Origin: a virus
Length of the DNA: 64,000 nucleotides
IMG/VR virus record: IMGVR_UViG_3300044511_000090
Location: 10,145 to 74,144 of that record
Reading direction: 5' to 3' (one strand)
The position numbers were made by a program, and so were the translations under genes. The first letter of the stretch is position 1, and each line of letters starts with the position of its first letter. The notes under the pieces were generated by a model that worked only from the letters and a program-made list of their open reading frames with translations, had not been told where the DNA came from and made no database searches. Shown one piece after another: positions 1 through 64,000 of the stretch.

Positions 1-419
1 TGTTCGCTGGCGCGAATCATTCCCATCCATCTGTGAGAAAACAATCGCGCTGGCTGGCGCAAGTTTGTCCATGCCATCTCACAATCGGCCATGTCATTAC
101 TTCTGCCTCCTTCCCTCTTGTCCCATATCAACCAAGAATCCATCGCGGGAAGGCGATTGCTGTAATGATTCCCACCCCAGAGGATTAGAAACTTGAAATC
201 CAGAAGCGGTCTTGGGTCAAACGGGTGGCAATCATCAATAATCCGCTCAAACTTACCGCGAGCAGCTGAACAGTCTCCACCAGAAGGATTGTAACTAATC
301 CCATACGGCGGGTCCGTCACTACCGCGTCCACGCTGCCAGCCGCCAGCGTCGGCAGCACTTCCAGGCAATCGCCGCGATACAGCACATGCTCGCCAATCT
401 GGACACGCTCGAAGCTCAT
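1..419 (-). CDS. DNA amino-methyltransferase (beta class), 3'-partial, runs off the window start
   Basis: Not in the ORF track. Manual translation from ATG 419 (AGGAG RBS upstream) gives MSFERVQIGEHVLYRGDCLEVLPTLAAGSVDAVVTDPPYGI...LILWGGNHY...WLIWDKR...ADCEMAWTN, with the catalytic DPPY motif. The frame stays open to position 1. Confidence 0.9.
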   Translation of the reverse strand, partial: MSFERVQIGEHVLYRGDCLEVLPTLAAGSVDAVVTDPPYGISYNPSGGDCSAARGKFERIIDDCHPFDPRPLLDFKFLILWGGNHYSNRLPAMDSWLIWDKREGGRSNDMADCEMAWTNLRQPARLFSHRWMGMIRASE

Positions 420-505
420 CCCCCGCTCCTGTAGGTGGCCCCGCTGCCGCGCTTTCCCCCGCAGCAGCGCCCGCCGCAAGTCCCAAACGGCGAGTTGGGC
501 CATGT

Positions 506-772
506 TCAGCATTCTCTCCAGACGCCACGTTCCAAAAATCCGTGCCATTTTTCTTCATGCGTCGAAATCAAAATCGACGGCGAAACAGTTATCGTGCGGT
601 CATCATGCTCAGTAATTTTGTGGTGCCGAACGCCGTCACCTAAGTTGCCGAGAAAATCCCCGCGCGGAGCCCTGCAATACCAGAGCCCTTGCCACTGGCC
701 GTAATCGCCCGGCTCGTACAAGTGCGGGGAAACATCGGTTCGACGACCCATCATCGGTTGACTTCCTTTCAC
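506..772 (-). CDS. Small conserved protein, DUF6527-like
   Basis: TITVSPSILI...WHGFLERGVW resembles this family (recalled motif). Confidence 0.5.
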   Translation of the reverse strand: MKGSQPMMGRRTDVSPHLYEPGDYGQWQGLWYCRAPRGDFLGNLGDGVRHHKITEHDDRTITVSPSILISTHEEKWHGFLERGVWREC

Positions 773-1179
773 CTATACACCGCCATCGGAACCAAGTCCC
801 GATGCGACATTGCACCAAGCGGCACTTCCCTGAACCGATCCAGCGGAATCGGGCACGGCATTCGTGCCGCGTAATAGTTCCACGGTCCAATCCAGACACG
901 CAACCGCTCCAGCCACATGACCGTCGCAAATGATCGGCTTGTTTTGCTCACGGTTCCGTATGCGTAATGCGCTTCGTGCAACAAGTTCCATGCCCAGCGC
1001 CGTTCACAAGCATCCATCTCCCATGCGCAGCTACGTCTTGGCTGGCGACTGAGCCATAGCAAGTGCGAGTCGGCGATGAGTCGTTGCTGGTGTGCCACTT
1101 GGCGCGGCGGAAACTGCGCAAGGTCTTCAGGACTGACTGGCAGCAGCAAGAGATGGACAGTGATAGCGATTATGGTCAT
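769..1179 (-). CDS. Hypothetical exported protein, planctomycete-type
   Basis: Hydrophobic N-terminus; DLAQFPP...LERLRVWIGPWNYYAARMPCPIP pattern; coupled to its neighbours. Confidence 0.55.
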   Translation of the reverse strand: MTIIAITVHLLLLPVSPEDLAQFPPRQVAHQQRLIADSHLLWLSRQPRRSCAWEMDACERRWAWNLLHEAHYAYGTVSKTSRSFATVMWLERLRVWIGPWNYYAARMPCPIPLDRFREVPLGAMSHRDLVPMAVYR

Positions 1180-1185
1180 TCCAGT

Positions 1186-1371
1186 TTACCCGGCATCAGA
1201 AGCATCACCCTTGTCGGCCTCGTTGCACTCTTCGCCGCTCCCCATCCAGCCACAGATACGACTGCCTGAGCTAATGGATAGCGGCACGCCGCGTATGTCC
1301 GAATTGCACCAGAAGGCATCGCCCTCTCTGCCGAACACCGAGCCACCACACTTTGGACACTTGAAACCCAT
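1186..1371 (-). CDS. Small zinc-ribbon protein
   Basis: MGFKCPKCGG...WC...CGW; GGAGGG RBS upstream. Confidence 0.55.
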   Translation of the reverse strand: MGFKCPKCGGSVFGREGDAFWCNSDIRGVPLSISSGSRICGWMGSGEECNEADKGDASDAG

Positions 1372-1400
1372 GTCGCCCTCCCTGGAATCAAAAAACAGTG

Positions 1401-1464
1401 TCAGTCTCAATAAGGCGGATATAACCCCGTGTTTTGGGACACTTTTGGCCCTTATTGAGACTGA
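1401..1464. repeat. Perfect 15-bp inverted repeat TCAGTCTCAATAAGG / CCTTATTGAGACTGA
   Basis: Arms at 1401-1415 and 1450-1464, 34-nt spacer, intergenic. Confidence 0.85.
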
Positions 1465-1491
1465 TAGCCGTCAATCTGGGCAAAATGGCCT

Positions 1492-1755
1492 CTATTTCTC
1501 CGTTGGCACTACACTGATCACTTTGCCACCAATTCCGACCGATACAAGCCAATCATGCCCGATTTCTCTAACCCCAGATGCGTAAAGTCTGGCTATTTCG
1601 TCGGTGTATGGCACAACGCCGAAGGTATCGCTAAACTTGTCCTGGTCGTGCCACCAAGCCATACAAACACCATGATCTTCGCTACGAAAGGTGAAAACCT
1701 TCGGGCCGTCAAAATAGCAAAAGACCTCAACAGGATTGACAATGCCATCAAACAT
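1492..1755 (-). CDS. Hypothetical protein
   Basis: GGAG RBS; overlaps the terS stop. Confidence 0.55.
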   Translation of the reverse strand: MFDGIVNPVEVFCYFDGPKVFTFRSEDHGVCMAWWHDQDKFSDTFGVVPYTDEIARLYASGVREIGHDWLVSVGIGGKVISVVPTEK

Positions 1756-2458
1756 GGCCATTGCTCCCGTTCGTGCTCGGCCCAAGCGTAGGACCGTGGT
1801 ACGCACCATTTGACTCAGGCACGACGATCTCGGCTTCAGGCAGGGGCAACGTCACTCTTGCCTTAATCGCCGCTAGGATGGCCAATAGGCTCTCCCGCTG
1901 GTCATCGGCCACAGACAATGCCATTCCGCCGCTGGTAACATCGACCTTTTGCACTGGCCGCTGGTTATCCGGCATGACGGAATACTTGTCTTCCAGTGCC
2001 TCCAAATGCGGGTCTTTCGAGGCCATACGGTACTTGACACGCTTGGCCGTCTTGCCGTCGTCGGCCAGTTCGATGTCTACCGACGATATGGCTCTGAGAG
2101 CCTGCTTGGGTATCTTGTTCGCTGGCCGATGTGACGGAGCGCCATCGCCAGAGAAGTCGAGGATGTCGTCTATGGAGGAGTAAGCGAGAGCCCGTCTTTC
2201 GTCTCTGGCCTTCTTCCACTCTTCGGCCATCTCGCGTTCGACGAGTTGCCGTAACTCCTGTTGTATTTGGGAGATACGGAGTTGGACTTCCGGCCTGTTA
2301 AGTATTTCCCAGGCAAGTCGAGAGCCGTGTGTTTTGTTTTTGGGTTTTTTGTAACCTGCCTCTTCATAAGCAGTTGCGGAGCAGCCTGTGCGCACATAGG
2401 CCAGCGCAAACTTCTCATATCTTTGTGAGCAGGAGTTGATTTTCAAGCTGACGCCCAT
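1748..2458 (-). CDS. terS: Terminase small subunit
   Basis: FALAYVRTGCSATAYEEAGY...RLAWEILNRPEVQLRI HTH, ALAYSSIDD, ASKDPHLEAL and KVDVTSGG tail are typical of TerS. Confidence 0.88.
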   Translation of the reverse strand: MGVSLKINSCSQRYEKFALAYVRTGCSATAYEEAGYKKPKNKTHGSRLAWEILNRPEVQLRISQIQQELRQLVEREMAEEWKKARDERRALAYSSIDDILDFSGDGAPSHRPANKIPKQALRAISSVDIELADDGKTAKRVKYRMASKDPHLEALEDKYSVMPDNQRPVQKVDVTSGGMALSVADDQRESLLAILAAIKARVTLPLPEAEIVVPESNGAYHGPTLGPSTNGSNGHV

Positions 2459-2540
2459 AGGTGTTAATCCGGTGTTGGTTTCGTGGCCTGGGGTTCAGGT
2501 TCATGGTCGATTTTGGCGTTGATTGGGACGTGGTTTGCGA

Positions 2541-2963
2541 TCATGTTGTGATCCTCATTCTTTTGACACATTCTTCCATTTTGTCGAACGTCTTGTGGCC
2601 GACTAGACGGCGCAGGCTTGTGGCGTCTGCCCTTGACCGTGAGTTTGAGTGCCTGAACGCTTCCTCAAGGTCTTTGGAGAACGGGCCGTGGTCAGTGCCT
2701 TCAAGTTTAACCGGGCTCAGGTATTCAAGCAGAACGTCGAACAGGAAAGAAGACAGGTTTGGCCTGTCGCCATCGTGATCCGTGAGGAATAGCTTGGTCC
2801 ACACGCGCCCACGGCAGAGTATCCGAGTGACATACTTGTGCTTGAACCCCTCTGCCCAGCATGGGATTTGGTCGAAGCGTCTGGCCGGTCGATAGGCAAT
2901 GGCCATCCGGCAATTCATTGCAATCTTGTGCAAATTCACCATGCACTCGTTAATCGAACACAT
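2541..2963 (-). CDS. Hypothetical protein
   Basis: ORF in the minus-strand operon; GGAG RBS. Confidence 0.6.
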   Translation of the reverse strand: MCSINECMVNLHKIAMNCRMAIAYRPARRFDQIPCWAEGFKHKYVTRILCRGRVWTKLFLTDHDGDRPNLSSFLFDVLLEYLSPVKLEGTDHGPFSKDLEEAFRHSNSRSRADATSLRRLVGHKTFDKMEECVKRMRITT

Positions 2964-2965
2964 GA

Positions 2966-3196
2966 TTAAACTCCGTTTTTTTCGTCCTCTTCGTCTTCCT
3001 CATCCAAGGACTGAGAAAATTCAGCCACCGCCGATACTAGGTATTGTTTGGGGACAACTTCATCGCCAGTTATCGGGTCAAGAACTGGCTCTACGGCAAG
3101 AACAACATTGCCAACTCCTTCAACAACATTTTCCGAAACCCATTCAGATAGGATGCGAACGATGTCGGCCTCGTATAACACCACCTTCGTTTTCAT
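2966..3196 (-). CDS. Hypothetical acidic protein
   Basis: ORF abutting its neighbours. Confidence 0.6.
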   Translation of the reverse strand: MKTKVVLYEADIVRILSEWVSENVVEGVGNVVLAVEPVLDPITGDEVVPKQYLVSAVAEFSQSLDEEDEEDEKNGV

Positions 3197-3202
3197 GACC
3201 TG

Positions 3203-3400
3203 TCACTTTCTGGAAACATAGACAGATGCTTCGCATTGCGGGCAAATGACAAACTGTACGCCAGGGGAACTGGTGGAATCGCCGTAACTAGAGAAAGTCC
3301 TGACCTCGTTGGGCTCAGCCGTCAGTTCGGCCTCACAATTCTGGCACTTACCGACGTACTTGATTCTTTGGCTGAGTATTTTTCCGAGCTTTACTTGCAC
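3203..3400 (-). CDS. Zinc-ribbon protein, paralogue B
   Basis: GTG start after GGAG; KLGK...YVGKCQNCEAELTAEPNEV...CPQC. Confidence 0.7.
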   Translation of the reverse strand: MQVKLGKILSQRIKYVGKCQNCEAELTAEPNEVRTFSSYGDSTSSPGVQFVICPQCEASVYVSRK

Positions 3401-3608
3401 GTTTCCACTCCATAGGTTCGTAATGAAAAACAACAATAACAACACTACCGCATATTGGACAAAGAACATCTCCTTGTTCCCCGTCTGGGAAACGGCTTAT
3501 GCAGTTGACCTCGTTCGGCTCGGCAATCAGTTCCGCCTCGCATTGCAGGCATTTCCCTGTGTACTGGACGATAGGGTTGGCGACCTTGCCGAGTTTTGCA
3601 ATTCTCAC
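3348..3608 (-). CDS. Zinc-ribbon protein, paralogue A
   Basis: KLGK...YTGKCLQCEAELIAEPNEV...CPIC. Confidence 0.7.
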   Translation of the reverse strand: MRIAKLGKVANPIVQYTGKCLQCEAELIAEPNEVNCISRFPDGEQGDVLCPICGSVVIVVFHYEPMEWKRASKARKNTQPKNQVRR

Positions 3609-3611
3609 TTG

Positions 3612-4235
3612 TCACTCCACAAAAATTCGCCGATTCCCTTGTTTCGGAACAGGCTTGGTATCGGGCTTTTTCTTCTCTGGCTTGAATGAAAGTCCGGCCA
3701 GCTTCAAAATCGCCTGAACGAGAATGCGCAAAATCTCCCTCTTGTCGTCGCCAGCCTGCACAATTTCTTTGTGTGAGATAATGGCTTTGGCAAGATTGTT
3801 GTCAGCGCCGAAAGTGGTTGGCGATCCCAACGTAATGACAACTTGCCCGCTTATCATGTCGTTGTAGAAGTTGATGTCAATGTTCTTGAACTCGTCTGGA
3901 AGAACGGAGTAAATCAGGTTGGCATCGACGCCATAGAAATATTTTTCGGAATCCTTCTTGGCCTCTGATAACTTTGCAAGCTCCTTCTTGGCCGAGGACA
4001 ATTCGTACCTCAGCCTCTCGTGTTCTTCCTTCTCGCGCTTGTAAAATTCGTAAGATTCTTTTTTTCTCATTTCTTCCCAATGCTCCTCAAGCTGCCGCCA
4101 AGAAACATAAACATTGGCATCACCAGATGTTGAACCAATTGGGTAGTAAGTTACATACCCATTCGCACCGGCTGTTGTCGTTGAGGCATAGTGAACGATT
4201 TGTGCGGTTCCATCGGTCGAGTACGTTTTCATCAA
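3612..4235 (-). CDS. Hypothetical protein with coiled coil
   Basis: 207-aa ORF; GGAGG RBS. Confidence 0.7.
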   Translation of the reverse strand: MMKTYSTDGTAQIVHYASTTTAGANGYVTYYPIGSTSGDANVYVSWRQLEEHWEEMRKKESYEFYKREKEEHERLRYELSSAKKELAKLSEAKKDSEKYFYGVDANLIYSVLPDEFKNIDINFYNDMISGQVVITLGSPTTFGADNNLAKAIISHKEIVQAGDDKREILRILVQAILKLAGLSFKPEKKKPDTKPVPKQGNRRIFVE

Positions 4236-4684
4236 ACAACCTCCGCTTCCACTCCGACCGGAAGCACAAAGTAAGGGGCTGGCGGCGTCCGAACAAGCTG
4301 GTCCTTTACGTCCTTGATGACTTGCTCTAGGTCGATGGACTCATGGGCCGAAAGCTGAATGATCTTCCCTCCCTGGATCAAAACGAAGCCTTTCCGCATT
4401 CGCCCGGCATGAGCAGTTTCGGTAATAGGCGCTGCGCGCGACGATTTATCCACTACGTTTTCCAAGGATTTTTCATCCTGCTTTGCATCAGGCTTCGCCG
4501 AATTCGCCGGTTTCTGATCCGCCTTGGCTGGCGTTTTGTCTGGGGCTTTTTCGGTAATAGTCGCTGCGCGCGCCGATTTATCGCCTGTGTTTTCTAGGGA
4601 TTTTTCTTGGGACACTTCGTTTGCCACGCCTTCGCTCCTATCCGGCCAACGCTTGTTTGGCCTCTTGGAAATACTGCTGAACAA
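4232..4684 (-). CDS. Hypothetical protein containing a 58-bp internal direct repeat
   Basis: Repeated peptide EKSLENxxDKSxRAAxITE; start uncertain. Confidence 0.55.
   Translation of the reverse strand: MFSSISKRPNKRWPDRSEGVANEVSQEKSLENTGDKSARAATITEKAPDKTPAKADQKPANSAKPDAKQDEKSLENVVDKSSRAAPITETAHAGRMRKGFVLIQGGKIIQLSAHESIDLEQVIKDVKDQLVRTPPAPYFVLPVGVEAEVV
4417..4606. repeat. Imperfect 58-bp direct repeat (4417-4474, 4549-4606), each copy with a degenerate AATAGGCGC-N5-GCGCCTATT
   Basis: Direct alignment of the two copies. Confidence 0.85.
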
Positions 4685-5390
4685 GTTCTACCGTTGCGCT
4701 GCTGCCAAGGAAACGCTTGATGTCTTCAACCCGCTTGGCTGATCGGCCATGAAGACCTCCAATCCATTCTATAACAAATCGGCCTGGACCGCGCATAGAA
4801 AGGAATCTATCGACCAAAGTTTCTGTGTCTTTCACGCCATCAAACGAGGATAGTGTCTCAATGATAAATGTTCGGGATGTGTCGTTCGCGTAGAAGTGGC
4901 CTTCTTTGATCAATTGCCTGCGTTTCCTGGCAAAAGCACGACGAAAAGCAGTCTTCACTCCGCCATAGGCATAAGAAGTCCATGAAAGCTTTTTGCCAAT
5001 CTTTTGTGGGTTCCAAAACCGGGCAGAATTGATCATCGCATCATGGGCTATCGTGAGCAGTTCTTCTTCTGACAGGACGCTGTTGGCCAGCTTCTTCGCC
5101 AATTTCATGGCAATCGGATATGCTTTGCTAATCAACTCAGACTGTTCTGGCGTCATCTTCTTTGGGTTCGGCTTTTTGGTGAACTCGCTGACCGCGATGA
5201 GATGGACGCCGTTGGCACATGGCCTCTCGACTTTATCCATGAAAATGTTGTAGTCTTGCCGAAGACGCCTGACAGTATCCCTGCCTATTCCAAGCATCTT
5301 GGCGGCTCTGCCATGACCCTTATGCTTGAATTCGTCGCTTCTCAACAACGCGACAAAGGAATCAATCTGTTCCCGTGAAAACGCGGCCAC
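4638..5390 (-). CDS. Sigma70-region-2-like phage transcription factor with an N-terminal Fis-like HTH
   Basis: MTPEQSELI...PIAMKLAKK...EELLTIAHDAMINSARFWNP...SWTSYAY resembles sigma region 2 (A..FDP..G..FSTYA); GRAAKMLGIGRDTVRRL is an HTH. Confidence 0.7.
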   Translation of the reverse strand: MAAFSREQIDSFVALLRSDEFKHKGHGRAAKMLGIGRDTVRRLRQDYNIFMDKVERPCANGVHLIAVSEFTKKPNPKKMTPEQSELISKAYPIAMKLAKKLANSVLSEEELLTIAHDAMINSARFWNPQKIGKKLSWTSYAYGGVKTAFRRAFARKRRQLIKEGHFYANDTSRTFIIETLSSFDGVKDTETLVDRFLSMRGPGRFVIEWIGGLHGRSAKRVEDIKRFLGSSATVELVQQYFQEAKQALAG

Positions 5391-5607
5391 GCATCCCCCA
5401 TGCCTTTATTGTTAGTGATTTGGCCTCTTCAAACGCCTTCCCAATGTCTTTTGAACCAAAGTGCCAGTGCCTCATGGCGGCTGCTCGCATGAATGCGTCT
5501 ATCGAGGATTCCAAGGCTTCTATGTACTTTTCGCTTTCGGCGCGAACATCGTGCAGCTTGTGCCGCAGGGCCACGCACTCCGAACATGGCAATCCAGGCT
5601 CGATCAT
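5362..5607 (-). CDS. Hypothetical protein (CxxC)
   Basis: First ORF after the leftward promoter. Confidence 0.6.
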   Translation of the reverse strand: MIEPGLPCSECVALRHKLHDVRAESEKYIEALESSIDAFMRAAAMRHWHFGSKDIGKAFEEAKSLTIKAWGMRGRVFTGTD

Positions 5608-5613
5608 GCCAAG

Positions 5614-5642
5614 AGTTTACTGTACGCTACCAGTCGTGTCCA
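5614..5642 (-). promoter_or_regulatory. Sigma70-like leftward promoter TGGACA-17-TAAACT
   Basis: Divergent intergenic gap; consensus-like boxes with 17-bp spacing. Confidence 0.5.
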
Positions 5643-5660
5643 GTGGAATTTAATTTGCCC

Positions 5661-5688
5661 TAGACGGCGCGAGCACTGGTGGTATACT
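5661..5688 (+). promoter_or_regulatory. Sigma70-like rightward promoter TAGACG-16-TATACT with extended -10
   Basis: TGG-TATACT upstream of the ORF at 5719. Confidence 0.55.
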
Positions 5689-5718
5689 ATTGAATAACAC
5701 AACTTTCGAGGTGCAATC

Positions 5719-6081
5719 ATGCTTGGTAGTTACACAGAGTCGGCAGTTGACATGCTTGATTTTTTTGAACGGCAGAGGGAGTGGTCCTACGAAACCTTTG
5801 GGCCACCGGAGATTCGAGGTCCAGTCGGGCCGCTGAAACACCTTGAGAAAGAGGCAAAAGAAGCCTACCAAGAACAAGACCTGGAAAAGAGAAAAGAGGA
5901 AATCATAGATTGTTTGTTTTTGTCCTTCGACGCCGCCCACCGTGCCGGAATGGGATACAGTGAAATTTCCAGAATCGCTATGGCCAAGCTGAAAAAGAAC
6001 AAGGGAAGGAAGTGGCCGGACTGGCGCGATGCCAAGCCGGAAGAGGCAGTCGAGCACGACCGAAGCGGAGAAGCAAAATGA
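5719..6081 (+). CDS. dATP/dGTP pyrophosphohydrolase (DUF550, MazG-like)
   Basis: QREWSYETFGP...GPVGPLKHLEKEAKE...EIIDCLFLSFDAAHRAG...KLKKNKGRKWPDW. Confidence 0.85.
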   Translation: MLGSYTESAVDMLDFFERQREWSYETFGPPEIRGPVGPLKHLEKEAKEAYQEQDLEKRKEEIIDCLFLSFDAAHRAGMGYSEISRIAMAKLKKNKGRKWPDWRDAKPEEAVEHDRSGEAK

Positions 6082-6359
6082 AACGAGTCTGGAAAACAAG
6101 GATCGAGCCTAATTCGATCAAAGACGACGTATACAGAATCTCTGTGCCTTCAAAGGCAGGCGCTATTCCTAGATTCATAGCAATCCAGGAAGGCGATATT
6201 TGCATATGGCACGAAATTGATGAAGAAGCCGATGATGGCAGTCTGTCGATTATTTGTGTTGGGACGGGGTTTGGCAGAGTGCCTGATGACTGCCCGTACA
6301 TCGGTTCTGTGATTCATTTGGGGTTCGTGTGGCACTTTTATTGGGAGAAGGCAAAATGA
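6078..6359 (+). CDS. Conserved phage protein, DUF7352-like
   Basis: MKRVWK...IAIQEGDICIW...VGTG...YIGSV...VWHFY. Confidence 0.65.
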   Translation: MKRVWKTRIEPNSIKDDVYRISVPSKAGAIPRFIAIQEGDICIWHEIDEEADDGSLSIICVGTGFGRVPDDCPYIGSVIHLGFVWHFYWEKAK

Positions 6360-6610
6360 CAAATCCAAAGCCATGCCCTCGATGTGGCTACCCCATAAGT
6401 GTCTTTTCATGATACACAAGATGTGATGCGTGCCGTAGGGAATGGAGGCTTAATAATGTTGACACTATAAATGACGTAATAATCACTTGGAATGCGACAT
6501 CAGAACTGCTCAATGAGAAAGACGACCTTGAACGACGCCTCGAAGATGTTGCGGCCAAGATCAGGCTTGAAATTTCCAAGATCAACGCCAATAGGAATCT
6601 GAACACATGA
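6356..6610 (+). pseudogene. Lar-like zinc-ribbon gene interrupted by an in-frame TGA at 6410-6412
   Basis: MTNPKPCPRCGYPISVFS*YTRCDACRREW...ITWN; ATGA overlaps with both neighbours. Confidence 0.7.
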
Positions 6611-8088
6611 TCCTCTCAAAACAAGGCTTCCTTGACTGCATATCCGCCAATCCAGAAGAGGATGCGCCGTCGCTTGTCTACGCAGACTACCTTGAAGAAA
6701 AAGGCGACACTCAGGAATCTGAGGCGTTCAGACTCCTCGTGAGCGACCCGGAGATGTTTGGCATCAAGAACAGAACCAAGATCGATAAGCTGACAGACGT
6801 GGAGACGGCCAGATTCAAAACTTGGGTTGACTACTGGAAGGCAGTTGGATTATCGACGAAGCCGATTGACAGGGCGAAAGCCAAAAAAGCCGTGTGCTTG
6901 GCATACCAAAAAGCTGGCATGAATCCCACGTCCTTGTTCATTTTCCTTGATTCTCCTCTTGGCGGCGCGATTGCGGCGAGATTGTTCAGCCAGCCACTAC
7001 TGATTTCTACAGTTTTGGAGAATGTCGCCACTAAGGTTCGTAATCAGGTTTTTGGCAAGGTTGAGCAGCAGGTTGTGGGTCAGGTTGGGCAGCAGGTTAG
7101 GTATGATGTTATGAATCAGGTTTGGTTTAAGGTTGGTGAGCAGGTTTGTGATCAAGTTTGGGCCAAGGTTAATGCTCAGTCTGGCGATCAGGTTCGTGCC
7201 CATGTCCGTAATCAGGTCGGCGATCAGGCTTGGAATCAAGTTGTTGGACAGGTGCGTGATCAGGCTCGTGGCCGGGTTGGTTATGGGGCTGGGTCTCAGG
7301 CTTGGGATCAAATTTCCGATCAGGTTAGCGATCAGGTCTGGAAGGATGTCGGCGGGCAGGTTTGGAATCAGATTCGTGAGCAGGTGCTAGATCATGTTGG
7401 GCGTCAGGTTGATGATCAGATTTTTAATCAGATTAGCCAGCAGGTTTGGCCACAAGTTTCTCGTCAGGTTTCAAATCAGATTGCAACTAAGGTTGCTAAA
7501 CAGGTTGGGCGTCAGGTGCTAGATCATATTGGGCTTCAGGTTGAGAAGCAGGCTGGTGATTGGGCTTGGGATAAGGTTGTTGATCAGCCTTGCGATCAGG
7601 TCTGGATTAGTGCTCGTGATCAGGTTAGCGATCAAGTATGGAGGCAGGTTGGCTACAAGGTTCTGGATAAGGTCGGCGAGCAGGCTGGCGAGCAGCTTCG
7701 GGATGAGGTTAGGTATGGTGTTTTGAGTCAGGTTGAGAATGAGGTTTGGAATCAGGCTTGGAGTCAAGTTCTGAGCCGTGTTCGGTTTAATGTTGATGAT
7801 CAGGCCGATGATCAGAACTGGACCGGCATTGGCAAATGCGGATATGGTAGCCACGACGCCTCCTGGCTGTCGTTCTACAGCTACTTGTGGAAGCATGGGC
7901 TGGAGTGCTGCAACAAGCTGGAAGGGCTTTTCGAGGTCGCAAGAACGTGCGGCTGGTGGTGGCCATTCGAGAACGCCGTCATCATAACCGACCGGCCAAC
8001 GAAAATCTGCTTCAATGATCGTGGCTATCTGCACGGCTCACCGGCCATCTTGTACAAAGACGGCTTCTGCGTGAACGCAAACAACTGA
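6607..8088 (+). CDS. TIGR02996-domain + QVxx-repeat + truncated DUF6745-type protein
   Basis: FLDCISANPEEDAPSLVYADYLEEKG; STKPIDRAKA...DSP cap; about 260 aa of 4-residue QVxx periodicity; GSHDASWLSFY...CGWWWPFENAVIITDRP...LH. Confidence 0.88.
   Translation: MILSKQGFLDCISANPEEDAPSLVYADYLEEKGDTQESEAFRLLVSDPEMFGIKNRTKIDKLTDVETARFKTWVDYWKAVGLSTKPIDRAKAKKAVCLAYQKAGMNPTSLFIFLDSPLGGAIAARLFSQPLLISTVLENVATKVRNQVFGKVEQQVVGQVGQQVRYDVMNQVWFKVGEQVCDQVWAKVNAQSGDQVRAHVRNQVGDQAWNQVVGQVRDQARGRVGYGAGSQAWDQISDQVSDQVWKDVGGQVWNQIREQVLDHVGRQVDDQIFNQISQQVWPQVSRQVSNQIATKVAKQVGRQVLDHIGLQVEKQAGDWAWDKVVDQPCDQVWISARDQVSDQVWRQVGYKVLDKVGEQAGEQLRDEVRYGVLSQVENEVWNQAWSQVLSRVRFNVDDQADDQNWTGIGKCGYGSHDASWLSFYSYLWKHGLECCNKLEGLFEVARTCGWWWPFENAVIITDRPTKICFNDRGYLHGSPAILYKDGFCVNANN
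7030..7815 (+). repeat. Degenerate 12-nt coding tandem repeat (CAGGTT-N6)
   Basis: For example caggttgggcag caggttaggtat gatgttatgaat caggtttggttt. Confidence 0.9.
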
Positions 8089-8118
8089 AAAAATCTCCTA
8101 GTACCAGTGAGGCAGGCA

Positions 8119-8715
8119 ATGAAAATCGACATCTGCAAGGCGTACCAAATGGTCATGGACGCCGTTCTTCTGTTGAAGAACTCAGGCATCAAAACTGAAA
8201 TCACAGACTCAAGAGGCCGTGCGAATCCGCCACAACAGTACGTCGGTGACGGCTTCCTCAGCGTCGATAAGTGGGTCCATGTATCGTTCACGTTTAACAA
8301 CGAAGCAGAACGTCGGTCTGTGGCAGACTCCAAGCGAATGCTTGGCAAGTGGGGCATCACGTTCGACAGTGGCGGCGCAGGGAACCAGAGAGACTGGGAA
8401 ATAGACTGGTCGCTTCGTATCCAAGAAGACCCAGACAAACAACCACTCCAAGAAACTGTCGAAGAAGTCCTACTAGAACTAGGCGATCAAAAAGAATCGC
8501 CAGACGCAATAATCCCTGTTTTCCCGACGCCAGCCAAAGTGTTTTTCGACGGCCTCCAGTTGTGCATGAAAAACGACCATGACTTGGCCAGATCGTGGCA
8601 CGACAACATAGCCATGTGCGCACAAGACGAAGGAATGCCGCACGAGGCCGCGAATCGCGCGGCCGCAAGATTCATGAAACTCTGCTTCGGCGTTGACACC
8701 GGCAAGAAGTCCTAG
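8119..8715 (+). CDS. Hypothetical protein, probably a two-domain fusion
   Basis: GITFDSGG...RDWEIDWSL and SWHDNIAM...ANRAAARFMKLCFGVDT segments. Confidence 0.7.
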   Translation: MKIDICKAYQMVMDAVLLLKNSGIKTEITDSRGRANPPQQYVGDGFLSVDKWVHVSFTFNNEAERRSVADSKRMLGKWGITFDSGGAGNQRDWEIDWSLRIQEDPDKQPLQETVEEVLLELGDQKESPDAIIPVFPTPAKVFFDGLQLCMKNDHDLARSWHDNIAMCAQDEGMPHEAANRAAARFMKLCFGVDTGKKS

Positions 8716-8724
8716 TCCTCGGCA

Positions 8725-9093
8725 ATGAAAGGCAAGCCAATGACAGAAATCCTAAACGCCAGAATCAAGTCAACCAAACTCGGAATCCAAGAAGGACTTT
8801 TCACCGCATGGCTATCCTTTGAAGGCCGATCATGGGGATGCGTATTCGGCGGCATCTCATTCGACCGCTATTGCCCATACAAAGATGAAAGAGAGCCGGT
8901 TGCTATCGGCGCTAAGTGGATTGCGGCAGTCTTGAAAACACTTGGCGTCAATCTATGGGAAGACCTCGACGGCAAATACTGCCGGGTCGAGATTGACAGC
9001 GAAGGCAATATAAAAAGAATCGGCCACATCATCGAAGACCAGTGGTTCGATCAGACTTCCCTCTTAATTAACCAATTGCAAAAAACACCATGA
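8725..9093 (+). CDS. Conserved phage hypothetical protein
   Basis: NARIKSTKLG...GCVFGG...WEDLDGKYCRV...IGHIIEDQWF. Confidence 0.75.
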   Translation: MKGKPMTEILNARIKSTKLGIQEGLFTAWLSFEGRSWGCVFGGISFDRYCPYKDEREPVAIGAKWIAAVLKTLGVNLWEDLDGKYCRVEIDSEGNIKRIGHIIEDQWFDQTSLLINQLQKTP

Positions 9094-9154
9094 GGCTAAA
9101 AGAAGTCCTGCCTCTAGTCAACAACGTCGGCATCAACCGCTGAGGATTTAACCA

Positions 9155-9382
9155 ATGGCCAAGCAAAAAGACTCCTTCGCCTCTCGGCTAAAACTGCTCA
9201 TCAAAACTCGCGGCATCTCGCAACGAGAACTAGCCCGCAAGTCGGGCCTCGGCCACGCGGACATCAACCAGTACGTCAATGGCCGCAAACTCCCATCAAT
9301 CCCGTCGCTACTCAAAATCGCACAAGCACTAGAAGTCCTACCAGGAACCATGATCGACAGACTGGGGGTGGGGTGGGCCTAG
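9155..9382 (+). CDS. XRE/Cro-family HTH transcriptional regulator
   Basis: FASRLKLLIKTRGISQRELARKSGL...INQYVNGRKLPSIPSLLKIAQALEV. Confidence 0.92.
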   Translation: MAKQKDSFASRLKLLIKTRGISQRELARKSGLGHADINQYVNGRKLPSIPSLLKIAQALEVLPGTMIDRLGVGWA

Positions 9383-9620
9383 TAGTCCCCTACCACGAAA
9401 CACCCCACTTTCCGTAGTGTACACCAGTCCAGTATACCCCACCCCGCCACCCAGCCGGTGTACATATGTACACAAAAAAGGCATCTCAAATCGGCCCGAA
9501 AATGTACATCCGTACAGTATGTTCAATAACGATACATACGTTGTGCAATAACGATACACTGTCGGCAAGCGCGCACGGTCGCTATTCTAATTCCCATTAG
9601 TCAAACAAGAATGATAGAAT

Positions 9621-9649
9621 CGTAAGTCTATATGCCATATAGACTTACG
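9621..9649. promoter_or_regulatory. Perfect palindrome CGTAAGTCTATATG-C-CATATAGACTTACG, a candidate protein-binding site
   Basis: 14-bp perfect arms with a 1-nt centre, about 27 bp upstream of the sigma54-like promoter. Confidence 0.75.
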
Positions 9650-9675
9650 GCATTTTGCCGGAATTATTAGACGTT

Positions 9676-9692
9676 TTGGCATGGGTATTGCA
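9676..9692 (+). promoter_or_regulatory. Sigma54 (-24/-12) promoter TTGGCATGGGTATTGCA
   Basis: GG-N10-GC spacing matching TGGCA-N6-TTGCA, in the largest non-coding gap and ahead of the early gene array. Confidence 0.7.
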
Positions 9693-9866
9693 TTGTCTTT
9701 CCGTCAGAACGCATGGCACAATGCCCAGCGTTCACCGTCGCTGCCGGTTCACGGAGCGCGCAGTCCGGTCGAACGTTCGACCTAGTTTCGCACAATGTAC
9801 GTAACATATGTACACTGCGATTCGATTGTGATACTGCGCGCTTCAAGTTGCAGCATGGGGTTTATC

Positions 9867-10220
9867 ATGGCCAAGCTACTGGTTACCGAATTGTTCCCTA
9901 CTGGAGCATCGACCGACACATTCAGCGTACACACGGACAAAGGGTTGTGCCCTGTGACAATGCCAGCGTCTCATGCCGAAAGCGCAGAACAGCTGGCAGC
10001 TGAATATGACGGGCGCGATGGGAAGGCGTCTATCATCGTCAACGCTCCGGGTCTCATGTTTGTGAAGGGCGATAAATGCTTTCGAGATGCCAAGCAACAG
10101 AAAACAGCCGGGAAACATGTCGGTTCGATGATAGCAAAGTATTTGCGCGATGTGTCTAAAGAGCGTCAATCGGCTGCCCAGAAAATGGTTGAAGGCATCG
10201 ATGCCGTCAACGAACAGTAG
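9867..10220 (+). CDS. Hypothetical early protein
   Basis: ORF followed by a terminator. Confidence 0.65.
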   Translation: MAKLLVTELFPTGASTDTFSVHTDKGLCPVTMPASHAESAEQLAAEYDGRDGKASIIVNAPGLMFVKGDKCFRDAKQQKTAGKHVGSMIAKYLRDVSKERQSAAQKMVEGIDAVNEQ

Positions 10221-10234
10221 GGAAAACATCGTCC

Positions 10235-10266
10235 AAACGCTGGGCATTTTGCCCAGCGTTTTTTTT
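10235..10266 (+). terminator. Intrinsic terminator, repeat copy
   Basis: AAACGCTGGGCA-TTT-TGCCCAGCGTTT followed by a T tract. Confidence 0.8.
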
Positions 10267-10278
10267 GGAGTGTACACA

Positions 10279-10689
10279 ATGTCACGATACATTCGTACAT
10301 GGCGGCGCTTTCACGATACTGTACGTGGACTAGTCAAGAGGAAATACGAGAGCGCTTTTGAGACTATACGCGCTACTGTACGTTTGTCTATACTGCCTCA
10401 CGATCTGAGCAGTGTACGCGGGTTCACTGACATAATCAAGGCGTTCGGCATGTACTGTACAGAATTCCCTGTACAGGTTGAGAAAGACGAAAAAGGGCGA
10501 ATAGCTTTTGCGTATTTCATTGTCGAAACCGTTCAACAGGGAATCGACGAGATGCGCAAAAAACCATACCTTGACGTTGACGAGCGCGAGCTGCGCGTTT
10601 CGATAATCGGCCAGGGCGCTTGTAATGCCGATGATGCCGCACGAGCGCAAAAGATGATACGCAGGGAAAACCAGCTACGATACACGTAA
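10279..10689 (+). CDS. Hypothetical early protein
   Basis: GGAG RBS; bounded by repeated hairpins. Confidence 0.65.
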   Translation: MSRYIRTWRRFHDTVRGLVKRKYESAFETIRATVRLSILPHDLSSVRGFTDIIKAFGMYCTEFPVQVEKDEKGRIAFAYFIVETVQQGIDEMRKKPYLDVDERELRVSIIGQGACNADDAARAQKMIRRENQLRYT

Positions 10690-10692
10690 TGC

Positions 10693-10724
10693 AAACGCTG
10701 GGCGTTTTGCCCAGCGTTTTTTTT
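10693..10724 (+). terminator. Intrinsic terminator, repeat copy
   Basis: AAACGCTGGGCG-TTT-TGCCCAGCGTTT followed by a T tract. Confidence 0.8.
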
Positions 10725-10770
10725 GCGCGCATTTTCTCGATTTCTCCCATCACCGTATAGGAGTAGTACG

Positions 10771-11244
10771 ATGTTTCGCGTTTGGGCAGTAGTTGATACT
10801 GCCTCTTTTGCCGTTGCGCTTTTCCCGTTTTCGATGCAGGACGAGGCCAACGGTCTGGCGTCTTTTATCGGCAAGGGGCACTACGTCGTGCCTCACAATG
10901 TTGAGGCACGACTAGATGAGCCGGTCGAATGCGAGAAGCTGGACTTGCGGCCATACATCCTTAGACGTAGTGATTTCACTAGGTCTAAGAGTGCATTCGG
11001 CAGGGTTGACATCAACCGGAAGAAACTGCGTCAGGCATGGAAGCAAGGGATCAACGCCGCCACTGAGCTGGCTGTTGAGATGAATACTCACAAGCGAGCA
11101 GAAGTACATCCGGCGTCGATTCGCCGCTCGTGCTTCGATGAGCCAACGATCACGGGCCTCCACTACCAGCATTATGCCTACAACCTTCACCCGTTCCCTA
11201 TCGTCATCCGTGAGCAATACGCTTTCTGCGGCGATTGCATCTAG
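10771..11244 (+). CDS. Hypothetical early protein
   Basis: AGGAGTAGTACG-ATG initiation motif. Confidence 0.65.
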   Translation: MFRVWAVVDTASFAVALFPFSMQDEANGLASFIGKGHYVVPHNVEARLDEPVECEKLDLRPYILRRSDFTRSKSAFGRVDINRKKLRQAWKQGINAATELAVEMNTHKRAEVHPASIRRSCFDEPTITGLHYQHYAYNLHPFPIVIREQYAFCGDCI

Positions 11245-11266
11245 CCGCCATATTGGGAGTAGTAAC

Positions 11267-11479
11267 ATGATCACCGCTTGCATTGCTTTGTTTCCCGAAT
11301 TTTCTCCACTTTGCGCCATCAGGGCCGCGAGGGATTGCGGTCTCATAACAAAGGACGAATACAGCGAGTTCATGACATCCTACGCAGATGGAGATTTTGC
11401 CGAAGTGTGCGCACGTTGCGGCACATACTTCTCGATGCTCAACCAGCCGCAACTGTGCAACAGGTGCAGAAGGGTTTGA
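11267..11479 (+). CDS. Small Cys-rich protein
   Basis: GGAGTAGTAAC-ATG; CARC...CNRC. Confidence 0.6.
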   Translation: MITACIALFPEFSPLCAIRAARDCGLITKDEYSEFMTSYADGDFAEVCARCGTYFSMLNQPQLCNRCRRV

Positions 11480-11494
11480 TCTAGGAGCAGTACG

Positions 11495-11653
11495 ATGAAA
11501 TTGGAATTCATTACCGTTGTGCGACCGCATAAGCGGTCTTACAAGTGGGAAGTTTTTTGCAGCGATGGCCGCAGTTTGTTCGGCTACGGCACTGAAAAGA
11601 CTTGCCACATCCGATGCGAGCAAGCAATTGCCTTGCTTTTGTCCAAGGAGTAG
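11495..11653 (+). CDS. 52-aa hypothetical protein (below the ORF-track cutoff)
   Basis: AGGAGCAGTACG-ATG; MKLEFITVVRPHKRSYKWEVFCSDG... Confidence 0.6.
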   Translation: MKLEFITVVRPHKRSYKWEVFCSDGRSLFGYGTEKTCHIRCEQAIALLLSKE

Positions 11654-11657
11654 TACG

Positions 11658-11819
11658 ATGCCATTCCAGTTAGAAGTTTCGGCCATTCGCATCGAGCGCC
11701 TTCGCCGGGCGCAAGTAGGAGTACGGGCATTGCCGCGCCCGTGCAATCGGCCTCTGCTGAGGCCGAACCCTAAGCCGAAAGCGGCTATCATTTCTACTTT
11801 GTTCAAGAAAGTAGGATAG
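11658..11819 (+). CDS. Small basic hypothetical protein
   Basis: AGGAGTAGTACG-ATG. Confidence 0.55.
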   Translation: MPFQLEVSAIRIERLRRAQVGVRALPRPCNRPLLRPNPKPKAAIISTLFKKVG

Positions 11820-11821
11820 CA

Positions 11822-12622
11822 ATGAAGATCAAAGACCTTGCATGGGAATTACATCCAGTCGCCATTGGTGGATACGTGTCTGTAGTAAACTTCCAGAACG
11901 GGTACGGAGCAAGCGTTTTGAAAGGCGGGCGGGGGTTGTATACCAAAAACCGCACATACGAAATAGGTGTGCTCCACAACGGCGAACTGGATTACGACAA
12001 TCCAGTTACTCCCGTCGATGTTCTCGGATTCTTGACCGAAAAAGAGGCCGACAAAGTGTTGGCGGCAATTGAAGCATTGCCGCCGAAAGAGGGGATGAGC
12101 AGGTTCATTAAAAGAATCTGCGAAAACCCGAAAGACGACTTCGCCTTCTTGGTTTATGCGGAATGGCTTGAGGACAACGGGAAAGAGGCGGAAGCCTTAG
12201 AAATAAGGCGAAACATCGGACGAGAAACGGAGTTCTGCGAAGACAGATTCTCGCCAAGCAGAAATATTAGCGAAATACTTGGCAAGACAATTGTTTCGAT
12301 TGACGGTAAGAGGGGCGACAAGGAAATCGAGATAAGGCTGCTCACCGGCGAAATATACATGCTCCAGCACTTTCAAGATTGCTGCGAGCACGTCTACGTC
12401 GAAGACATAGCCGGGAATTTTGAAGATTTGATTGGCCGGGTGGTAACAATGGCGGAAGAAAGTTCAAACCGCGAATTGCCCACAGATATGTACGGCTACA
12501 GCGACTCGCAAACCTGGACATTCTATCGTCTTGCATCCGTGAGGGGATATGTGACGATCAGATTCCTTGGAACATCCAACGGTTATTATTCGGAGCGGGT
12601 ATCATTCACAAGGACTCGATAA
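11822..12622 (+). CDS. Three-part fusion: phage domain + TIGR02996 domain + DUF7448-like domain
   Basis: NGYGASV...YEIGVL...DVLGFLT; FIKRICENPKDDFAFLVYAEWLEDNG; HFQDCCEHV...TWTFYRL...GTSNGYYSE. Confidence 0.82.
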   Translation: MKIKDLAWELHPVAIGGYVSVVNFQNGYGASVLKGGRGLYTKNRTYEIGVLHNGELDYDNPVTPVDVLGFLTEKEADKVLAAIEALPPKEGMSRFIKRICENPKDDFAFLVYAEWLEDNGKEAEALEIRRNIGRETEFCEDRFSPSRNISEILGKTIVSIDGKRGDKEIEIRLLTGEIYMLQHFQDCCEHVYVEDIAGNFEDLIGRVVTMAEESSNRELPTDMYGYSDSQTWTFYRLASVRGYVTIRFLGTSNGYYSERVSFTRTR

Positions 12623-12761
12623 CGAGGTCTTTGCCGATCATGGGTCGAGCGTCGTTTTTACCCCTTTGTTTTTTGCCCGATGGCGGGCAGGAGGTTATCA
12701 TGAAGTAACTTTTCCATGCCATCTATACTCGCCGCTAGGAGTAGCGTCCCTAGCGGCCAAT

Positions 12762-12830
12762 GGGCTTCCCGCATGGCGCGGACTTGCCGCTTGCAACGGC
12801 GATGATTGGGTTCGATTCCCTGGGGGTCCA
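12762..12830 (+). tRNA. Degenerate tRNA-Ala(UGC)-like element
   Basis: Acceptor GGGCTTC/GGGGTCC with G3:U70 and A73; anticodon loop CTTGCAA in a TGCCG/CGGCG stem; T-loop TTCGATT; shrunken D-arm; no CCA. Confidence 0.55.
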
Positions 12831-13001
12831 CTAGCGATTGGGCCGGGATGCGAAAGCAAGTGAACGACTATCGGCCATTGGCCGTAAACAATCGCGGCAG
12901 CAGCAACCGGGTATTGCCTTTGCCGATGATCGGCGCGTACGAGCCGTGAAGCGGCAACTGCCGGTGCTGCTGTCTTTTCAAACACAATTCGAGGAGCGTC
13001 A

Positions 13002-13508
13002 ATGCTGAGACAAACTAAACAGTACGCCGTCGTGATCGCTGGAAAGGATGATTACTTCGGGGAAATTGACACAAGCAGTCGGATGGTCAATCACGACATT
13101 GCCCGCTTGTGTGAGGAAGCGGTACGGAAGCATGGATTCACTTCACCACGAAAGACTCCGACTCCGGTAGCTTGCGAAGTATTCGCCTTGGAAATCAAGG
13201 CTGGCAAGTTGGAACGTAGGAGAGTAGGGCTCAAGAGCATCATGCCGCCGTTGGAACAAATGACGAGCGATGAATATCATCAGGAACTCTCCGAAATTCT
13301 CGAATCGTTGCCAGTAGAGTTTCGGAGCTACGTCAGTGGCGCAGCGTGGGATAGCGGTCATAGCGCCGGGCATGAGGAAGTCATCGGAATCGCACGGGGT
13401 ATGGCCTTAAACCTGCGGCCATGCATCGAGCAATACACCAAACGACTCAAGTATCAAACACAAAAGGAGATAAAGTGGAAATCGAAAAATTCATCGAGCG
13501 TCTTATGA
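13002..13508 (+). CDS. Hypothetical protein
   Basis: GAGGAG RBS; AWDSGHSAGHEEV motif. Confidence 0.7.
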   Translation: MLRQTKQYAVVIAGKDDYFGEIDTSSRMVNHDIARLCEEAVRKHGFTSPRKTPTPVACEVFALEIKAGKLERRRVGLKSIMPPLEQMTSDEYHQELSEILESLPVEFRSYVSGAAWDSGHSAGHEEVIGIARGMALNLRPCIEQYTKRLKYQTQKEIKWKSKNSSSVL

Positions 13509-13876
13509 GTTGTGACAAGATCGATTACGAAACTCAGTCAACGAAAGACGGCTGCACCGTGCGCAGAATGTTCTACTCAAGCGACAGATACATTGTTGAT
13601 TATGCCGAAGATTTCAAAAGCGAAGGGTGGCTACAATTCGACACCGATCAGGATGCCTCTTATTTCGGATTCTGGGTCAATCCGAAAAAGTTCATGACTC
13701 TCTCGTACTGTGAGGGCGATTGGACTCTTGTTGAGTGCCACAGCCGGGAAAATTATGTGGAAGCAATCAAGAGAGCAATCGACTTCTACGGCGAGGGATT
13801 CGTTGCCAAATCAATTGACATGGACGGGACTGTGACGGTCTACAGACAAAATCGATCAGAATTCCTGGAGGTCTGA
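13475..13876 (+). CDS. Conserved hypothetical protein
   Basis: GWLQFDTDQDASYFGFWVNP...YCEGD; AGGAG plus GTG start. Confidence 0.75.
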   Translation: MEIEKFIERLMSCDKIDYETQSTKDGCTVRRMFYSSDRYIVDYAEDFKSEGWLQFDTDQDASYFGFWVNPKKFMTLSYCEGDWTLVECHSRENYVEAIKRAIDFYGEGFVAKSIDMDGTVTVYRQNRSEFLEV

Positions 13877-13877
13877 T

Positions 13878-14210
13878 ATGGCCAAGAACGCACGGTTTTG
13901 GGTATGGCATGGCGAGGGCTACGTCAAGTTGACGCTGAAGCCGGGCCAGTCGCTTTCGGTTTCCAGAGGAGGCCCAACCGATGAGGGATATTACTACAGA
14001 AGCACCACTTGGACCCATGAGGGCGAAACGGTAGAGAGAGCAGATTACTCCGAAGCGAGTGATTGCGATGGACGACTCGATTCACATTGTACTTGCGTTT
14101 GTCCAATTGAGAAACTGCGCGAGCCGTCAGACATTTCTGTTCCGTTACCTGAATGGGAACGGGTAAATGCCGGTCAGCGCGATTACGCTGCGGAAGCAGC
14201 AGGATACTAA
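13878..14210 (+). CDS. Conserved hypothetical protein
   Basis: NARFW...VKLTL...TDEG...DCDGR...QRDYAAEAAGY. Confidence 0.75.
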   Translation: MAKNARFWVWHGEGYVKLTLKPGQSLSVSRGGPTDEGYYYRSTTWTHEGETVERADYSEASDCDGRLDSHCTCVCPIEKLREPSDISVPLPEWERVNAGQRDYAAEAAGY

Positions 14211-14348
14211 CATGAAACGGATTCGTGGAATGTGCTGGTGTTGTTCGACACCGGCCAAGGTGAGACTGCGCAAATTCTGGACGAGCGGCCTACTTCGATA
14301 CCTGTGCAGGGTATGCGAGAGGTCGCTTCCTCTTTGCAAGGAGCGTAA

Positions 14349-17300
14349 ATGACTGCCGTTGAAATTGCAAAACACTACGCCAAGAACAATCCTGGCATCC
14401 GATTCGCTGCCTCCAAATGTGGGTCGGCAGTCGGCATCTACGTCCCAGAAAAAGGGCGATTCGTCGAGTTCGTAATGAAGACCATATCGCCCACTGTGCC
14501 TTGGGTCAACTTGATGGACGAAAGCGGGTCCATCAGGACTACGACTTGCAACGGGAAGCCGCTTTACAATCCAGAAGACTGGGAGGAATGCAATGGTTGA
14601 GCCCAAATTCAGATACGCGCCAGTCCGCCGCACTTCTGACTCAGGCAAAGAATGGATTGATTTAGGAGACATGGCGATTAACCCACATGAGGCCATGAAT
14701 AAAGCGGAGGCTACCAACAAAATGCTCGCCCCTAATTGGGATGCCGTCCATCCAGTAGTTCGCATTGCCAGAGTGAAGATTGAGGAGGTTGCCGATGGAT
14801 GACTTCGACGCCAAAGAATCTGCAGACCATTGCCTGAATCCTGTCGCCAGATTCTCCGATCTTTCACCAGGAGAACGATTTAGATTCCCTGGCCAGAAGG
14901 TAATCCTTCTCCGAACCAAAACCGGCTACAAGTATTTGGACAACCGTGCCAAACGCACATTCAGAACTGGGGCGAAGACTGCTGTTATTCCTGTCCAATT
15001 CGAGGGCCAAACATGATTGAGCACAGCATTTGGGAACCGGAGTACAGGGACGGAGTTAAAACCGGCTACTCCAAATTAGTCCGCATGAAGCGGCTCAAAG
15101 AAGTCTTTGACGAACTGTACGCCGAACTTGACGTTCTTATTTGCGACAAGTGCGGCCATGAGCGGAAGCGGAGGAATTCTTCGGCTGGGACTGACTATGG
15201 TGGCGACAAGTGCAAGAAGTGTGGCGAAGGCGAGTACGACGGGCTTATTGACGAATACTTCAGCGGGCCAGATTCGGACATAAAGACAGTGCCGAAGAAC
15301 TTCCGATGGATTGCCTGCTATGCCGTCACTGGAGGTAATGAAGGACATTATGTCCATATCGGGTATCTGTCCGAAGTGGACAAGATCAAGATTCCAGACC
15401 CGGCAGACCAGACTGGATGGGGCGCGGCAAAGGATGTCTATCCTTGCCGTGACCACAACTTGCTTCATTACGTCCGCCTTGCACTAGGCAAGACATTCCG
15501 TGGCATGGGACACGCGCAGGAAATTGCCAACCGTTGTGCGCGGCTTCTAGGAGCGTGATATGACACTATCTGAACTTACAAACGATCCGAAAGCGATGTC
15601 GAAGTTCATGGGCTGGGAATGGGAAGGATCAACAATCACATATTCGCATACACGCACAGTTTACGAGTTGAGCGCTGAAGAGATTTTTGCCCAGCGGTGG
15701 AGCACGTACATCGAGTCGATCAAAAAACCGGCCAAGGCGCAAACGCATTTGCAAATGCGCCACGAGTGCCTAGTGAAAGGGTTGGGGCTGAAAGGCAAGC
15801 CATCTGTTGCCTCTGTTGCAGAGCGGATCAAGAAGGCGATTGAAACTCGGCCAGACCTGTACTCAGAATTCGAGGCTAAGAAATGACACTGCAAAGATAT
15901 AGCGACGTTCGATGCCACGAATGCGGCCAAGGCTTGACCTTCATAGAGGTTGCATTCGGGCGATCCGACGATCAGGTTTGCGGCCATTGCTTGATGAATC
16001 GCATTCAACAATCGTGCGACCACAACGAAATGGTCGCAAACAACAGCCAAACTCATGCGTGGCGCTGTGCCAAGTGTGGGTACGTCTACGGAGGCCAATA
16101 ATGAGATTCCAACTGTATGGCGCAGCAATCATGTCGATGGACTTTGCCGACATTATGAAGTTGGCAAGAGAAACGATGGACATGCACGCCAGAGTTGAAG
16201 ATTGCAATGGCGTGTATGTCGAAGTAGCGAGGTGGAAGCACCTACGAGAAGACTACGACGGCAAGCAAGGAGTATGGATGCGGTTTGCCTACCTTCATGT
16301 CGAAGGCGGCGAGCATCTTTCACGCGAAATTCAAGAGTTATCGACGCCGGACATGGTTTCTGCGTATGAAACCGCCGAGCATATTGCCGGTATGATCAAC
16401 GCGGCGTCTAAGAACAGGTATACCAGGATCATTCACGGTATGCCAAACTGGAAGGATTGATCATGCTGACACTGAAGTATTACGGAATGGAAGGGACCGG
16501 GCGCAACGTGACCGAGGCCAAGAAGAATGCTGGCCACAAGATCGAGAAGGCGTTGTCCGGCGACTACACCCCTTTAATCCTCGTTTGGCGCGACCATGCT
16601 TACCTAGTCTACCGCGATCCAGAATCTGGCTGGCGGTCGAGACTCATCGCCGATGATGAAAGCGGTATCTGCGCCGGACCCGTTTGGGGAACAATTTCGC
16701 CTGACGGAGACGACAAAAACAAGATTGTTGCGGATTGCAAGTTGCATCTGGCTCAACTCGGCTGGGAGGAAAATGATGGGAAAGAGCCGCCGACGATACT
16801 GCCAAATAGCCACCACGGGGATTTCATCGAATGGGCCGAGTTCCAGTTGCGATACAAAGAAGCACGCAGACGCGGCATGAGCGACAACGATGCCCACAGC
16901 TACGCACTCAGGAATCCACAACGGCCTGAATTGTGGAAAGAGGAGGAAAAAGTATGATTTCTGACACTCTATCCGATGCGTGCCACGGCATCATCGGCTA
17001 CGTTCGCCATAGCGCAACTAAACTTTGCTATGAAGGCATCGAACGAGAGGTTCGCGGCCTTGTGACAATCATGGACCACGCCAGAGCGTGCCTGGATTCA
17101 CCAATGCCGCCAAGAAGATCGTTTCTTTCGGCGGACCTTCTACGGAAAGTTGCCGAAGCATTGGACAATCCAGAACTGCCGATGCCGACCGTTGACTATT
17201 GGGAATAGGCGCGACGTGCGCCTATTATTCTTCTCTTAATGGAGCAAGCAATGACAAAAGTATCTCTGTTCAAAGGCAATCCAACCATCACGCTGAACCC

Positions 17301-17849
17301 AGACGACAAGTGGCCGTTCAGTTTCGGCTTGCAGAAGGCCAGACTGGTTCTGGCCAACATCGAAGCAATCAAGAAGTTCGTGGCCGATTTTGAAAGCAAG
17401 AAACAATTTCCAGGAGAGCAAAATGATTCAGTGGAACAAAACAACGGAAGCTGAGTACAGCCGCTCGCTTGGAGTGTTGCCGCCAGCTTCATACGGCGCA
17501 AATGGATCATTCCAAGTTGGCGAACCGTTCAGCCATCGCAACGGAGAGCCAACATTTGCCAGCTTCAAAGTGATGTTCGGCGAATACTACCAGTCGGATG
17601 AGCCGCTTACCTTCGATGAGTTCCGCGAAGAAGTCGGCGATGCCGAGTATTACTACGAGGGCTGACGTGACATTCGCTCACCAAAAAGGCGACAAATACT
17701 TGATCACCGGCTACTACTACAACACCGGGATCAAGTTTCGGCTAGTGCGGTTCAACCCATATGCCGCACTCTCAATCAACCTGTGGCGAGGCAAGGTGTG
17801 GCATGTTCGCGGCAAGAAGCGAACCCTTGTCAAAGAGGTTTATAACTAA
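14349..17849 (+). other. Tightly packed run of small hypothetical early genes (14349-14600, 14593-14802, 14795-15016, 15013-15558, 15560-15886, 15883-16101, 16101-16460, 16457-16957, 16954-17208, 17251-17454, 17423-17665, 17667-17849)
   Basis: Co-oriented, with strong RBSs and start/stop overlaps; no function recognised. Confidence 0.7.
17204..17226. repeat. Dispersed palindrome AATAGGCGC-N5-GCGCCTATT, copy 1
   Basis: aataggcgc gacgt gcgcctatt, overlapping a stop codon. Confidence 0.9.
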
Positions 17850-17858
17850 GGAGCATCA

Positions 17859-18560
17859 ATGATCGCTGTCGAGATTCCAAAACTTCAAAGTTTCGCAACT
17901 CTTGCCGAAACAATGGCAAGAGCCGAAGAGTTGATTGTCGAACTGTCAAAGAAAGGAGAAGAAGTCGTGGCTTCGGCAATTTACGAAGACTTTTTGACAA
18001 AGCCGAAGTCAAGAATGATCAAAGTGCTTGGCGTGTCTTCCCAGGCATCGAGGGAAGCTAACTCGGTCGCTCCAGGCGGGAAATGGTGTCTTCACCATGA
18101 AATGGTCGGCGGTGGCAGACATCGATTCATGGCGTGGTACTCCAGATACCTTATCTACGCTTGGGCAATGTTCCAATGCGAAGACGGTTTTGTGGCGATA
18201 GGGGTAGATTTTGAATCGATCAACGCTTACTACCGAACATGCCAAGGCTTCAACTACCTTGGACAAGGCGACATAGAAGGACTGTTTTCGGAGGAGTCTG
18301 ACCTTCAACTGTATGAGGAAATTTACGACGCATCGATGAAGATCAGGCCGCCAAGTCTGCCATTTGACGAAGCGTACCAACCGGCATTCTGCTTTGTGGC
18401 ATATCAGAGGCCGGACCTGTTCCACGAGGCAATCATGAAGTGCCGTGGAACGAAGGAAGGATACTTGGCTGATTGGCGAGTCAAGCATCTGTCCAAGGTT
18501 TCGGAAATGATCGGGCGTCCGGTCCCAGGTTTCGTAACAATCAGAACACAAGGAGCATGA
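17859..18560 (+). CDS. Hypothetical protein
   Basis: 233 aa; AAGGAG RBS; ATGA overlap with the ATPase. Confidence 0.7.
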   Translation: MIAVEIPKLQSFATLAETMARAEELIVELSKKGEEVVASAIYEDFLTKPKSRMIKVLGVSSQASREANSVAPGGKWCLHHEMVGGGRHRFMAWYSRYLIYAWAMFQCEDGFVAIGVDFESINAYYRTCQGFNYLGQGDIEGLFSEESDLQLYEEIYDASMKIRPPSLPFDEAYQPAFCFVAYQRPDLFHEAIMKCRGTKEGYLADWRVKHLSKVSEMIGRPVPGFVTIRTQGA

Positions 18561-20104
18561 CAATGTCGTTGATGATCGAAAAATTCAAGGCAGCACGGAA
18601 AGCCTCTGTGCCGCTTATCGCAATCACCACGCCGGACTATCCGGCAACAGTCAAGGCAGTGTCAGAGGCGATGAAAGAATATCCACTGATTCAGCATGAC
18701 CTGATTCGTGGGTACACAGCAGTCAATGAGGCTGGCCAAATGGCAATGGATGACCTTGGGCTGGACAAGCCAATTGATGAAAATGAACCAGAAATCACAA
18801 ACACAATCTCCAAAACTGGGAACCCGGCTGAGGCATTGTCGTTTGCGTTGCAATTGCCGGGAGACTCTATTTTGTTCTTCCACAATGCACAGAGATACAT
18901 CGGCAACGAAGCCGTGTGCCAAGCCATAATGAACCTGAGAAACCCATTCACAAATCCTCGCAGAACTCTGGTCATGCTGGCGACATCCATTGAACTGCCG
19001 CCAGAACTAATGCAAGATGTTCTGGTGCTTGATGAGCCGCTGCCGGACTCAAAACAACTGGCAGAGGTTACAAAAACCTGCTACACATCATTCAACAAGG
19101 AGCTTGCGAGCAAAGGGATGCCGACCCTCAAAATACCAGAGGGCCGAGACATGGAAGCAATCACAGACGCTCTGACAAGTCTGGCGGCGTTCCCGTGCGA
19201 GCAAGTCGTGTCAATGAGTCTGTCAAAAGATGGCATCGACACAAAATCCCTATGGGAGAGAAAATACAAGACAATCGAGCAGACTGATGGCTTGTTTGTC
19301 TACAGGGGGAATGAGACATTCGACGACATCGGCGGCGCTGAACAGATCAAGAAGCGTCTCACTCGGATTATGACCGGCAAGAAGCGATGGAGGTGCGTTG
19401 CTTGGGTTGACGAAATCGAGAAGTCGATTGCTGGTGCGACTGGTCCTGTAGGAGATAGCTCAGGAACTTCACAGTACGCACTTGGCAAAACTCTGACCGA
19501 GATGCAGGAGAATATGTGGGATGGGTTTTTCGGAGTTGGCCCAGGCGGAAGCGGCAAGAGCCTAATTGCCAAGGCTATCGGCAACACATTCGGCATCCCA
19601 ACTTTCATTATTGACTACGGCGCTATGCAGGCATCGCTTGTTGGCCAAAGCCAGCAGCGAGTTTCTGCCGTAATGAAAATACTCAAGGCTGTCGGCGGGG
19701 ACGGTGTGTTTTGGGTTGCGACGTGCAACAAGATCAAGGCCATTCCGCCAGAACTGAAGCGGCGATTCACGAAGGGCATCTACTACTTTGACCTTGCATC
19801 CGAAGAAGAGAAGAAAATGTTGTGGTCGATGTACTTGAAGAAGTACAACCTCGAAGAACAGAAGATGCCATGCGACGACGGGTGGACCGGGGCCAATATC
19901 GCCGCCTGTTGCCGCAACTCGTGTGAAGAAGGTGTCAGTATCTTGGAAGCCGCCGAGTCCATCGTGCCAATCACCAAGAGCGACCCTGAAGGACTCACAG
20001 AGCTTCGGACGATGGCAAATGGCAGATTCCTGAGCACAACGCATCCTGGAGCGTATGTGATTCCGAAAGTGGAGAAGAGGTCTTCCAGAAAAATGGAGGT
20101 TTAA
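18557..20104 (+). CDS. Ycf46-like AAA+ ATPase with a rearranged P-loop domain
   Basis: N-terminal inactive AAA-like domain (ELPPELM...LP); TFDDIGG; CVAWVDEIEK (Walker B) precedes GVGPGGSGKS (Walker A); VATCN sensor 1; IPPELKRRF; GWTGANI. Confidence 0.92.
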   Translation: MTMSLMIEKFKAARKASVPLIAITTPDYPATVKAVSEAMKEYPLIQHDLIRGYTAVNEAGQMAMDDLGLDKPIDENEPEITNTISKTGNPAEALSFALQLPGDSILFFHNAQRYIGNEAVCQAIMNLRNPFTNPRRTLVMLATSIELPPELMQDVLVLDEPLPDSKQLAEVTKTCYTSFNKELASKGMPTLKIPEGRDMEAITDALTSLAAFPCEQVVSMSLSKDGIDTKSLWERKYKTIEQTDGLFVYRGNETFDDIGGAEQIKKRLTRIMTGKKRWRCVAWVDEIEKSIAGATGPVGDSSGTSQYALGKTLTEMQENMWDGFFGVGPGGSGKSLIAKAIGNTFGIPTFIIDYGAMQASLVGQSQQRVSAVMKILKAVGGDGVFWVATCNKIKAIPPELKRRFTKGIYYFDLASEEEKKMLWSMYLKKYNLEEQKMPCDDGWTGANIAACCRNSCEEGVSILEAAESIVPITKSDPEGLTELRTMANGRFLSTTHPGAYVIPKVEKRSSRKMEV

Positions 20105-20106
20105 CA

Positions 20107-20421
20107 ATGCCTTGCGATACGATTCAACTGAACAAGGTTTCCATCAAGGCCGCAAATCGCGGTCTACTTGGGAAAGCGATTGAGGCGCTTGGCTACAATG
20201 CCAAGATGCTGAACGACGGCACTATTGTCTTCACTCACAAGGGGAGGCAAGTCAAAGTCACCGATTCGGGAGTCATTGTACCTGTTGGCGAAGAGGCATT
20301 GGCCGACAAAATCAAGACTGCGTATTCGGCAGAAGTGCTGAAGGTTGCAACTCAGAAATTCAGTTGGGGAATGCTGAAAGGCAAGAAAGCCAACACCTAT
20401 ACACTTGTAAGGAGATTCTAA
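20107..20421 (+). CDS. DUF1257/Ycf35-like partner of the AAA ATPase
   Basis: LLGKAIEALGY...IKTAYSAEVLK pattern; position directly after the Ycf46-like gene. Confidence 0.6.
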   Translation: MPCDTIQLNKVSIKAANRGLLGKAIEALGYNAKMLNDGTIVFTHKGRQVKVTDSGVIVPVGEEALADKIKTAYSAEVLKVATQKFSWGMLKGKKANTYTLVRRF

Positions 20422-20633
20422 TGTTTGGCAAAGCTGACAAAATTGAAGTCGAAATTCTTGCCGATGGTACAATCAAGATCACAACCGATCCAATCTCGCC
20501 AGCAAACCACCGAAGCGCTGACGAGTTGCTTGAATTTATTTCAAATCTGACTGGTGGAGAAATGACGAGAACGAGACGGCCAGACAAGAAGGGGCATCTG
20601 CACAAGCACGGCAATCATTGGCATTCGCACTGA
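20421..20633 (+). CDS. DUF2997-like small protein with a His-rich tail
   Basis: IEVEILADGTIKITT...LTGG...R; C-terminal HLHKHGNHWHSH. Confidence 0.6.
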   Translation: MFGKADKIEVEILADGTIKITTDPISPANHRSADELLEFISNLTGGEMTRTRRPDKKGHLHKHGNHWHSH

Positions 20634-20678
20634 TATGGTGTCAGTGCGGTTTCTTGTTTCTTTCCGGGGAGTATCGAA

Positions 20679-21578
20679 ATGCAGTACCAGACTCTGTTGA
20701 ACGTATTCATTGTTTTCTTGGAATCGGCAAAGTCTGAAGACAAGCCGACCGTCGAGGGGGTGAAAAAGTCTTTGAGAGAAAACGGATTCAAAGACGAACA
20801 CGCAGAACCAATTCCACGCGGCACAGCGTTTGGCCGGGTCGTCCAGTCAATGGCTGGCAAGGACGATGATGGCAATGTCATCAAGGCGTCCAGTTTGAAG
20901 GCCAAGGAAGAAGGCATTGTCCGATGGCAATTGAATCTTCTATCGGCAGAAGAGAACGAGAAGATTCGCGCGACGTGGACTGCTGGCTGGTTCATGCGAG
21001 ACGATGAGACCATTCAGGCAATCGATGGATCGCCAGACATCAACGCCGCTGTCTCACGCGCAGAGATGGAGTATGAGCCCGGCGACATCACCAGCATATT
21101 TCGTTCAGTTCTCAAGGACGAAGGCGATGGGTCGTATCCGATGCGTGACGCAGTTTGGTGTGTCCCAACTCGCGGGAGCAATCTTCTTGAGAGGCTTGGC
21201 AAGGTGGTCGGCAATGCCGGTAGGACTCTTATGGTTTGCCCGATCTTCGACACCGGCGATGGCAAAGAAAAGTTCGCTGTCCTCAAGGCAATCTCAACCG
21301 GCATCGACCAAGAGATTGAGGCCCACAAGAATGCTATTGAGTCCTACGTTGCTTCGACAAAGCCGGGCATCATCGAGAACCGCAAAGACGCAATCAAAAA
21401 CACCAGGAATCTTATCGGCAACCTGACAGAGCACATCGGCGAATCGAAAGTCAAAGAGTTCAACACTGTTCTTGATGGCCTCGATAGCATGTGCAACACG
21501 GCAATCAGCGTGGCGGAATCGGCACGTAAGGCCGGTCTTGCTGGAGCAGGCCGAGGACGGCAAATCAAGATCGACTGA
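20679..21578 (+). CDS. Hypothetical protein (DUF3150/DUF6744-like), fourth gene of the AAA module
   Basis: AFGR...YPMRDAVWCVP...C-terminal helices; family call tentative. Confidence 0.55.
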   Translation: MQYQTLLNVFIVFLESAKSEDKPTVEGVKKSLRENGFKDEHAEPIPRGTAFGRVVQSMAGKDDDGNVIKASSLKAKEEGIVRWQLNLLSAEENEKIRATWTAGWFMRDDETIQAIDGSPDINAAVSRAEMEYEPGDITSIFRSVLKDEGDGSYPMRDAVWCVPTRGSNLLERLGKVVGNAGRTLMVCPIFDTGDGKEKFAVLKAISTGIDQEIEAHKNAIESYVASTKPGIIENRKDAIKNTRNLIGNLTEHIGESKVKEFNTVLDGLDSMCNTAISVAESARKAGLAGAGRGRQIKID

Positions 21579-21662
21579 AATGTGGCGTTGCAACAAATTG
21601 TGCCGATCACAACAGGAGAACAGAAATGAAAACAATCAAGTCACAATCACGGAGTATAAGCG

Positions 21663-24255
21663 ATGATTGAAGTCACACTCAATTCGTGCTGGACCATCGT
21701 GTTCTTGAACAAGAGCCACAATAAACCCACGCCAACGGTGTGGGTCTGTACGAACCATGATGCTTGGACCCGTGGCATTCAGATGCTGGAGAAGATGAAG
21801 CACATTGAAATCATTCAGCAAGGGGCATCACACGTCAAATCGTGAGCAGGGGAGAACTGACATGAGCGAACACACTGCCAGTTTTGACGCGCTAATCGGC
21901 CACTGGAACGGCGCATGTTACGAGACAAGCGAACGCACCAGAGACGAACTAGAAGCCGAAGTAATCAAGAATCAGAAAGGGTAGGTCATGAAGATAGTTA
22001 TTAAGCCAGAACTATTGGCGCAAAGCAAACTCCGTAAATGCACGCTTTCGGAGTGGATGCAAAGCCAACTTGGGGAAATCGCCGCCCTGAATGGCGACGC
22101 GCTGCTTTATTACTACGAGGATGCTTTGTGGGACATAATCGGCTGGTCCCGTGACCTGTCAGCCGTCATTGTTGAACTCGGCTTGGGGGAAACCAAGACA
22201 TTCCCAATACAACCCGGCGAGACATTATACTACAGGTGAATGAGAGCCCCATGAAACGGACGTGGATTGTTATTGTTGAGCAAGGGTTTGGTCACGAGTT
22301 GCACAACAGTATCAGCGACTCGGAATGGTATGGCCCATTTACCGAGACTCAGGCAAAAAATCTTTCCAAAAAGCTGAACAAAATCTTGGCCGATCCAAAT
22401 GACCGAGAACACCCAGTTGCTCAAGCAATGCCGCTCAAGGGCAGGCTAATCAGGAGCATCATAAAGGAATACTACAAGGAGATATAAATCGATTACTGAG
22501 ATACAATCGCTTCTGGTTCTGGAACAAATTTTGGAGCAACCATGCCATATGCAACCGAAGCTCGTGAATGCCGGACTCCAAGCAACGGCGCTGTTTGCAG
22601 AAAATGCAAACAGGTTTTCCATCAAATGATGTTCATTCATTTCAGGAGGTCAACAGACGATGCACAATGGGTCTGCACCGGATGGGAATGCTTTGACTGC
22701 GAGAGGAAGACTGACAATCAGGGAACTGCTGGCATCCGAAACGCTCGTGGAGGCGTCGAGAAAAGCCGCAAGAATGGCAGCAGATGCAGCCAACTGGTGG
22801 GAAGTGTCCGATATGCTCGGTCACATGGACGCCATCGAACTGATTCCGAACAGGACACAATTCGACGACGCGCCGAGCCTAGTTTCAAAGAAACGGATTG
22901 CAGACTTGCTGATAATCAGATGGAAGGGGCGACAGGATCGGCGAGCTATGGATGCTGCCAGAGAATCGGCACGCGAAGGATACATGGCACACATGAGAAA
23001 ATGCGGAATGTCTGCCAGCAAAGCGCAGTTGCGGCAAATTGACTTGTACCTGCAAAGTAAGTTTGAGATTCCGGCAATCTAGTGGCAGTGATTCGATTTT
23101 TCACAGTGGAGAACTGACATGAACGAGAGCTTAGATGCAAAAGTCAAGGCGATAAACGACGCCCACCAATATGCGATGGAACTGTACGACAAACTGTTTC
23201 CGATCTTTTCCAGGCAGCTAGGCAACAAGATTATCAAAGCCGATGGATCGCTATTGGCAAAGGTTGAGAAGCTACTGCCAGAACTTCCGTTTTCAAAAAC
23301 TCTCGAAGTCTACTACGTCAAAAGATACCATTTGGTTCAATGGGGAATCAAGACATCCGAGGCGGTCAAAGGTAACTACTGGGAAACAGTCGATTACTCA
23401 ACCAATTGTACTGTCGGAGAACTAAAGGGGAACGTCTTGACGAAGATTCGCATCCGTCCCCAACTCCGCTCAGACTACACAACTGCGGAAGTTCTGGCGA
23501 ACCGCAAGGCATACGAAGAATCTGTGGAAGCCACAGAAAAGGCGAAGGATAAGCTGTGGCCATTCGGCGAGTATGACCACTAAGCGACGGCTGACCAGCA
23601 CGTTGCCGAGCGTCCTGTCTGGAACTGATTACAGGAGACAATCTGTGAAGATTCGCAACGAACTGGTAGAAGTCTACATTCGCCGCGCTCGAATCCAATT
23701 CGAGGATTGCGACCACGAACACAGTACCGGGAAAGAAGTGCGAGAGCACGCAAACGCATGGGCGGCGGAATGCACGAAGATTCTGGCAGGCAAAGGATTC
23801 GTTTGCGATGTGGAAGCAGATTATAGCAAGGACTGTGACAAGTTTTTCATCTGCGTCTCCGTAGGTGATCTGGAAATCTTCTGCAACTGGCGCGGGTCGC
23901 TGAAGCAGCTGACACCGGCACAATCGCGGTTCATCACGACGATCCTGGAATCGATCAACGAGGCTGATGATGCGGGCCGCGAAACTGCGCGGGCGTGCTG
24001 CTACTAAGGACTATTCGGAATGCATAGGAGCAACGAAACATGAAAAGGCTATATGTTGGATTGTTCGATGACGGCAAGCGAGAAGTGTTCCGATCAACCG
24101 CCACGCCTACGGCTGAATCGCATGGTGAGAAGTATGTTGCCGTGATCGGACCATTCCGCACGGTTCGAGGCGCTAACTTCATGCGCGATCATGGGCAAGG
24201 GAATCCGCACTGCCAATGCGTGTCCGATGCCGAACGACTCGCCATTGTTCGATAA
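21663..24255 (+). other. Run of small hypothetical genes (21663-21845, 21988-22239, 22236-22487, 22660-23082, 23119-23583, 23645-24007, 24040-24255)
   Basis: Co-oriented ORFs with RBSs. Confidence 0.65.
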
Positions 24256-24325
24256 ACTGATCGTCTTTCGCTCCTGGCATTGTGCCGGGAGCTTGTTCTG
24301 GAGCGGATTACTAAGGGGAAATGAA

Positions 24326-25309
24326 ATGAGCACGAAGTCACCAGCAAACAAGCTCCGAAAAATCGCATCGGGGATGCCTGAAAAGGTCGCGCACCTTCTC
24401 AGGCCGATGACACAAAACTCAACGCCAAAGCGACAAAGAGAGTACGCCAGCAGGTGCATCGACGGCAACAACATGGAAAGGTGCAGGCTGGCAATGCTGG
24501 CGCTCGCGGACGCATGGGACAAGGGGACATTGCCGCCGATATTGACAGATGTGAAGACCAAAGACCAGATTTATACTCTCGTCAGGCACGGCACGAATTC
24601 AGCAGGCCATTACAACATCTACTCGACGAACGAATTCGTTGACAAGTCGGAGGCGGGCAAAGCGCTCCAAGAATTGTTCACATCGTTCATGGGAGAGGCG
24701 GATAAAAAGCGGCAAGAGGAATCCAAGAAACAACAGGAACTCGACCGCCTTCTCGACCGTGTTCGGTACGCACAAATACCAGGATTCTTCCCAACGCCAG
24801 CAGGACTTGCCGACAAGTTGATTAAGGCGGCTAAGATCGAGGCAGGAAACACGATCCTTGAACCGTCTGCTGGAATCGGATCGCTTCTGGATGCGTTGCA
24901 GCGATTCCCGCTGGATTACATGGGCGGCTTGACAATCGTGGAAGTCAACCGGACTCTTGCCGACATTCTCCAGGCCAAAGGGTACACGGTAAACTGTGTC
25001 GATTTCCTTGAATTCACAGGCCAGACGTTCGACCGGATCATTATGAATCCGCCTTTTGAGAACATGCAGGATGTGGATCATGTTCGGCACGCCTACGAGT
25101 TGCTGAATGATGGAGGCGTACTGGTGGCCATAACCTCGATGTCGTGGACATTCAGGAGCGACAACAAGGCGCAGCAATTCAGGGAGTTCCTGTCGTTCGT
25201 TGGCGCTGAAGTTGAGAACATTCCGGCAGGGGCATTCAGCGGCGCAGCGGCGTTCAGGTCTACTGGAGTTGTGAGCAACATGGTCACTATTAGGAAAGGT
25301 ACAACATAA
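24326..25309 (+). CDS. N6-adenine DNA methyltransferase-like (gamma order)
   Basis: FFPTP, ILEPSAGIG (motif I), IIMNPPF (motif IV), GGVLVAI. Confidence 0.9.
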   Translation: MSTKSPANKLRKIASGMPEKVAHLLRPMTQNSTPKRQREYASRCIDGNNMERCRLAMLALADAWDKGTLPPILTDVKTKDQIYTLVRHGTNSAGHYNIYSTNEFVDKSEAGKALQELFTSFMGEADKKRQEESKKQQELDRLLDRVRYAQIPGFFPTPAGLADKLIKAAKIEAGNTILEPSAGIGSLLDALQRFPLDYMGGLTIVEVNRTLADILQAKGYTVNCVDFLEFTGQTFDRIIMNPPFENMQDVDHVRHAYELLNDGGVLVAITSMSWTFRSDNKAQQFREFLSFVGAEVENIPAGAFSGAAAFRSTGVVSNMVTIRKGTT

Positions 25310-25518
25310 TGAACGGAATCTGCATCTGTCATGGTTGTGGCAAAAACATCACTGAAAATTTGAAGAACCACAAGTGCGACGACAAACGGCTTCGCCAGAT
25401 AGCTGGAAGCCAAAAGGCTCATGAAGAGACAGGGATCGAGAGAACGCCTTCTGAATACGAACGTATCAAGGAAGGGTTCGAGATGATGTCAGATGAGTAT
25501 GGTTTTGAAAGACGATAG
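25309..25518 (+). CDS. Small zinc-binding hypothetical protein
   Basis: CHGC...H.C; TAATG coupling. Confidence 0.6.
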   Translation: MNGICICHGCGKNITENLKNHKCDDKRLRQIAGSQKAHEETGIERTPSEYERIKEGFEMMSDEYGFERR

Positions 25519-25564
25519 CCGAAAGGCACAGCGCCAGACTGATTTCTGGCATTGGAGAACGATA

Positions 25565-26227
25565 ATGCACTTATTACCAACGAACCTTGGCCCTCTTGCG
25601 GACATTACTGCCGACAATACAAGATACGCATTGTCTGGCGTCAAAATCACTCTGAAGGATGATACATATGAGGCGTGCGCAACCGACGCGAAAATCTTGG
25701 CCATAATTGAAGGCGGCTGTGAAAACGAAAAGGATTACCCATCGATTCCGGCATTCGACAACGCGCCGAATGGGAAGTCTGAATGCCTTGTACCAGCAGA
25801 ACTTTGGCGCTCGGCATTTGCCGAGGCCAAGAAAATCACGAAGAAAAGATTCTTGCCACCGATTCTCAAGCATACTGCCATCAAGATCGGCGATAACGAA
25901 GTCACGCTCGCTTCAACGAATCTCGAAGAGTCTCCAGTGAAATTCGGGAAGCAACTGGAAGGCAGATTCCCGTCAGTTAATGAGGTATTACCCAAAAAAG
26001 AACTGAAGCCGTTGGTGTCGTTCCAGGTCGATGTCGATCTGATGATCAACTTGCTGAAAACAGCAAAAATCGTTGGCGAATCCGTAACAATATCGGTGTT
26101 CGACCCAAAAGAATACAAGCTAGTCTCATTGAACTCGAAAGGCGAAAACCAAGTGTTCAAAGGGGTCATCTTCCCGCTCAATGTCACGTTGCCAAAACCA
26201 GAAGAAGAGTGTATTACAACAGAATAA
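25565..26227 (+). CDS. DNA polymerase III beta-clamp-like protein (two domains)
   Basis: TRYALSGVKI...ATDAKIL...LEGRFPSVNEVLP...VIFPL mirror the central and C-terminal domains of DnaN. Confidence 0.8.
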   Translation: MHLLPTNLGPLADITADNTRYALSGVKITLKDDTYEACATDAKILAIIEGGCENEKDYPSIPAFDNAPNGKSECLVPAELWRSAFAEAKKITKKRFLPPILKHTAIKIGDNEVTLASTNLEESPVKFGKQLEGRFPSVNEVLPKKELKPLVSFQVDVDLMINLLKTAKIVGESVTISVFDPKEYKLVSLNSKGENQVFKGVIFPLNVTLPKPEEECITTE

Positions 26228-26248
26228 CACTTCTTCAAGGAGAATGCC

Positions 26249-26449
26249 GTGGAAGAACTTCTGAAACAGGTAATGACGCTTGTATCTTCTGGTCGGCAAG
26301 AATCGCAGACGATATATGTCCACCAGCCTGATATGGAACCGCAAACAGAATCTAACAGGGTCTGGTTTGCGGCTGGAGCAATTGCAGCCGGTGCAATCTG
26401 CGTTGGACTGTTCGGCTTGGCCCTGTGCGCCTTTACTGAGAAGGAATAA
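26249..26449 (+). CDS. Small membrane protein
   Basis: C-terminal hydrophobic helix; AGGAG plus GTG start. Confidence 0.55.
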   Translation: MEELLKQVMTLVSSGRQESQTIYVHQPDMEPQTESNRVWFAAGAIAAGAICVGLFGLALCAFTEKE

Positions 26450-26450
26450 C

Positions 26451-27044
26451 ATGCGTCTTGAACTACTTGAATCTCGTGAAACTCCGTCGTTCGTGATGAC
26501 TCATGAAGGCGGCGATTCGTATGGCCGAATCACCATCCAAGGAGATGCGGCCAATGATCGAATCATTCTTTCTGACTACGGGAATGGCCGATTCGTGCTC
26601 AATGGGGTGCGACACGATTATGGCACTCCACTGGAATTCCACATTTTCGGCGGGCGCGGGAACGACTACATCCGCGTCTCTTCTCGTGCGTCCTGCATGA
26701 TCCACGGCAATGAGGGGAACGACACTATCTATGCCGGGTCTGGAGACGACATTATTCAAGGCGGAAGTGGCCGAGACTTTCTCTACGGCGGATATGGCAA
26801 CGACTATATCCAAGGAGGAGACGACAACGATTATCTGAACGGCGGGGCTGGAGATGACTATCTCAGCGGCGGTCGCGGTTCTGATGTGCTCTACGGCGGA
26901 CACGGGAACGACACATTTGCCATTTGGGTTGGCCAAGAAGGACCGGCAGACAAGTTCTACGCCTCACTTGGCGACTCTTGGCTGTGGTTCCGAAAAGACG
27001 GATCATCGACTTCGCCGTTCCACCTGATGACGGCGTTTGAATAA
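26451..27044 (+). CDS. RTX/hemolysin-type Ca-binding repeat protein with a planctomycete-type N-terminal motif
   Basis: About eight GGxGxDxLx nonapeptides; MRLELLESRETPS. Confidence 0.9.
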   Translation: MRLELLESRETPSFVMTHEGGDSYGRITIQGDAANDRIILSDYGNGRFVLNGVRHDYGTPLEFHIFGGRGNDYIRVSSRASCMIHGNEGNDTIYAGSGDDIIQGGSGRDFLYGGYGNDYIQGGDDNDYLNGGAGDDYLSGGRGSDVLYGGHGNDTFAIWVGQEGPADKFYASLGDSWLWFRKDGSSTSPFHLMTAFE

Positions 27045-27065
27045 TAGGCGCGGCGCGCGCCTATT
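27043..27065. repeat. Dispersed palindrome, copy 2
   Basis: aataggcgc ggcgc gcgcctatt at a gene end. Confidence 0.9.
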
Positions 27066-27086
27066 TTCCTTACTGGGGAATGAGCC

Positions 27087-27269
27087 ATGTTCTTCGTGAT
27101 AGTCAGTTTTCACAACGACAATTCAGAAACCATCTGGAACAAACTGGCCAAGAAACTTGGCCGCGATCCAACGAGCGACGAATGCAAGGCTGAGGTGTTT
27201 CGCATTCTCGATGAGGCTAAGGCAGAAAGGATTGAAAATGAGAACCGACCAGTCTCAAAGGAGCAATAA
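27087..27269 (+). CDS. Small hypothetical protein
   Basis: TIWNKLAKKLGRDPT..E.K.EV.RIL. Confidence 0.6.
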   Translation: MFFVIVSFHNDNSETIWNKLAKKLGRDPTSDECKAEVFRILDEAKAERIENENRPVSKEQ

Positions 27270-27270
27270 A

Positions 27271-28776
27271 ATGAAGTCGATTGAAGTGACGAACAGCAAG
27301 GCCGTGCAAAGCCTCACTTTGCCGTGGCCGGAAGAAGGCGGGCTTATCGAACTCCAAGGCTTCAATGGCGCTGGAAAGAGCGACACACTTGAAGCAATCG
27401 ATGCCTTGTTTGGCCGCGATGTGGGCAAACTTGAGCGAACTGACGGCAAGGCGAACGGGAAGATCGAAGGACTTGGCAAGTCAATCAAGATTACTGCCGC
27501 TGGTGGTCGGAAATCTGGCGCTCTTGAGGTCGTTTCGCTTGAGGACGGAATCGGACTTGGCGATGTAATCGATCCAAAGGAAAAGTCTTTGGCCGCAGCA
27601 GACAGGAAGGCCGCAAAATCCCTGCTGAGAATCATCGGCGCAAAAGTTGACATGGCAAAGTTCTTTGAATTGGTTGGCAGCGAAGAAGAATTCAGAAAAC
27701 TGGTCAACTCCGAAGTGTTCTTGGAATCCGATCTTGTCTCAGCCGCAGGCATGGTGAAGCGAGACATGGAGCAGGCGGCAAGACGGGCAGAGGCAACGGA
27801 GAAGAACTACAGCCAAGATGCTGCTGCTGAACTCAAGGCGGCAAATGGGACCGATTTGACTCTGCCAGACAACTCCAAAGAACTGAACGAGGAACTCGAA
27901 AGAGCAACTCGACGCCGAGAAGAGTTGCAGCAGAAATTGAAGGCGGCGATTCGATCAAAAGAAGACCATGAGCGTGCGAAAAACGAGCTACAGGCAGCAA
28001 AGTCGGCCTACTCTGGCCCTGAAGTCGAACACGCAAAGATCGAGGCAGAGAAGGCAAAATCCGCATTCCTTGTGGCAAAACAAAAGGTCGAAGATGCCCA
28101 GAAAGCACTGGAAGAGGCCAAGCTGTCTCTTGCATACGCAAATTCTGCACAATCGGAGGCAACTCAGGCACACAGGAGCGCCGAAGAATACGAGAAGCTG
28201 ATCCAGAAGTGGAGTTCGGCGCTCGAAAGTACACTGGTCGTAGAGCCGCCATCGGATGCTGATTTGGCTGGCTCTTTGCTGCTTCTCGAAAAGGCACGAG
28301 AGGCCGTTGAAACTGGAGTTAAGGTGAGGATGGCCAAGCAGCATAAAGCCAAGGCCGACGAACTCACACAAAAGGCGTCGGAAGCATCGAAGCAAGGGGC
28401 TATGTACAGGGATGCAGCCAAGGGGGTTGAGAAGATACTTTCGGACGCACTCCAAGCATCTGGCGGTCCAATCAAGGTGACTTCCGACGATAAGGACGAG
28501 CTTCGCCTTGTGTACACTGGCCACAAGCGCGGAGAGGTCTTCCTTTCTGACCTGTCGCACGGCGAAAGAGCCAAGCTGGTCATCCCGATGGTCATCGAGG
28601 CAATCAAAAAGACCGGACAGCCCGGTGGATTCACTTTGCCTCAGACGTACTGGGAAGGACTGACGCCAAACAGCCGAACAGAGATTGTGAAGATGCTGAC
28701 CGGAAGCGGGGTCTGCTGCTATACGGCCAGAGCAGAAGACTGCGACATCAAGGCCGTTGTTCTTGGGAAGGAGTGA
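27271..28776 (+). CDS. SMC/Rad50-like ABC ATPase with coiled coil
   Basis: GFNGAGKS Walker A, long coiled coil, LSHGER signature; no canonical Walker B. Confidence 0.82.
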   Translation: MKSIEVTNSKAVQSLTLPWPEEGGLIELQGFNGAGKSDTLEAIDALFGRDVGKLERTDGKANGKIEGLGKSIKITAAGGRKSGALEVVSLEDGIGLGDVIDPKEKSLAAADRKAAKSLLRIIGAKVDMAKFFELVGSEEEFRKLVNSEVFLESDLVSAAGMVKRDMEQAARRAEATEKNYSQDAAAELKAANGTDLTLPDNSKELNEELERATRRREELQQKLKAAIRSKEDHERAKNELQAAKSAYSGPEVEHAKIEAEKAKSAFLVAKQKVEDAQKALEEAKLSLAYANSAQSEATQAHRSAEEYEKLIQKWSSALESTLVVEPPSDADLAGSLLLLEKAREAVETGVKVRMAKQHKAKADELTQKASEASKQGAMYRDAAKGVEKILSDALQASGGPIKVTSDDKDELRLVYTGHKRGEVFLSDLSHGERAKLVIPMVIEAIKKTGQPGGFTLPQTYWEGLTPNSRTEIVKMLTGSGVCCYTARAEDCDIKAVVLGKE

Positions 28777-28780
28777 TTTA

Positions 28781-29365
28781 ATGGGAACTCGTAATCTGAC
28801 AATGGTTGTTTCTGGCGGGAAAACAAAAGTTGCCCAATATGGCCAATGGGACGGATACCCAGAAGGCCAGGGTCTAACGGCTCTCTTTTTCCTCAAGAGT
28901 ACAAACCTTGAAAGGTTCAAGCTAAAACTTGATCAATGCAGGTTCGGAACCACAGATGAACTCAAAAAGATTTACCTCCAGTTTACAGATAACGATTATC
29001 TGACTGAGGAGCAGCACAAAAGATTCATGTCTTCAGAATATGGCCATCTTAGTAGAGACCACGGGGCAAAAATCTTGGGGCTAATCTTAGATTCCCCAAG
29101 CGGTCTTATACTAAGTGACCAAAGCGATTTCGCTGCTGATTCGCTTTTTTGCGAATGGTGCTATGTCATCGATTTTGACAAAAACACATTTGAAGTGTTC
29201 AAAGGCTGCAATCATGAGCCACTTGCAAAAGGAGAAAGGTTCTTCAATCTCAATCCGAGCGAACCAAGCAAGTATTATCCAGTCAAAAAAGTCGCCGAAT
29301 TCAAACTTGGTTCTCTTCCGAATAAGAAAAAGTTTTTGAAGGTTTGCAGACCAGATTCAGAGTAA
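28781..29365 (+). CDS. Conserved phage protein (MGTR...QWDGYP family)
   Basis: MGTRNLT...AQYGQWDGYPEGQG...DSLFCEWCYVIDFD. Confidence 0.8.
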   Translation: MGTRNLTMVVSGGKTKVAQYGQWDGYPEGQGLTALFFLKSTNLERFKLKLDQCRFGTTDELKKIYLQFTDNDYLTEEQHKRFMSSEYGHLSRDHGAKILGLILDSPSGLILSDQSDFAADSLFCEWCYVIDFDKNTFEVFKGCNHEPLAKGERFFNLNPSEPSKYYPVKKVAEFKLGSLPNKKKFLKVCRPDSE

Positions 29366-29378
29366 AAAAGGAGGCAAC

Positions 29379-29720
29379 ATGCAACGATGGCGCAATGTTC
29401 CAGGATCGCTGACTATCGAATGCTACCGAGACCAGTTGGGCGTTCCGTTTGCCTTAATGCCTGGGCCAGACAAAAGACTGCCAGACGAAATTGCGGCTTT
29501 CATTCCGTCTTGGGATGAATGTGAAGAGTCTGGCGAAAGCACAAATCTGGTTCTGGAGTTTGTATCGGCTGGCTGTGATATGCCGCCCGACTGGTGCGAC
29601 GACAGGGATGTGATTTACGCGACATGCGGGAAGAAGGTTTTGCCGGATACTCTTCGCAACAAACTGGCAGAGATGTTCTCTGATCAGATTGACGAGTGTG
29701 AACTTGACCACGGAGAATGA
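29379..29720 (+). CDS. Hypothetical protein
   Basis: AGGAGG RBS. Confidence 0.65.
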   Translation: MQRWRNVPGSLTIECYRDQLGVPFALMPGPDKRLPDEIAAFIPSWDECEESGESTNLVLEFVSAGCDMPPDWCDDRDVIYATCGKKVLPDTLRNKLAEMFSDQIDECELDHGE

Positions 29721-29727
29721 AAGACAC

Positions 29728-29919
29728 ATGAAAACAGAGTTGCAGATAATGTGCTCCGAATGCAAAGGCATTTTGTTTCCAGTCCAGACATCTCGGCTTG
29801 AGGACTACCTTGGGCACAGGGTCTACGAATGCGAAAAATGTCACCAACAGTGGAAATTTGTTCGAGAAGACGAGCCGTTCAAAACAGAAACAATACCACA
29901 TATGCCATTTGGCAGATAG
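29728..29919 (+). CDS. Zinc-ribbon protein
   Basis: CSEC...YECEKC. Confidence 0.65.
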   Translation: MKTELQIMCSECKGILFPVQTSRLEDYLGHRVYECEKCHQQWKFVREDEPFKTETIPHMPFGR

Positions 29920-29929
29920 GAGAATGAGA

Positions 29930-31048
29930 ATGTCATCGTGGTTTGAAATCGACAAGAACGGGCTTGCGGCAATCCTTGAGAGGCGCGGCAAAGCATGGGC
30001 CATCTTTGAGTTGATCCAGAACGCATGGGACTCTGGCGCTACTGAAGTCAAGATTTGGCTCAACCAATCTGAACGGCATCAACGTGAGGCTTTGCTAGTT
30101 GTTCAAGACAACGGCGAAGGTTTTGACAATCTTGACGACTCATTCACCATGTTTGGGAAGTCTCGTAGGGCAAGCGACCCTACAAAACGCGGCAGGTATT
30201 CTTTGGGAGAAAAACTCGTTCTTTCTATATGCAAAGAAGCGAGCATCGCAACCAGAACGGGTATGGTTGTGTTCTCGGAAAACAATAAGCGAAAGAAGTC
30301 AGAAACTTTCGATGGGACCAAGTTCTCATGTGTCATCAAAATGACTCACGCAGAGTATGAAGAAGTGTGCGAGCGAATGAAAGAACTGATTCCGCCAATC
30401 GTGACTTTCTTCAACGAACAGAGGATTGATGGAGGCACATTCGTTGCATCATTTGAGGCATCTTTGCCAACGGTGACTTGGGATGTCGAAGGCAATCCTG
30501 GGAAAAGCATTCGCAAGACGGAAATCGGCCTGTTTGAGATGCTGGCAGACGGCCAAGGCATGATCCTCGAAATGGGCATCCCCGTGGTCGAGTGCGAAAT
30601 ACCGTATCGCGTGAATGTGCTACAGAAAGTGCCGCTCAACATGGACAGAGACAATGTGACACCGGCATTTCTCAAAGCTGTCCAAGTTGCCGTCATGAAC
30701 AACATGGCATCGAAACTCCAAGAAGAAGATATTCGACAGCCTTGGGCACAGGAGGCACTTGGAGATGCCAGGGCAACTCCAGAGGCAGTCAAGGTATCGC
30801 TTGTCAAGCGATTCGGCGAACGAGCCGTTGTCGCAACACCCGGCGACCCGATTGCAAACGCAACAGCGTCTCAGGCTGGGTTCACGGTTATTCCTGGAGG
30901 CTCGTTGCCGCCAGGAATGTGGGCCAATGTTCGCAAGCACGAGCTGCTTCAGTCATCTGGCAAAGTTTTCCCGACTCCATCACCAGAGAAACTTGCAAAA
31001 GCGGCTGAAGAAGCTGGCGCTTGCCCGTCTTGTGGAAGAAGATTTTAA
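29930..31048 (+). CDS. GHKL (HATPase_c) ATPase
   Basis: ELIQNAWD (N box), VQDNGEGF (G1), RGRYSLGEK (G2), GT motif. Confidence 0.88.
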   Translation: MSSWFEIDKNGLAAILERRGKAWAIFELIQNAWDSGATEVKIWLNQSERHQREALLVVQDNGEGFDNLDDSFTMFGKSRRASDPTKRGRYSLGEKLVLSICKEASIATRTGMVVFSENNKRKKSETFDGTKFSCVIKMTHAEYEEVCERMKELIPPIVTFFNEQRIDGGTFVASFEASLPTVTWDVEGNPGKSIRKTEIGLFEMLADGQGMILEMGIPVVECEIPYRVNVLQKVPLNMDRDNVTPAFLKAVQVAVMNNMASKLQEEDIRQPWAQEALGDARATPEAVKVSLVKRFGERAVVATPGDPIANATASQAGFTVIPGGSLPPGMWANVRKHELLQSSGKVFPTPSPEKLAKAAEEAGACPSCGRRF

Positions 31049-31189
31049 TGAGCAAAGCAGACACCGAAGTATTACGGAACGCACAAACATGCCTCGGATG
31101 TTTCGTACTGTCCGTAATTGCAATCATCTTTTCGATCAGCGCCGCTGTGGCGTTGGTTTGGTTGGTTGTCAAGTAACTCAGGAGAAAGC

Positions 31190-31979
31190 ATGAATCCGAT
31201 TCTTGAAAGCACGCTGAAGCAAATTGACCGCCTTGAGTCAAGCGCCACTGCCGAAGGAGCACCGGCGCTGCTGGTATCAAGCGGCGAACACAAAATGGGC
31301 GGCAAAGAACGAGCCGCATTCTGCAAAGGAGTTGCTTTCGGCCTCGGCATGATCCGAGAGCACATCGAAACGCTGCTCAAAGTGGCAGGAGCTCAATGAT
31401 GCACACAAAAGAAGCGTGGCTTTTGCACTGTCTTTCAAAAGATGATGACGAGTGGCTTGTGTACACAAAAGACGAGCACACGGACAGTAGCGACATCCAG
31501 AACACAATGGATAAAAGTATTTGCGTGGTCAGCGGAGGTCTTGGCTGTTTGGAAGAAGGCGGATGCCATGAATCAAGAGCAAACGCAAGGCTGATAGCTG
31601 CGTCTCCATTACTTCTTGAAGCCTGCGAGTTCGTTCTTGCGTTTGTTTCTTCGCAATTGGAAGCCGGTCTTGATTGCAAATATGAGAAGGAACTTCTCAC
31701 AGAGACAATCAAAAAAGCCAAAGGTGAGCCATGACCAAAAAAGAAGAATACAGCCTTGAGAGGAACATCTACCGAATCTTGCTTGCCGCAAGAGAGTTAG
31801 AAGCTCTTGCCGATACCAAATACTCAGAATTCTGGCCTGATGACGGATACGAAACAATCAGGAATTCGGCAGACAGACTCCAATCTCTTATGAACACTAT
31901 CCTCGCGGCCAAGGGTCAAAGGAGTCTGGAACTGAGCTACACCGACAAAAGCGGCAAAACATGGGAACCAATACTTTAG
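31190..31979 (+). other. Three small hypothetical genes (31190-31399, 31396-31734, 31731-31979)
   Basis: ATGA-coupled; ANARLIAASP.LLEAC motif in the second. Confidence 0.65.
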
Positions 31980-31988
31980 GAGAAACAA

Positions 31989-32699
31989 ATGAGCGATTCA
32001 TCGCAACTGGCAACGAACCCGATGACACTCCTTCAGATGGCAATCGAGAAGGGGATAGACGCCGGGCAACTTGAGAAACTGATGGGTCTTCATGAACGAT
32101 GGGAAGCAAGCCGAGCCGCCGAAGCGTTTGGCAACGCTCTTGCTGCATTCCAGTCAGAATGCGGCCCGGTGTTCAAATCCAGGTCTGCAAAGACAGACAA
32201 ATTCGGCTACAAGTTTGCATCTCTTGACGACGTGATGGAAATTGCAGGGCCGATCTTGGCAAAGAACAAGATCAGCATTTCTTTTGACACGGAGCACAAA
32301 GAGATTTCATCCGATAATAAGAAGGACCACTTCCTGACGGTGATTTGCCGTATCAGAGTCGGCTCTTACTTCGAGGACCACAAGTTCACTTCGCCGGTTC
32401 CGTCAAGCCTTCGAGCATCCGAGCCGCAACAATATGGTGCAGCTTTGCAATACCTTAAACGGTACTGCTTGTGTGCGGCGCTAAACATCGTAACGACAGA
32501 CAAAGACACAGATGCGGCCAGCGTTGTTGAATTTGTCTCTCAGGGGAATGTTGAGCAGATGAAGAGGATTATTGAAGAAGCCAATGTTGACATCGGCAGA
32601 TTCCTTGCCTGGGCACAGATAGATTCCCTTGAACAGATGGCCGCAAAAGACTTCCCCAAAGCAATGGACCTTCTCAACAGAAAACGCAAAGGAGATTAA
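31989..32699 (+). CDS. erf: ERF-family single-strand annealing protein
   Basis: LEKLMGLHERW...YKFASLDD...QQYGAALQYLKRYCLCAALNIVT.D.D.D. Confidence 0.9.
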   Translation: MSDSSQLATNPMTLLQMAIEKGIDAGQLEKLMGLHERWEASRAAEAFGNALAAFQSECGPVFKSRSAKTDKFGYKFASLDDVMEIAGPILAKNKISISFDTEHKEISSDNKKDHFLTVICRIRVGSYFEDHKFTSPVPSSLRASEPQQYGAALQYLKRYCLCAALNIVTTDKDTDAASVVEFVSQGNVEQMKRIIEEANVDIGRFLAWAQIDSLEQMAAKDFPKAMDLLNRKRKGD

Positions 32700-32701
32700 C
32701 G

Positions 32702-34720
32702 ATGGGCAAGATTGTCAGACAGAAAAACAAAGCCGAAGGCGGAGTAACCGCACAAGAGAAACGGCTTTTTGCAAAGCACGTTCAATTGTGGACAGAACGC
32801 GCCTTCCGCACCGATCCAATCGACAGAGACAAGATAATCGAGGCGATTCATGGAATCTACGAATCTGCTGGCCTGAAAAGGCCACGAGTCGTTATTGTTC
32901 CAAGTCCGATTGTGATGGCTTTTGCTGGAGGCTTTGCATCTGTAATTTGGAAACACAAGAAAAACAGCCTTTCAGCCGTTGCCGCTACCGAATCTGTTGA
33001 CCTCAATGCAACACGAAATGCAACAAGAGACGCAACAAGAGACGCAACAAGAGAAGCAGCCGACTCCGAAACACTTGAAACTGCGATGAACGAGACAGAC
33101 TCTGAATCATTCTATGTTACACTAACTGCTGCCCGCGCCGCAACCGATGCCGCGACACGCGCCGTAGCCGACGATGCTGACCGTGATGAAATACGCAATG
33201 CAACAAGCGATGCGATACACTATGCGACCCGCTCCGAGGCCATCGCTGCAATCTACAATGCAGCCGACTCCGATACCACAGCCGCGACACGCAGAGCTAC
33301 TCGCATAGCGGCTATAAGTGCAATCCACGATGATACCGCCTCTGTGACACAGGATGCTGTCAGTGCCGCAACCGATGCCGCGATCCGAGATGCATCCGAT
33401 GATGAAATCAAAAATTCGACCGACCGCAAAACACGAGCCGAGGTACAAGCTGCTACCCTTTATTCGGTCTCATCTGCGACACGCGCTTCGACATACGCAG
33501 CGGCAGACGAGGCGATCAGCGATTTGACGCGCAAAGCAACCAGATATGCGGCCTACGAGCAAACACGATCAGCGACAGACGAGGTAACCCACACTTCGAC
33601 ATTCGTTGCGACCATAGGTGCTACCAGCGTTGCAACAGTCTTAGCGACATCCGATGTGACACGCAACGCGATCAATTCTTCTGTCCAAGGAGCGGCAGAT
33701 GCCGCGACACGCGCTGCCGCTGACGCAGCGACACAGGAGGCGATCTTTGTCACTACCAAATCCGCAACCCGCAATGAGATAAGCGCTGCGATCCGCACTG
33801 CAACATCACTTGAGACAGCTGCTGCGACCGACAAGGCGACCCGCGATGCGATCAGCAATGCAACCTATAAGGCGACCTTTGCTGAAACCGCTTCTAAGAC
33901 ATTTGATTTGGCAGACAACAAGACGCGATATGCTACTCACGATTATACCCGCAATGCGGCGAGCGAGGCGGCAGAAAAGACCATCATTGCGGCCTCCGTT
34001 GCTATCATCGATACTACCAAATCCGATGCCAGCGATTTTATCTCATTGGCAAAAGATATTCTTGGTGAAAACTGGAACGAAGGGATCAAAGAAGCGTCCA
34101 GATGGCAAGAATACTACCAAGGCGGCAATATGTGGTCATCATATGAATGCTACCTGACCGCCTGCCGAGACATCATTGGTCTTGATCTTGAAATACACAA
34201 AAAGTACACTCACTGGGAACAAGCAGCAATCAATGGCGGCTTCCGATTCATGCACAGCGAATTCTGCATGGTCTGTGATTTCCCAGAAATCTTGAAAGTC
34301 GAAAACAACGTGCCTCATTGTACAGATGGCCCATCCCATAGGTGGCGAGACGGCTTTTCTCTTTGGCACATTGGCGGAATCTTGGTTGATGAGCAAATTG
34401 TTATGCGGCCAGAAACGCAGACTGTTTCTCAAATCAACAATGAGCAAAATGCCGATGTCAAAGCAATCCGAATTCAAAGATACGGATGGGTTAGGTATCT
34501 TGAAGATATTGGGGCCAAGTGCATCCATCGCAGGCGAAATCTGGTAGAAGGAACAGTTGAAGCGTTGTTCGATGCTGGAGAGTTCGGGCGGAGGCTTGTG
34601 GCCACATGCCCGACATGGAGAGTGTTTTCTATGGGTGTTCCATCAAGTGTTGATGATTGTGAGCAAGCTCAAAATTGGCTTGCTGGCGAAAAACCGTTTC
34701 GAGTGTTGGCAAGAACCTAA
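32702..34720 (+). CDS. DUF6745-type protein with an Ala/Thr 4-residue-periodic core
   Basis: TDPIDRDK...PSP cap; about 350 aa of ATRxATxx; YQGGNMW...GGFRFMHSEFCMVCDFP...PHCTDGPSHRWRDG...INNEQNADV...CPT. Confidence 0.88.
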   Translation: MGKIVRQKNKAEGGVTAQEKRLFAKHVQLWTERAFRTDPIDRDKIIEAIHGIYESAGLKRPRVVIVPSPIVMAFAGGFASVIWKHKKNSLSAVAATESVDLNATRNATRDATRDATREAADSETLETAMNETDSESFYVTLTAARAATDAATRAVADDADRDEIRNATSDAIHYATRSEAIAAIYNAADSDTTAATRRATRIAAISAIHDDTASVTQDAVSAATDAAIRDASDDEIKNSTDRKTRAEVQAATLYSVSSATRASTYAAADEAISDLTRKATRYAAYEQTRSATDEVTHTSTFVATIGATSVATVLATSDVTRNAINSSVQGAADAATRAAADAATQEAIFVTTKSATRNEISAAIRTATSLETAAATDKATRDAISNATYKATFAETASKTFDLADNKTRYATHDYTRNAASEAAEKTIIAASVAIIDTTKSDASDFISLAKDILGENWNEGIKEASRWQEYYQGGNMWSSYECYLTACRDIIGLDLEIHKKYTHWEQAAINGGFRFMHSEFCMVCDFPEILKVENNVPHCTDGPSHRWRDGFSLWHIGGILVDEQIVMRPETQTVSQINNEQNADVKAIRIQRYGWVRYLEDIGAKCIHRRRNLVEGTVEALFDAGEFGRRLVATCPTWRVFSMGVPSSVDDCEQAQNWLAGEKPFRVLART

Positions 34721-34732
34721 CAAGGAGATGCT

Positions 34733-35188
34733 ATGTCAAGCGTGAAAGAAGTAATTCGGGAAATCCAACAACACGCCAAAGTCCTGAAAGAGCGTGTGAG
34801 TCCTGGGCAACCGGCTGTCTTGAATGAAGCCTGCTCTGTTGGTGACGGCGTATGGCAAGGAGACCTCGGAATCGAAATCGTTTCCGCAGTCCCTGAAGGA
34901 TACGTCCTCGTCAAGAAGCCAAAGGAAGATGACAAGCAGATTGTTCCCGGCAACACACAAGGGAGCAAGCACGTTCTGCGAAGCATTGTCGGCGTATCGA
35001 TTTGGAGGCCGAAGAATTGGCCAAGCGAGATTGGTATTTTCGGGCCTTGCATTGTCGCAGAATCCGAAGCAGTTATCGATCACCCAACACACGGGGAGGT
35101 TACAATTTCTGCCGGTCACACCATCCTGTGCAGATACCAGCGTGAATGGGATCAAGAGCAAAAGAAAGCCCGCAGGAATGCCGACTAA
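34733..35188 (+). CDS. Small partner of the DUF6745-type protein
   Basis: WQGDL...GNTQGSKH...IDHPTHG...YQRE, a pattern I recall next to DUF6745 genes. Confidence 0.75.
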   Translation: MSSVKEVIREIQQHAKVLKERVSPGQPAVLNEACSVGDGVWQGDLGIEIVSAVPEGYVLVKKPKEDDKQIVPGNTQGSKHVLRSIVGVSIWRPKNWPSEIGIFGPCIVAESEAVIDHPTHGEVTISAGHTILCRYQREWDQEQKKARRNAD

Positions 35189-35201
35189 CCAAGGAGTACA
35201 A

Positions 35202-35816
35202 ATGAAGATCATCGAATGCGCCCAGATTTCTCCAGAATGGTGGGAAGCACGCAGAGGGATTCCAACGGCGTCGAATTTCAGCAAAATCATGACGCCGAAG
35301 ACCATGAAGCTGTCTTCTCAATGCGAAGAGTACATTGCTGAGCTCATTGCCGAACAGATATGCCTGACGCCGAACTATTTCACGGAACAAGGCAGGCCAA
35401 TAACCAAGGCTATGACAGACGGCATCGACAATGAGCCAGAAGCCAGACGATTCTACGAAATGGAGAAGAATTCAACTGTCCAGCAAGTCGGATTTATCAC
35501 AACTGATGACGGGAGATTTGGGTGCTCTCCAGATGGGCTTGTTGGCGAAGACGGTGGCCTTGAACTCAAATGCCCGATGCTTAAAACCCAGGTAAGGTAT
35601 TATCTGAATGGTGGCATTCCTGACGAATACATAACTCAGGTTCACGGCAGCTTGATTGTCACAGGACGGAAGTGGTGGGACTTTTTAAGCTACTGTCCAG
35701 GATCGCCGCCAGTGATGATTCGGACTGTGCCTAATGCGTACACCGAGAACCTGAAGAAGTGTCTTGAACAGTTTTGGACACTGTATCAAGAGTCTTTGGA
35801 CAAGTTCCGTAAATAG
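35202..35816 (+). CDS. YqaJ/lambda-type exonuclease
   Basis: QISPEWWEARRGIPTAS...EPEAR...GCSPDGLV...LELKCP...YITQV. Confidence 0.95.
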   Translation: MKIIECAQISPEWWEARRGIPTASNFSKIMTPKTMKLSSQCEEYIAELIAEQICLTPNYFTEQGRPITKAMTDGIDNEPEARRFYEMEKNSTVQQVGFITTDDGRFGCSPDGLVGEDGGLELKCPMLKTQVRYYLNGGIPDEYITQVHGSLIVTGRKWWDFLSYCPGSPPVMIRTVPNAYTENLKKCLEQFWTLYQESLDKFRK

Positions 35817-35834
35817 GCGCACGTCGCGCCTATT
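35812..35834. repeat. Dispersed palindrome, copy 3
   Basis: aataggcgc acgtc gcgcctatt, overlapping the exonuclease stop. Confidence 0.9.
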
Positions 35835-35863
35835 ATTTCCCTAGCAATAATGGAGAAGATCAA

Positions 35864-36091
35864 ATGCCGCGTCTTACGTTTGATGATGAACTTGACCTGC
35901 TGAAGCAAATCGACGAACAGTTTTCAGGCGTTCGTGTATCACTTGGATTCACTTGCCCATGCTGCAAACAGCCTTGTCCTGACAACGAGTATCACACTTA
36001 CGGGCGACACGAAGATTGCACCTACATCGTGAGGCTTCCTGCGACCAACACTTGCACGAGAGCCGAAATCCCGCTCAGGGTCGGCAGATAG
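35864..36091 (+). CDS. Small Cys-rich hypothetical protein
   Basis: GGAG RBS; CPCC. Confidence 0.55.
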   Translation: MPRLTFDDELDLLKQIDEQFSGVRVSLGFTCPCCKQPCPDNEYHTYGRHEDCTYIVRLPATNTCTRAEIPLRVGR

Positions 36092-36235
36092 TTGTTGACT
36101 GGCAAGACGGCTTGGTATACACTCACCATTCTCCTGCCCGGAGATCAACACAAATTAGCTATGCCGACCCGATGGTTTTTCGCCGGGCAGGGGGAATTTA
36201 CCAAAGGGTCGGCAGTTTTGTAACAAGGATCAAGG

Positions 36236-37162
36236 ATGCCAACAGAGGCCCATGAATACGCAGAACTGTTCCCGCTTCACGAGGGGCAAACACTTGTCGA
36301 TCTTTCTGAAGACATCAAAAAGAACGGGGTCATTGAGGCCATTGTGATGTACGAAGGGAAGATTCTTGATGGACGAAGGCGAGAGCTTGCTTGCGAGTCG
36401 GTAAACGTCAAGCCAAGATACAGAGCGTTCGGAAGCCTTGAATCAGATGGTGACGATCCTCTTGCTTTTGTTTGGTCAAAGAACTTTCACCGAAGGCATC
36501 TGAATCCGAATGAGAAAGCACTTTCAGCGGCTCAATATGTCACAGCAAGCGCTGGCAGGCCAAAGCAATCAACTGACGAATCAGAGAAAAAGCCGATCAC
36601 GAGAGTCGAGGCGGCAGAAAAATTCGACGTTTCCATAGATGCCCTGAAAAGGGCAAGGACGATTTCTGAAGGAGGGTCACAATCACTTGTTGACGCCGTC
36701 CAGAAAGAAGAATTGAGCATCAGCGATGCTGCATCGGTAGCGGGCCTTCCCAAGAGTATCCAAAACAAGGCCGTCAGCCGAGTCAGATCAGGCGATGCGT
36801 CAACGGTTAGAGAAGCAGCGAGGCAACTGTCTGACGAAACATCTGAAGCTGCTTTGGAAGAAGAGGCCAACCCGACAGACGAGACCATTGGCGATCAAAT
36901 CAAGCGTGTAAACGCAGAAATCGAGTCTTTCTGCCGCAAGATGCTGAAGATGTTTGATGACGAGTGCCCGCGAGACCCGTGGATTGTCGAAGAGGGGACC
37001 ATAGATGGGGCCAGAAAGAAGGTTCAGAACGCTTGCCAAACACTGAGAACTGCCAAGTGTGAAGCGGAGTGTCCAAAGTGCGACGGCACTGGCTGTGCGA
37101 AGTGTTTCAAGACCGGACGTATGCCAAAGTTTGTTTTAGATCAACTTGGCACTTCAAAGTAG
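36236..37162 (+). CDS. ParB-like protein with HTH and C-terminal Zn finger
   Basis: LSEDIKKNG...ILDGRRRELAC...NFHRRHL; AAEKFDVS HTH; CPKCDGTGCAKCFKTG. Confidence 0.88.
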   Translation: MPTEAHEYAELFPLHEGQTLVDLSEDIKKNGVIEAIVMYEGKILDGRRRELACESVNVKPRYRAFGSLESDGDDPLAFVWSKNFHRRHLNPNEKALSAAQYVTASAGRPKQSTDESEKKPITRVEAAEKFDVSIDALKRARTISEGGSQSLVDAVQKEELSISDAASVAGLPKSIQNKAVSRVRSGDASTVREAARQLSDETSEAALEEEANPTDETIGDQIKRVNAEIESFCRKMLKMFDDECPRDPWIVEEGTIDGARKKVQNACQTLRTAKCEAECPKCDGTGCAKCFKTGRMPKFVLDQLGTSK

Positions 37163-37171
37163 GAGATACAC

Positions 37172-39826
37172 ATGGCAGATGTGACCCTTTTTGAAGAAAA
37201 AGCGCCAATGCTTCTTGGTATCACTCCAAGAGAATACCAAATAGAGGCTCACGACAATTCGCTTCGTCTTTTTGGCGAAGGAATTCCAGGCGTACTTCTC
37301 AGGATGGCAACCGGGTCTGGCAAAACACTAACCGCGTCAATGCTGGCAAGGACATGGCTTGGAAGAGGCGACGATTACCGCGTGATGGTCATCAGTTATG
37401 AGACTCAGCTTGTTTGGCAGTTTGCCAAAGAAATCGAGAGTTTCATCGGTGTCCAGCCTGGAATAGAAATGGAGAAGAACAGAGCGGATTCGTCTAACAA
37501 AATCGTCGTTGCTTCTCGCCAGTCGCTTTTGCAGCACCCTGGGCCGACAAAAGAACAGGCCGATGAGTTGAAATCACTCGGCGTCACCGAACTCGGATGC
37601 TCAACGAAGAAGATGGCAGAATCGTACTTGAAGTATCTCAGGAAGGGGATAAGCGTTGATGATGTTTTGGCCGACATAGAGACAAAGAATCAACAACCAG
37701 AGGCATCGAACGGGAAATGGAGCAGGGTCCACAAGTTCGATTGGCGGCTCAACTGGCTTATATTTTCCGATGAATGCCACAGGTTCGCGTATCATCTCAA
37801 ATCGGTCAATCATTGGGTCGAATGGTTCGAGCAGAACCCAAACTCGAAGCGAGCAGGGCTTTCAGCCACACCTAAAAGATCAGATGGCGTGTCTATCGGA
37901 AGCCGGATGTTCCCCGGCATCGCAATAGACTACCCACTGTTCAGCAGAGAAGGCAGATGCGCACTGAGAGACGGATACGCCGTGCCGTATGTCCAAAAAT
38001 ACATCGAACTTGAAGGCGTTGATTTCAAGCAAATCAAGAGGGTGACAGAAGGAGGCGACTTCGATGAATCAGCGCTTGAAAAAGCCCTCATGGAAGACAA
38101 AGAACTTGCCGGGCTCGTTGATCCGCTTCTTGACATGGTTGGCGATAGGCCGACTTTGATTTTCAATCCAGGCGTTGAGATGGCAAAGAAGGTTGCCAGA
38201 TTCATCAATGCCAGATGCGAAGCAAAATGCGAATGCGGACAAATACGCTGGTATCCCAAGCAACTTGTCGGGGACGGCGCAACTTGCGAGTGCGGAAGAT
38301 TCATCATCCAAGAAAACATCACAAAGAGCGGCGATCAGGCCGTCGAATTGGATGGCGAAGTCCCACACCAAGTCAGAGATGAGTATTACAGAAAGTTTGA
38401 AGAAAAGAAGTTCCAGTTTTTGTCAGTATGTGGCCTGTGCATTGCTGAAGGAACTTTGATATTGACAGATGTTGGCGATGTTCCAATTGAAGACGTTACA
38501 ACCCACATGAAGGTTTGGGACGGGGTTGAGTTTGTTTCCCATGATGGTGTCATATTCAATGGATTTAAGCCGGTCATAGAATATGCCGGATTAAGAGCCA
38601 CTGAAAACCACAAAGTATTGACAAAAAGCGGGTGGGAAACAATAGCAGAATGCAAAAAAAATGGAACGCCGATTGTTATTGGGCAGCTTATGAAGTTGCC
38701 AGTCCAGTACAGCAAGGAATCCGATTTTGTATTCAGAGACCCAGAACAACATGAACAACAGCCTGAACATGCTACAGAACAATCGAACGTCTATGACATC
38801 TTGAACGCTGGTCCTAGACATCGTTTTACAGCCAATGGGCTTCTTGTATCAAATTGCAGAGAAGGCTTTGATGTCCCATCAATCGCTTGCGTAGCCGTCT
38901 TCAGGCCAGTCAGCAAGAAGGCGTCATCACTTGCAGAGCAAATGAAGGGGCGAAGTTGCAGGCCGCTCAGGGAAATAGCGAGAATCCTTCACACTCTTCC
39001 AACGCCAGAAGACAGAAGGAAGCTGATCGAAGAAAGTGAAAAGCCCAATGCGCTTATAGTTGACTTAGTAGGAATAACCGGCCTTGCAGACTGTGCTTCG
39101 ACTGTTGAAATCTATGCCGAAGGTCTTCCAGACGAAGTAATCAAACGTGCAGAAGACATTCTATCCGAGAAGGGGAAAGACGAAGAATTCGATGTTCAAG
39201 AGGCAATTGATCAGGCAGAAAAGGAAGACCGAGAGGCCAAAGAGAAAATTCGGAAAGAACGAGAAGAGTCTGAGCGACGGGCCAAAGAAGAATTCGAGAG
39301 AAGGGCTCAAGCGGACCCGCGTGCCAAATACACGACCTATGACAAGGGTATTGGCTCTCAGTACGATCCAAACGAGGCAAGCGAAGGCCAATACAACTTA
39401 ATCAAGTCTCTTGGGATGGAAATAGGCGACGTTATCAGCAAGCGGAAGGCCGGAAGAATAATCAATATGCTCAAACAGCGGACAAACCCATCAGAAGTTG
39501 CGTACAAGAACGGCATTTCTTCATGGGAACCGACTCCGCCTAGCCCTAAGCAATCATACGCCTGCAAAAGACTTGGATACGATGTATCGACTTCATACGA
39601 AGCCAGCCAGATACTATCAGCGGCAAGGAAGCCGCAAGAATTCAAAGCCAAGAAACTGGCTGATATCCAGAATGCCAAGAACGACGGCGATCTAACAGCG
39701 GTCGGCATGGATATGAAACTCGTCAGGAGAATATGCCCGCCAGATGTGTGGGCTGAGGTTGTTTCGGCTGGCGCAAGAAAGAGGCAAGAACTCAAGAGTA
39801 TTAATTCTGACGATATTCCAGAATAA
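37172..39826 (+). CDS. Superfamily 2 DExH helicase containing a mini-intein
   Basis: PREYQ, ATGSGKT, DECH, LSATPKRSD, EGFDVP, QMKGRSCR. Confidence 0.95.
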   Translation: MADVTLFEEKAPMLLGITPREYQIEAHDNSLRLFGEGIPGVLLRMATGSGKTLTASMLARTWLGRGDDYRVMVISYETQLVWQFAKEIESFIGVQPGIEMEKNRADSSNKIVVASRQSLLQHPGPTKEQADELKSLGVTELGCSTKKMAESYLKYLRKGISVDDVLADIETKNQQPEASNGKWSRVHKFDWRLNWLIFSDECHRFAYHLKSVNHWVEWFEQNPNSKRAGLSATPKRSDGVSIGSRMFPGIAIDYPLFSREGRCALRDGYAVPYVQKYIELEGVDFKQIKRVTEGGDFDESALEKALMEDKELAGLVDPLLDMVGDRPTLIFNPGVEMAKKVARFINARCEAKCECGQIRWYPKQLVGDGATCECGRFIIQENITKSGDQAVELDGEVPHQVRDEYYRKFEEKKFQFLSVCGLCIAEGTLILTDVGDVPIEDVTTHMKVWDGVEFVSHDGVIFNGFKPVIEYAGLRATENHKVLTKSGWETIAECKKNGTPIVIGQLMKLPVQYSKESDFVFRDPEQHEQQPEHATEQSNVYDILNAGPRHRFTANGLLVSNCREGFDVPSIACVAVFRPVSKKASSLAEQMKGRSCRPLREIARILHTLPTPEDRRKLIEESEKPNALIVDLVGITGLADCASTVEIYAEGLPDEVIKRAEDILSEKGKDEEFDVQEAIDQAEKEDREAKEKIRKEREESERRAKEEFERRAQADPRAKYTTYDKGIGSQYDPNEASEGQYNLIKSLGMEIGDVISKRKAGRIINMLKQRTNPSEVAYKNGISSWEPTPPSPKQSYACKRLGYDVSTSYEASQILSAARKPQEFKAKKLADIQNAKNDGDLTAVGMDMKLVRRICPPDVWAEVVSAGARKRQELKSINSDDIPE
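38438..38854 (+). mobile_element. Mini-intein (139 aa, no endonuclease) in helicase motif V
   Basis: Block A CIAEGTLI, block B ATENHKV, blocks F/G VYDILNAGPRHRFTANGLLVSN, then Cys+1; removal restores VCGL-CREGFDVP. Confidence 0.92.
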
Positions 39827-39847
39827 TAGGCGCGCGCAGCGCCTATT
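39825..39847. repeat. Dispersed palindrome, copy 4
   Basis: aataggcgc gcgca gcgcctatt at the helicase stop. Confidence 0.9.
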
Positions 39848-39860
39848 TTGAGGGCAACCG

Positions 39861-41410
39861 ATGAAAAGCAGAGAAGAGTTTGTGAAAACGTGGAAATTCC
39901 ACATAACAGGGCTGTCGCTTTTTGGGTATGTGAGCGAGTCACGCGACGGCCAAATGGAACGATTGAAAAGGGTCCACGAAATGCCAGTCGAGTCGGAAAA
40001 ACTTCTGGCAAGCATGTACGATTGGCTAACAGGAGCGAAAAATGGGAAAGACTCAAAACCAGCGTGAAATCATTATCATCGCTATGAAGGACAGAGCGCC
40101 TTTTGTTGACGGGGTGTATTTGGGCAAGAACTTCGAGAGAGTCGAATTGTCTGTTGTCTGTCGAGCATCTGAGCCGACCGATCTTCAGGGATTTGAGTTC
40201 ATAAGCCAATCAAGACTTGGCGATAATGTGTAGTTTGGATAACCCATTGGAGGTTCATAATGACTTTTATTTTGAAGCCAACTCGTCGAGAGGTCATAAA
40301 TTTCCTTGTGGATCGTTTTGTGAAAAAATTGGAAGCAGACGCCGATGCTGCACAATTGATTGCGGTTCAGCAGGACAAACGAACTCGGAACTTGATAGAA
40401 AAACAAAAAAACATCACTCTCAAAGCCGGTCGAAAAGCATTAGCCAGAAAAATCGGCATGATCAAAAAAGCTATCGGCGAACGATTTACCGTCCATGAGA
40501 AGATTGATGAAATCGAAAACCAGAGGTTGTACACAATCTCGTTCTATTGCCATCTAACAAAGACGATTTCTCATTCTGCCTCATGCCGCAAGGAGATTGA
40601 TGAAATTGATGCCGAAATTGCCCAATCGAACAAGAAATACCAAGAACTGCAAAACCATGCTGCTTCCATTAAAAGACGAGCAAGCAGACTAGCGTATTGT
40701 GACGAAAAAAGCAGGATCGATTTGTTGAGGCTCTTGATAGAAAAACTACCGGACAAAGCTGAGCCACTTGTTGATAGCCTAATAAACATGATCCAAAAAT
40801 GCTCAGAAACTGAACAAGCGAGTCAGTCTGGGCAATGAAGTTATCCTGACGAACCAACGAAACCGAGTAGCATAACCAATGACTGGAGCGGACAGATGGA
40901 GAAGTACATCGATTTCATCGACGCCGGTTCCAGCGAAAGCGGCAAGACAAAGCTATGGCATGTCGTGCCGAAACAAGGCGACGGCTCGCCAATCGGCTTG
41001 ATCCACTGGTACGGTCCATGGCGCAAGTATTGCTTCAGCCCGCACCATGACACGATCTACGAACAGGTTTGTTTGCGTGACATCGCGGACTTCTGCGAAC
41101 AGCAAACAACGACCCAAAAGAACGGCAACAGCAGATTCCCAATTAGCAGCAGGAGCTTGTAATGCCCACGACCTGCACGCGCTGCAACCGCCGCACGCGG
41201 AACTTGAGCCGGGCCGGGAACGCATACTACTGCCCAGAATGCCGGATCGAGTGGCGGCAGAAGCTAGTCGAGGGCGGACGCAGGGCGGCGAAGAAACGGG
41301 CGGCTGCACCAGAGCCGACGATGGCCGAACTGGACGCGCTGATTGCGAGGCAGATGCGGAATCTGCCCCGGTGGTGGAGCAAGTGCAGAGCGTTTGCGAA
41401 AGGGGACTGA
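39861..41410 (+). other. Hypothetical genes (39861-40067, 40042-40233, 40260-40838, 40896-41162, 41162-41410)
   Basis: Co-oriented ORFs; 40896 carries the common phage motif GKT..W.V...IG.I.W...WRKYCF. Confidence 0.65.
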
Positions 41411-41467
41411 CCCAGGCCCAGCGTTTGGGCATCACGGCGGCGGGACTGACACGAAAGGAGATGGGGG

Positions 41468-42358
41468 ATGACCCAGCGCATCGGCCCCCACGAGTTGCAC
41501 TGCGGCGATGCCATCACGGTCCTGCGCCAGATGCCGGAACGGTATGTGTCGCTGACCGTGACGAGCCCGCCGTATGAAGATGCCCGCACCTACGGCGTCG
41601 GGTTCCGACTCAAAGGACAGGATTGGGTCGATTGGCTTATCCCGATCATTGTCGAATGCTGCCGTGTAACTGACGGGCTTGTGCTTGTGAACGCAGCCGG
41701 GAAGGTGAACGACTTCCAGTACACGCCGGTCATGGAATGGCTTGTCACAGACTTGACCCGTCAGCATGGGATCGTATGCGGACCGGCCCCATACGTTTAC
41801 CGGCGCGTCGGCATCCCTGGCAGCGGCGGTCAGCATTACCACCGGCGCGATTGGGAACCAGTCTATGCGTTCGCGTTGCCGGATCGACTGCCGTTGAGGT
41901 GGAGCGATAACACGGCAACCGGCCACGCGATCCCGGCTCGTATCGCTGCGGTGTCACCACGAGGGACAAACGGGGCAAGAAATCATGGCTTTTATTCGTC
42001 ACCGGATATTGCCAACGCCGGGAACGTAATCAATGAAACGTACACTGCCGCGCAGGTCCAGACCATACTTGACGGCGGCGACGTAATCGACTGCAAGGTT
42101 GGCGGCGGGCTCATGGGGCATCCGTTGGCAAGCGAGAACGAAGCGCCAATGTCGCTCACGCTCGCTACATGGCTCGTGCGCAGTTACGCGCCACCGGGCG
42201 GGCGTGTGCTCGATCCGTTCATGGGCAGCGGGACTACGCTTCATGCGTGCATGGACACCGGCCGGATCGGTGTAGGGATTGACTTACGCGAATCGCAAAT
42301 CGAACTAACCCGGCGACGGCTACAGTCCGTGACGCCGACGATGTTCGATGAGGCTTGA
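41468..42358 (+). CDS. DNA amino-methyltransferase (beta class, SPPY; probably N4-cytosine)
   Basis: VTSPPY precedes VLDPFMGSGTT. Confidence 0.92.
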   Translation: MTQRIGPHELHCGDAITVLRQMPERYVSLTVTSPPYEDARTYGVGFRLKGQDWVDWLIPIIVECCRVTDGLVLVNAAGKVNDFQYTPVMEWLVTDLTRQHGIVCGPAPYVYRRVGIPGSGGQHYHRRDWEPVYAFALPDRLPLRWSDNTATGHAIPARIAAVSPRGTNGARNHGFYSSPDIANAGNVINETYTAAQVQTILDGGDVIDCKVGGGLMGHPLASENEAPMSLTLATWLVRSYAPPGGRVLDPFMGSGTTLHACMDTGRIGVGIDLRESQIELTRRRLQSVTPTMFDEA

Positions 42359-42362
42359 CAAT

Positions 42363-42572
42363 GAAAGGACGGTGACGGGATGGCGAAACCAACAACAGAA
42401 TTCGTGCCAGACCAATTGCGAACTGTTGCCACGACCAGGACGACTGGCTTTCTCGATCTACGATACGCGCCAAGACGGTTCGTTCCGAAGTTGTCAACCG
42501 ACGACGATTTGTCATGGCTGAAACCAAACAGACTTCGATTGACGGCATCAAAGAAAGGACGGTGACGGGATG
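42363..42572 (+). repeat. 20-bp direct repeat GAAAGGACGGTGACGGGATG (42363-42382, 42553-42572) flanking ORF 42380-42565
   Basis: Exact match; each copy includes an RBS and ATG. Confidence 0.9.
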
Positions 42573-42899
42573 AATCTTGCAGATGAGATTGTAGGTGGTT
42601 TTCGCGGGCTTGCGGATGCATTGAAAGCCAGCTGCGCCGCCTTTGAATCCCGCGTCATGCGCTGGCCAGCGCCGGGCGTGGACAGCACGCCGACTGAGCC
42701 GGGATGGTATCGGCTGCGGAATGGGGCTCACAATCACGGGGAAAAAATTAACGACGGCATTTACTTGATTGAGATGCGAAACAATCATTTGTCTGTTTGG
42801 GACGGCAGGTGTTGGGCATGGCACGCTTCTAATATTCGCGGTGAGTGGGTTCGTATCCCGTTCCCGCTGGAACCGGAGGCCGCGAACGATGCTAAGTGA
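42570..42899 (+). CDS. Hypothetical protein
   Basis: PTEPGWY...GEW.RIP.P motif. Confidence 0.65.
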   Translation: MNLADEIVGGFRGLADALKASCAAFESRVMRWPAPGVDSTPTEPGWYRLRNGAHNHGEKINDGIYLIEMRNNHLSVWDGRCWAWHASNIRGEWVRIPFPLEPEAANDAK

Positions 42900-43551
42900 C
42901 CGTCCACTCCTTGACGCGATTATAGCCGCCCCGGACCAGGACGCGCCGCGACTGGTGTACGCAGACTGGCTTGAAGAGAACGGCGGTGGGGAACGCGCTG
43001 AGCTGATCCGGTTGCAGATTGAGGCCGAGAATCGGGGATGTCTGTGCTCGCGCAAAATCATTAGATTCGCTGGACGAGTCCTTAATCGTGTCCAAATCCT
43101 AATGCAAAGAAGGACTACGTGCAGATCGTGCCAACTTCAATTGCAAATCAAAGACTTGATAAACAAATTGATGACAAAAGGCGATGAAGAATTCGTCATT
43201 CAAAAATCAAGCCATTACGACCTGATCATCTCGCGCGGCTTCATCGAGGCCGTCGAATGCGACTGGCGCTGGTTCGCGGACAACGCCGACAAGATGCTGG
43301 CGCAGAACCCGGTACGGCAGGTCCGGCTTACGAGTTGGCCATCGTTGCAGCTTTGTAGACTACCATTTACGTACTGGTTTACTGGCATGCCTTTTGATCG
43401 TGAAAAAGCTGGAGAAGTGGCAATAAAAATGTTGCGCAGTGGTGGACAGTGGCCGGGAACCAGATGGAACTACACTCTCCTATTCACATTCCTTTTACTT
43501 CGCGCCTGCTGGCCAACCGTCAAAGCGTGGAAGTTCCCTGCCAGCCGATGA
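42889..43551 (+). CDS. TIGR02996-domain protein, host-type architecture
   Basis: LLDAIIAAPDQDAPRLVYADWLEENG..ERAELIRLQI; SRGFIEAVEC...NPVRQVRLT. Confidence 0.9.
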   Translation: MLSDRPLLDAIIAAPDQDAPRLVYADWLEENGGGERAELIRLQIEAENRGCLCSRKIIRFAGRVLNRVQILMQRRTTCRSCQLQLQIKDLINKLMTKGDEEFVIQKSSHYDLIISRGFIEAVECDWRWFADNADKMLAQNPVRQVRLTSWPSLQLCRLPFTYWFTGMPFDREKAGEVAIKMLRSGGQWPGTRWNYTLLFTFLLLRACWPTVKAWKFPASR

Positions 43552-43590
43552 CCAACCAACGCAACAAACAAAAACGGACGAAAAATTTCC

Positions 43591-43620
43591 TTGACTGGCT
43601 ATTGGCTTTTGCTATACACT
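43591..43620 (+). promoter_or_regulatory. Sigma70-like promoter TTGACT...TATACACT
   Basis: A-rich upstream tract and 16-18 bp spacing; precedes the membrane/lysis-like cluster. Confidence 0.55.
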
Positions 43621-43642
43621 AACCCAAACTAGAGGCAGACAC

Positions 43643-43954
43643 ATGAAACTGCGAGACGCCGCAATTCGCATCCTTGACCGTGGCCATTCAAAATTCCCAA
43701 GACTTGCACAGCACGCACTGGCAAGAAACGTTGTTTCCGAGTACATCCACTCAAATCCAGACATTTGGACCGATGACATCGGTGATGCGCCGGACGCGCT
43801 TAAGGATGTTCTACGGGCCGCGTTTGATGCCGTCGAAGACCGGCTTGAGTCAAATGGGAAAGCGATACTTCTTTCAATTGTCCAGGCAGCGGAATACGTT
43901 CTGCTCGACACTGGGCTGATTGATGTTCTTTGGGATGCTTGGTTCAAGAAGTAA
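43643..43954 (+). CDS. Hypothetical protein
   Basis: GAGG RBS. Confidence 0.65.
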   Translation: MKLRDAAIRILDRGHSKFPRLAQHALARNVVSEYIHSNPDIWTDDIGDAPDALKDVLRAAFDAVEDRLESNGKAILLSIVQAAEYVLLDTGLIDVLWDAWFKK

Positions 43955-43974
43955 TTTTTCAAAGGAGATGGCCA

Positions 43975-44157
43975 ATGAAACTTGATGCCGAACAGGTCCG
44001 CAGCGGCCTAAACCTCATCGCAGACCTTGGCGCTTGGGTCGCCAAGTTCACTCCGACAAGCAAAGACGATCAGGCATTCGAGTTTTTGAAACTCATTGCC
44101 AACACCCCTGGCGCAATCGAAAAGGTTCTCGAAATTGTTCAAAAGAAGTCCGAGTAG
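43975..44157 (+). CDS. Small amphipathic protein, holin-like candidate
   Basis: AKFTPTSKDD motif; AAGGAG RBS. Confidence 0.5.
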   Translation: MKLDAEQVRSGLNLIADLGAWVAKFTPTSKDDQAFEFLKLIANTPGAIEKVLEIVQKKSE

Positions 44158-44179
44158 TCACAACTCACAAGGGACGCAA

Positions 44180-44743
44180 ATGGTCCGATATTTCTCTGCG
44201 CTGATTCTGTTCCTTTGTCCTGCTGCCTACGGACAAGAGAAGTCAATCGAGGCCGAGCTTGCAGAACATGCAAAGTTGAAGGCCGAAGTCGAGGCCAAGC
44301 AGAAACAGCTTTCTGACAGCGCCGAAAGAATCAAGGCATTGCTTGCCGAATTGCAACGGAAGGCAAACGAACTTGGGATCGACGGCAAGCCACCGAAACC
44401 AGACGAACTAAAGACGTTCGTTGACTCGCTCAAGGCCGCATACGCCAAGGAAGGCGACAAATCAAAGTTCCCGGCTCTTATGAGCCTTTGGAAAGCGGCA
44501 GCGTCTCTGGCTTCAGAGGCCAAGACATGGGGTGCTCTGTGGTCGGCTATGGCAGACACGGCAAAAGCACTTGGGCTGTCTGGCCAGTTGATAGAGATTC
44601 AGCGCGCAGTCAGTCGAGAGCTTTCGTCTCGGCTTCCTGTCAACCCATCCGAGAAGCCAGACGAGCCAATCACTGCCGACCATGCGAAACTTATCAAGGC
44701 CGAGTTTGAACGAGTTGTCAAAGCACTGGAGCAAGTCAAATGA
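44180..44743 (+). CDS. Secreted coiled-coil/helical protein
   Basis: Signal peptide MVRYFSALILFLCPAAYG; Pro-rich linker. Confidence 0.75.
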   Translation: MVRYFSALILFLCPAAYGQEKSIEAELAEHAKLKAEVEAKQKQLSDSAERIKALLAELQRKANELGIDGKPPKPDELKTFVDSLKAAYAKEGDKSKFPALMSLWKAAASLASEAKTWGALWSAMADTAKALGLSGQLIEIQRAVSRELSSRLPVNPSEKPDEPITADHAKLIKAEFERVVKALEQVK

Positions 44744-45732
44744 GTTGGGATTTTTCGCAATTCGGCGGCGTTCCGATGATCGAAGGCAAGTTGCTGTGCG
44801 ACAGCGGCTTGACCGACGTTAATCCAGACGATCTTGCCTGGAACTTTGGCGTACAACACAACCTGTCAGAACTCACCACGACCGAGCCGATTCCTCCAAT
44901 CAAGACTCTTTACGAAGCATTCCCAAATCTACAGGGCAAGTGGGACGGCAAGACCACGATCAATCACCATGAAGCAGTGAGGAAAGTTCTTGGCCGAGAC
45001 TTGTCCCCACATGCGCAGGTTGCAGGAACATGCGGATCACATGCTGGAAGCCGTGGTCTTGAATTGCTTCAGTGCTCTCTTATCGCCAACGGGAAGCGTG
45101 CAAAGTATCATGACGTTTCGCACGCATGGCTTTACTACTTGGCCAGAAAAATGTACGGCATGTTGGGAGGCGGAGACGGTGTTGCCGGTGGTTCCATACC
45201 AGAAGCGATGGCCAAGTTTGGCGCTCTGCATCGCGTTGAAGCGGATGATCTAAACCAGAACAGTGACAACCTTGCCGTTCGTTGGGGGCGAGGGCAGATG
45301 TCTGCTGCTGAGTACAAGCGTCTGTCAGAGCTCGCCAGAGACAACATCGTGACTGCTAAGGTCCGTTGCAGATCGGCATCTGAACTTGCTGACGGGCTTG
45401 CCGCTGGCGGAGTCGGAATCGTATCTGACGGTCGTGGATTCACCATGACCCGCGACAAATATGGGTTCTGTGATCCAAAGGGGACATGGTGGCACTACCA
45501 TGTCCGATCAGGCGTCAGAATCGCCAAGAATGGGCGTCGTGGCTTCGTTTACGACCAGAGTTGGGGAGAAAACGTACCAAATGGCGATTTGGTCGATGGA
45601 TGCCCGTCAAACTGCTTTCTTGTCGATTGGGACGTTATGGACGCAAGCTGTAGGAACGGGGAAGCAGACTGCGTGTTTGCTTTCGACCTGTGGGATTTGG
45701 AGCAAGGCAACCTTGACCCGTGGGTGTTCTAG
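44740..45732 (+). CDS. Papain-like (C1) cysteine peptidase
   Basis: QVAGTCGSHA (oxyanion Gln and catalytic Cys), WWHYH, DQSWG. Confidence 0.78.
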   Translation: MSWDFSQFGGVPMIEGKLLCDSGLTDVNPDDLAWNFGVQHNLSELTTTEPIPPIKTLYEAFPNLQGKWDGKTTINHHEAVRKVLGRDLSPHAQVAGTCGSHAGSRGLELLQCSLIANGKRAKYHDVSHAWLYYLARKMYGMLGGGDGVAGGSIPEAMAKFGALHRVEADDLNQNSDNLAVRWGRGQMSAAEYKRLSELARDNIVTAKVRCRSASELADGLAAGGVGIVSDGRGFTMTRDKYGFCDPKGTWWHYHVRSGVRIAKNGRRGFVYDQSWGENVPNGDLVDGCPSNCFLVDWDVMDASCRNGEADCVFAFDLWDLEQGNLDPWVF

Positions 45733-46088
45733 TGCGCTTAATCATTGCAATTGTGGCTTCGGTCTCGTTCGCGTCAATTTCATTCGCCGACACGGACACA
45801 GACGCACGGGCAATCATGCTCATGCGCCTGGCTTTGCACAATCAAAAAACAGTCAGGTCACAAAAAATGGCCGACCTTCCGACTGTTCCATCGCACTTTC
45901 ATTACCACCATTGCGGCAATTGCAATTCTTACTTTGCACATGCAAATGACGGAACGCAATCGCACTATTGTCCGCGATGCAAAGCCGGTCCTTGGCTATT
46001 ACAGGTTCAGCCGCCTCCTGGCGGAACACAAGTTTGGCTGCATAAGCCACTGAAAGCGTCCTCGTCGAAAGACGACTGCCCAGAGTGA
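45732..46088 (+). CDS. Secreted Cys/His-rich protein
   Basis: Signal-like N-terminus; HHCGNC...H...SHYCPRC. Confidence 0.65.
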   Translation: MRLIIAIVASVSFASISFADTDTDARAIMLMRLALHNQKTVRSQKMADLPTVPSHFHYHHCGNCNSYFAHANDGTQSHYCPRCKAGPWLLQVQPPPGGTQVWLHKPLKASSSKDDCPE

Positions 46089-46099
46089 CTTAGGAGATG

Positions 46100-46335
46100 A
46101 GTCCGCCGTGAGCGGGATGATTTGGATTCACAAGACGACTGCGCAGCACGGATCGCCTCGTGCTCAGAAAGAGTCGGGTTGTTTAGGAACCGGATTAGAA
46201 CGGTGTCGTCCATACATACATGACACCATAAACGCCTAAACGGTTCAAGGTCGATATTCATGTGTGCTGTCCCGCTCGTTGCGGGTCAGTAAAGAACCGC
46301 TGCTCAGGTAGGAAGTGTGGTGAGTAGCGGACTTT
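46100..46335 (+). ncRNA. Candidate structured non-coding RNA
   Basis: About 300-nt intergenic gap with several nested stems, followed by a terminator. Confidence 0.5.
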
Positions 46336-46340
46336 GCTCT

Positions 46341-46375
46341 CGCCCGGATTGGCGCTGACCAATCCGGGCGTTTTT
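46341..46375 (+). terminator. Intrinsic terminator
   Basis: CGCCCGGATTGG-6-CCAATCCGGGCG-TTTTT. Confidence 0.88.
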
Positions 46376-46418
46376 GATACAATGATGGCTGTTGTTTTTC
46401 TACAAAGGAGTGTTTGCT

Positions 46419-46766
46419 ATGCGATTTGTACTCTGTCTGATTGCTCTGATGGTGTTTTGCATGATTGCTGGCGCTGCTGAAAAAGCACCGGCTGCAAAGG
46501 CTGTTGCCGCTGCTCCGTGCGGCCCAAACGGTTGCCCGATTCGGTCTCGGTCTCTATCACTTCACATCGAAAGTCATGGCGCATGGGCATTTGACGGCCA
46601 TCGCGTTTCCGGCGTATTTTCCCGTGTTAGGGGATTTGTTCATGACGCCGCTTTTCGAGCATTTCATTTCGTATCTGCGGTTCGGCACAACATTTCCGGG
46701 GTTTTTGTCAACCGGCCTCGGCTTGTTTCGATGACTCGGCATGTGGTATTCGTGAGGCGGCGATAA
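46419..46766 (+). CDS. Secreted Arg-rich protein, planctomycete-like
   Basis: Signal peptide; CGPNGC motif; AAGGAG RBS. Confidence 0.7.
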   Translation: MRFVLCLIALMVFCMIAGAAEKAPAAKAVAAAPCGPNGCPIRSRSLSLHIESHGAWAFDGHRVSGVFSRVRGFVHDAAFRAFHFVSAVRHNISGVFVNRPRLVSMTRHVVFVRRR

Positions 46767-46793
46767 TTTCGCGTATCGCTGAGTCTCACGCAC

Positions 46794-46819
46794 GGGAAGG
46801 CTTCGGCCTTCCCATTTTT
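46794..46819 (+). terminator. Intrinsic terminator
   Basis: GGGAAGGC-TTCG-GCCTTCCC-ATTTTT. Confidence 0.85.
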
Positions 46820-46831
46820 ATTGGAGGGCTT

Positions 46832-47232
46832 ATGTTCGTTCTAACCAGGAAAAAGTCCGTGATGACTGAAACAGGATGGAAAAAACTCGGCCCAAACACC
46901 AAAGTTCTTTCATGGGACAGAGAAATTGATGCGCTGTCATACATGGTTGGCCTACCGCTTACTCACGACAAGAAACGAGGGGTTCTTGGGGCGGTGGTCA
47001 CGCCTGTAATTACAAAGGAGAAGTCCAAATGAAGCCGACTTGGGAAATGATTGGAGATGTTGGTGCTTACAACTACTCAAAAGGAGAAAAGGCTGGATAC
47101 CAATCTGGCCTTGACGACGGGATCAAGTCGATAGGAACAATCATAGGGACAGCCCTTGTTGGGGCTCTGTGCATTGTTGGGATCGCAACGCTAAATTCGT
47201 GGCTCAGCGGCGAATCAGAAGAAGCACGATAG
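46832..47232 (+). other. Two small genes (46832-47032; 47029-47232, membrane protein)
   Basis: RBSs and ATGA overlap. Confidence 0.6.
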
Positions 47233-47608
47233 TCGCCGCAAACGATACGCCAACCAGTAGGCCGAACAGGATTCGCCACTGGTTGGCGATTACATCTCTG
47301 ATCTTTGAATCAGTCGCGGAAATGAACTCTCTGCACATCAGTTCGCTTCGCAGATCGCTCAATATCACGTCCATGTCTACTTCGCTGAACGACACAGCCG
47401 GGATTCCTATTCGGTTCAGTTCATTGACAGTGGCATTGTGGAACAGCTTGCAAGACAGGATCACCGCGTCTGGTTTTTTTATTCGCGCGAACTCAACAGC
47501 TTCAGAGGCATTGTCAAAGTTGCCGTCAACTCCATACCCAAGATCAATGAGTTGCCGAACAAGCTGAAGCCTCTTTTTGTCATCACGCTCTGCAACAACC
47601 AGCTTCAT
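47204..47608 (-). CDS. Degenerate receiver (CheY-like) domain with a C-terminal membrane anchor
   Basis: KLVVAERD...LGYGV...NASEAVEFARIKKPDAVILS...IPAV; terminal TM helix. Confidence 0.7.
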   Translation of the reverse strand: MKLVVAERDDKKRLQLVRQLIDLGYGVDGNFDNASEAVEFARIKKPDAVILSCKLFHNATVNELNRIGIPAVSFSEVDMDVILSDLRSELMCREFISATDSKIRDVIANQWRILFGLLVGVSFAATIVLLLIRR

Positions 47609-48056
47609 CGTGTCCTCGCAAACTTTGGCTCGTCGGAATCATCTTTGATTTTCTTCGTGAATGGAATGTACCCGTTATTGGTCCGATTTTTTTTTTGGCG
47701 CTTCTTGGAAAGTTCTGAGAATATCTCGAACACCATCAGGATACTGCCCATGATGGTGAACGAGATGAGGAACAGTTTTATCGGGATGACAAGATCGGAG
47801 CTCATTTGCGTGCGCCTTATTTGGCAGGAATTTTGTGCGCAGACCCGTTCTTGTCAGAAGAGAGAGACGATCCCCAGGAATGCTGCCTCTTTTCCTGGAC
47901 CTCATACAGAACCGACTTCGCAAGCTCTTTGATTTTGAAAGACTTCTCTTTTTGAATGCGAGAATACTTGATCCATTGGAACATCCAGATTGCAGCAACG
48001 ATTCCCAGAATAATCCAGGACAAAAGATTAACGACTGTCGAGAAATCAGGATTCAT
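47605..48056 (-). other. Two small single-TM proteins (47605-47805, 47817-48056)
   Basis: N-terminal hydrophobic helix plus basic tail. Confidence 0.55.
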
Positions 48057-48337
48057 TTTCCACCGTCAGTTTTGAGGATGTCATGGATCACTTTCCAGTA
48101 TGCTTCAACGCTTTTGACTTCCAGCCGCATTTGATTTATTGAGTCGGAGACCTTTCCGCCAGTGTCTTCGATTCCAGAAGCAACTTCTTTGATCGCATCT
48201 GCCATATCCGAGATAGCTTCTCCGTGCTTCTCCTCTTGATGCCGATGATGCCTGAGAATCAGGTACAAACACACGATCCCAAACACGGCAGCAGCGCCTG
48301 ACGGACCAAGCGCGAGCAGCTTTTCTAGGATGTCCAT
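48053..48337 (-). CDS. Holin-like membrane protein
   Basis: One TM segment (GAAAVFGIVCLYLIL) followed by a coiled coil. Confidence 0.5.
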   Translation of the reverse strand: MDILEKLLALGPSGAAAVFGIVCLYLILRHHRHQEEKHGEAISDMADAIKEVASGIEDTGGKVSDSINQMRLEVKSVEAYWKVIHDILKTDGGK

Positions 48338-48496
48338 GATTTGTGACACTGATTCACTCACACGGGGTTTGTGCTGGTTCGTACAGATAGTTGCCAGGGA
48401 CAGAAGGAGGAACACATGATGTTCCAACAGGGCAAGCGTGCGGCCTCATTGGATCAACCGACCACTCTTCTCCGTCCCAAAACCATTCGCACTGGA

Positions 48497-48976
48497 TCAT
48501 TTTTGCCTCTTGAGCTTATCGACGTGTACTGAGCAGGCCATGTCTCCGCCTCGTTGACCGGCAATAAACTCGCCCATAGCGCCTTCTGTGTCGCCACGCT
48601 TTTTCAGTATCAGGCCGCGAATCAGATGGGCGCGATTGCGAGATGCTGAATCCAACAACAGAGGCCGTCGAGTGTAAAAGAATGCGCCTTCGTCGTCTCC
48701 AAGGTGCATACAGCATTCTGCCGAATCGAGGTCTCTGGAATGGTGCTTGAAGATTTTCAATGCTTCGGCGTATTCCCGCTTTGACATATGCAGGTTTGCC
48801 TTGCCTATGTCAGAAACCTTGACCTGTTCCATGCTTTGCACCAGTGGAAGTAGAACCACAAACGAAAGAAGCGATGCAGCAATGACTGCGGATCGCTTAG
48901 CTCTTATCGCAAGCCCGCACACGATGGCGGCAAATGCGATTCCGGCAACGATAACGGCGTGCTGCATGTCGAACAT
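48497..48976 (-). CDS. Membrane protein with a TPR-like C-terminus
   Basis: Two TM helices; AHLIRGLILKKRGDTEGA. Confidence 0.65.
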   Translation of the reverse strand: MFDMQHAVIVAGIAFAAIVCGLAIRAKRSAVIAASLLSFVVLLPLVQSMEQVKVSDIGKANLHMSKREYAEALKIFKHHSRDLDSAECCMHLGDDEGAFFYTRRPLLLDSASRNRAHLIRGLILKKRGDTEGAMGEFIAGQRGGDMACSVHVDKLKRQK

Positions 48977-49106
48977 TCGCCCCTGCTTATCGAGTCAGTG
49001 TCGGACAGTGGCTTGTAGCACTTCTTGCACTTCGGCTTGTTAGCACAGTCACAAGGCCAAGTGTTGAAGCAGTACAAACACACTGTCGGCGAAGGATCGT
49101 GCATAA

Positions 49107-49178
49107 TCGCAGAGGTGGGAATCGAACCCACTATCTGCTGGTTATGAGCCAGCCGAGATGCCAATTCTCTACTCTGCT
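49107..49178 (-). tRNA. tRNA-Met(CAT), initiator-like
   Basis: AGCAGAG...CTCTGCG-A acceptor with a 1:72 mismatch; GCTGG-CTCATAA-CCAGC; GTGGG-TTCGATT-CCCAC; CCA not encoded. Confidence 0.9.
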
Positions 49179-49255
49179 ACAGGCTTCTGGCCACTTCATT
49201 TCCTTTAAGCCAAGCGGCACTACTTCGGCGGTTCAAGACGAAGCTGAAGCCTGCA

Positions 49256-49282
49256 ATTTATAGGGATAAAATCAAGCAACTG
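49256..49282 (-). promoter_or_regulatory. Candidate late promoter CAGTTG-N11-CCCTATAAAT
   Basis: Motif shared with 53658-53685; also overlaps a TTGACA. Confidence 0.55.
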
Positions 49283-49298
49283 TCAAAGATAGGTAGGA

Positions 49299-49631
49299 CT
49301 AAGAGCCAAATGGCCCAACGTGCGGATAGTTCGGTTTGACTTGCTCGTGAAGGAATGCACCCTTGCTGCTGGCCTTCATCATTTCCTTGTACACTTCAAA
49401 AGGCGCAGATGTGTAAAAGTAAACGCTGCCACTGCCGTCTTTCGACTTGAACCAAACACCAAGTCCGTGCTTTACTTGGTCCTCTTCCTCAGACTTCCAG
49501 CAGATGTGCCCGATGTTGGAAGAACTAACCGGAGTCCAACTCGATGCCTGCTGCATCTGTTGGGCCTTGAACTTGGTTATCGAGTCCTTTCGGACGAGGC
49601 GACCGCCACGGAAAAATGGCTTCGTTGCCAC
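49299..49631 (-). CDS. KTSC-domain protein
   Basis: PVSSSNIGHI...LGVWF...Y.Y...P.EVY.EMMKASSKGAFL; GTG start after AGGAG. Confidence 0.85.
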   Translation of the reverse strand: MATKPFFRGGRLVRKDSITKFKAQQMQQASSWTPVSSSNIGHICWKSEEEDQVKHGLGVWFKSKDGSGSVYFYTSAPFEVYKEMMKASSKGAFLHEQVKPNYPHVGPFGS

Positions 49632-50083
49632 TATCGGATGCTCCTGACGTAGAACGAGTAATCGCCATAGGTCACAGTAGTTGAACCGTCCGTTACTTTC
49701 CAGTAACGACGCCACATTCCATCGGTGTCAAGATCGCTTGCCGATGTCGTGAATCCCCAAACATACGTCGATATGCTTGAGCCTGTCTTTGGGATGACAG
49801 TACCATCTGGCTTAACGAGGTACAAAGTCGCGGCAGTCAACACCCATGCCACGCCTCCCTTTGTGGTATTCGTCACCCGGAATCGCTTGATGTCGCCAAC
49901 GAAGTAAACACGAGAGTCTTTGATCATTCTGGCCCCCGTCTCCGTGTCTCCAACATTGAACGTATCGTCAATGTCGTAGTCAACGTCGAAAGTGTCGTCG
50001 ATGACCGGAATATCATCGGCCTCTTCGGTGTCCCAAGAGGAGCCCCATGACGAGCCCCAAGAGCTTCCCCATGTCGATGGCAC
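49631..50083 (-). CDS. Virion protein, BppU-like Ig fold
   Basis: WGSSWGSSW N-terminus; LVKPDG...SDLDTDG.W. Confidence 0.6.
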   Translation of the reverse strand: MPSTWGSSWGSSWGSSWDTEEADDIPVIDDTFDVDYDIDDTFNVGDTETGARMIKDSRVYFVGDIKRFRVTNTTKGGVAWVLTAATLYLVKPDGTVIPKTGSSISTYVWGFTTSASDLDTDGMWRRYWKVTDGSTTVTYGDYSFYVRSIR

Positions 50084-50086
50084 GTT

Positions 50087-52882
50087 TTACCCTGGACCCC
50101 AATAATTTCCAGACTGGCCATTCCCAGTTACGAGAACATCGTTACACCTTTGGATATTTGCGTCCACATGGCCTGCAACTGTGAACGTCAGGCTGTCTGT
50201 TTTGGCCTTGATTGCCACAATGCTCGAATTGGCCGTCAGAGCATCGTCGCATTCGCTCTGGACCTCGGCATCCCAACTTGGATTCCATGCCATCGAGTTC
50301 GAGGTAACAGTAAGCGTGTTGACCTGGAACGCGGCCGATGCCCCGCCATGCGAGACATTGGCCAACTGGACTGTCGGATTGCCGCTTGAAAGGGCATTTG
50401 GCGTCGAACCGACCCAAGAGCCGATGTCAACTCTTCCGAACGGCACAACGGCAAATGTGCTCGACGAATCAGGGTTTGTAGCCCAGTTCGGCTCAATGGT
50501 AGCAACTTTCGTTGAACCGACGTAATCGCTTACCCTTCGGCACTGCCCAGCGCCAGTTCCACCAGTGATGTAAACCCATGCGTCGTTGTAGTAGTCATCG
50601 GTCGAACTTGCCGAAGCATCCAGCGTGATTGTGCCAGCAGACCCGGTTTGAGCAGTGCTGCTCCTGATTGTCTGCAATCCGGTATCTGCCGCAAACGTAG
50701 CACGATCAATAGCCCCGTCTGCGATAGACGCAGCAGTGATTGCACCGGCAGCAAATGTGCCGACGTAGCAATCGACTCTTCCGCTTTGGAGAGAGTTCGG
50801 CGTAGTGCCAAGCCATGAGCCAACATCCACTCTTCCGAATGCTTTGATTGCAAACGTGCTGGTATTGTCTGGGTTGGTTGTCCAGTTCGGCTCAATCGTG
50901 GCAACTTTGGTAGAGCCGACGTAATCTGAGATTCGTCGAATCTGCCCAACTCCGGTGTTGGCCGTGATGTAGACCCACGTATCGTTGTAGTAATCGTCCG
51001 TAGAAGACGCACTTGCATCAAGCGTGATCGTACCAGCAGCGCCAGCCTGTGCTGTGTTGCTTCTCACGGTCTGCAAACCAGTGTCGGCAGCGAATGTGGC
51101 CCGGTCGATTGCGCCATCGGCAATCTCTGACGCACCAATTGCGTTGGCTGCAATTTGAGAAGCGCCGATGCAATCTGCTGCCAAAACGCTTGACGTGATG
51201 ACATTGTTTGCAGCCGCCTGCATGTTGCTGTCCATTCGGCCAGAAACCAGCGCCGCTGGCAACCTGCTCTGAATGTCTTGGGTATCGGTTTCGATGTCGA
51301 TTTCTTTGTCTCTGACCGCCTCAAGGCTGTCGGTCGTGTTGTCGTAGCTGCTGTAAGCCGGTGTTGCCGACTTGCTGTGCAGTTTCGCCCACAGCGAAGA
51401 GTTGGCAACAATGCTGCCAGGATCAGCCACTTGGATCAGGTGGTCAAGCTGAATATCGGACAAAGCAGTATCAACAGTGGCATTGATTTCCGCAATCGCA
51501 TCTGCTGCCAGAGCGTCGGCATCGATTGCGTCTGTTGCGATAGAAGCAGCCGTGATGCCTCCAGATGAAACAGAGCCGATAGAACCAGAAAGATTTCCGG
51601 TTATGTTTCCAGTGATGTTAGCTGTCATCGTATCATCAACAACAACCGTCGTTGTTCTAACTCCCTTGCCAGTTCCAGGTCCACCAGCACCACAAATTTG
51701 CAACCCATAAACACTTGCTGTGCCACCAAAAATATTTATCCCAACACCACCAGAACTTCCGCCTTGGAATAGAGCGCCTATTCCTGTTCCAGATGATGTC
51801 ACTTGCAAACCAGCAGTTCCACCACTAGCTGTAGATGAAATCGTCAATCCAGGAGTGGTGGTACTTGAAAATGTTGTCCCACCTGTTATCGCCAAAGAAT
51901 GGAGAGTAATAAGACCAGAAGAGACAACATTGTTGAAGTCCAATCCTGCCTCACCAGTCGAGGCCACATCCAGCGTCCTGTTCATTACAGTCGGCTTCAG
52001 TGCCCGATCAGCAATGATCGTCACGATGTCAGTCGTGGCCATCGTGAACACTGCCGGGTCTGTGCGAAGTGTGACAGTCTTCGTCGAGCCAGTGTAGTCA
52101 TCGACCACGGCGACAGCCTTCTGCGCGGCCGTGCTCGCGTCCTCGATCACGATGATGCAATCGTTGTAGGCGTCGTTGTCTGACGATCCCTCCGTGAGAG
52201 TGAACGACGTTTGACTTGCCAGCGTTGCAATCGTTGTTCGCTGCAAGACTTGGCCATATCCCGTACCGTCAAATTGCTTTTCAAGATTATCGGCAGCGGC
52301 TGTGTCTCCAGAGATAGCCGTCGCGTCCGAATCCATCTTGCCACTGACAAGCGCAGCAGGAAGCCTGGACTGAATATCCTGCGTGTCGGTTTCAACATCT
52401 GTTGCCGTCTTGACAGTTGTGCCGCTAAGAGTAACAGTCGTTGTCGGACTTCCAACATTTGCCCAATCGACACCGGCTTCACCGCCTGAAGAAACATCCA
52501 ACTTGCGGCCAGCAGTCGTTGGCCTCAGCGAATATCCAAGAGCAAGGTAGTACGTGAATCGAACAGTCTGTCCGTCCACTGTGATCGAATTGATATTCAC
52601 CCAGTATTGCGCGCCATCAGCCCAAAACCCGGCATCAGAATTATCCGACGTATCGATGCTGAATCCGTGAAGGCCAACCGTGCCATCAAAGTCGATGCCG
52701 TAAGTATCGAGAAGCGTGTATCCGTTGTCGCTGGTACGCTGAGTAGTTGAACCGTTTTTATAGCATTCTATGTCAGTTACAGCGAAATTTGTTATTGTAA
52801 CAGACGCACCGCTGCTGTCATAGGCATCAAACGGGAAATAGATTGTATCGCCTGAATTGAAGCAGGCTGGCATTACAAACAT
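50087..52882 (-). CDS. Tail fibre / large virion protein with internal duplications
   Basis: 931 aa, Ala/Thr/Ser/Gly-rich; 133-aa tandem duplication; IKAKTDSLTFT C-terminal motif. Confidence 0.8.
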   Translation of the reverse strand: MFVMPACFNSGDTIYFPFDAYDSSGASVTITNFAVTDIECYKNGSTTQRTSDNGYTLLDTYGIDFDGTVGLHGFSIDTSDNSDAGFWADGAQYWVNINSITVDGQTVRFTYYLALGYSLRPTTAGRKLDVSSGGEAGVDWANVGSPTTTVTLSGTTVKTATDVETDTQDIQSRLPAALVSGKMDSDATAISGDTAAADNLEKQFDGTGYGQVLQRTTIATLASQTSFTLTEGSSDNDAYNDCIIVIEDASTAAQKAVAVVDDYTGSTKTVTLRTDPAVFTMATTDIVTIIADRALKPTVMNRTLDVASTGEAGLDFNNVVSSGLITLHSLAITGGTTFSSTTTPGLTISSTASGGTAGLQVTSSGTGIGALFQGGSSGGVGINIFGGTASVYGLQICGAGGPGTGKGVRTTTVVVDDTMTANITGNITGNLSGSIGSVSSGGITAASIATDAIDADALAADAIAEINATVDTALSDIQLDHLIQVADPGSIVANSSLWAKLHSKSATPAYSSYDNTTDSLEAVRDKEIDIETDTQDIQSRLPAALVSGRMDSNMQAAANNVITSSVLAADCIGASQIAANAIGASEIADGAIDRATFAADTGLQTVRSNTAQAGAAGTITLDASASSTDDYYNDTWVYITANTGVGQIRRISDYVGSTKVATIEPNWTTNPDNTSTFAIKAFGRVDVGSWLGTTPNSLQSGRVDCYVGTFAAGAITAASIADGAIDRATFAADTGLQTIRSSTAQTGSAGTITLDASASSTDDYYNDAWVYITGGTGAGQCRRVSDYVGSTKVATIEPNWATNPDSSSTFAVVPFGRVDIGSWVGSTPNALSSGNPTVQLANVSHGGASAAFQVNTLTVTSNSMAWNPSWDAEVQSECDDALTANSSIVAIKAKTDSLTFTVAGHVDANIQRCNDVLVTGNGQSGNYWGPG

Positions 52883-52885
52883 TGC

Positions 52886-53083
52886 TTACCTCTGCTTCTG
52901 AAGCTCAGTGATCAGTTTGCCCTGTTCAGCAAGTTTCTCGTCTCGCATCTTTGCGTCTTGCCGAGCCTGAAGGTATCTGGCGGCAAGTTCGTCATGATCA
53001 GCCGACTTTAGCAATTCAAGGTTCTTGGCCCTGTTTGCCTTGAGTTCTGCAAAAGTCTGGTTCTCAATCTCTACAAAGTTCAT
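52886..53083 (-). CDS. Small coiled-coil protein
   Basis: GGAG RBS. Confidence 0.65.
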   Translation of the reverse strand: MNFVEIENQTFAELKANRAKNLELLKSADHDELAARYLQARQDAKMRDEKLAEQGKLITELQKQR

Positions 53084-53094
53084 CGCTGCTCCAA

Positions 53095-53637
53095 TCAGAT
53101 TTTTCCACCTAACTTGCCAGCGAACTTGCCAACAGTCTTCAAGACTCCGCCACCCGTGTAGTACACAGTCATCTGGACGTAATCGACCTTGGCAAGAAAC
53201 GCAAAACTATCGTAGAACATGCCGTATCCGACCTTGATTCCGTTAATCGTCGATCCTGAAGGAATCACACTGAAGTCGAAGTTCGTTGCCTTCAAGTATT
53301 CGGATGCGTTTACCCCGTCCCACACAGCAAGCACGCAGCCAAAGTTGCTTGCTTTCACCTGCGCCGCAGTAGGAGTAAGCCCCCAAAGAATCGCCGCTCC
53401 TCCGTAATTCAATAGCGTTTCGCTGCCCGGCAAAGCAGCCGCATTGTCAGATGCTCTGTTGTCTCCAGACACCGACCCGGAAACAACCAGTTTCACCACT
53501 TCTACGTCTGTCATCAGTGAAACAGTGGCATAAGAGCCATCGTCTGACGTAGCGTTGGTAGGGTTCGACCATGCGCTCGAACCGTGGCTGTTGTCACTTG
53601 CAAGTGTTCCTGGCGCTACTGTTCCAGTGTCAGCCAT
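53095..53637 (-). CDS. Virion protein, beta-rich
   Basis: AWSNPTNA...YGG...LWG...NFDFS.IPSGSTINGI. Confidence 0.7.
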   Translation of the reverse strand: MADTGTVAPGTLASDNSHGSSAWSNPTNATSDDGSYATVSLMTDVEVVKLVVSGSVSGDNRASDNAAALPGSETLLNYGGAAILWGLTPTAAQVKASNFGCVLAVWDGVNASEYLKATNFDFSVIPSGSTINGIKVGYGMFYDSFAFLAKVDYVQMTVYYTGGGVLKTVGKFAGKLGGKI

Positions 53638-53657
53638 TCCAAGCCCTCGTCGTTACC

Positions 53658-53685
53658 ATTTATAGGGCTAAGAAGAATACAACTG
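53658..53685 (-). promoter_or_regulatory. Candidate late promoter CAGTTG-N12-CCCTATAAAT
   Basis: Intergenic, about 20 nt before a start codon; shared with 49256-49282. Confidence 0.55.
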
Positions 53686-53845
53686 CAATTTGGGTACGAT
53701 CAGCCTAGTACGCCGTTGTCACAGAAAAACAAACGCCAATCAACACAGCCGATCCATCGGCAGCGCCAAGCAAAACACGGTTTTCAACTTCCCGATCTGT
53801 CGTATCGGCGATGCCATCAGGAACAATCGTGATGATCACGGCCTA

Positions 53846-55423
53846 TTACCTCTTCTTGTACCGGATGTACGAAGGCTTGCGAACTATTGTATCAGTGACG
53901 GCTGAGGAATTTTGAGCCCATTTGAATTGGAATGTTCCTGAATTCGCTCCGTTCTCGACAACCCAAGACTCTGTAAGAATGATCGAAGCCGCGCCGGGGC
54001 CGGTGGAAATCGAATTGTCCGATGTATCGAACGCCTCAATTGCAGTCATCCATGCTGAAGTCGCGCCGGTGTAGCCGTTGGAAATGTTTCGGAATATGCG
54101 AGTCGGTGCTGCCGGGCCGGTGACACGGTACTTGAACCCGGCAGTTCCGTCCGTCGTGACCAGAACCACAAGCTCAATGTCATAGATGCCGTTCGCGTCC
54201 ATCGTGAACGACAACGCATCATCGTTCACCAGCGTTGTCGAATTGTTGACTGTTTGTGTCTCGGCTGTCTTGCCAACGTATGTGCTTGCTCCTGAAGCCG
54301 CTGAACTTGATGCAAACGTGCCATCAGACTGCTGAATCAGCGTGTTTCCAGCACTGCCAGACGAAGAGATAATCTGCTCAGGAACAACAGAGCCAGTCCA
54401 CGGATACAAGATGCCGCCTGCTGGAGTTATTCCCCATTGTTGCTGGAAACGAGGGTCTTTGAATACAGGCGTAACTCCTCCCCTGATTGCACCACCGCCA
54501 AACGGGACCGGAATAGGCATTGGCGGGATCGGTGGCCACGGCGGAATTCCACCAACACCGCCACCGGGAGGTATCGGTATCGGCACTGGCGGGATCGGAG
54601 GCCAAGGCGGGATTCCGCCAACACCGCCGCCGCCGCCACCACCAGGAGGCCAAGGAATCGGGTTCGGCAGTATCGGCGGGATCGGGATAGGCACTGGCGG
54701 GATCGGAGGCCAAGGCGGAGGCATAGGTTGAGTGACAGGCGGAGTAATCCCGCTTTCAGGAGGAGGCATTGGAGGCAATGGCGGCGGAAGCGGGCATAAT
54801 GTCCATCCACAAGGATTCAGACTTGAAGGCGGATGTACAATCTCATACACCGAAGGACGGTAAGGCTTCTTTTGTGAATGATCACATCCAAGCAGCGGCC
54901 CAGGAAATGAAGTCCCATTTTCTGTACAACTTGACGACCAACATGGAACATATCCGCCAAGATGTTGTTCCCACCACCATACTGAGTAGCAGCAATTTGG
55001 ACATTTCCCACCGGGTCCAGGAATTGGGATTGGATTTGGCGAAGGATTTGGAGGATCAGGATCAGCGCCCCACGGCGTACAAGGCGCACATGCAGAACCT
55101 ATGATGTCGTACACATAGTCGGTGTACGTCGTAGTCGCGCCTCGAATCCGAAGCCAGACATAATCTCCAACATTGAAGCATCCACAATTCAAGTCAACAA
55201 CAAAGGCCGGGTTGCCGTCAGGTGCTGGGCCAGACGCACCCTCTCTGCCCATCGGATGATCGACGTAGACAAGCAAAGATGGGTCAAGGATAAGTTCGCG
55301 CCAACCATAAGGCGTGACGACGTTGCCGCCGATATCTGTGACATTCGCACCAACCGAGCGAATCTCGGCTAGGAATATGTCACCGGCTGGTTGAAGATTC
55401 GGGTCTAACCAAGGGAAACCCAA
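53846..55423 (-). CDS. Tail-region protein with Cys-rich and proline-rich repeat segments
   Basis: PPWPPIPPxPIP three times, poly-Gly; C-terminal beta domain (FQFKWAQNSS). Confidence 0.75.
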   Translation of the reverse strand: MGFPWLDPNLQPAGDIFLAEIRSVGANVTDIGGNVVTPYGWRELILDPSLLVYVDHPMGREGASGPAPDGNPAFVVDLNCGCFNVGDYVWLRIRGATTTYTDYVYDIIGSACAPCTPWGADPDPPNPSPNPIPIPGPGGKCPNCCYSVWWWEQHLGGYVPCWSSSCTENGTSFPGPLLGCDHSQKKPYRPSVYEIVHPPSSLNPCGWTLCPLPPPLPPMPPPESGITPPVTQPMPPPWPPIPPVPIPIPPILPNPIPWPPGGGGGGGVGGIPPWPPIPPVPIPIPPGGGVGGIPPWPPIPPMPIPVPFGGGAIRGGVTPVFKDPRFQQQWGITPAGGILYPWTGSVVPEQIISSSGSAGNTLIQQSDGTFASSSAASGASTYVGKTAETQTVNNSTTLVNDDALSFTMDANGIYDIELVVLVTTDGTAGFKYRVTGPAAPTRIFRNISNGYTGATSAWMTAIEAFDTSDNSISTGPGAASIILTESWVVENGANSGTFQFKWAQNSSAVTDTIVRKPSYIRYKKR

Positions 55424-55437
55424 GTATCACCACCAAA

Positions 55438-55460
55438 AATAGGCGCGCACAGCGCCTATT
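55438..55460. repeat. Dispersed palindrome, copy 5
   Basis: aataggcgc gcaca gcgcctatt at the end of a minus-strand gene. Confidence 0.9.
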
Positions 55461-55746
55461 AAATCTCAGGCCACTTTTTCAGTCCGCAATCCAAGCCGAT
55501 CCATCTCGACTTCCCTGCTCTGCCAAACACTGGATCACGATGAGGGATCATGTCAAGCCAACATCCGCACTCAGCGCATCGCCCATCGTCTTTTCTGTAC
55601 ATATCGCAACCTTGGCAAATCTTGAGCCGAACCTGAACACGTTCTTCGTCCAGCGGCCCTTTCTTGCGTATCGCTGAGGCAGCATAGTTCGCCGCCATCT
55701 GAAAGTCCGATGGCAACTGTTGACAGCCTGTGCATGGTTCGCTCAA
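55459..55746 (-). CDS. Cys-rich protein, DUF6171-like
   Basis: RLKICQGC...RCAECGC...K......C.LKKW. Confidence 0.7.
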   Translation of the reverse strand: MSEPCTGCQQLPSDFQMAANYAASAIRKKGPLDEERVQVRLKICQGCDMYRKDDGRCAECGCWLDMIPHRDPVFGRAGKSRWIGLDCGLKKWPEI

Positions 55747-56156
55747 GCGTAGACCTCTCCCTCGCCAACAAGTTCGTATGTGATGCCAACGTGCGTGCTC
55801 GCAATCAGAGTATCACTTGTTGTCGGCAATTCTACCTTGCCACCGATCAAGTAGCACATCCCATGAGGCGCAACAGTCGGCGGAGGCCCAGCGCCAGGAT
55901 CACCAGACGGAGGCACAATCGCATACCCAGCCAACTGCGCACGAGAGCCGTTCTTCTTGAACAGCTTGATGATGTCGGCAGCAGTAGCGGAAGTGCTCGT
56001 CGAGTTGTACTTGACGATGTAGACTTTCTTCCGGCCACTGGACGTTCCAGTAGCAAGAGTGGCGTATGTTCCAGTCGTGCCATCCCAATTAGTGTTGGCC
56101 ACGCTGACCTGCACTTGATCTGACGTTTCAGATGTTGGAAATCCTGGTCCTGCCAT
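55743..56156 (-). CDS. Virion structural protein
   Basis: ANTNWDGTTGT motif; late-operon context. Confidence 0.7.
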   Translation of the reverse strand: MAGPGFPTSETSDQVQVSVANTNWDGTTGTYATLATGTSSGRKKVYIVKYNSTSTSATAADIIKLFKKNGSRAQLAGYAIVPPSGDPGAGPPPTVAPHGMCYLIGGKVELPTTSDTLIASTHVGITYELVGEGEVYA

Positions 56157-56165
56157 GAATATCTC

Positions 56166-57293
56166 CTACGCTACCACGCCTGGATTTGTGAAAAGAATTT
56201 GGTACGGAATACTTGGGTAAATAGGGCGTCCACTTGAAGCAGCATGGCTCGCAACTTGGGTTTTGACGTAGTACCACTTTTGGGTATGAGCCCAAGGAAC
56301 AAGATTATGCCCGTATGGAACGTCTTGAATGTTTGTTGTAAGCGAAAACTCTTTTGCCCCTCTTGTTGGGTTTAGATGCTTGAAGAAGAAGGTTATATCA
56401 ACGAGCTTTTGATTGGCATAGATGCCAGCAGAGCCTGACCATTCTAAAACATCTGGAACAATCGGGGTGTATCGGACTACGTTTATCCCCTCAAGCAGCA
56501 GCGTGCCTTTGCCGTAGTTCCACCAGTCAAGCTGGTTCACCTTGCCAATGCACTGCTCAATGTAGGACGTAATGCTAGAGTTTTGCGTATTGACGTACAA
56601 CTCAGGAACGTGATACCACGTCATCTTGATTGTCTTGCTCTTTATAAACAGCCTAAGCTGACCATCGCCAGCGATTTTTTCATGAGGGATCGCGCTGGCA
56701 GCAACGTCGAACACATACCTTCCTGCATTTGCCGTGATGTACTCACCGGCAGGGATTGTCTCAACGTCAACGTATCTCAGCCACTCTTGGGCGTAAGGAA
56801 CACTGCTATTGACAGTGCCATTTTCACGATAAATATCAACTATGCCTGTTGGAATGCTGTCGTCTCTCAGGACAGCGAATGGCCGTGGGGTAAAAGCTGC
56901 CCCATTGAACAGCCACCCTGGATACATTGCTGTTTTGTAGACAGGCTGCGCTTCGAATAGGCCGAGAATATCTGAGACCTCCTCAGAAGGTCTGCCAACT
57001 CCGCGAATGTCGCTAATTCCTTCGCAGTAGCACCACCAAAAAAAGGGATCGGCCTTCGGTTGCACTCTCTTCAGCCTGTAACCATCGCTATGCGTGTGCG
57101 TGCTGCCCATTAACTCGATAATGGCATCAGTAACTTCGTAGGTATCTGTGATCGCACTATGACCTGTACCACTTATACCGTCTTGGCCGATGACGTAGTT
57201 GCGGATGGACTTCAACCCGCCACGGACAGAAACACTAGCCGTGCTTGGGCTTATTCCAGAAACTCGCTCCATGTATAGGCGTAGGTCGGCCAT
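56166..57293 (-). CDS. Tail protein (distal tail/hub position)
   Basis: Directly after the tape measure gene; IGKVN...GTLLLEG. Confidence 0.65.
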   Translation of the reverse strand: MADLRLYMERVSGISPSTASVSVRGGLKSIRNYVIGQDGISGTGHSAITDTYEVTDAIIELMGSTHTHSDGYRLKRVQPKADPFFWWCYCEGISDIRGVGRPSEEVSDILGLFEAQPVYKTAMYPGWLFNGAAFTPRPFAVLRDDSIPTGIVDIYRENGTVNSSVPYAQEWLRYVDVETIPAGEYITANAGRYVFDVAASAIPHEKIAGDGQLRLFIKSKTIKMTWYHVPELYVNTQNSSITSYIEQCIGKVNQLDWWNYGKGTLLLEGINVVRYTPIVPDVLEWSGSAGIYANQKLVDITFFFKHLNPTRGAKEFSLTTNIQDVPYGHNLVPWAHTQKWYYVKTQVASHAASSGRPIYPSIPYQILFTNPGVVA

Positions 57294-57296
57294 AAA

Positions 57297-58499
57297 CTAT
57301 CTTGTACTTAATCCTCTCCCAAGTTCATTTTTCAATGCGTCGAATCCCATCTCAAACCCGCTCATAATTGCCGACGCCTTGTTGTAAGCATTCGTTACAC
57401 CACCAGCAAATCTTGCTGCCGTGGCCGCAACATTCTTGACATCATTGTAAATCTGAGTGATTTCGTCCTTCTTGCCGTCGAGCCACTTTCTGGCTTCATC
57501 AACAGAAGTTTGGATGTTTTCCACAGTAGGCCACTTCTCCTTGACAAGCGCGATGATTTCGTGAATCTTATCAATCATCACAGTCGTTGTTTTTCCGCCG
57601 TCTGCCAATACCTGCTTCAAGTCGTTCTTGATGTCGCCCAAGAAGTCAGCCGCTTGCTGAGCGGGGTCTTTCTTCTCCTTGTCTCCATAGGCACTGGCAC
57701 GGAACGCTTCCAATTGAATGTTCTTGGCCAAATCGCCAATCGCCTTGAACGACGGGCTTTCAACAGCGTAGCCAGTAGAATCTTTCTTCTCGGCTTTGCC
57801 AGATTTTTCGAGACCATTGATTAGACTCTCAACACCCTTGGCCCAACCGAAGCTCATCATCAATCTGGCGCTCCATATGAGAAGATGCTTGATTGCTTCA
57901 CGAACTGCATCCCTCAGTTGCTTCATAATGTCAGCTGCCGTCTTGCCTTCACCGACAGCGCCGCCGATCAATGACTTGAACATCTCCGCCACGCCTCGGC
58001 CAACTGCCGTGAACGTGGACCATACATCTTGAAGAATTCCAATCAATCCAACAAATATGTCCTTCAGTGCTTTAAGAGTCGGCATCATGCCGTTAATCAT
58101 GATTGACATATCATCGAATGACTGAATCAAGACTTTGCCAATCGCGTCTGAAATCTCCTGAATCAGAGGCTCAAGTTTCTTCATGATCGGAACGAGATGG
58201 TCAGCAAGACTCTTCGTGACCTCTCGCGCCACTTCGACAATTGGCCGCATGGCAATGCCAATCACGGCATTCAAGTCCCGGAAGCGTCGGCCAAGTTCGT
58301 TCACCAACGCCGGGTCTAATGCCCTGACAAACATCGATGCTATGTCGGCCATCTGCTCGAAAGGTACGATGGCAGCCTTCATTTGGCCGATGAACGACTT
58401 TGAAATGTCTACCATCGGCTGGATCATCTGGGACAATCCAGGCGTTGCAAATCCAGCCGCCATAGCCCCTGTCATTTCACCGAACGACGGCATCTTCAC
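57297..58499 (-). CDS. Tape-measure-like protein (short, 400 aa)
   Basis: Amphipathic helical composition; downstream of the chaperone pair. Confidence 0.65.
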   Translation of the reverse strand: MKMPSFGEMTGAMAAGFATPGLSQMIQPMVDISKSFIGQMKAAIVPFEQMADIASMFVRALDPALVNELGRRFRDLNAVIGIAMRPIVEVAREVTKSLADHLVPIMKKLEPLIQEISDAIGKVLIQSFDDMSIMINGMMPTLKALKDIFVGLIGILQDVWSTFTAVGRGVAEMFKSLIGGAVGEGKTAADIMKQLRDAVREAIKHLLIWSARLMMSFGWAKGVESLINGLEKSGKAEKKDSTGYAVESPSFKAIGDLAKNIQLEAFRASAYGDKEKKDPAQQAADFLGDIKNDLKQVLADGGKTTTVMIDKIHEIIALVKEKWPTVENIQTSVDEARKWLDGKKDEITQIYNDVKNVAATAARFAGGVTNAYNKASAIMSGFEMGFDALKNELGRGLSTR

Positions 58500-58816
58500 A
58501 CACCCAATTCAAGTCGTTCCAAGACCTTCAGCAAATACTCTTTGTTGACGCCTTTGGGGAGAAGTATTGACGGTCCTTTTGGCTTGCCATCAACAAGCGG
58601 CTGAGTGATCCTCAGTCGAAGCTGGTGGACTTTGCCGTTGTCCCTGAAGTTGTCGGCTGTGAACTTCAAGCCCTTGGGGAACTCGATGCGAGAACCGTCG
58701 CTCATAATGGCGAACGCCGGATCACCGCTGCTGTCAACTTCGTTCAGCGTCACTTCGGAGACACTGGGTTCATTCTGGAAAGACATTGCATCCTCGATTC
58801 GTATTTCTTGAAACAC
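58496..58816 (-). CDS. Hypothetical protein
   Basis: ORF between the chaperone and tape measure genes; start uncertain. Confidence 0.55.
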   Translation of the reverse strand: MFQEIRIEDAMSFQNEPSVSEVTLNEVDSSGDPAFAIMSDGSRIEFPKGLKFTADNFRDNGKVHQLRLRITQPLVDGKPKGPSILLPKGVNKEYLLKVLERLELGV

Positions 58817-59496
58817 TTGGACAAATGGTAGTACGATTTCCTTGGGTCTTCGCCGACGCCGACGCCATAGTTCGCAAGTTCGCCAGCGTCAGACATGCTC
58901 TTAAACTCAGCCAGCCCGTCCTCTTCGGTCATCCGCAAAGCATTGCACACCTTGTCATAGATTCTGCAATTCTCGGCCCACGAAAGATCGAAAAAGTTCC
59001 GCGTTGACTCAGGATTATCCCTGAAGCAGTTGTACGCCACGAGCATGTCACGCTGGGCAAGCTCGTGGATCATCGCGTGCATACGCTCTTTGGTGACTTC
59101 TCGCGGCACGCTGAACGGGTCATTCCCGTCTTCACCAGGAACAAGGTCGAAACACTTGTGAGCATCCAACCCAAGTCCGCCAACTTCTTGCAACTTGCTC
59201 TTAGCCATGTCGTCTTCCTCTTGAACAGGTTCTTCAAACACAGGCAGAGGTCTATCAATCGGCGGTCTGTTCGATTTGTCAAACGCAGCCGCCAAAACCT
59301 CTCGCATCTCATTGATCATACTCCAAAGCTGGTATGTCCTCCTTGGAGTCTGGTTCGCTATGTCCTCGTCTGAGCAACTCAAAGGCCATGCCTTCAACTG
59401 GCAAAAAGCCCTGTTCCAATCCATTTGCAATTCTTTTCTGTCTTCAAGTTTGGGGACAGACTGGCTTATCCCCGGCTGTCCCCCATCGCTTTTGGG
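58750..59496 (-). CDS. Tail assembly chaperone, -1 frameshift extension (gpT-like)
   Basis: Entered from the CCCAAAA slippery site; DWNRAFCQLKAWP...EDIANQTPR. Confidence 0.7.
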   Translation of the reverse strand, partial: PKSDGGQPGISQSVPKLEDRKELQMDWNRAFCQLKAWPLSCSDEDIANQTPRRTYQLWSMINEMREVLAAAFDKSNRPPIDRPLPVFEEPVQEEDDMAKSKLQEVGGLGLDAHKCFDLVPGEDGNDPFSVPREVTKERMHAMIHELAQRDMLVAYNCFRDNPESTRNFFDLSWAENCRIYDKVCNALRMTEEDGLAEFKSMSDAGELANYGVGVGEDPRKSYYHLSKCFKKYESRMQCLSRMNPVSPK

Positions 59497-60032
59497 GGCG
59501 ACGGCAACCCTTGCTTCATCACCAACGAAATCTTGGCCCACAATTCCTGCGACTTTTGATTCGCAATCTGAATCGCTTGGTCAATGCTCAGGCCGGTGAA
59601 AAGCGATACAAGGTGCATCTGCCCCTCAAAAATTACTCCATTGTTTGGGTCTTCCTTCTCTGTCTTCTTGCCTTTGGACTTCCCGTTGTGCTTGCCTTTG
59701 GCCTTTGGGTCTTCTGGAATCTCGCCGCGTTCTGCCATACCAAGAATCTTCATCATGACTGGACGGCCAAAAGAGTACGTCCCATTCTCAATACAGTCGT
59801 CAGAAAATGCGCTTTCTGCGGCGTCAACCTCTTCTTGCGTCATCAGCCCCATTTCCTTCTTTACCTGCCACGCCACCATCTTGATCTTCAAAGCGCGGCC
59901 AATAAGGAACGCCTCGGACGCTGAGATGATCGACTTCCACTGAAGAGGCTTCAGCTTGATCGTCTCGCCATTGAATTCAATCTCAATCGGGGCAGCATGA
60001 CAACTAAGACCGGATGACACACTCGCAGACAT
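59466..60032 (-). CDS. Tail assembly chaperone (gpG-like)
   Basis: Follows the tail tube gene; IEFNGETIKLKPL; slippery site near its end. Confidence 0.75.
   Translation of the reverse strand: MSASVSSGLSCHAAPIEIEFNGETIKLKPLQWKSIISASEAFLIGRALKIKMVAWQVKKEMGLMTQEEVDAAESAFSDDCIENGTYSFGRPVMMKILGMAERGEIPEDPKAKGKHNGKSKGKKTEKEDPNNGVIFEGQMHLVSLFTGLSIDQAIQIANQKSQELWAKISLVMKQGLPSPPKAMGDSRG
59490..59496 (-). other. -1 programmed frameshift heptamer C CCA AAA
   Basis: In-frame X XXY YYZ followed by a GGGGACAG...CTGTCCCC stem. Confidence 0.78.
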
Positions 60033-60039
60033 ACAACTC

Positions 60040-60489
60040 CTAGAAAGTCACAGTGAAAGTTCCGTTGGATTCAAGAGAGGCCGAAAACCTCGCAACAGCA
60101 TTACTTGCTGCCGTCGAGATTCGCATGTTCGCAACTCGGAATGTTATCGTGAAGCTAGAACCGCCGCCGCCAAGCGCAAACACCATCGAGATGCTCTGCC
60201 CTTGAGTCAAGCCAGCAGAACTGTTGTACGGACCCTCGACATTCGCCTTGCACGAAAAAATACCAGCCTCATTAGACTGATAACCACTGGATGTAAAATT
60301 CGTTGTTGGAATGACTTCTGAAACGAAGTCCAAATCAGCCTTATCCATAGGCTGAGACGTAGAACTCCACGTCCAGCTACTTGCTTTGCCTGGGTAGAAT
60401 GTACCAAGCAAAAGAAGAAAAGGCAAAATCAGAATAATGTGATCAAGAACCTTTTCTAGTTCGCCAGCAAACTGAAAGAAATTTTCCAT
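60040..60489 (-). CDS. Major tail tube protein with a hydrophobic N-terminal extension
   Basis: TFYPGK...IPTTNFTSSGY...AGI...FSASLESNGTF; position before the chaperones. Confidence 0.72.
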   Translation of the reverse strand: MENFFQFAGELEKVLDHIILILPFLLLLGTFYPGKASSWTWSSTSQPMDKADLDFVSEVIPTTNFTSSGYQSNEAGIFSCKANVEGPYNSSAGLTQGQSISMVFALGGGGSSFTITFRVANMRISTAASNAVARFSASLESNGTFTVTF

Positions 60490-60560
60490 CGTATCTCCAG
60501 TCACGCAGTCACACTTCTATAATTCAAGCAGACAGCCCGCTTGCCAGGAGGAACAAATTT

Positions 60561-61607
60561 ATGCCGTGGAGCAAAGAAAGACTCTTTCATCATCATGAAT
60601 GGATGCGTTCTATTGCCAGTCGGCACATGGCAGGAGAATCCGTTCAGTCCCTTGTTAAAAGCACTGGCAAGAGCAAGCATTCTGTTTACAGAATAATCAA
60701 AAGATTCGGGGCTCTTACTCCATCTGACAAGTTCTTGACAGACGAAGAAAAGAAGAGAATCATAAATTCCTTTGTTGGCGGCGACACCTATGAGACGCTG
60801 GTTGCCAAATTTGGCAGGCACAGAGGAGTTCTTGTCAAAACAATCAAAGAATCCGACATAGACGTTCGTGCGGTTTGCAGACAGCACAGGTCGAGAGGGA
60901 GAAGGGAATATAGCGTCAATGAGTCGTATTTCTCCAAAATAGAAACCGAGCAACAAGCATGGATTTTGGGGTTCATCGCTGGCGATGGGAATGTGTCTCT
61001 CAACCAGCATAAGACTCCTGTATTGGCTATCAACATAGCGTGGAAAGACCACGAGATTGTTGAAAGAATCAAAAACGAAATCCAATATACTGGGCCTGTT
61101 TACAAAACAAAGTCCAAGTACCGATGTGGCGATTACTTTTACGCTTGTATTCGAGTCGTTTCGCACCAAATATGCGGAGATTTGGCAATACAAGGAATCC
61201 ATCCGCGAAAATCCCTTACACTCATGCCTTGGGACGGACCTAGCCATCTCATGCGCCATTACTGGAGAGGGGTCATTGATGCTGATGGCAGTCTTTGCAG
61301 AGCAAATGATGAAGAATGGAGGCTCTGCCTTGCAGGAAGCAAGGCTATGGTAGAAGGTCTGAAGATTTACTGCCACCAGATAACAGGAACAAAAAGCCAA
61401 GCCAAGCAGGGATGCAAAGCAAAAAGCTGGCAAATACAGTTTGGCGGCAACAAGAATGTAAGATCGCTTGTCAGTCATTTTTATTCCGATGCAAAAATAT
61501 CCTTGCCAAGAAAACAAAATCTGGCCCAAATGATTATCGAAGGAATGCCTCCGTACAAATCACGCCGTCTTCAGAACGATGGCCAACGTATAAGTCAAAG
61601 TCCCTGA
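60561..61607 (+). mobile_element. Free-standing double-motif LAGLIDADG homing endonuclease gene, antisense to the tail operon
   Basis: VNESYFSKI...AWILGFIAGDG and HYWRGVIDADGS; LPRK; N-terminal HTHs; own AGGAGG RBS and TATAAT. Confidence 0.92.
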
Positions 61608-62051
61608 ACCTCCAGTGTGGGTTATGCGCACATTTCTTGTAGTAGCGTCAACGGTCGTTGCCGTCGTGCTTCCGAACCCGAAGGCTCCACCGGCAGCGCC
61701 GTTGATCTGCGGACCAGTTCCAGCAAGGAACCAGCTCAGCGGGTTCGCAGCGCCAGGGTCATACCTCCATGTCGTGCCCGAAGTCTTCAGCAGAATCATG
61801 TAAGCGCCTGTTGGCGTCAATGCCGTGCCAAACGCTGGCTCAGTCAAAGATCGAACATCAATCGTTACCGAAGCACCGGCAGCGAGCGTTCCTTGGACGT
61901 AGTACACTTCAGCCGCATCGCTTGCCCCGATTGTTGGCGTAATCTCGGCGACTATGTTCCCAGTGCCGGGGATAGAGTCAAAGCCTGTAATGGCATGGCT
62001 CTGGGTCCATCCCATCGACATATCCAGGCGTGCTGTGACCAAGTTCGCCAA
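61560..62051 (-). CDS. Virion structural protein
   Basis: GTLAAGASVTID...FG..LT...; late-operon context. Confidence 0.75.
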   Translation of the reverse strand: MANLVTARLDMSMGWTQSHAITGFDSIPGTGNIVAEITPTIGASDAAEVYYVQGTLAAGASVTIDVRSLTEPAFGTALTPTGAYMILLKTSGTTWRYDPGAANPLSWFLAGTGPQINGAAGGAFGFGSTTATTVDATTRNVRITHTGGSGTLTYTLAIVLKTA

Positions 62052-62495
62052 TTACTTTCCCCTCCTTGCACATTCGACAATCTTCAACTTCCTAGCCTCG
62101 ATTGCTGCTTTCTCTTTGTTGAACCGCTCCGTGTCCTTTGGGCAGTCATAGAAGTAGCCTTCCCTGTTCTGCCTCTTGATGATCGACCTCAATGCCGGTT
62201 CATACTTGTCGAGAAGTTTCCTTGTCTCTTCGGCCCGCTTGTCTGGAGAAGCCTTTGCCCAACACTCCTCACACATCACAGCCTGGCTCTTGACGCATTT
62301 CGCCTTTGGCTGAAGTTCTCCAGGCCGCTTGTGATCGTTCTCAATCTCAAGCTCGCCTTCTTCGTAATCCACATGATGGAAAGGCTTCCAAAAGTAGTCT
62401 TCGCACGTCGGGCACTTCATCATGCCAAGCTCTTTCGCCTTGGCATTGAGTTCCTCACGTTCACCAGGAAGCCACTCAATCGTAATCTTCGGCAT
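62052..62495 (-). CDS. Hypothetical Zn-binding protein
   Basis: CPTC...CEECW. Confidence 0.65.
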   Translation of the reverse strand: MPKITIEWLPGEREELNAKAKELGMMKCPTCEDYFWKPFHHVDYEEGELEIENDHKRPGELQPKAKCVKSQAVMCEECWAKASPDKRAEETRKLLDKYEPALRSIIKRQNREGYFYDCPKDTERFNKEKAAIEARKLKIVECARRGK

Positions 62496-63050
62496 TTATG
62501 GAACCGTGTCGTCGTCGGACAATTGCCAGTTAAACTCCAATTCAAGCGTCAGCCTGAATGGTTTCCAATCTCTGTTCCCAGGTCCAGGCGGCTCAAACGA
62601 AACCCAAAGCATCGGCCTCTTGAGAATCGCTTCGCCGTCTGTATTCAAAAGGTCGTCTTCCCAAAAAGCCGAGAACAATCGGCCAAGAAGACGGTTGCCT
62701 CTTGGCGGTGCAGCAGCGGCCTCGTCTACAGACGCCTCTGCACGCCAGAACAAATCGAGTTCATTCCTCAGCCACAGAGTTATCCGAACCTGCCCCTGAA
62801 CAATGAACTCGCTGATGTTTCCGCCGCCAATAAACACATCACCATGAGCCCAAACCAAACTCGGATACCTGACCGTGATGAATCTGTCAGCAAACGGGAA
62901 ATTAGCTGGCAGAACCTCATCATCAAGCGTCATGTAGACCTGCGAAGAGTCAACGATATTGGCGTCAATCGTCTTCTGCGCAAGCCGACTATGTACTTCG
63001 TCAAGAGTCGTTCCTGAAACTCTTGTCACATCCGGGTCAAAAACCATCAA
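62496..63050 (-). CDS. Tail completion/terminator-position protein
   Basis: Position after the head-tail adaptor; inferred from synteny. Confidence 0.5.
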   Translation of the reverse strand: MMVFDPDVTRVSGTTLDEVHSRLAQKTIDANIVDSSQVYMTLDDEVLPANFPFADRFITVRYPSLVWAHGDVFIGGGNISEFIVQGQVRITLWLRNELDLFWRAEASVDEAAAAPPRGNRLLGRLFSAFWEDDLLNTDGEAILKRPMLWVSFEPPGPGNRDWKPFRLTLELEFNWQLSDDDTVP

Positions 63051-63586
63051 TTACTTCCAGTAAGAGGGTTTCTCGTCCAGTTGTCAGACCGATTGCCGAA
63101 GAATCGACTGAATACTTCCGTTGGCCGATTCGAGATTCCATCAGACCTTGCGCTAATGTCAATCGTTGACATCTGGCCAGCACGGGCTGATTCCTGAATG
63201 CCAAATACCAAGTCGCCTTTGATCAACGAGGCCAAGGTCTCCCGTGCTTCCTTGTAGCCAGACACCTTCTCAGGCTCAGGGATTCTCCGCTTGGCCAAGT
63301 GATAGAAAGCCAAGTCGCACACAAGCCCCTTCAACGCCGCTTGGCTTGCGCCTGTAAGCGATTCAAGATCGGTCGGCGTGTATTTCTCTCCACGGTAACA
63401 AGCCATCTCGACTTCGCCAGACGCCCTAAGCAATGCAGCCGAGACAACACTGTTCGTTGGCAAATCTCCAGGCGTAAGCGACACGCCAGCATCGCTTGCA
63501 TAATGACAAATCTTGTTCACATCATGTGCGAGCACAAGATCGTCAGCATCGGCGTAAGAAGTCGAACTCGAAACTACTGTGGACAC
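63047..63586 (-). CDS. Head-tail adaptor, Mu gp36/DUF1320-like
   Basis: YADADDL...ALLRASGEV...Y...LVCDLAFYHLAKRR...YKEA...L..L..G. Confidence 0.8.
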   Translation of the reverse strand: MSTVVSSSTSYADADDLVLAHDVNKICHYASDAGVSLTPGDLPTNSVVSAALLRASGEVEMACYRGEKYTPTDLESLTGASQAALKGLVCDLAFYHLAKRRIPEPEKVSGYKEARETLASLIKGDLVFGIQESARAGQMSTIDISARSDGISNRPTEVFSRFFGNRSDNWTRNPLTGSN

Positions 63587-63598
63587 GTTTCACCCGAT

Positions 63599-63633
63599 AA
63601 AAAAACCCGCCGCCGCACAGGGCGACGACGGGC
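63599..63633 (-). terminator. Intrinsic terminator
   Basis: CCCGTCGTCGC...GCGGCGGCGGG followed by a T tract on the minus strand. Confidence 0.75.
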
Positions 63634-63655
63634 GGCATAACGAAGACCAAGTATC

Positions 63656-64000
63656 TCAACCAGTAAAACGCTCTTTCCAAACAAGCGTCGATGCGTACAG
63701 GGCCACGCTTGCTTTGGTACAAGCCAAGTAAACAAGAACTCCTGGAGGAACGATAACCCGGCCATTGAATTCAAACACAGCGGCAGTAGTCGCGTGTGCC
63801 GTGCCAGTATCCGCCTCAAGGTTGATCGTGAACAAAGTCTGCAACACATCCGTCGCAACACCAGCAGTAACCGTGTTCGTGCCCGTGTTTGAACACCGAA
63901 CAGCAGAAGTCTTTCCTGAAAACAACTTGCCGTTGAACGGCTTGTTGGTTTCGTCAATCGCCGTCATGATCGATCCGGTTGCAATCGCGTTCAGATTGTT
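63656..64000 (-). CDS. Virion (head-region) protein, 5'-partial
   Basis: Frame remains open to the window end. Confidence 0.65.
   Translation of the reverse strand, partial: NNLNAIATGSIMTAIDETNKPFNGKLFSGKTSAVRCSNTGTNTVTAGVATDVLQTLFTINLEADTGTAHATTAAVFEFNGRVIVPPGVLVYLACTKASVALYASTLVWKERFTG

Follow-up and report, generated by a model that had tools for sequence, protein, structure and literature searches.

A TIGR02996 head akin to that of Gemmata-type planctomycete proteins is carried by three phage proteins of different build

Three proteins encoded by a tailed phage carry a TIGR02996 domain (hereafter the head), a unit that is portable among phage proteins and is kin to a domain of Gemmata-like planctomycete proteins. 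Judged by their sequences the three heads are not equivalent, that of P3 being canonical and those of P0001 and P0002 more diverged. P3 itself is an ordinary full-length member of a family, present in several copies in many IMG/VR phages as well as in genomes of Gemmatales, that lacks leucine-rich repeats (LRRs) and pairs the head with a second unit, the RGF module. In P0001 and P0002, alignments place a diverged head on generic phage accessory bodies that are normally head-less, and both fusions recur in metagenomes. We propose that the head may be a protein-protein contact module, by which phage proteins with different bodies would engage a common partner, or a common set of partners, inside a Gemmata-type cell; we put this reading a little short of an even chance.

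The window analyzed here spans 64,000 nt, positions 10,145-74,144 of the 74,144-bp IMG/VR record IMGVR_UViG_3300044511_000090. It is part of a tailed phage: a phage-type helicase, DNA methyltransferases and a tape-measure-like gene lie within it, and a terminase-like frame occurs in the same record. Three segments had been assigned to TIGR02996 in the initial annotation, and when the open reading frames were scanned with NCBIfam profiles (hmmscan), all three exceeded the curated TIGR02996.1 cut-off of 29.05 bits: P0001 with 39.2 bits (E 4.3e-10), P0002 with 33.1 bits (E 3.5e-8), and P3 with 68.0 bits (E 4.5e-19). A six-frame search of the whole record returned exactly these three matches, all on the plus strand (Table 1), and none of 14 control genomes had a match. 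Such segments could in principle match by chance, be remnants in decay, or belong to host DNA wrongly binned as viral sequence. P0001 and P0002 lie just 4-10 bits above the cut-off, and the public gene call for P3 (P0004, 126 aa) begins at residue 95 and therefore misses the head. Yet the E-values run from 4e-10 to 5e-19 for the heads of P0001 and P3, the control genomes are clean, the frames are intact and have homologues with the same architecture, the contig also bears phage hallmark genes, and the heads are under purifying selection (see below). We consider the chance of an artefact close to nil.

Table 1. Coordinates of the head-bearing genes, their parts and a related gene in the window
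Feature	Position	Strand	Basis
P0001, 493 aa; TIGR02996 head and DUF6745-family body with long xQVx middle	6607..8088	+	ORF, translation
TIGR02996 head of P0001, residues 5-43; R21 replaced by S, R36 by E	6619..6735	+	HMM
DUF6745-family N-terminal cap, P0001 residues ~57-128	6775..6990	+	alignment with phage homologues L192-L198
Diverged 12/24-bp periodic repeats coding the xQVx stalk-like middle of P0001	6994..7806	+	Tandem Repeats Finder, translation
Pfam DUF6745 (PF20530) match, P0001 residues 413-491	7843..8079	+	Pfam
P0002, 266 aa; phrog_4074, TIGR02996 head and DUF7448	11822..12622	+	HMMs
phrog_4074 domain, P0002 residues 22-86	11885..12079	+	profile match
Internal ATG (M92) of P0002, preceded by aaagagggg	12095..12097	+	sequence
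TIGR02996 head of P0002, residues 94-129; R21 replaced by F, R36 by E	12101..12208	+	HMM
DUF7448/phrog_2650 beta-rich domain, P0002 residues 151-262	12272..12607	+	HMM, 88.7 bits
Head-less DUF6745 paralogue of P0001, 672 aa	32702..34720	+	DUF6745, 52.2 bits
P3, 220 aa; canonical head, variable Cys-containing linker, RGF module and tail	42889..43551	+	whole-length alignment
TIGR02996 head of P3, residues 4-46, canonical, 68.0 bits	42898..43026	+	HMM
RGF module, P3 residues 108-150	43210..43338	+	alignment, model, RGF HMM

The head of P3 is N-terminal. The start codon of the gene, which is the ATG at 42889 and not the TTG at 42769, overlaps the stop of an upstream ORF (42570-42899). We define a head + RGF family by an RGF beta-hairpin and a 'P..V.LT' strand that follow the head, and by a tail consensus, W-P-x-[IV]...[LF]-P, in which P3 ends. 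Among the three proteins P3 alone belongs to it, P0001 and P0002 having no RGF module. In the model of P3 (overall pLDDT 80, pTM 0.76), the head forms helices at residues 5-13, 19-30 and 34-48 (pLDDT 91-97, AF2), and the RGF module is predicted as a beta hairpin (110-124), a helix (126-139) and a strand (144-147). P3 has no Pfam family and no LRR, and in none of the three proteins is the head followed by an LRR or other Pfam repeat at E<=1. Its homologues number 366, and its body is common to 32 of 43 phage copies.

The initial annotation had described TIGR02996 as greatly expanded in Gemmata-like planctomycetes and myxobacteria, and for the planctomycetes this is borne out by 20-79 matches per Gemmataceae genome. 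These 'rpt_mate_G_obs' (repeat-companion) proteins belong to the same HMM family as the phage heads, and the Gemmataceae and Gemmatales relatives amount to more than 471 loci. Compared with proteins of Gemmata, Fimbriiglobus, Frigoriglobus, Limnoglobus and the Tuwongella-like CJuql4, P3 shares the entire N-terminal module of ~150 residues, comprising head, linker, RGF hairpin and 'P..V.LT' strand, with 30-36% of positions identical across 65-99% of its length. The RGF segment had been likened to that of host paralogues, and an RGF HMM indeed matches 77 of 108 Gemmatales copies. Host proteins mostly run on into leucine-rich repeats (LRR_6, LRR_4, LRR_8), which are absent from the phage proteins. 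Only the head is common to P0001, P0002 and host proteins, and the heads of P0001 and P0002 lack both R21 and R36. The idea that all three heads sit on unrelated partners holds for P0001 and P0002, but not for P3, which is homologous to the host N-terminal module along its whole length.

The distribution of the TIGR02996 family, which is the sole basis of our host call, points to Gemmata-like planctomycetes as the probable host of the phage: cellular relatives of its TIGR02996-bearing genes are almost exclusively Gemmatales planctomycetes. Its GC content is 51%, and that of several other head-bearing phages is higher. Among GenBank phage records (INPHARED, tblastn), P3 had no match.

P0001 had been read as the motif fused to a DUF6745-type protein, and its C-terminal part does match DUF6745 (PF20530) with 54.3 bits, above the gathering score of 27 bits. 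The head is again N-terminal, with an in-frame stop four codons upstream of the ATG. Behind it comes a cap at which seven phage homologues (L192-L198) begin and where head-less relatives start; the cap can likewise be aligned with the 672-aa paralogue, at residues 23-75 of the latter, and with head-bearing relatives. The middle has a four-residue periodicity of non-LRR type, encoded by repeats with periods of 12 and 24 and 64-83% matches. The N-cap, the periodic middle and the C-terminal Pfam match are all common to DUF6745 / PHROG 31813 phage proteins. The 672-aa protein has a similar N-cap and no TIGR02996 match in the six-frame search. At first the fusion appeared unique to P0001, since 57 near-length homologues found by a word-indexed search and seven IMG/VR relatives all started, head-less, at the point matching P0001 residue ~57. 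An exhaustive phmmer search of metagenomic proteins overturned this: about 14 clusters among the best 150 representatives are head-DUF6745 fusions, four of which exceed both curated cut-offs. The DUF6745 family is usually head-less, the head being carried by a minority subfamily of about 14 representative clusters.

P0002, whose public gene call agrees with ours (266 aa), has its head internally. The initial annotation had set this motif between two phage domains and pointed to a possible internal ATG, and both observations stand: a phrog_4074 domain precedes the head and a DUF7448/phrog_2650 domain follows it, and the ATG at 12095 coincides with the start point of three stand-alone head-DUF7448 proteins. 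The phrog_4074 match covers the profile up to position 89 of its 90, which puts the end of that unit directly ahead of the ATG; if the ATG serves as a start, the head becomes N-terminal. The C-terminal 112 residues match the entire DUF7448 (PF24240) / PHROG 2650 profile (88.7 bits, positions 2-104 of 104; gathering score 27 bits) and contain the invariant H-x-Q-D-C-C-E motif. The usual DUF7448 protein stands alone at 120-200 aa (at least 555 IMG/VR loci), whereas P0002 adds a head and an in-frame phrog_4074. Fusions with an N-terminal head account for 3 of 119 homologues, and none was seen in the best 80 of the at least 555 IMG/VR loci. In the model, the head forms three helices (90-101, 106-118, 122-134) followed by a low-confidence linker (136-142), and the DUF7448 domain has pLDDT >94. 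The linker, together with a whole-model pTM of 0.52, suggests that head and DUF7448 may be arranged like beads on a string. Fold searches with the P3 and P0002 models (Foldseek against PDB and BFVD) yielded no significant match; a weak structural lead for DUF7448 is the polymorphic-toxin immunity protein 8owu_D (E 0.066).

Beyond this phage, 19 of 20 further IMG/VR records had TIGR02996 over the cut-off and 15 of 20 had two or more matches, densities that are conditional on having one copy because the records were recruited via TIGR02996 itself. A complete 110-kb phage, recognizable as a real phage by its terminase and helicase, had 8 matches over the cut-off and 16 at E<=0.01. Across phages and metagenomes the head occurs on at least five unrelated bodies, including the RGF module, DUF6745, DUF7448 and an FGE-sulfatase (179 bits on a head-bearing phage protein), in N-terminal, internal or C-terminal position, which supports the portability suggested in the initial annotation. 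Stand-alone heads of 44-73 aa exist, as do giant proteins whose single chain strings together 8-13 head-like units. Among 47 phage copies (1081 pairs) the median pS was 0.68 and the median pN 0.37, with pN<pS in 98% of pairs, and conserved residues were encoded by 2-6 synonymous codons. Synonymous sites are saturated, and a saturated pS beside this pN indicates purifying selection. Neither of the two outcomes that would have spoken against the original proposal, segments missed by the HMM and decay in phages, was therefore observed.

How might such a unit work? Models render the head as a three-helix unit of roughly 45 residues; we found no solved structure of it. When residues 1-49 of P3 are fitted to single TPR units, 48-49 residues align at 1.4-2.0 A, the three helices being similar to one and a half repeats in many TPR proteins of known structure. 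The similarity is weak: VIA-align gives Z of 3.4-4.7, values that helical models often reach by chance, and Pfam TPR_15 scores 15.2 bits, below its cut-off of 26.2. TPR proteins are solenoids, whereas the head is a single unit.

The head could act in at least two ways. First, it could be a folding or stability cap for the part that follows, with no partner of its own, spread among paralogues by exon-like shuffling. The P3 head may be part of one compact fold, since head and RGF module were modelled as a single body with the pTM given above. In keeping with this, R21 is arginine in all 109 RGF-coupled copies and is lost in several swapped forms, a pattern that fits an intramolecular contact, and the head of P0001 precedes a long repeat region. 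(Among RGF-coupled copies, R36 is arginine in 74 of 77 from hosts and in 21 of 32 from phages. That R21 is lost in all swapped forms proved too strong a statement, as most head-DUF6745 proteins retain it; loss of R36 is the more general.) However, the head is joined to bodies of unrelated fold (beta-rich DUF7448, FGE-sulfatase, DUF6745), its position in the chain varies, a low-confidence linker separates it from DUF7448 in P0002, most DUF6745 and DUF7448 proteins fold head-less, and heads occur alone. We regard a pure cap as unlikely. Second, and as we prefer, the head could be a contact module with a partner in the host cell.

A contact module might also serve within the phage. If heads bind each other, P0001, P0002 and P3 could form one phage complex with no host partner; several copies per phage are usual (15 of 20 records), TPR-like units often stack, and the giant chains hold many head-like units. 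Set against this, 5 of 20 records have a single copy, including G006 (complete) and G008 (64% completeness), and the three heads of this phage are only about 40-52% identical to each other and differ at the conserved arginines. We think an internal assembly very unlikely. A recent duplication of the head inside this phage was rejected on the same protein identities and on the DNA copies, which are alike in little beyond conserved codons.

Alternatively, the LRR-less phage proteins could be decoys, dominant negatives of a sensing or immune-like host TIGR02996-LRR network that signals via the head. Phage head + RGF copies regularly lack the LRR body seen in many host copies, they are multi-copy and diversified, and the scheme would be analogous to viral CARD-only or pyrin-only proteins. 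Phage and host copies also cluster apart more than expected by chance: in a tree of 155 copies the phage/host label needs 15 changes, compared with 40 in shuffles, while the supported branches (21 of 151 are well supported) force only 2 changes and give none of the window copies a supported placement. Counting host captures by phylogeny was dropped because a domain of 45 residues yields too few supported branches. Several observations weigh against decoys. PADLOC defence HMMs left the heads of all three proteins unmatched, with weak scores of 17 and 15 bits in the repeat region of P0001, and a literature search gave no function for the host family. Short open frames (210-300 aa) bearing a head are numerous in host genomes too, so the LRR-less form is not demonstrably phage-specific. 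P0001 and P0002 bear real bodies and hence are not decoys. The decoy scheme seems to us distinctly unlikely.

Under the contact-module reading, the partners would be the host TIGR02996 proteins themselves or a factor bound by those proteins, and generic phage accessory proteins would be fitted to the Gemmata-type host group via the head. Since the P0001 and P0002 heads lack R21 and R36, the three heads may not share one partner. The docking, decoy or hijacking mechanism first put forward for these proteins is a plausible, putative one. In a broader version, to which we give a rather low probability, the head would be a lineage-specific docking module of Gemmata-type cells that phages have adopted as a general address label: grafted onto DUF6745, DUF7448 and an FGE-type enzyme, and kept as LRR-less head-only paralogues, it would let phages divert or obstruct a network of host proteins that is based on this head as well.

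Viral multigene families with a borrowed host docking domain include the poxvirus ankyrin/PRANC F-box-like, CARD-only and pyrin-only proteins. By analogy, these too combine a small domain of an expanded host family with variable bodies and several copies per virus; homology of the phage heads to F-box, CARD or PYD was not detected, and no other known adaptor domain matched the three proteins (Pfam, E<=1). If the address-label version is true, the head would be the bacterial equivalent of viral strategies of the F-box/PRANC or CARD-only kind.

With tens of copies in each genome, TIGR02996 proteins rank among the largest paralogue families in Gemmataceae, and a search of 8 million full texts found no paper on them; to our knowledge, the phages of Gemmataceae are essentially unstudied. 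A head that is kept by selection, multi-copy and repeatedly grafted on the same accessory proteins offers a concrete handle on this host family and its phages. The partners of the phage heads should indicate the role of the host TIGR02996 family. DUF6745 and DUF7448 are very common in phages, and a host-specific adaptor on them would inform how both families act.

The initial annotation held that three phage proteins carry a host-type TIGR02996 domain on unrelated partners, where it would act as a docking tag, a decoy or a means of hijacking the host. All three segments belong to TIGR02996, since each exceeds the curated cut-off of the NCBIfam model TIGR02996.1 (29.05 bits; scores in the table). 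Searching all six frames of the record recovered these three domains of about 45 residues, here called heads, and no others, while none of 14 control genomes was matched by the same search. The partners are also as first described: P0001 has DUF6745 (54.3 bits) at its C-terminus, behind a long middle part with a 4-residue period encoded by diverged 12/24-bp repeats; in P0002 the head lies between phrog_4074 and DUF7448/phrog_2650 (88.7 bits); and P3 has no LRR, nor any other family in a Pfam search. The possibility that the three heads are recent duplicates of each other was rejected by head-to-head comparison.

The source record is a linear IMG/VR virus of 74,144 bp (completeness 67%, CheckV estimate), of which the window covers bases 10145-74144 at a GC content of ~51%. 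Among the proteins encoded in the window are a helicase of the phage type (phrog_16, 145 bits), a pair of DNA methyltransferases and a protein resembling a tape measure, and a terminase-like frame lies in the same record just beyond the window edge. All three head genes fall within 6.6-46 kb, the non-structural part of the genome, and tail-like genes are found on the - strand past 47 kb. The early region also contains an AAA ATPase (PF00004, across 51 residues only) and a GHKL/HATPase_c-type ATPase (at 18473-20104 and 29798-31048). Two near-identical, perfect 27-nt hairpins (AAACGCTGGGC[A/G]TTTTGCCCAGCGTTT), each followed by a T run, are positioned at gene ends upstream of P0002, and look like a dispersed terminator-type palindrome.

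Head-bearing proteins and other features of the window
Feature	Position	Strand	Detail
P0001	6607-8088	+	493 aa; head at residues 5-43, 39.2 bits
27-nt hairpin	10235-10261
27-nt hairpin	10693-10719
P0002	11822-12622	+	266 aa; head at residues 94-129, 33.1 bits
DUF7448 model	12272-12607		P0002 residues 151-262
tRNA-Ala (TGC)	12761-12831		directly 3' of P0002
Second DUF6745 protein	32702-34720		no head
P3	42889-43551	+	220 aa; head at residues 4-46, 68.0 bits
tRNA-Met (CAT)	49106-49179	-

The start ATG of P3 overlaps with the stop codon of the ORF before it (ATGCTAAGTGA). The public gene call (P0004, 126 aa, ~43171-43551) starts at residue 95 and comprises the last 126 residues only, so the deposited annotation lacks the TIGR02996 head and omits the linker as well. 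A probably spurious 275-aa ORF (42234-43061) overlaps the P3 region on the other strand. P3 aligns end to end with proteins of 200-270 aa (alignment A1), which have in common the head, a linker that varies and is often rich in Cys, an 'RRGFIE...P..V.LT' segment (the RGF module), and a tail whose consensus is W-P-x-I-x-x-x-L-P; in P3 itself this tail ends W-P-T-V...F-P. Many of the 366 homologues found are titled 'TIGR02996 family', and many run on into LRR Pfam domains. Scanning IMG/VR with A1 recruited 20 viral records; TIGR02996 is over cut-off in 19 of these, with at least two matches in 15. One of them is a complete phage with terminal repeats (IMGVR_UViG_3300048599_000435, G017, L051-L056; 109,753 bp) that encodes a terminase (212 bits) and a phage helicase, and carries 8 heads over cut-off (16 at E<=0.01), scattered across the genome with some adjoining the terminase. 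At 1378 aa, its terminase frame includes HNH-like segments and may hold an intein or insertion. When the sequence behind the head was clustered, the body of P3 was present in 32/43 phage copies, and in a few more by eye. Thus, P3 is an ordinary, whole-length member of a phage-resident multigene family, and not, as had been suggested, a tag on a foreign partner. GenBank phage records gave no match to P3; in the ESM Atlas it adjoins unnamed clusters, the commonest taxon of one being tailed phages (Uroviricota).

An AlphaFold2 model of P3 from a 94-sequence alignment (pLDDT 80, pTM 0.76) places three helices in the head (residues 5-13, 19-30 and 34-48; pLDDT 91-97), and folds the RGF segment as a beta hairpin (110-124), then a helix and a strand. 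Foldseek with this model found nothing in the PDB or BFVD. An exhaustive aligner superposes residues 1-49 on individual TPR units from many different proteins, matching 48-49 residues at 1.4-2.0 A, in agreement with weak Pfam TPR matches, but the likeness is weak (Z 3.4-4.7, values at which chance matches between helical folds are common).

Both DUF6745 and DUF7448 occur commonly in phages, and their members normally have no head. The head was absent from all 57 near-length DUF6745 homologues and from seven IMG/VR relatives, which start at P0001 residue ~57. Yet the fusion seen in P0001 is not unique: exhaustive phmmer searching with its residues 1-131 yielded ~14 representative clusters in which the head and the DUF6745 N-cap are covered by a single alignment. 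The order is head, a 10-40-residue linker, and then the usual start of the DUF6745 family, and four clusters (P0302, P0308, P0358, P0364) pass both curated cut-offs. For DUF7448, encoded at no fewer than 555 IMG/VR loci, none of the best 80 loci has a head, and head-DUF7448 proteins make up 3/119 homologues (P0181, P0246, P0185; 167-206 aa, N-terminal head). The phrog_4074 match in P0002 stops at position 89 of the 90 in the profile, five residues ahead of M92. This residue, whose internal ATG (12095) may also serve as a start, corresponds to the first residue of the stand-alone head-DUF7448 proteins; P0002 therefore looks like two units fused in frame. Its model (pTM 0.52) has the three head helices, a linker at pLDDT <50 (136-142) and a confident beta-rich DUF7448 domain, which suggests that the two are separate modules. 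The DUF7448 model shows a weak Foldseek likeness to small immunity proteins of polymorphic toxins/T6SS effectors (8owu_D, prob 0.96, E 0.066; 3wa5_B), a lead only.

Further phage partners of the head include an FGE-sulfatase (SUMF1-like) domain (179 bits; L106:6278-7339:+, G019), a glycine-rich protein and a coiled-coil protein. Two phage proteins have a C-terminal head, and stand-alone phage heads measure 44-73 aa. Two heads per chain occur in P0392, P0315 and P0354 (700-790 aa), with LRRs between them in P0392. P0300-P0305 and P0323 (2.5-3.7 kaa; Logan and NCBI contigs of 16-120 kb) have 8-13 head-like units 150-400 residues apart and no RGF module; they are either true giant proteins or arrays of genes joined by read-through. 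In P0300 there is in addition a weak 2H-phosphoesterase/Acb1-like stretch (22 bits, under cut-off). A role of the heads as decoys is possible, but a PADLOC search was empty, host genomes too hold many short open frames with a head, and two of the three window proteins have real bodies.

Phage heads are under purifying selection and are not decaying, as judged from 1081 pairs (median pS 0.68, near saturation; pN 0.37; pN<pS in 98%) and from the many synonymous codons at conserved residues (six each for L22 and R21, four each for P15 and A25). The decay that would have spoken against the initial annotation was thus not seen. D26, L28 and Y24 are retained throughout. Position 21 has arginine in 109/109 RGF-coupled copies (32 phage, 77 host), but S in P0001 and F in P0002; several other swapped forms have Q, I, V or L there (Fisher p 2.5e-8 in a small curated set). 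Most head-DUF6745 proteins nonetheless retain R21. R36 is kept in 74/77 host and 21/32 phage RGF-coupled copies and is gone from nearly all copies with other bodies. We infer that R21 and R36 serve the interface between head and RGF module, or a role linked with that interface. In that case, grafted heads would keep the fold, and not necessarily the same contacts.

In a scan of one genome per species, more than 471 cellular loci were confirmed, and the best 80 are nearly all from Gemmataceae/Gemmatales (Gemmata, Fimbriiglobus, Frigoriglobus, Limnoglobus, Urbifossiella and isolate CJuql4). Several MAGs labelled 'uncultured Alcaligenaceae' (L134, L146, L149, L153, L155, L158 and others) contain many Gemmatales-type TIGR02996 genes, and these labels are probably wrong. 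The expansion in Gemmata-like planctomycetes was borne out by five Gemmataceae genomes with 20-79 matches each (3-8.5 per Mb). Density is 45 per Mb across 21 phage records (the 20 and this one) and 40 per Mb in this phage, a comparison conditional on the phage records having been picked for TIGR02996. The putative host is Gemmata-type, as assigned from the distribution of this family alone. Across 47 phage and 108 host copies, a quickly built maximum-likelihood tree needs 15 changes between phage and host labels versus ~40 in shuffles (0/500 as low), so phage heads are partly separate lineages rather than fresh captures. The proposed phylogeny separated phage from host in part and gave neither a count nor a direction of transfers: well-supported branches force only 2 label changes, and the P0001, P0002 and P3 heads have no supported position.

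Modularity, recurrence, selection, cellular relatives restricted by host group and a small helical fold are established for the head. Our literature search found no paper that mentions TIGR02996, DUF6745 or DUF7448. The main rival to a contact function is that the head is a structural cap only, and assembly within the phage through head-head contacts is a further option. The likeliest reading is instead that the head is a protein-contact module, through which unlike bodies would reach one shared partner in cells of the Gemmata type.

Follow-up and report, generated by a model that had tools for sequence, protein, structure and literature searches.

Few protein machines have been studied as much as the AAA+ ATPases, in which Walker A followed by Walker B is treated as a fixed order along the chain. 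Canonically, helix α0 (block A) is followed by the β1–Walker A–α1–β2–pore loop–α2 unit (block B), the β3–Walker B–α3 unit (block C), and finally the β4–sensor 1–α4 (arginine fingers)–β5–lid unit (block D). Can the two middle units exchange places in a natural AAA+ protein that still works? This question is raised by a viral gene in a stretch of 64,000 nucleotides, hereafter called the “window”, whose product, P0001, carries Walker B ahead of Walker A. We propose that P0001 belongs, with high probability, to a mostly phage-borne, Ycf46-like lineage of the classic AAA clade with a rewired nucleotide-binding core, in which the third canonical block is placed ahead of the second (A-C-B-D).

The open reading frame begins with ATG, preceded by AAGGAG 9 nt upstream, and is translated without interruption up to a TAA stop codon, in agreement with the clean frame reported in the earlier note. 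The motif order read in that note is also exact, to the base. FDDIGG is followed by Walker B (D285 and E286), GDSSG, LTEMQE, Walker A (K334), the LVG pore loop, sensor 1 (N391), and R402/R403. The CVAWVDEIEK residues (280–289) start at nucleotide 19394, and LTEMQE ends at nucleotide 19510; GPGGSGKS (328–335) then precedes SLVGQSQ, VFWVATCN (384–391), and PPELKRRF (397–404). Walker B precedes Walker A by 43 residues, and the collinear order of Walker A, pore loop, Walker B, and sensor 1 is not found in P0001. The Pfam AAA profile (PF00004) matches only 51 residues, 327–377 (profile positions 4–54 of 131, 8.9e-12), as expected if the Walker B part is absent from its usual place. NCBIfam provides weak partial AAA matches only, and PADLOC only generic P-loop matches to IetA. 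The match in PHROGs, phrog_8638 (of unknown function), lies mainly in the N-terminal domain. This domain, which profile searches find in both the permuted proteins and their canonical-order relatives, is an α/β domain without a P-loop and probably a degenerate AAA-like D1.

Table. Positions of the ATPase gene, its structural blocks, and the downstream genes in the window (numbers in brackets are residues of P0001 unless marked nt)
Feature	Position (nt)	Strand	Basis
Two-domain AAA ATPase gene, 515 aa (P0001)	18557..20104, stop codon included	+	ORF translation; 233 homologues
N-terminal domain (1–245)	18557..19291	+	Profile positions 3–253 versus canonical relatives, iE 1e-23 to 1e-33; Foldseek
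Block A end: linker strand, FDDIGG (257–262), helix α0 (262–272), to the K-K-R-W-R linker	19292..19384	+	Profile 227–251 corresponds to p97 271–295
Block C, moved forward (277–320; 44 residues): β3 (280–284), Walker B D285 E286 (nt 19409–19414), GDSSG loop (299–303), α3 (304–318)	19385..19516	+	Aligns with p97 D2 368–415 and with the post-Walker A block of canonical relatives
Block B (321–382): β1 (322–327), Walker A GPGGSGKS (nt 19538–19561; K334), α1, β2 (349–352), pore loop 1, α2 (362–380)	19517..19702	+	Pfam AAA 327–377; block profile alignments; predicted structure
Pore loop 1, L361-V362-G363	19637–19645	+	Within block B
Block D start (383–412): β4 (384–390), sensor 1 N391 (nt 19727–19729), PPELKRRF with arginine fingers R402 R403 (nt 19760–19765), β5 (408–410)	19703..19792	+	N391, R402, and R403 invariant in 120 sequences; aligned to p97 D2 416–500
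Helical lid and C-terminal region (413–515)	19793..20101	+	Ends in the tail motif R-K-M-E-V (nt 20087–20101)
DUF1257-like neighbor, 104 aa	20107..20421	+	Connected with bona fide DUF1257 by an iterated profile alone
DUF2997-like neighbor with His-rich tail, 70 aa	20421..20633	+	Linked through an iterated profile
Fourth gene, 299 aa	20679..21578	+	Position is that of the DUF3150-type gene in 26 related loci

How do the blocks of P0001 correspond to those of AAA proteins with the normal order? The canonical-order sisters, encoded in Planctomycetota and Myxococcota MAGs and sharing 23–28% identity with P0001, possess the same signature blocks in the usual succession. The HMM of the permuted family tiles 33 canonical-order relatives in four blocks (hmm 3–253, 295–356, 259–297, and 358–491), with every block match being significant; what runs A, C, B, D in the HMM runs A, B, C, D in these relatives. 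The independent E-values reach 1e-33 for block A, lie between 1e-7 and 1e-10 for the block of about 40 residues that carries Walker B, in a database of 43 sequences, and range from 1e-23 to 1e-45 for positions 3–253 and 358–491. In the sisters, this Walker B block (xILFCDEIEKGLAGAGGSGQSDSGVT...LLTWLND) occupies its normal place after Walker A. The family profile tiles the D2 domain of p97 in the same swapped four-block manner, and the matches to both the sisters and p97 D2 are non-collinear, as the earlier note had expected of a block-wise alignment. Blocks A (FDDIGG/α0) and D (sensor 1 to the lid) stay in place and only B and C are exchanged, as the earlier note had recognized in distinguishing the swap from a circular permutation of the whole domain. 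The swap is a circular permutation of the internal segment from β1 to α3, with the domain termini unchanged.

The swapped order is not confined to this gene. It is present in alignments of 15 and 120 sequences alike (38–67% identity in the latter), and block-specific HMMs divide 401 proteins into 238 with C-B-D and 163 with B-C-D, with no other architecture among them. All 238 close relatives, from independent samples and with identities down to 32%, place Walker B ahead of Walker A. So does gp103 of the Tunturiibacter phage Tunturi_3 (PP885686.1), a member of the same permuted family with 32% identity over 97% of its length, which reads VIIWYDEIEK...GVPGVSKS...FATCN and is annotated merely as “ATPase” in its record; Tunturi_3 is a cultured soil phage of an acidobacterium (PMC11924767). 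At E<=1e-10, a profile of the C-B junction (70 positions) retrieves 2,263 cluster representatives (50% identity). This count takes in some giant multi-AAA proteins, 12 among the best 150, whose scores add up over many P-loop stretches; 138 of the best 150 matches run end to end in a single stretch. The relatives include 144 in IMG/VR and, with the canonical-order ones counted in, at least 435 in GTDB genomes. Judging from these sequences, the lineage is large, natural, and mostly phage-borne, with roughly two thousand related protein clusters having the swapped order.

The catalytic residues are preserved throughout. E286, K289, G328, G331, K334, G363, N391, R402, and R403 are invariant in the 120 sequences, and D285, V362, and S365 are nearly so. 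GPGGSGKS conforms to the Walker A pattern GxxGxGK[ST], CVAWV-D285-E286 follows the Walker B pattern hhhhDE at the end of the predicted strand 280–284, and sensor 1 and the arginine fingers are found in ATCN391 and PPELKR402R403F.

We examined the origin of the swap by a tree, in which the canonical sequences were entered with their blocks re-ordered by script. The 111 permuted rows form one clade with a support of 100; its sister group consists of 27 canonical rows of the Planctomycetota type, and six canonical rows serve as the outgroup. As the permuted rows are a single clade, with canonical rows as both sister and outgroup, a single change suffices, and the tree indicates that the swap arose once in the sampled set. 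The long branches meeting at the key node of this tree were flagged by FastTree. Only proteins that have two short peptide patterns in common with the query entered the canonical sample, so that a second origin, or canonical relatives closer than these, could have escaped notice.

The predicted structure is consistent with an ordinary AAA domain built from this reordered chain. The full-length AF2 model has a pLDDT of 95.5 and a pTM of 0.89 (the AAA domain alone, pLDDT 92.6). Its core has exactly five strands, which follow one another along the chain as β3, β1, β2, β4, β5. In Foldseek, the whole model aligns to the tandem-AAA proteins p97, Rix7, and NVL. The modeled domain, an α-β-α core with a lid, matches NVL, spastin, Vps4, and FtsH; VIA-align comparisons with NVL, spastin, Pex1/6, Vps4, Rix7, and FtsH yield Z scores of 14.9–16.3 and rmsd values of 2.5–3.1 Å over 186–204 of about 255 residues, a shortfall of approximately the size of the moved block. 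The matches obtained in BFVD include no viral model of permuted topology (best TMq 0.62). Mean-field DCA for the β3–β4 and β3–β2 couplings (224 sequences, Meff 175) is dominated by gap–gap couplings, and a complex prediction with three AAA-domain copies and ATP scored 0.01 and is evidence neither way. The canonical three-dimensional arrangement is inferred from the secondary structure, the confidence scores, the sequential structure alignment, and topological reasoning. That P0001 functions as an ATPase is supported only indirectly, by the residue invariance and the confident AF2 model.

How could the chain reach the same fold by another route? We propose that the usual five-stranded 5-1-4-3-2 sheet is retained, and that the re-routing is limited to three loops along one edge of it: α0 to β3, α3 to β1, and α2 to β4. 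These loops would enter the adjacent strands β1, β4, and β3, and the helix of each crossover would keep its face. Because of these two features, K334, D285/E286, and N391 should meet at one ATP site, and R402/R403 would act in trans within a ring. In the simplest origin, blocks B-C would have been duplicated in tandem inside the gene, after which the first B and the last C disappeared. Since duplicated intermediates (B-C-B, C-B-C, and similar) are absent from the 401 proteins, this duplication–deletion route is only the most economical model. The protein would most likely serve as an ATP-driven hexameric protein remodeller or unfoldase, whose L-V-G pore loop and GDSSG loop the threaded substrate would pass. 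Its putative partners are the small DUF1257-like and DUF2997-like proteins and the adjacently encoded fourth protein.

Could the swapped order be apparent rather than real? The window comes from a metagenome-assembled viral contig, and a local misassembly, a chimeric contig, or an error in gene calling might in principle create such an order. We consider the chance of this negligible: besides the 238 relatives and the genome of the cultured phage Tunturi_3, contigs from three further sequencing runs of other studies (X6, X7, and X8) cover positions 18660–20275 with an identical gene and no reported joints, spanning the block junctions without difference, and a misassembly is thereby ruled out in practice. 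The sequencing runs listed include no RNA run that contains the sequence. It is also highly improbable that the upstream hhhhDEIEK...GDSSG block is an unrelated N-terminal elaboration that converged on the motif, with the true β3 and Walker B having been lost. The block is short, and its match to p97 alone is weak (i-Evalue 0.5–0.9), but the canonical sisters hold the same block at the normal place with significant E-values. Moreover, in the permuted proteins nothing between α2 and β4 could act as β3, and the total domain length is unchanged. The non-collinear block homology, the family-wide conservation, and the independent contigs together uphold the rewiring that the earlier note had deduced, and the swapped-block protein is confirmed as a real and natural variant of the AAA+ fold, undescribed within the literature that we searched. 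These searches (permuted AAA, Walker B before Walker A, and Ycf46/DUF1257/DUF2997/DUF3150), with subscription journals mostly outside their scope, returned no description of the order.

The remaining alternatives accept the permuted chain and concern its history or its use. The A-C-B-D order might be ancestral in the Ycf46-like group, with the Planctomycetota-type sisters having reverted, as the root of our tree is set solely by the chosen outgroup. We regard this polarity as very unlikely, because the canonical order is found in the outgroup, in all AAA proteins of the PDB, and in all 120 further relatives of the locus L154, and a single forward change demands fewer steps than a change that was later exactly undone. 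A somewhat more serious, although still unlikely, possibility is that P0001 is not a standard AAA motor: block C might be packed elsewhere or, by a 3D domain swap, complete the fold of a neighboring subunit, or P0001 might act as a nucleotide-binding switch or pseudo-enzyme instead of hydrolysing ATP as an unfoldase. Pore loop 1 indeed has Leu in place of the usual aromatic residue, but the same L-V-G loop is present in the canonical sisters. AF2 places block C within one compact domain, with a pLDDT of 97 over residues 270–289, and what remains of the domain can be superposed on active motors of the AAA class. In addition, the (near) invariance of D285, E286, N391, R402, and R403 in 120 diverged sequences is hard to explain without hydrolysis. 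We favor the A-C-B-D motor. It is reasonably likely, on balance, that no natural AAA+ lineage with a non-canonical chain order has been described before this one, and that it originated once from Ycf46-like ancestors, spread via phages of many bacterial phyla, and acts as a normal, active hexameric motor.

The comparison with Ycf46, drawn in the earlier note, is apt. At JGI, the nearest canonical relatives, such as the Planctomycetota/Kuenenia MAG proteins (loci L117–L142), are called “SpoVK/Ycf46/Vps4 family AAA+-type ATPase”. The viral proteins that come closest by structure in BFVD, likewise of canonical order, carry the UniProt name “AAA domain-containing protein ycf46” (A0A6J5NS46, and A0A0U3CC34 of Pseudomonas phage SM1); our label “Ycf46-like” follows these source names and the motifs of Ycf46. 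The canonical Ycf46-like proteins share with P0001 the N-terminal domain, a similar length, and the signatures RPR (linker), DEIEKxxAG, GDSSG/SDSG, LVGQSE, ATCN, PPE..R, GWTGAEI..CC, and VPV, but differ in placing the Walker A block before the Walker B block; their DUF1257 and DUF2997 neighbors have putative counterparts next to P0001. The solved classic-clade motors—the D2 domain of p97/Cdc48, NVL, Rix7, spastin, Vps4, Pex1/Pex6, and FtsH—share Walker A, the Walker B DE, the sensor 1 Asn, the paired arginines, the pore loop before α2, and the helical lid (Z 14–16), but none has β3–α3 ahead of β1, and about 200 of 255 residues align sequentially. Natural permutation of a P-loop NTPase core with the catalytic motifs kept is known from the GTPases, with the order G4-G5-G1-G2-G3 in the YRG/YlqF-YawG family and G3-G4-G5-G1-G2 in cpRAS (PMC2430557), the latter likewise having its Walker-B-like G3 ahead of the P-loop. 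In contrast to P0001, an AAA+ protein in which an internal segment is permuted and the termini are kept, these GTPases are permuted as whole domains and have new termini.

The genes following the ATPase in related loci are of the DUF1257, DUF2997, and DUF3150 types. An iterated and partly drifted profile detects a DUF1257-like gene in 95 of the 116 permuted loci and in 19 of the 43 canonical ones, and an iterated profile likewise detects a DUF2997-like gene in 50 and 9 of them, respectively. Neighbors of the canonical relatives in loci L117 and L142 pass the Pfam cut-off for DUF1257 (27.6 bits), and members in loci L119 and L131 pass that for DUF2997 (59 and 51 bits). The window's own 104-aa and 70-aa proteins have no direct Pfam match at E<=0.1; neither the upstream gene (233 aa) nor any of the three downstream genes (104, 70, and 299 aa) is matched in Pfam or PHROGs, and PADLOC yields nothing for the neighbors of the ATPase. 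We also considered the 299-aa protein as a homologue of the DUF3150-type fourth genes, but homology is undetectable: phmmer and hmmsearch give no match, the hhalign probability is 0.2%, and BLASTP aligns the last seven residues only. What is alike is the C-terminal tail, G-R-Q-I-K-I-D. An R-x-h-x-h-acidic tail is common to the ATPase and its variable fourth partner, and may be a recognition tag of the system. The module lies amid early and DNA-metabolism genes.

What does this lineage mean for the AAA+ family? Here, in a gene of a lake-water phage, a protein core thought to be fixed in chain order is rewired and, as judged by its conserved residues and model, still looks functional. A large natural lineage with exchanged units implies that the core tolerates three re-routed loops. 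If the permuted proteins do build normal, active motors, then neither Walker motif would have to precede the other as a structural necessity of the AAA+ fold, and the canonical and permuted sisters would provide a natural matched pair for studies of how P-loop domains fold and evolve. Proteins of this kind will be under-annotated by filters based on motif order, and profile libraries also lean on the order, as the short Pfam match illustrates. The lineage belongs to a conserved, uncharacterized phage module composed of the AAA protein and DUF1257, DUF2997, and DUF3150-type proteins, and experiments are feasible, because a cultured phage, Tunturi_3, carries a family member. Ycf46, or “hypothetical chloroplast frame”, is the name of a plastid and cyanobacterial protein, and the role of the phage version may shed light on Ycf46, the name borne by its canonical relatives.

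In the translated ATPase gene, which overlaps the stop codon of the upstream 233-aa ORF, FDDIGG (residues 257-262) is followed by CVAWV-D285-E286-IEK, G299-DSSG and LTEMQE (313-318), and past these come GFFGVG-P-G-G-S-G-K334-S, SL-V362-G363-QSQ, VFWVATC-N391 and PPELK-R402-R403-F. The placement of Walker B ahead of Walker A, as the earlier note had claimed, is read directly in the ORF, and the nucleotide positions that it assigned to the two motifs are exact. The Pfam AAA profile matches residues 327-377 only (profile positions 4-54 of 131), a partial match that is expected where the part normally following has moved elsewhere.

Positions of the features in the window
Feature	Positions	Strand	Remarks
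ORF, 493 aa	6607-8088
ATPase ORF	18557-20104	+	515 codons to TAA; ATG nine bases past AAGGAG
Contig of run X7	18660-19679		covers swap junctions
Walker B block	from 19394
Walker A	19538-19561
Stretch shared with run X8	20086-20120		ATPase/104-aa boundary
ATPase tail	20087-20101
104-aa gene	20107-20421
70-aa gene	20421-20633		DUF2997-like
299-aa gene	20679-21578		fourth gene
Fourth-protein tail	21558-21578
DNA methyltransferases	24191-25309, 41468-42358		early region
ORF, 539 aa	27157-28776
Erf-like annealing protein	31989-32699		early region
RecE-like exonuclease	34824-35816		early region
ParB-like protein	36236-37162		early region
Helicase	37172-39826		early region; 884 aa

The family profile matches the D2 domain of p97 in four pieces, which tile p97 residues 271-295, 313-362, 368-415 and 416-500 without gaps and correspond to profile positions 227-251, 299-348, 253-299 and 359-437, respectively. 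Distant relatives from a genome scan (Planctomycetota, Kuenenia and Myxococcales MAGs; 23-28% identity) have the N-terminal domain and signature motifs of the permuted family in the normal order (...RPRGVLLLSPPGCGKS...LVGQSE...ILFCDEIEKGLAGAGGSGQSDSGVT...LLTWLND...VFVVATCND...). On each of these canonical relatives, the permuted-family HMM matches, in target order, with positions 3-253, 295-356, 259-297 and 358-491, at independent E-values of ~1e-30, ~1e-20, 1e-7 to 1e-10 and 1e-17 to 1e-45 (database of 43 sequences). The blocks give the predicted non-collinear matches to both p97 D2 and the canonical relatives, and these alignments show that two blocks have genuinely changed places: beta3-Walker B-alpha3 (block C) precedes beta1-Walker A-pore loop-alpha2 (block B), ahead of the part from beta4 and sensor 1 to the lid (block D). 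The breakpoints lie immediately ahead of beta1, beta3 and beta4, the RPR linker remains with the upstream part, the domain length is the same as before the swap, and no leftover of a duplicated block is visible in the permuted domain. A simple circular permutation, already dismissed in the earlier note, disagrees with the block matches, as only the segment from beta1 to alpha3 is permuted and the domain ends are fixed.

Misassembly was weighed as another source of this order. The window comes from a lake-water virus record of 74 kb in IMG/VR, and independent contigs of three further runs, from other studies, read through the swap junctions unchanged, with no differences and no joints. In run X8, one low-depth contig shares just 35 bases with the window and has unlike sequence on both sides; it is probably from a related phage with other neighbours.

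The protein search yielded 233 relatives, more than 120 of them at 37-66% identity over ~97% of the query. All members of the 15- and 120-sequence alignments have the same order; E286, K289, G328, G331, K334, G363, N391, R402 and R403 are invariant, and D285, V362 and S365 nearly so. Relatives number at least 144 in IMG/VR and, with canonical-order ones counted in, at least 435 in GTDB species genomes. Homologues with a DEIEK-type Walker B upstream of Walker A were sought and found: block-specific HMMs scored 238 of 401 proteins as C-B-D and 163 as B-C-D, with no third arrangement among them. A junction profile of 70 positions, running from the Walker B block into the P-loop (E<=1e-10; 1.84 billion searched), matched 2,263 representatives of 50%-identity clusters. 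Among the best 150 of these, 138 matched end to end without a break, near residues 260-340 in proteins ~500 aa long, and the remaining 12 are giant multi-AAA proteins with scores summed over many P-loop matches. The order is identical in family member gp103 of the cultured Tunturiibacter phage Tunturi_3, annotated 'ATPase'. The swapped order is a family trait and no accident. Three family proteins, P0313 and P0390 (896 aa) and P0261 (653 aa), have one permuted junction at ~residue 260-327 and far exceed the usual 500 aa, which implies C-terminal fusions.

The AlphaFold2 model, based on the 120-sequence alignment, has a pLDDT of 95.5 and a pTM of 0.89 (AAA domain alone, pLDDT 92.6). Its AAA domain contains exactly five core strands, in chain order 280-284 (then D285 and E286), 322-327 (then the P-loop), 349-352, 384-390 (then N391) and 408-410, with helices at the expected places of alpha0, alpha3, alpha1, alpha2, alpha4 and the lid. 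The strand order of the AAA+ sheet is 5-1-4-3-2. The connections from beta3 to beta1, beta1 to beta2 and beta2 to beta4 would all leave the direction in which the chain crosses the sheet unchanged; therefore, every helix would stay on its usual face, and the re-routing would involve only three loops into three adjacent strands. K334 and D285/E286 would still converge on one site. VIA-align against 48,161 PDB representatives found NVL, spastin, Pex1/6, Vps4, Rix7 and FtsH (Z 14.9-16.3; rmsd 2.5-3.1 A), covering 186-204 of ~255 residues; the residues left unaligned are about as many as the moved block contains, and sequential alignment has no way to accommodate that block. In Foldseek, the protein as a whole aligns to the tandem-AAA proteins p97 D1D2, Rix7 and NVL, an alignment that suggests that residues 1-245 form a degenerate, P-loop-less AAA-like domain.

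In a FastTree phylogeny of 111 permuted sequences and 33 canonical relatives, the latter re-ordered by script and sampled within the peptide patterns of the scan, all of the permuted rows form one clade (support 100), with 27 Planctomycetota-type canonical rows as its sister and six more distant canonical rows as the outgroup, while long branches meet at the key node, as flagged by FastTree, and the re-ordering may bring junction artefacts. With the permuted rows in one clade, a single origin of the permuted order suffices. In the most economical route, the B-C unit would have been duplicated in tandem within the domain, and the first B and last C would then have disappeared; this would amount to a circular permutation of beta1 to alpha3 within a domain with fixed ends. 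No duplicated intermediate occurs among the 401 proteins.

The ATPase descends from the classic-clade Ycf46-like AAA proteins and would work like them. It departs from the AAA family as usually described in one defining feature, in that its motifs are not collinear. Among P-loop NTPases, the GTPases with circular permutations come closest as a precedent; they belong to another class, and there the whole domain is permuted (PMC2430557). No description of a permuted AAA was found in the literature searched.

The window is phage DNA, with a small terminase subunit, a tape-measure-like protein and a helicase among its genes. The early-region helicase has an additional C-terminal domain. The C-terminal end of the 493-aa ORF matches Pfam DUF6745 (E 1.4e-14), with no PHROG match. 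The 539-aa ORF has sub-threshold AAA_15 and SMC_N-type matches and weak PADLOC matches to AriA, PtuA and LmuB-like defence ATPases (E 5e-5 to 6e-3), and may encode a phage-carried ABC/OLD-type ATPase.

The ATPase gene is followed by the 104-aa, 70-aa and 299-aa genes. By iterated profiles, in which some weak late-round matches are probably drift, the 104-aa family occurs in 95/116 permuted and 19/43 canonical loci, and the 70-aa family in 50/116 and 9/43. Neighbours of the canonical relatives match DUF1257 and DUF2997 above Pfam cut-offs; the window's own 104-aa and 70-aa proteins have no Pfam match. The 70-aa protein has a His-rich C-terminal tail (HLHKHGNHWHSH), and a relative at L060:6983-7282 weakly matches the UreE C-terminal metal-binding domain (E 0.011); metal binding is possible. 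The fourth gene in 26 loci encodes a ~300-aa family, two members of which pass the DUF3150 cut-off and three nearly do. No homology of the window's 299-aa ORF to these same-sized genes was detected (hhalign probability 0.2%). With its counterpart in the closest relative, L001, the 299-aa protein shares the last 7 residues alone (6/7 identical), and it looks like a non-homologous replacement with the tail retained.

A tail of R-x-hydrophobic-x-hydrophobic(-acidic) ends both the ATPase and the fourth protein: RKMEV and RQIKID in the window, RKIEV and RQIKIDDE in L001, RSYGGDS and RLYGDD in L006, RLYGDS and RAYGLE in L015, and GRKFN and GRKFDL in L033, with L003 also among such loci. The strict motif is present in both proteins in 14/27 loci, against a background of ~16% of ORFs, and covariation within loci is weak (shuffle p = 0.04). 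The shared tail may be a docking or recognition tag.

Gene order in the module varies (loci L026, L029, L038, L019, L055, L061, L109 and L117-L147): all canonical-clade loci examined and some permuted ones have the DUF1257-like gene, the DUF2997-like gene and the fourth gene upstream of the ATPase, and in most permuted loci, as in the window, these three are downstream of it. Cyanobacteria have DUF2997-DUF1257(ycf35)-fed7 clusters (PMC4284462), and no function of the DUF1257/DUF2997/DUF3150 module was found in the literature searched. Going by family resemblance only, our best guess is that the ATPase would be a ring-forming protein remodeller, working with small partner proteins.
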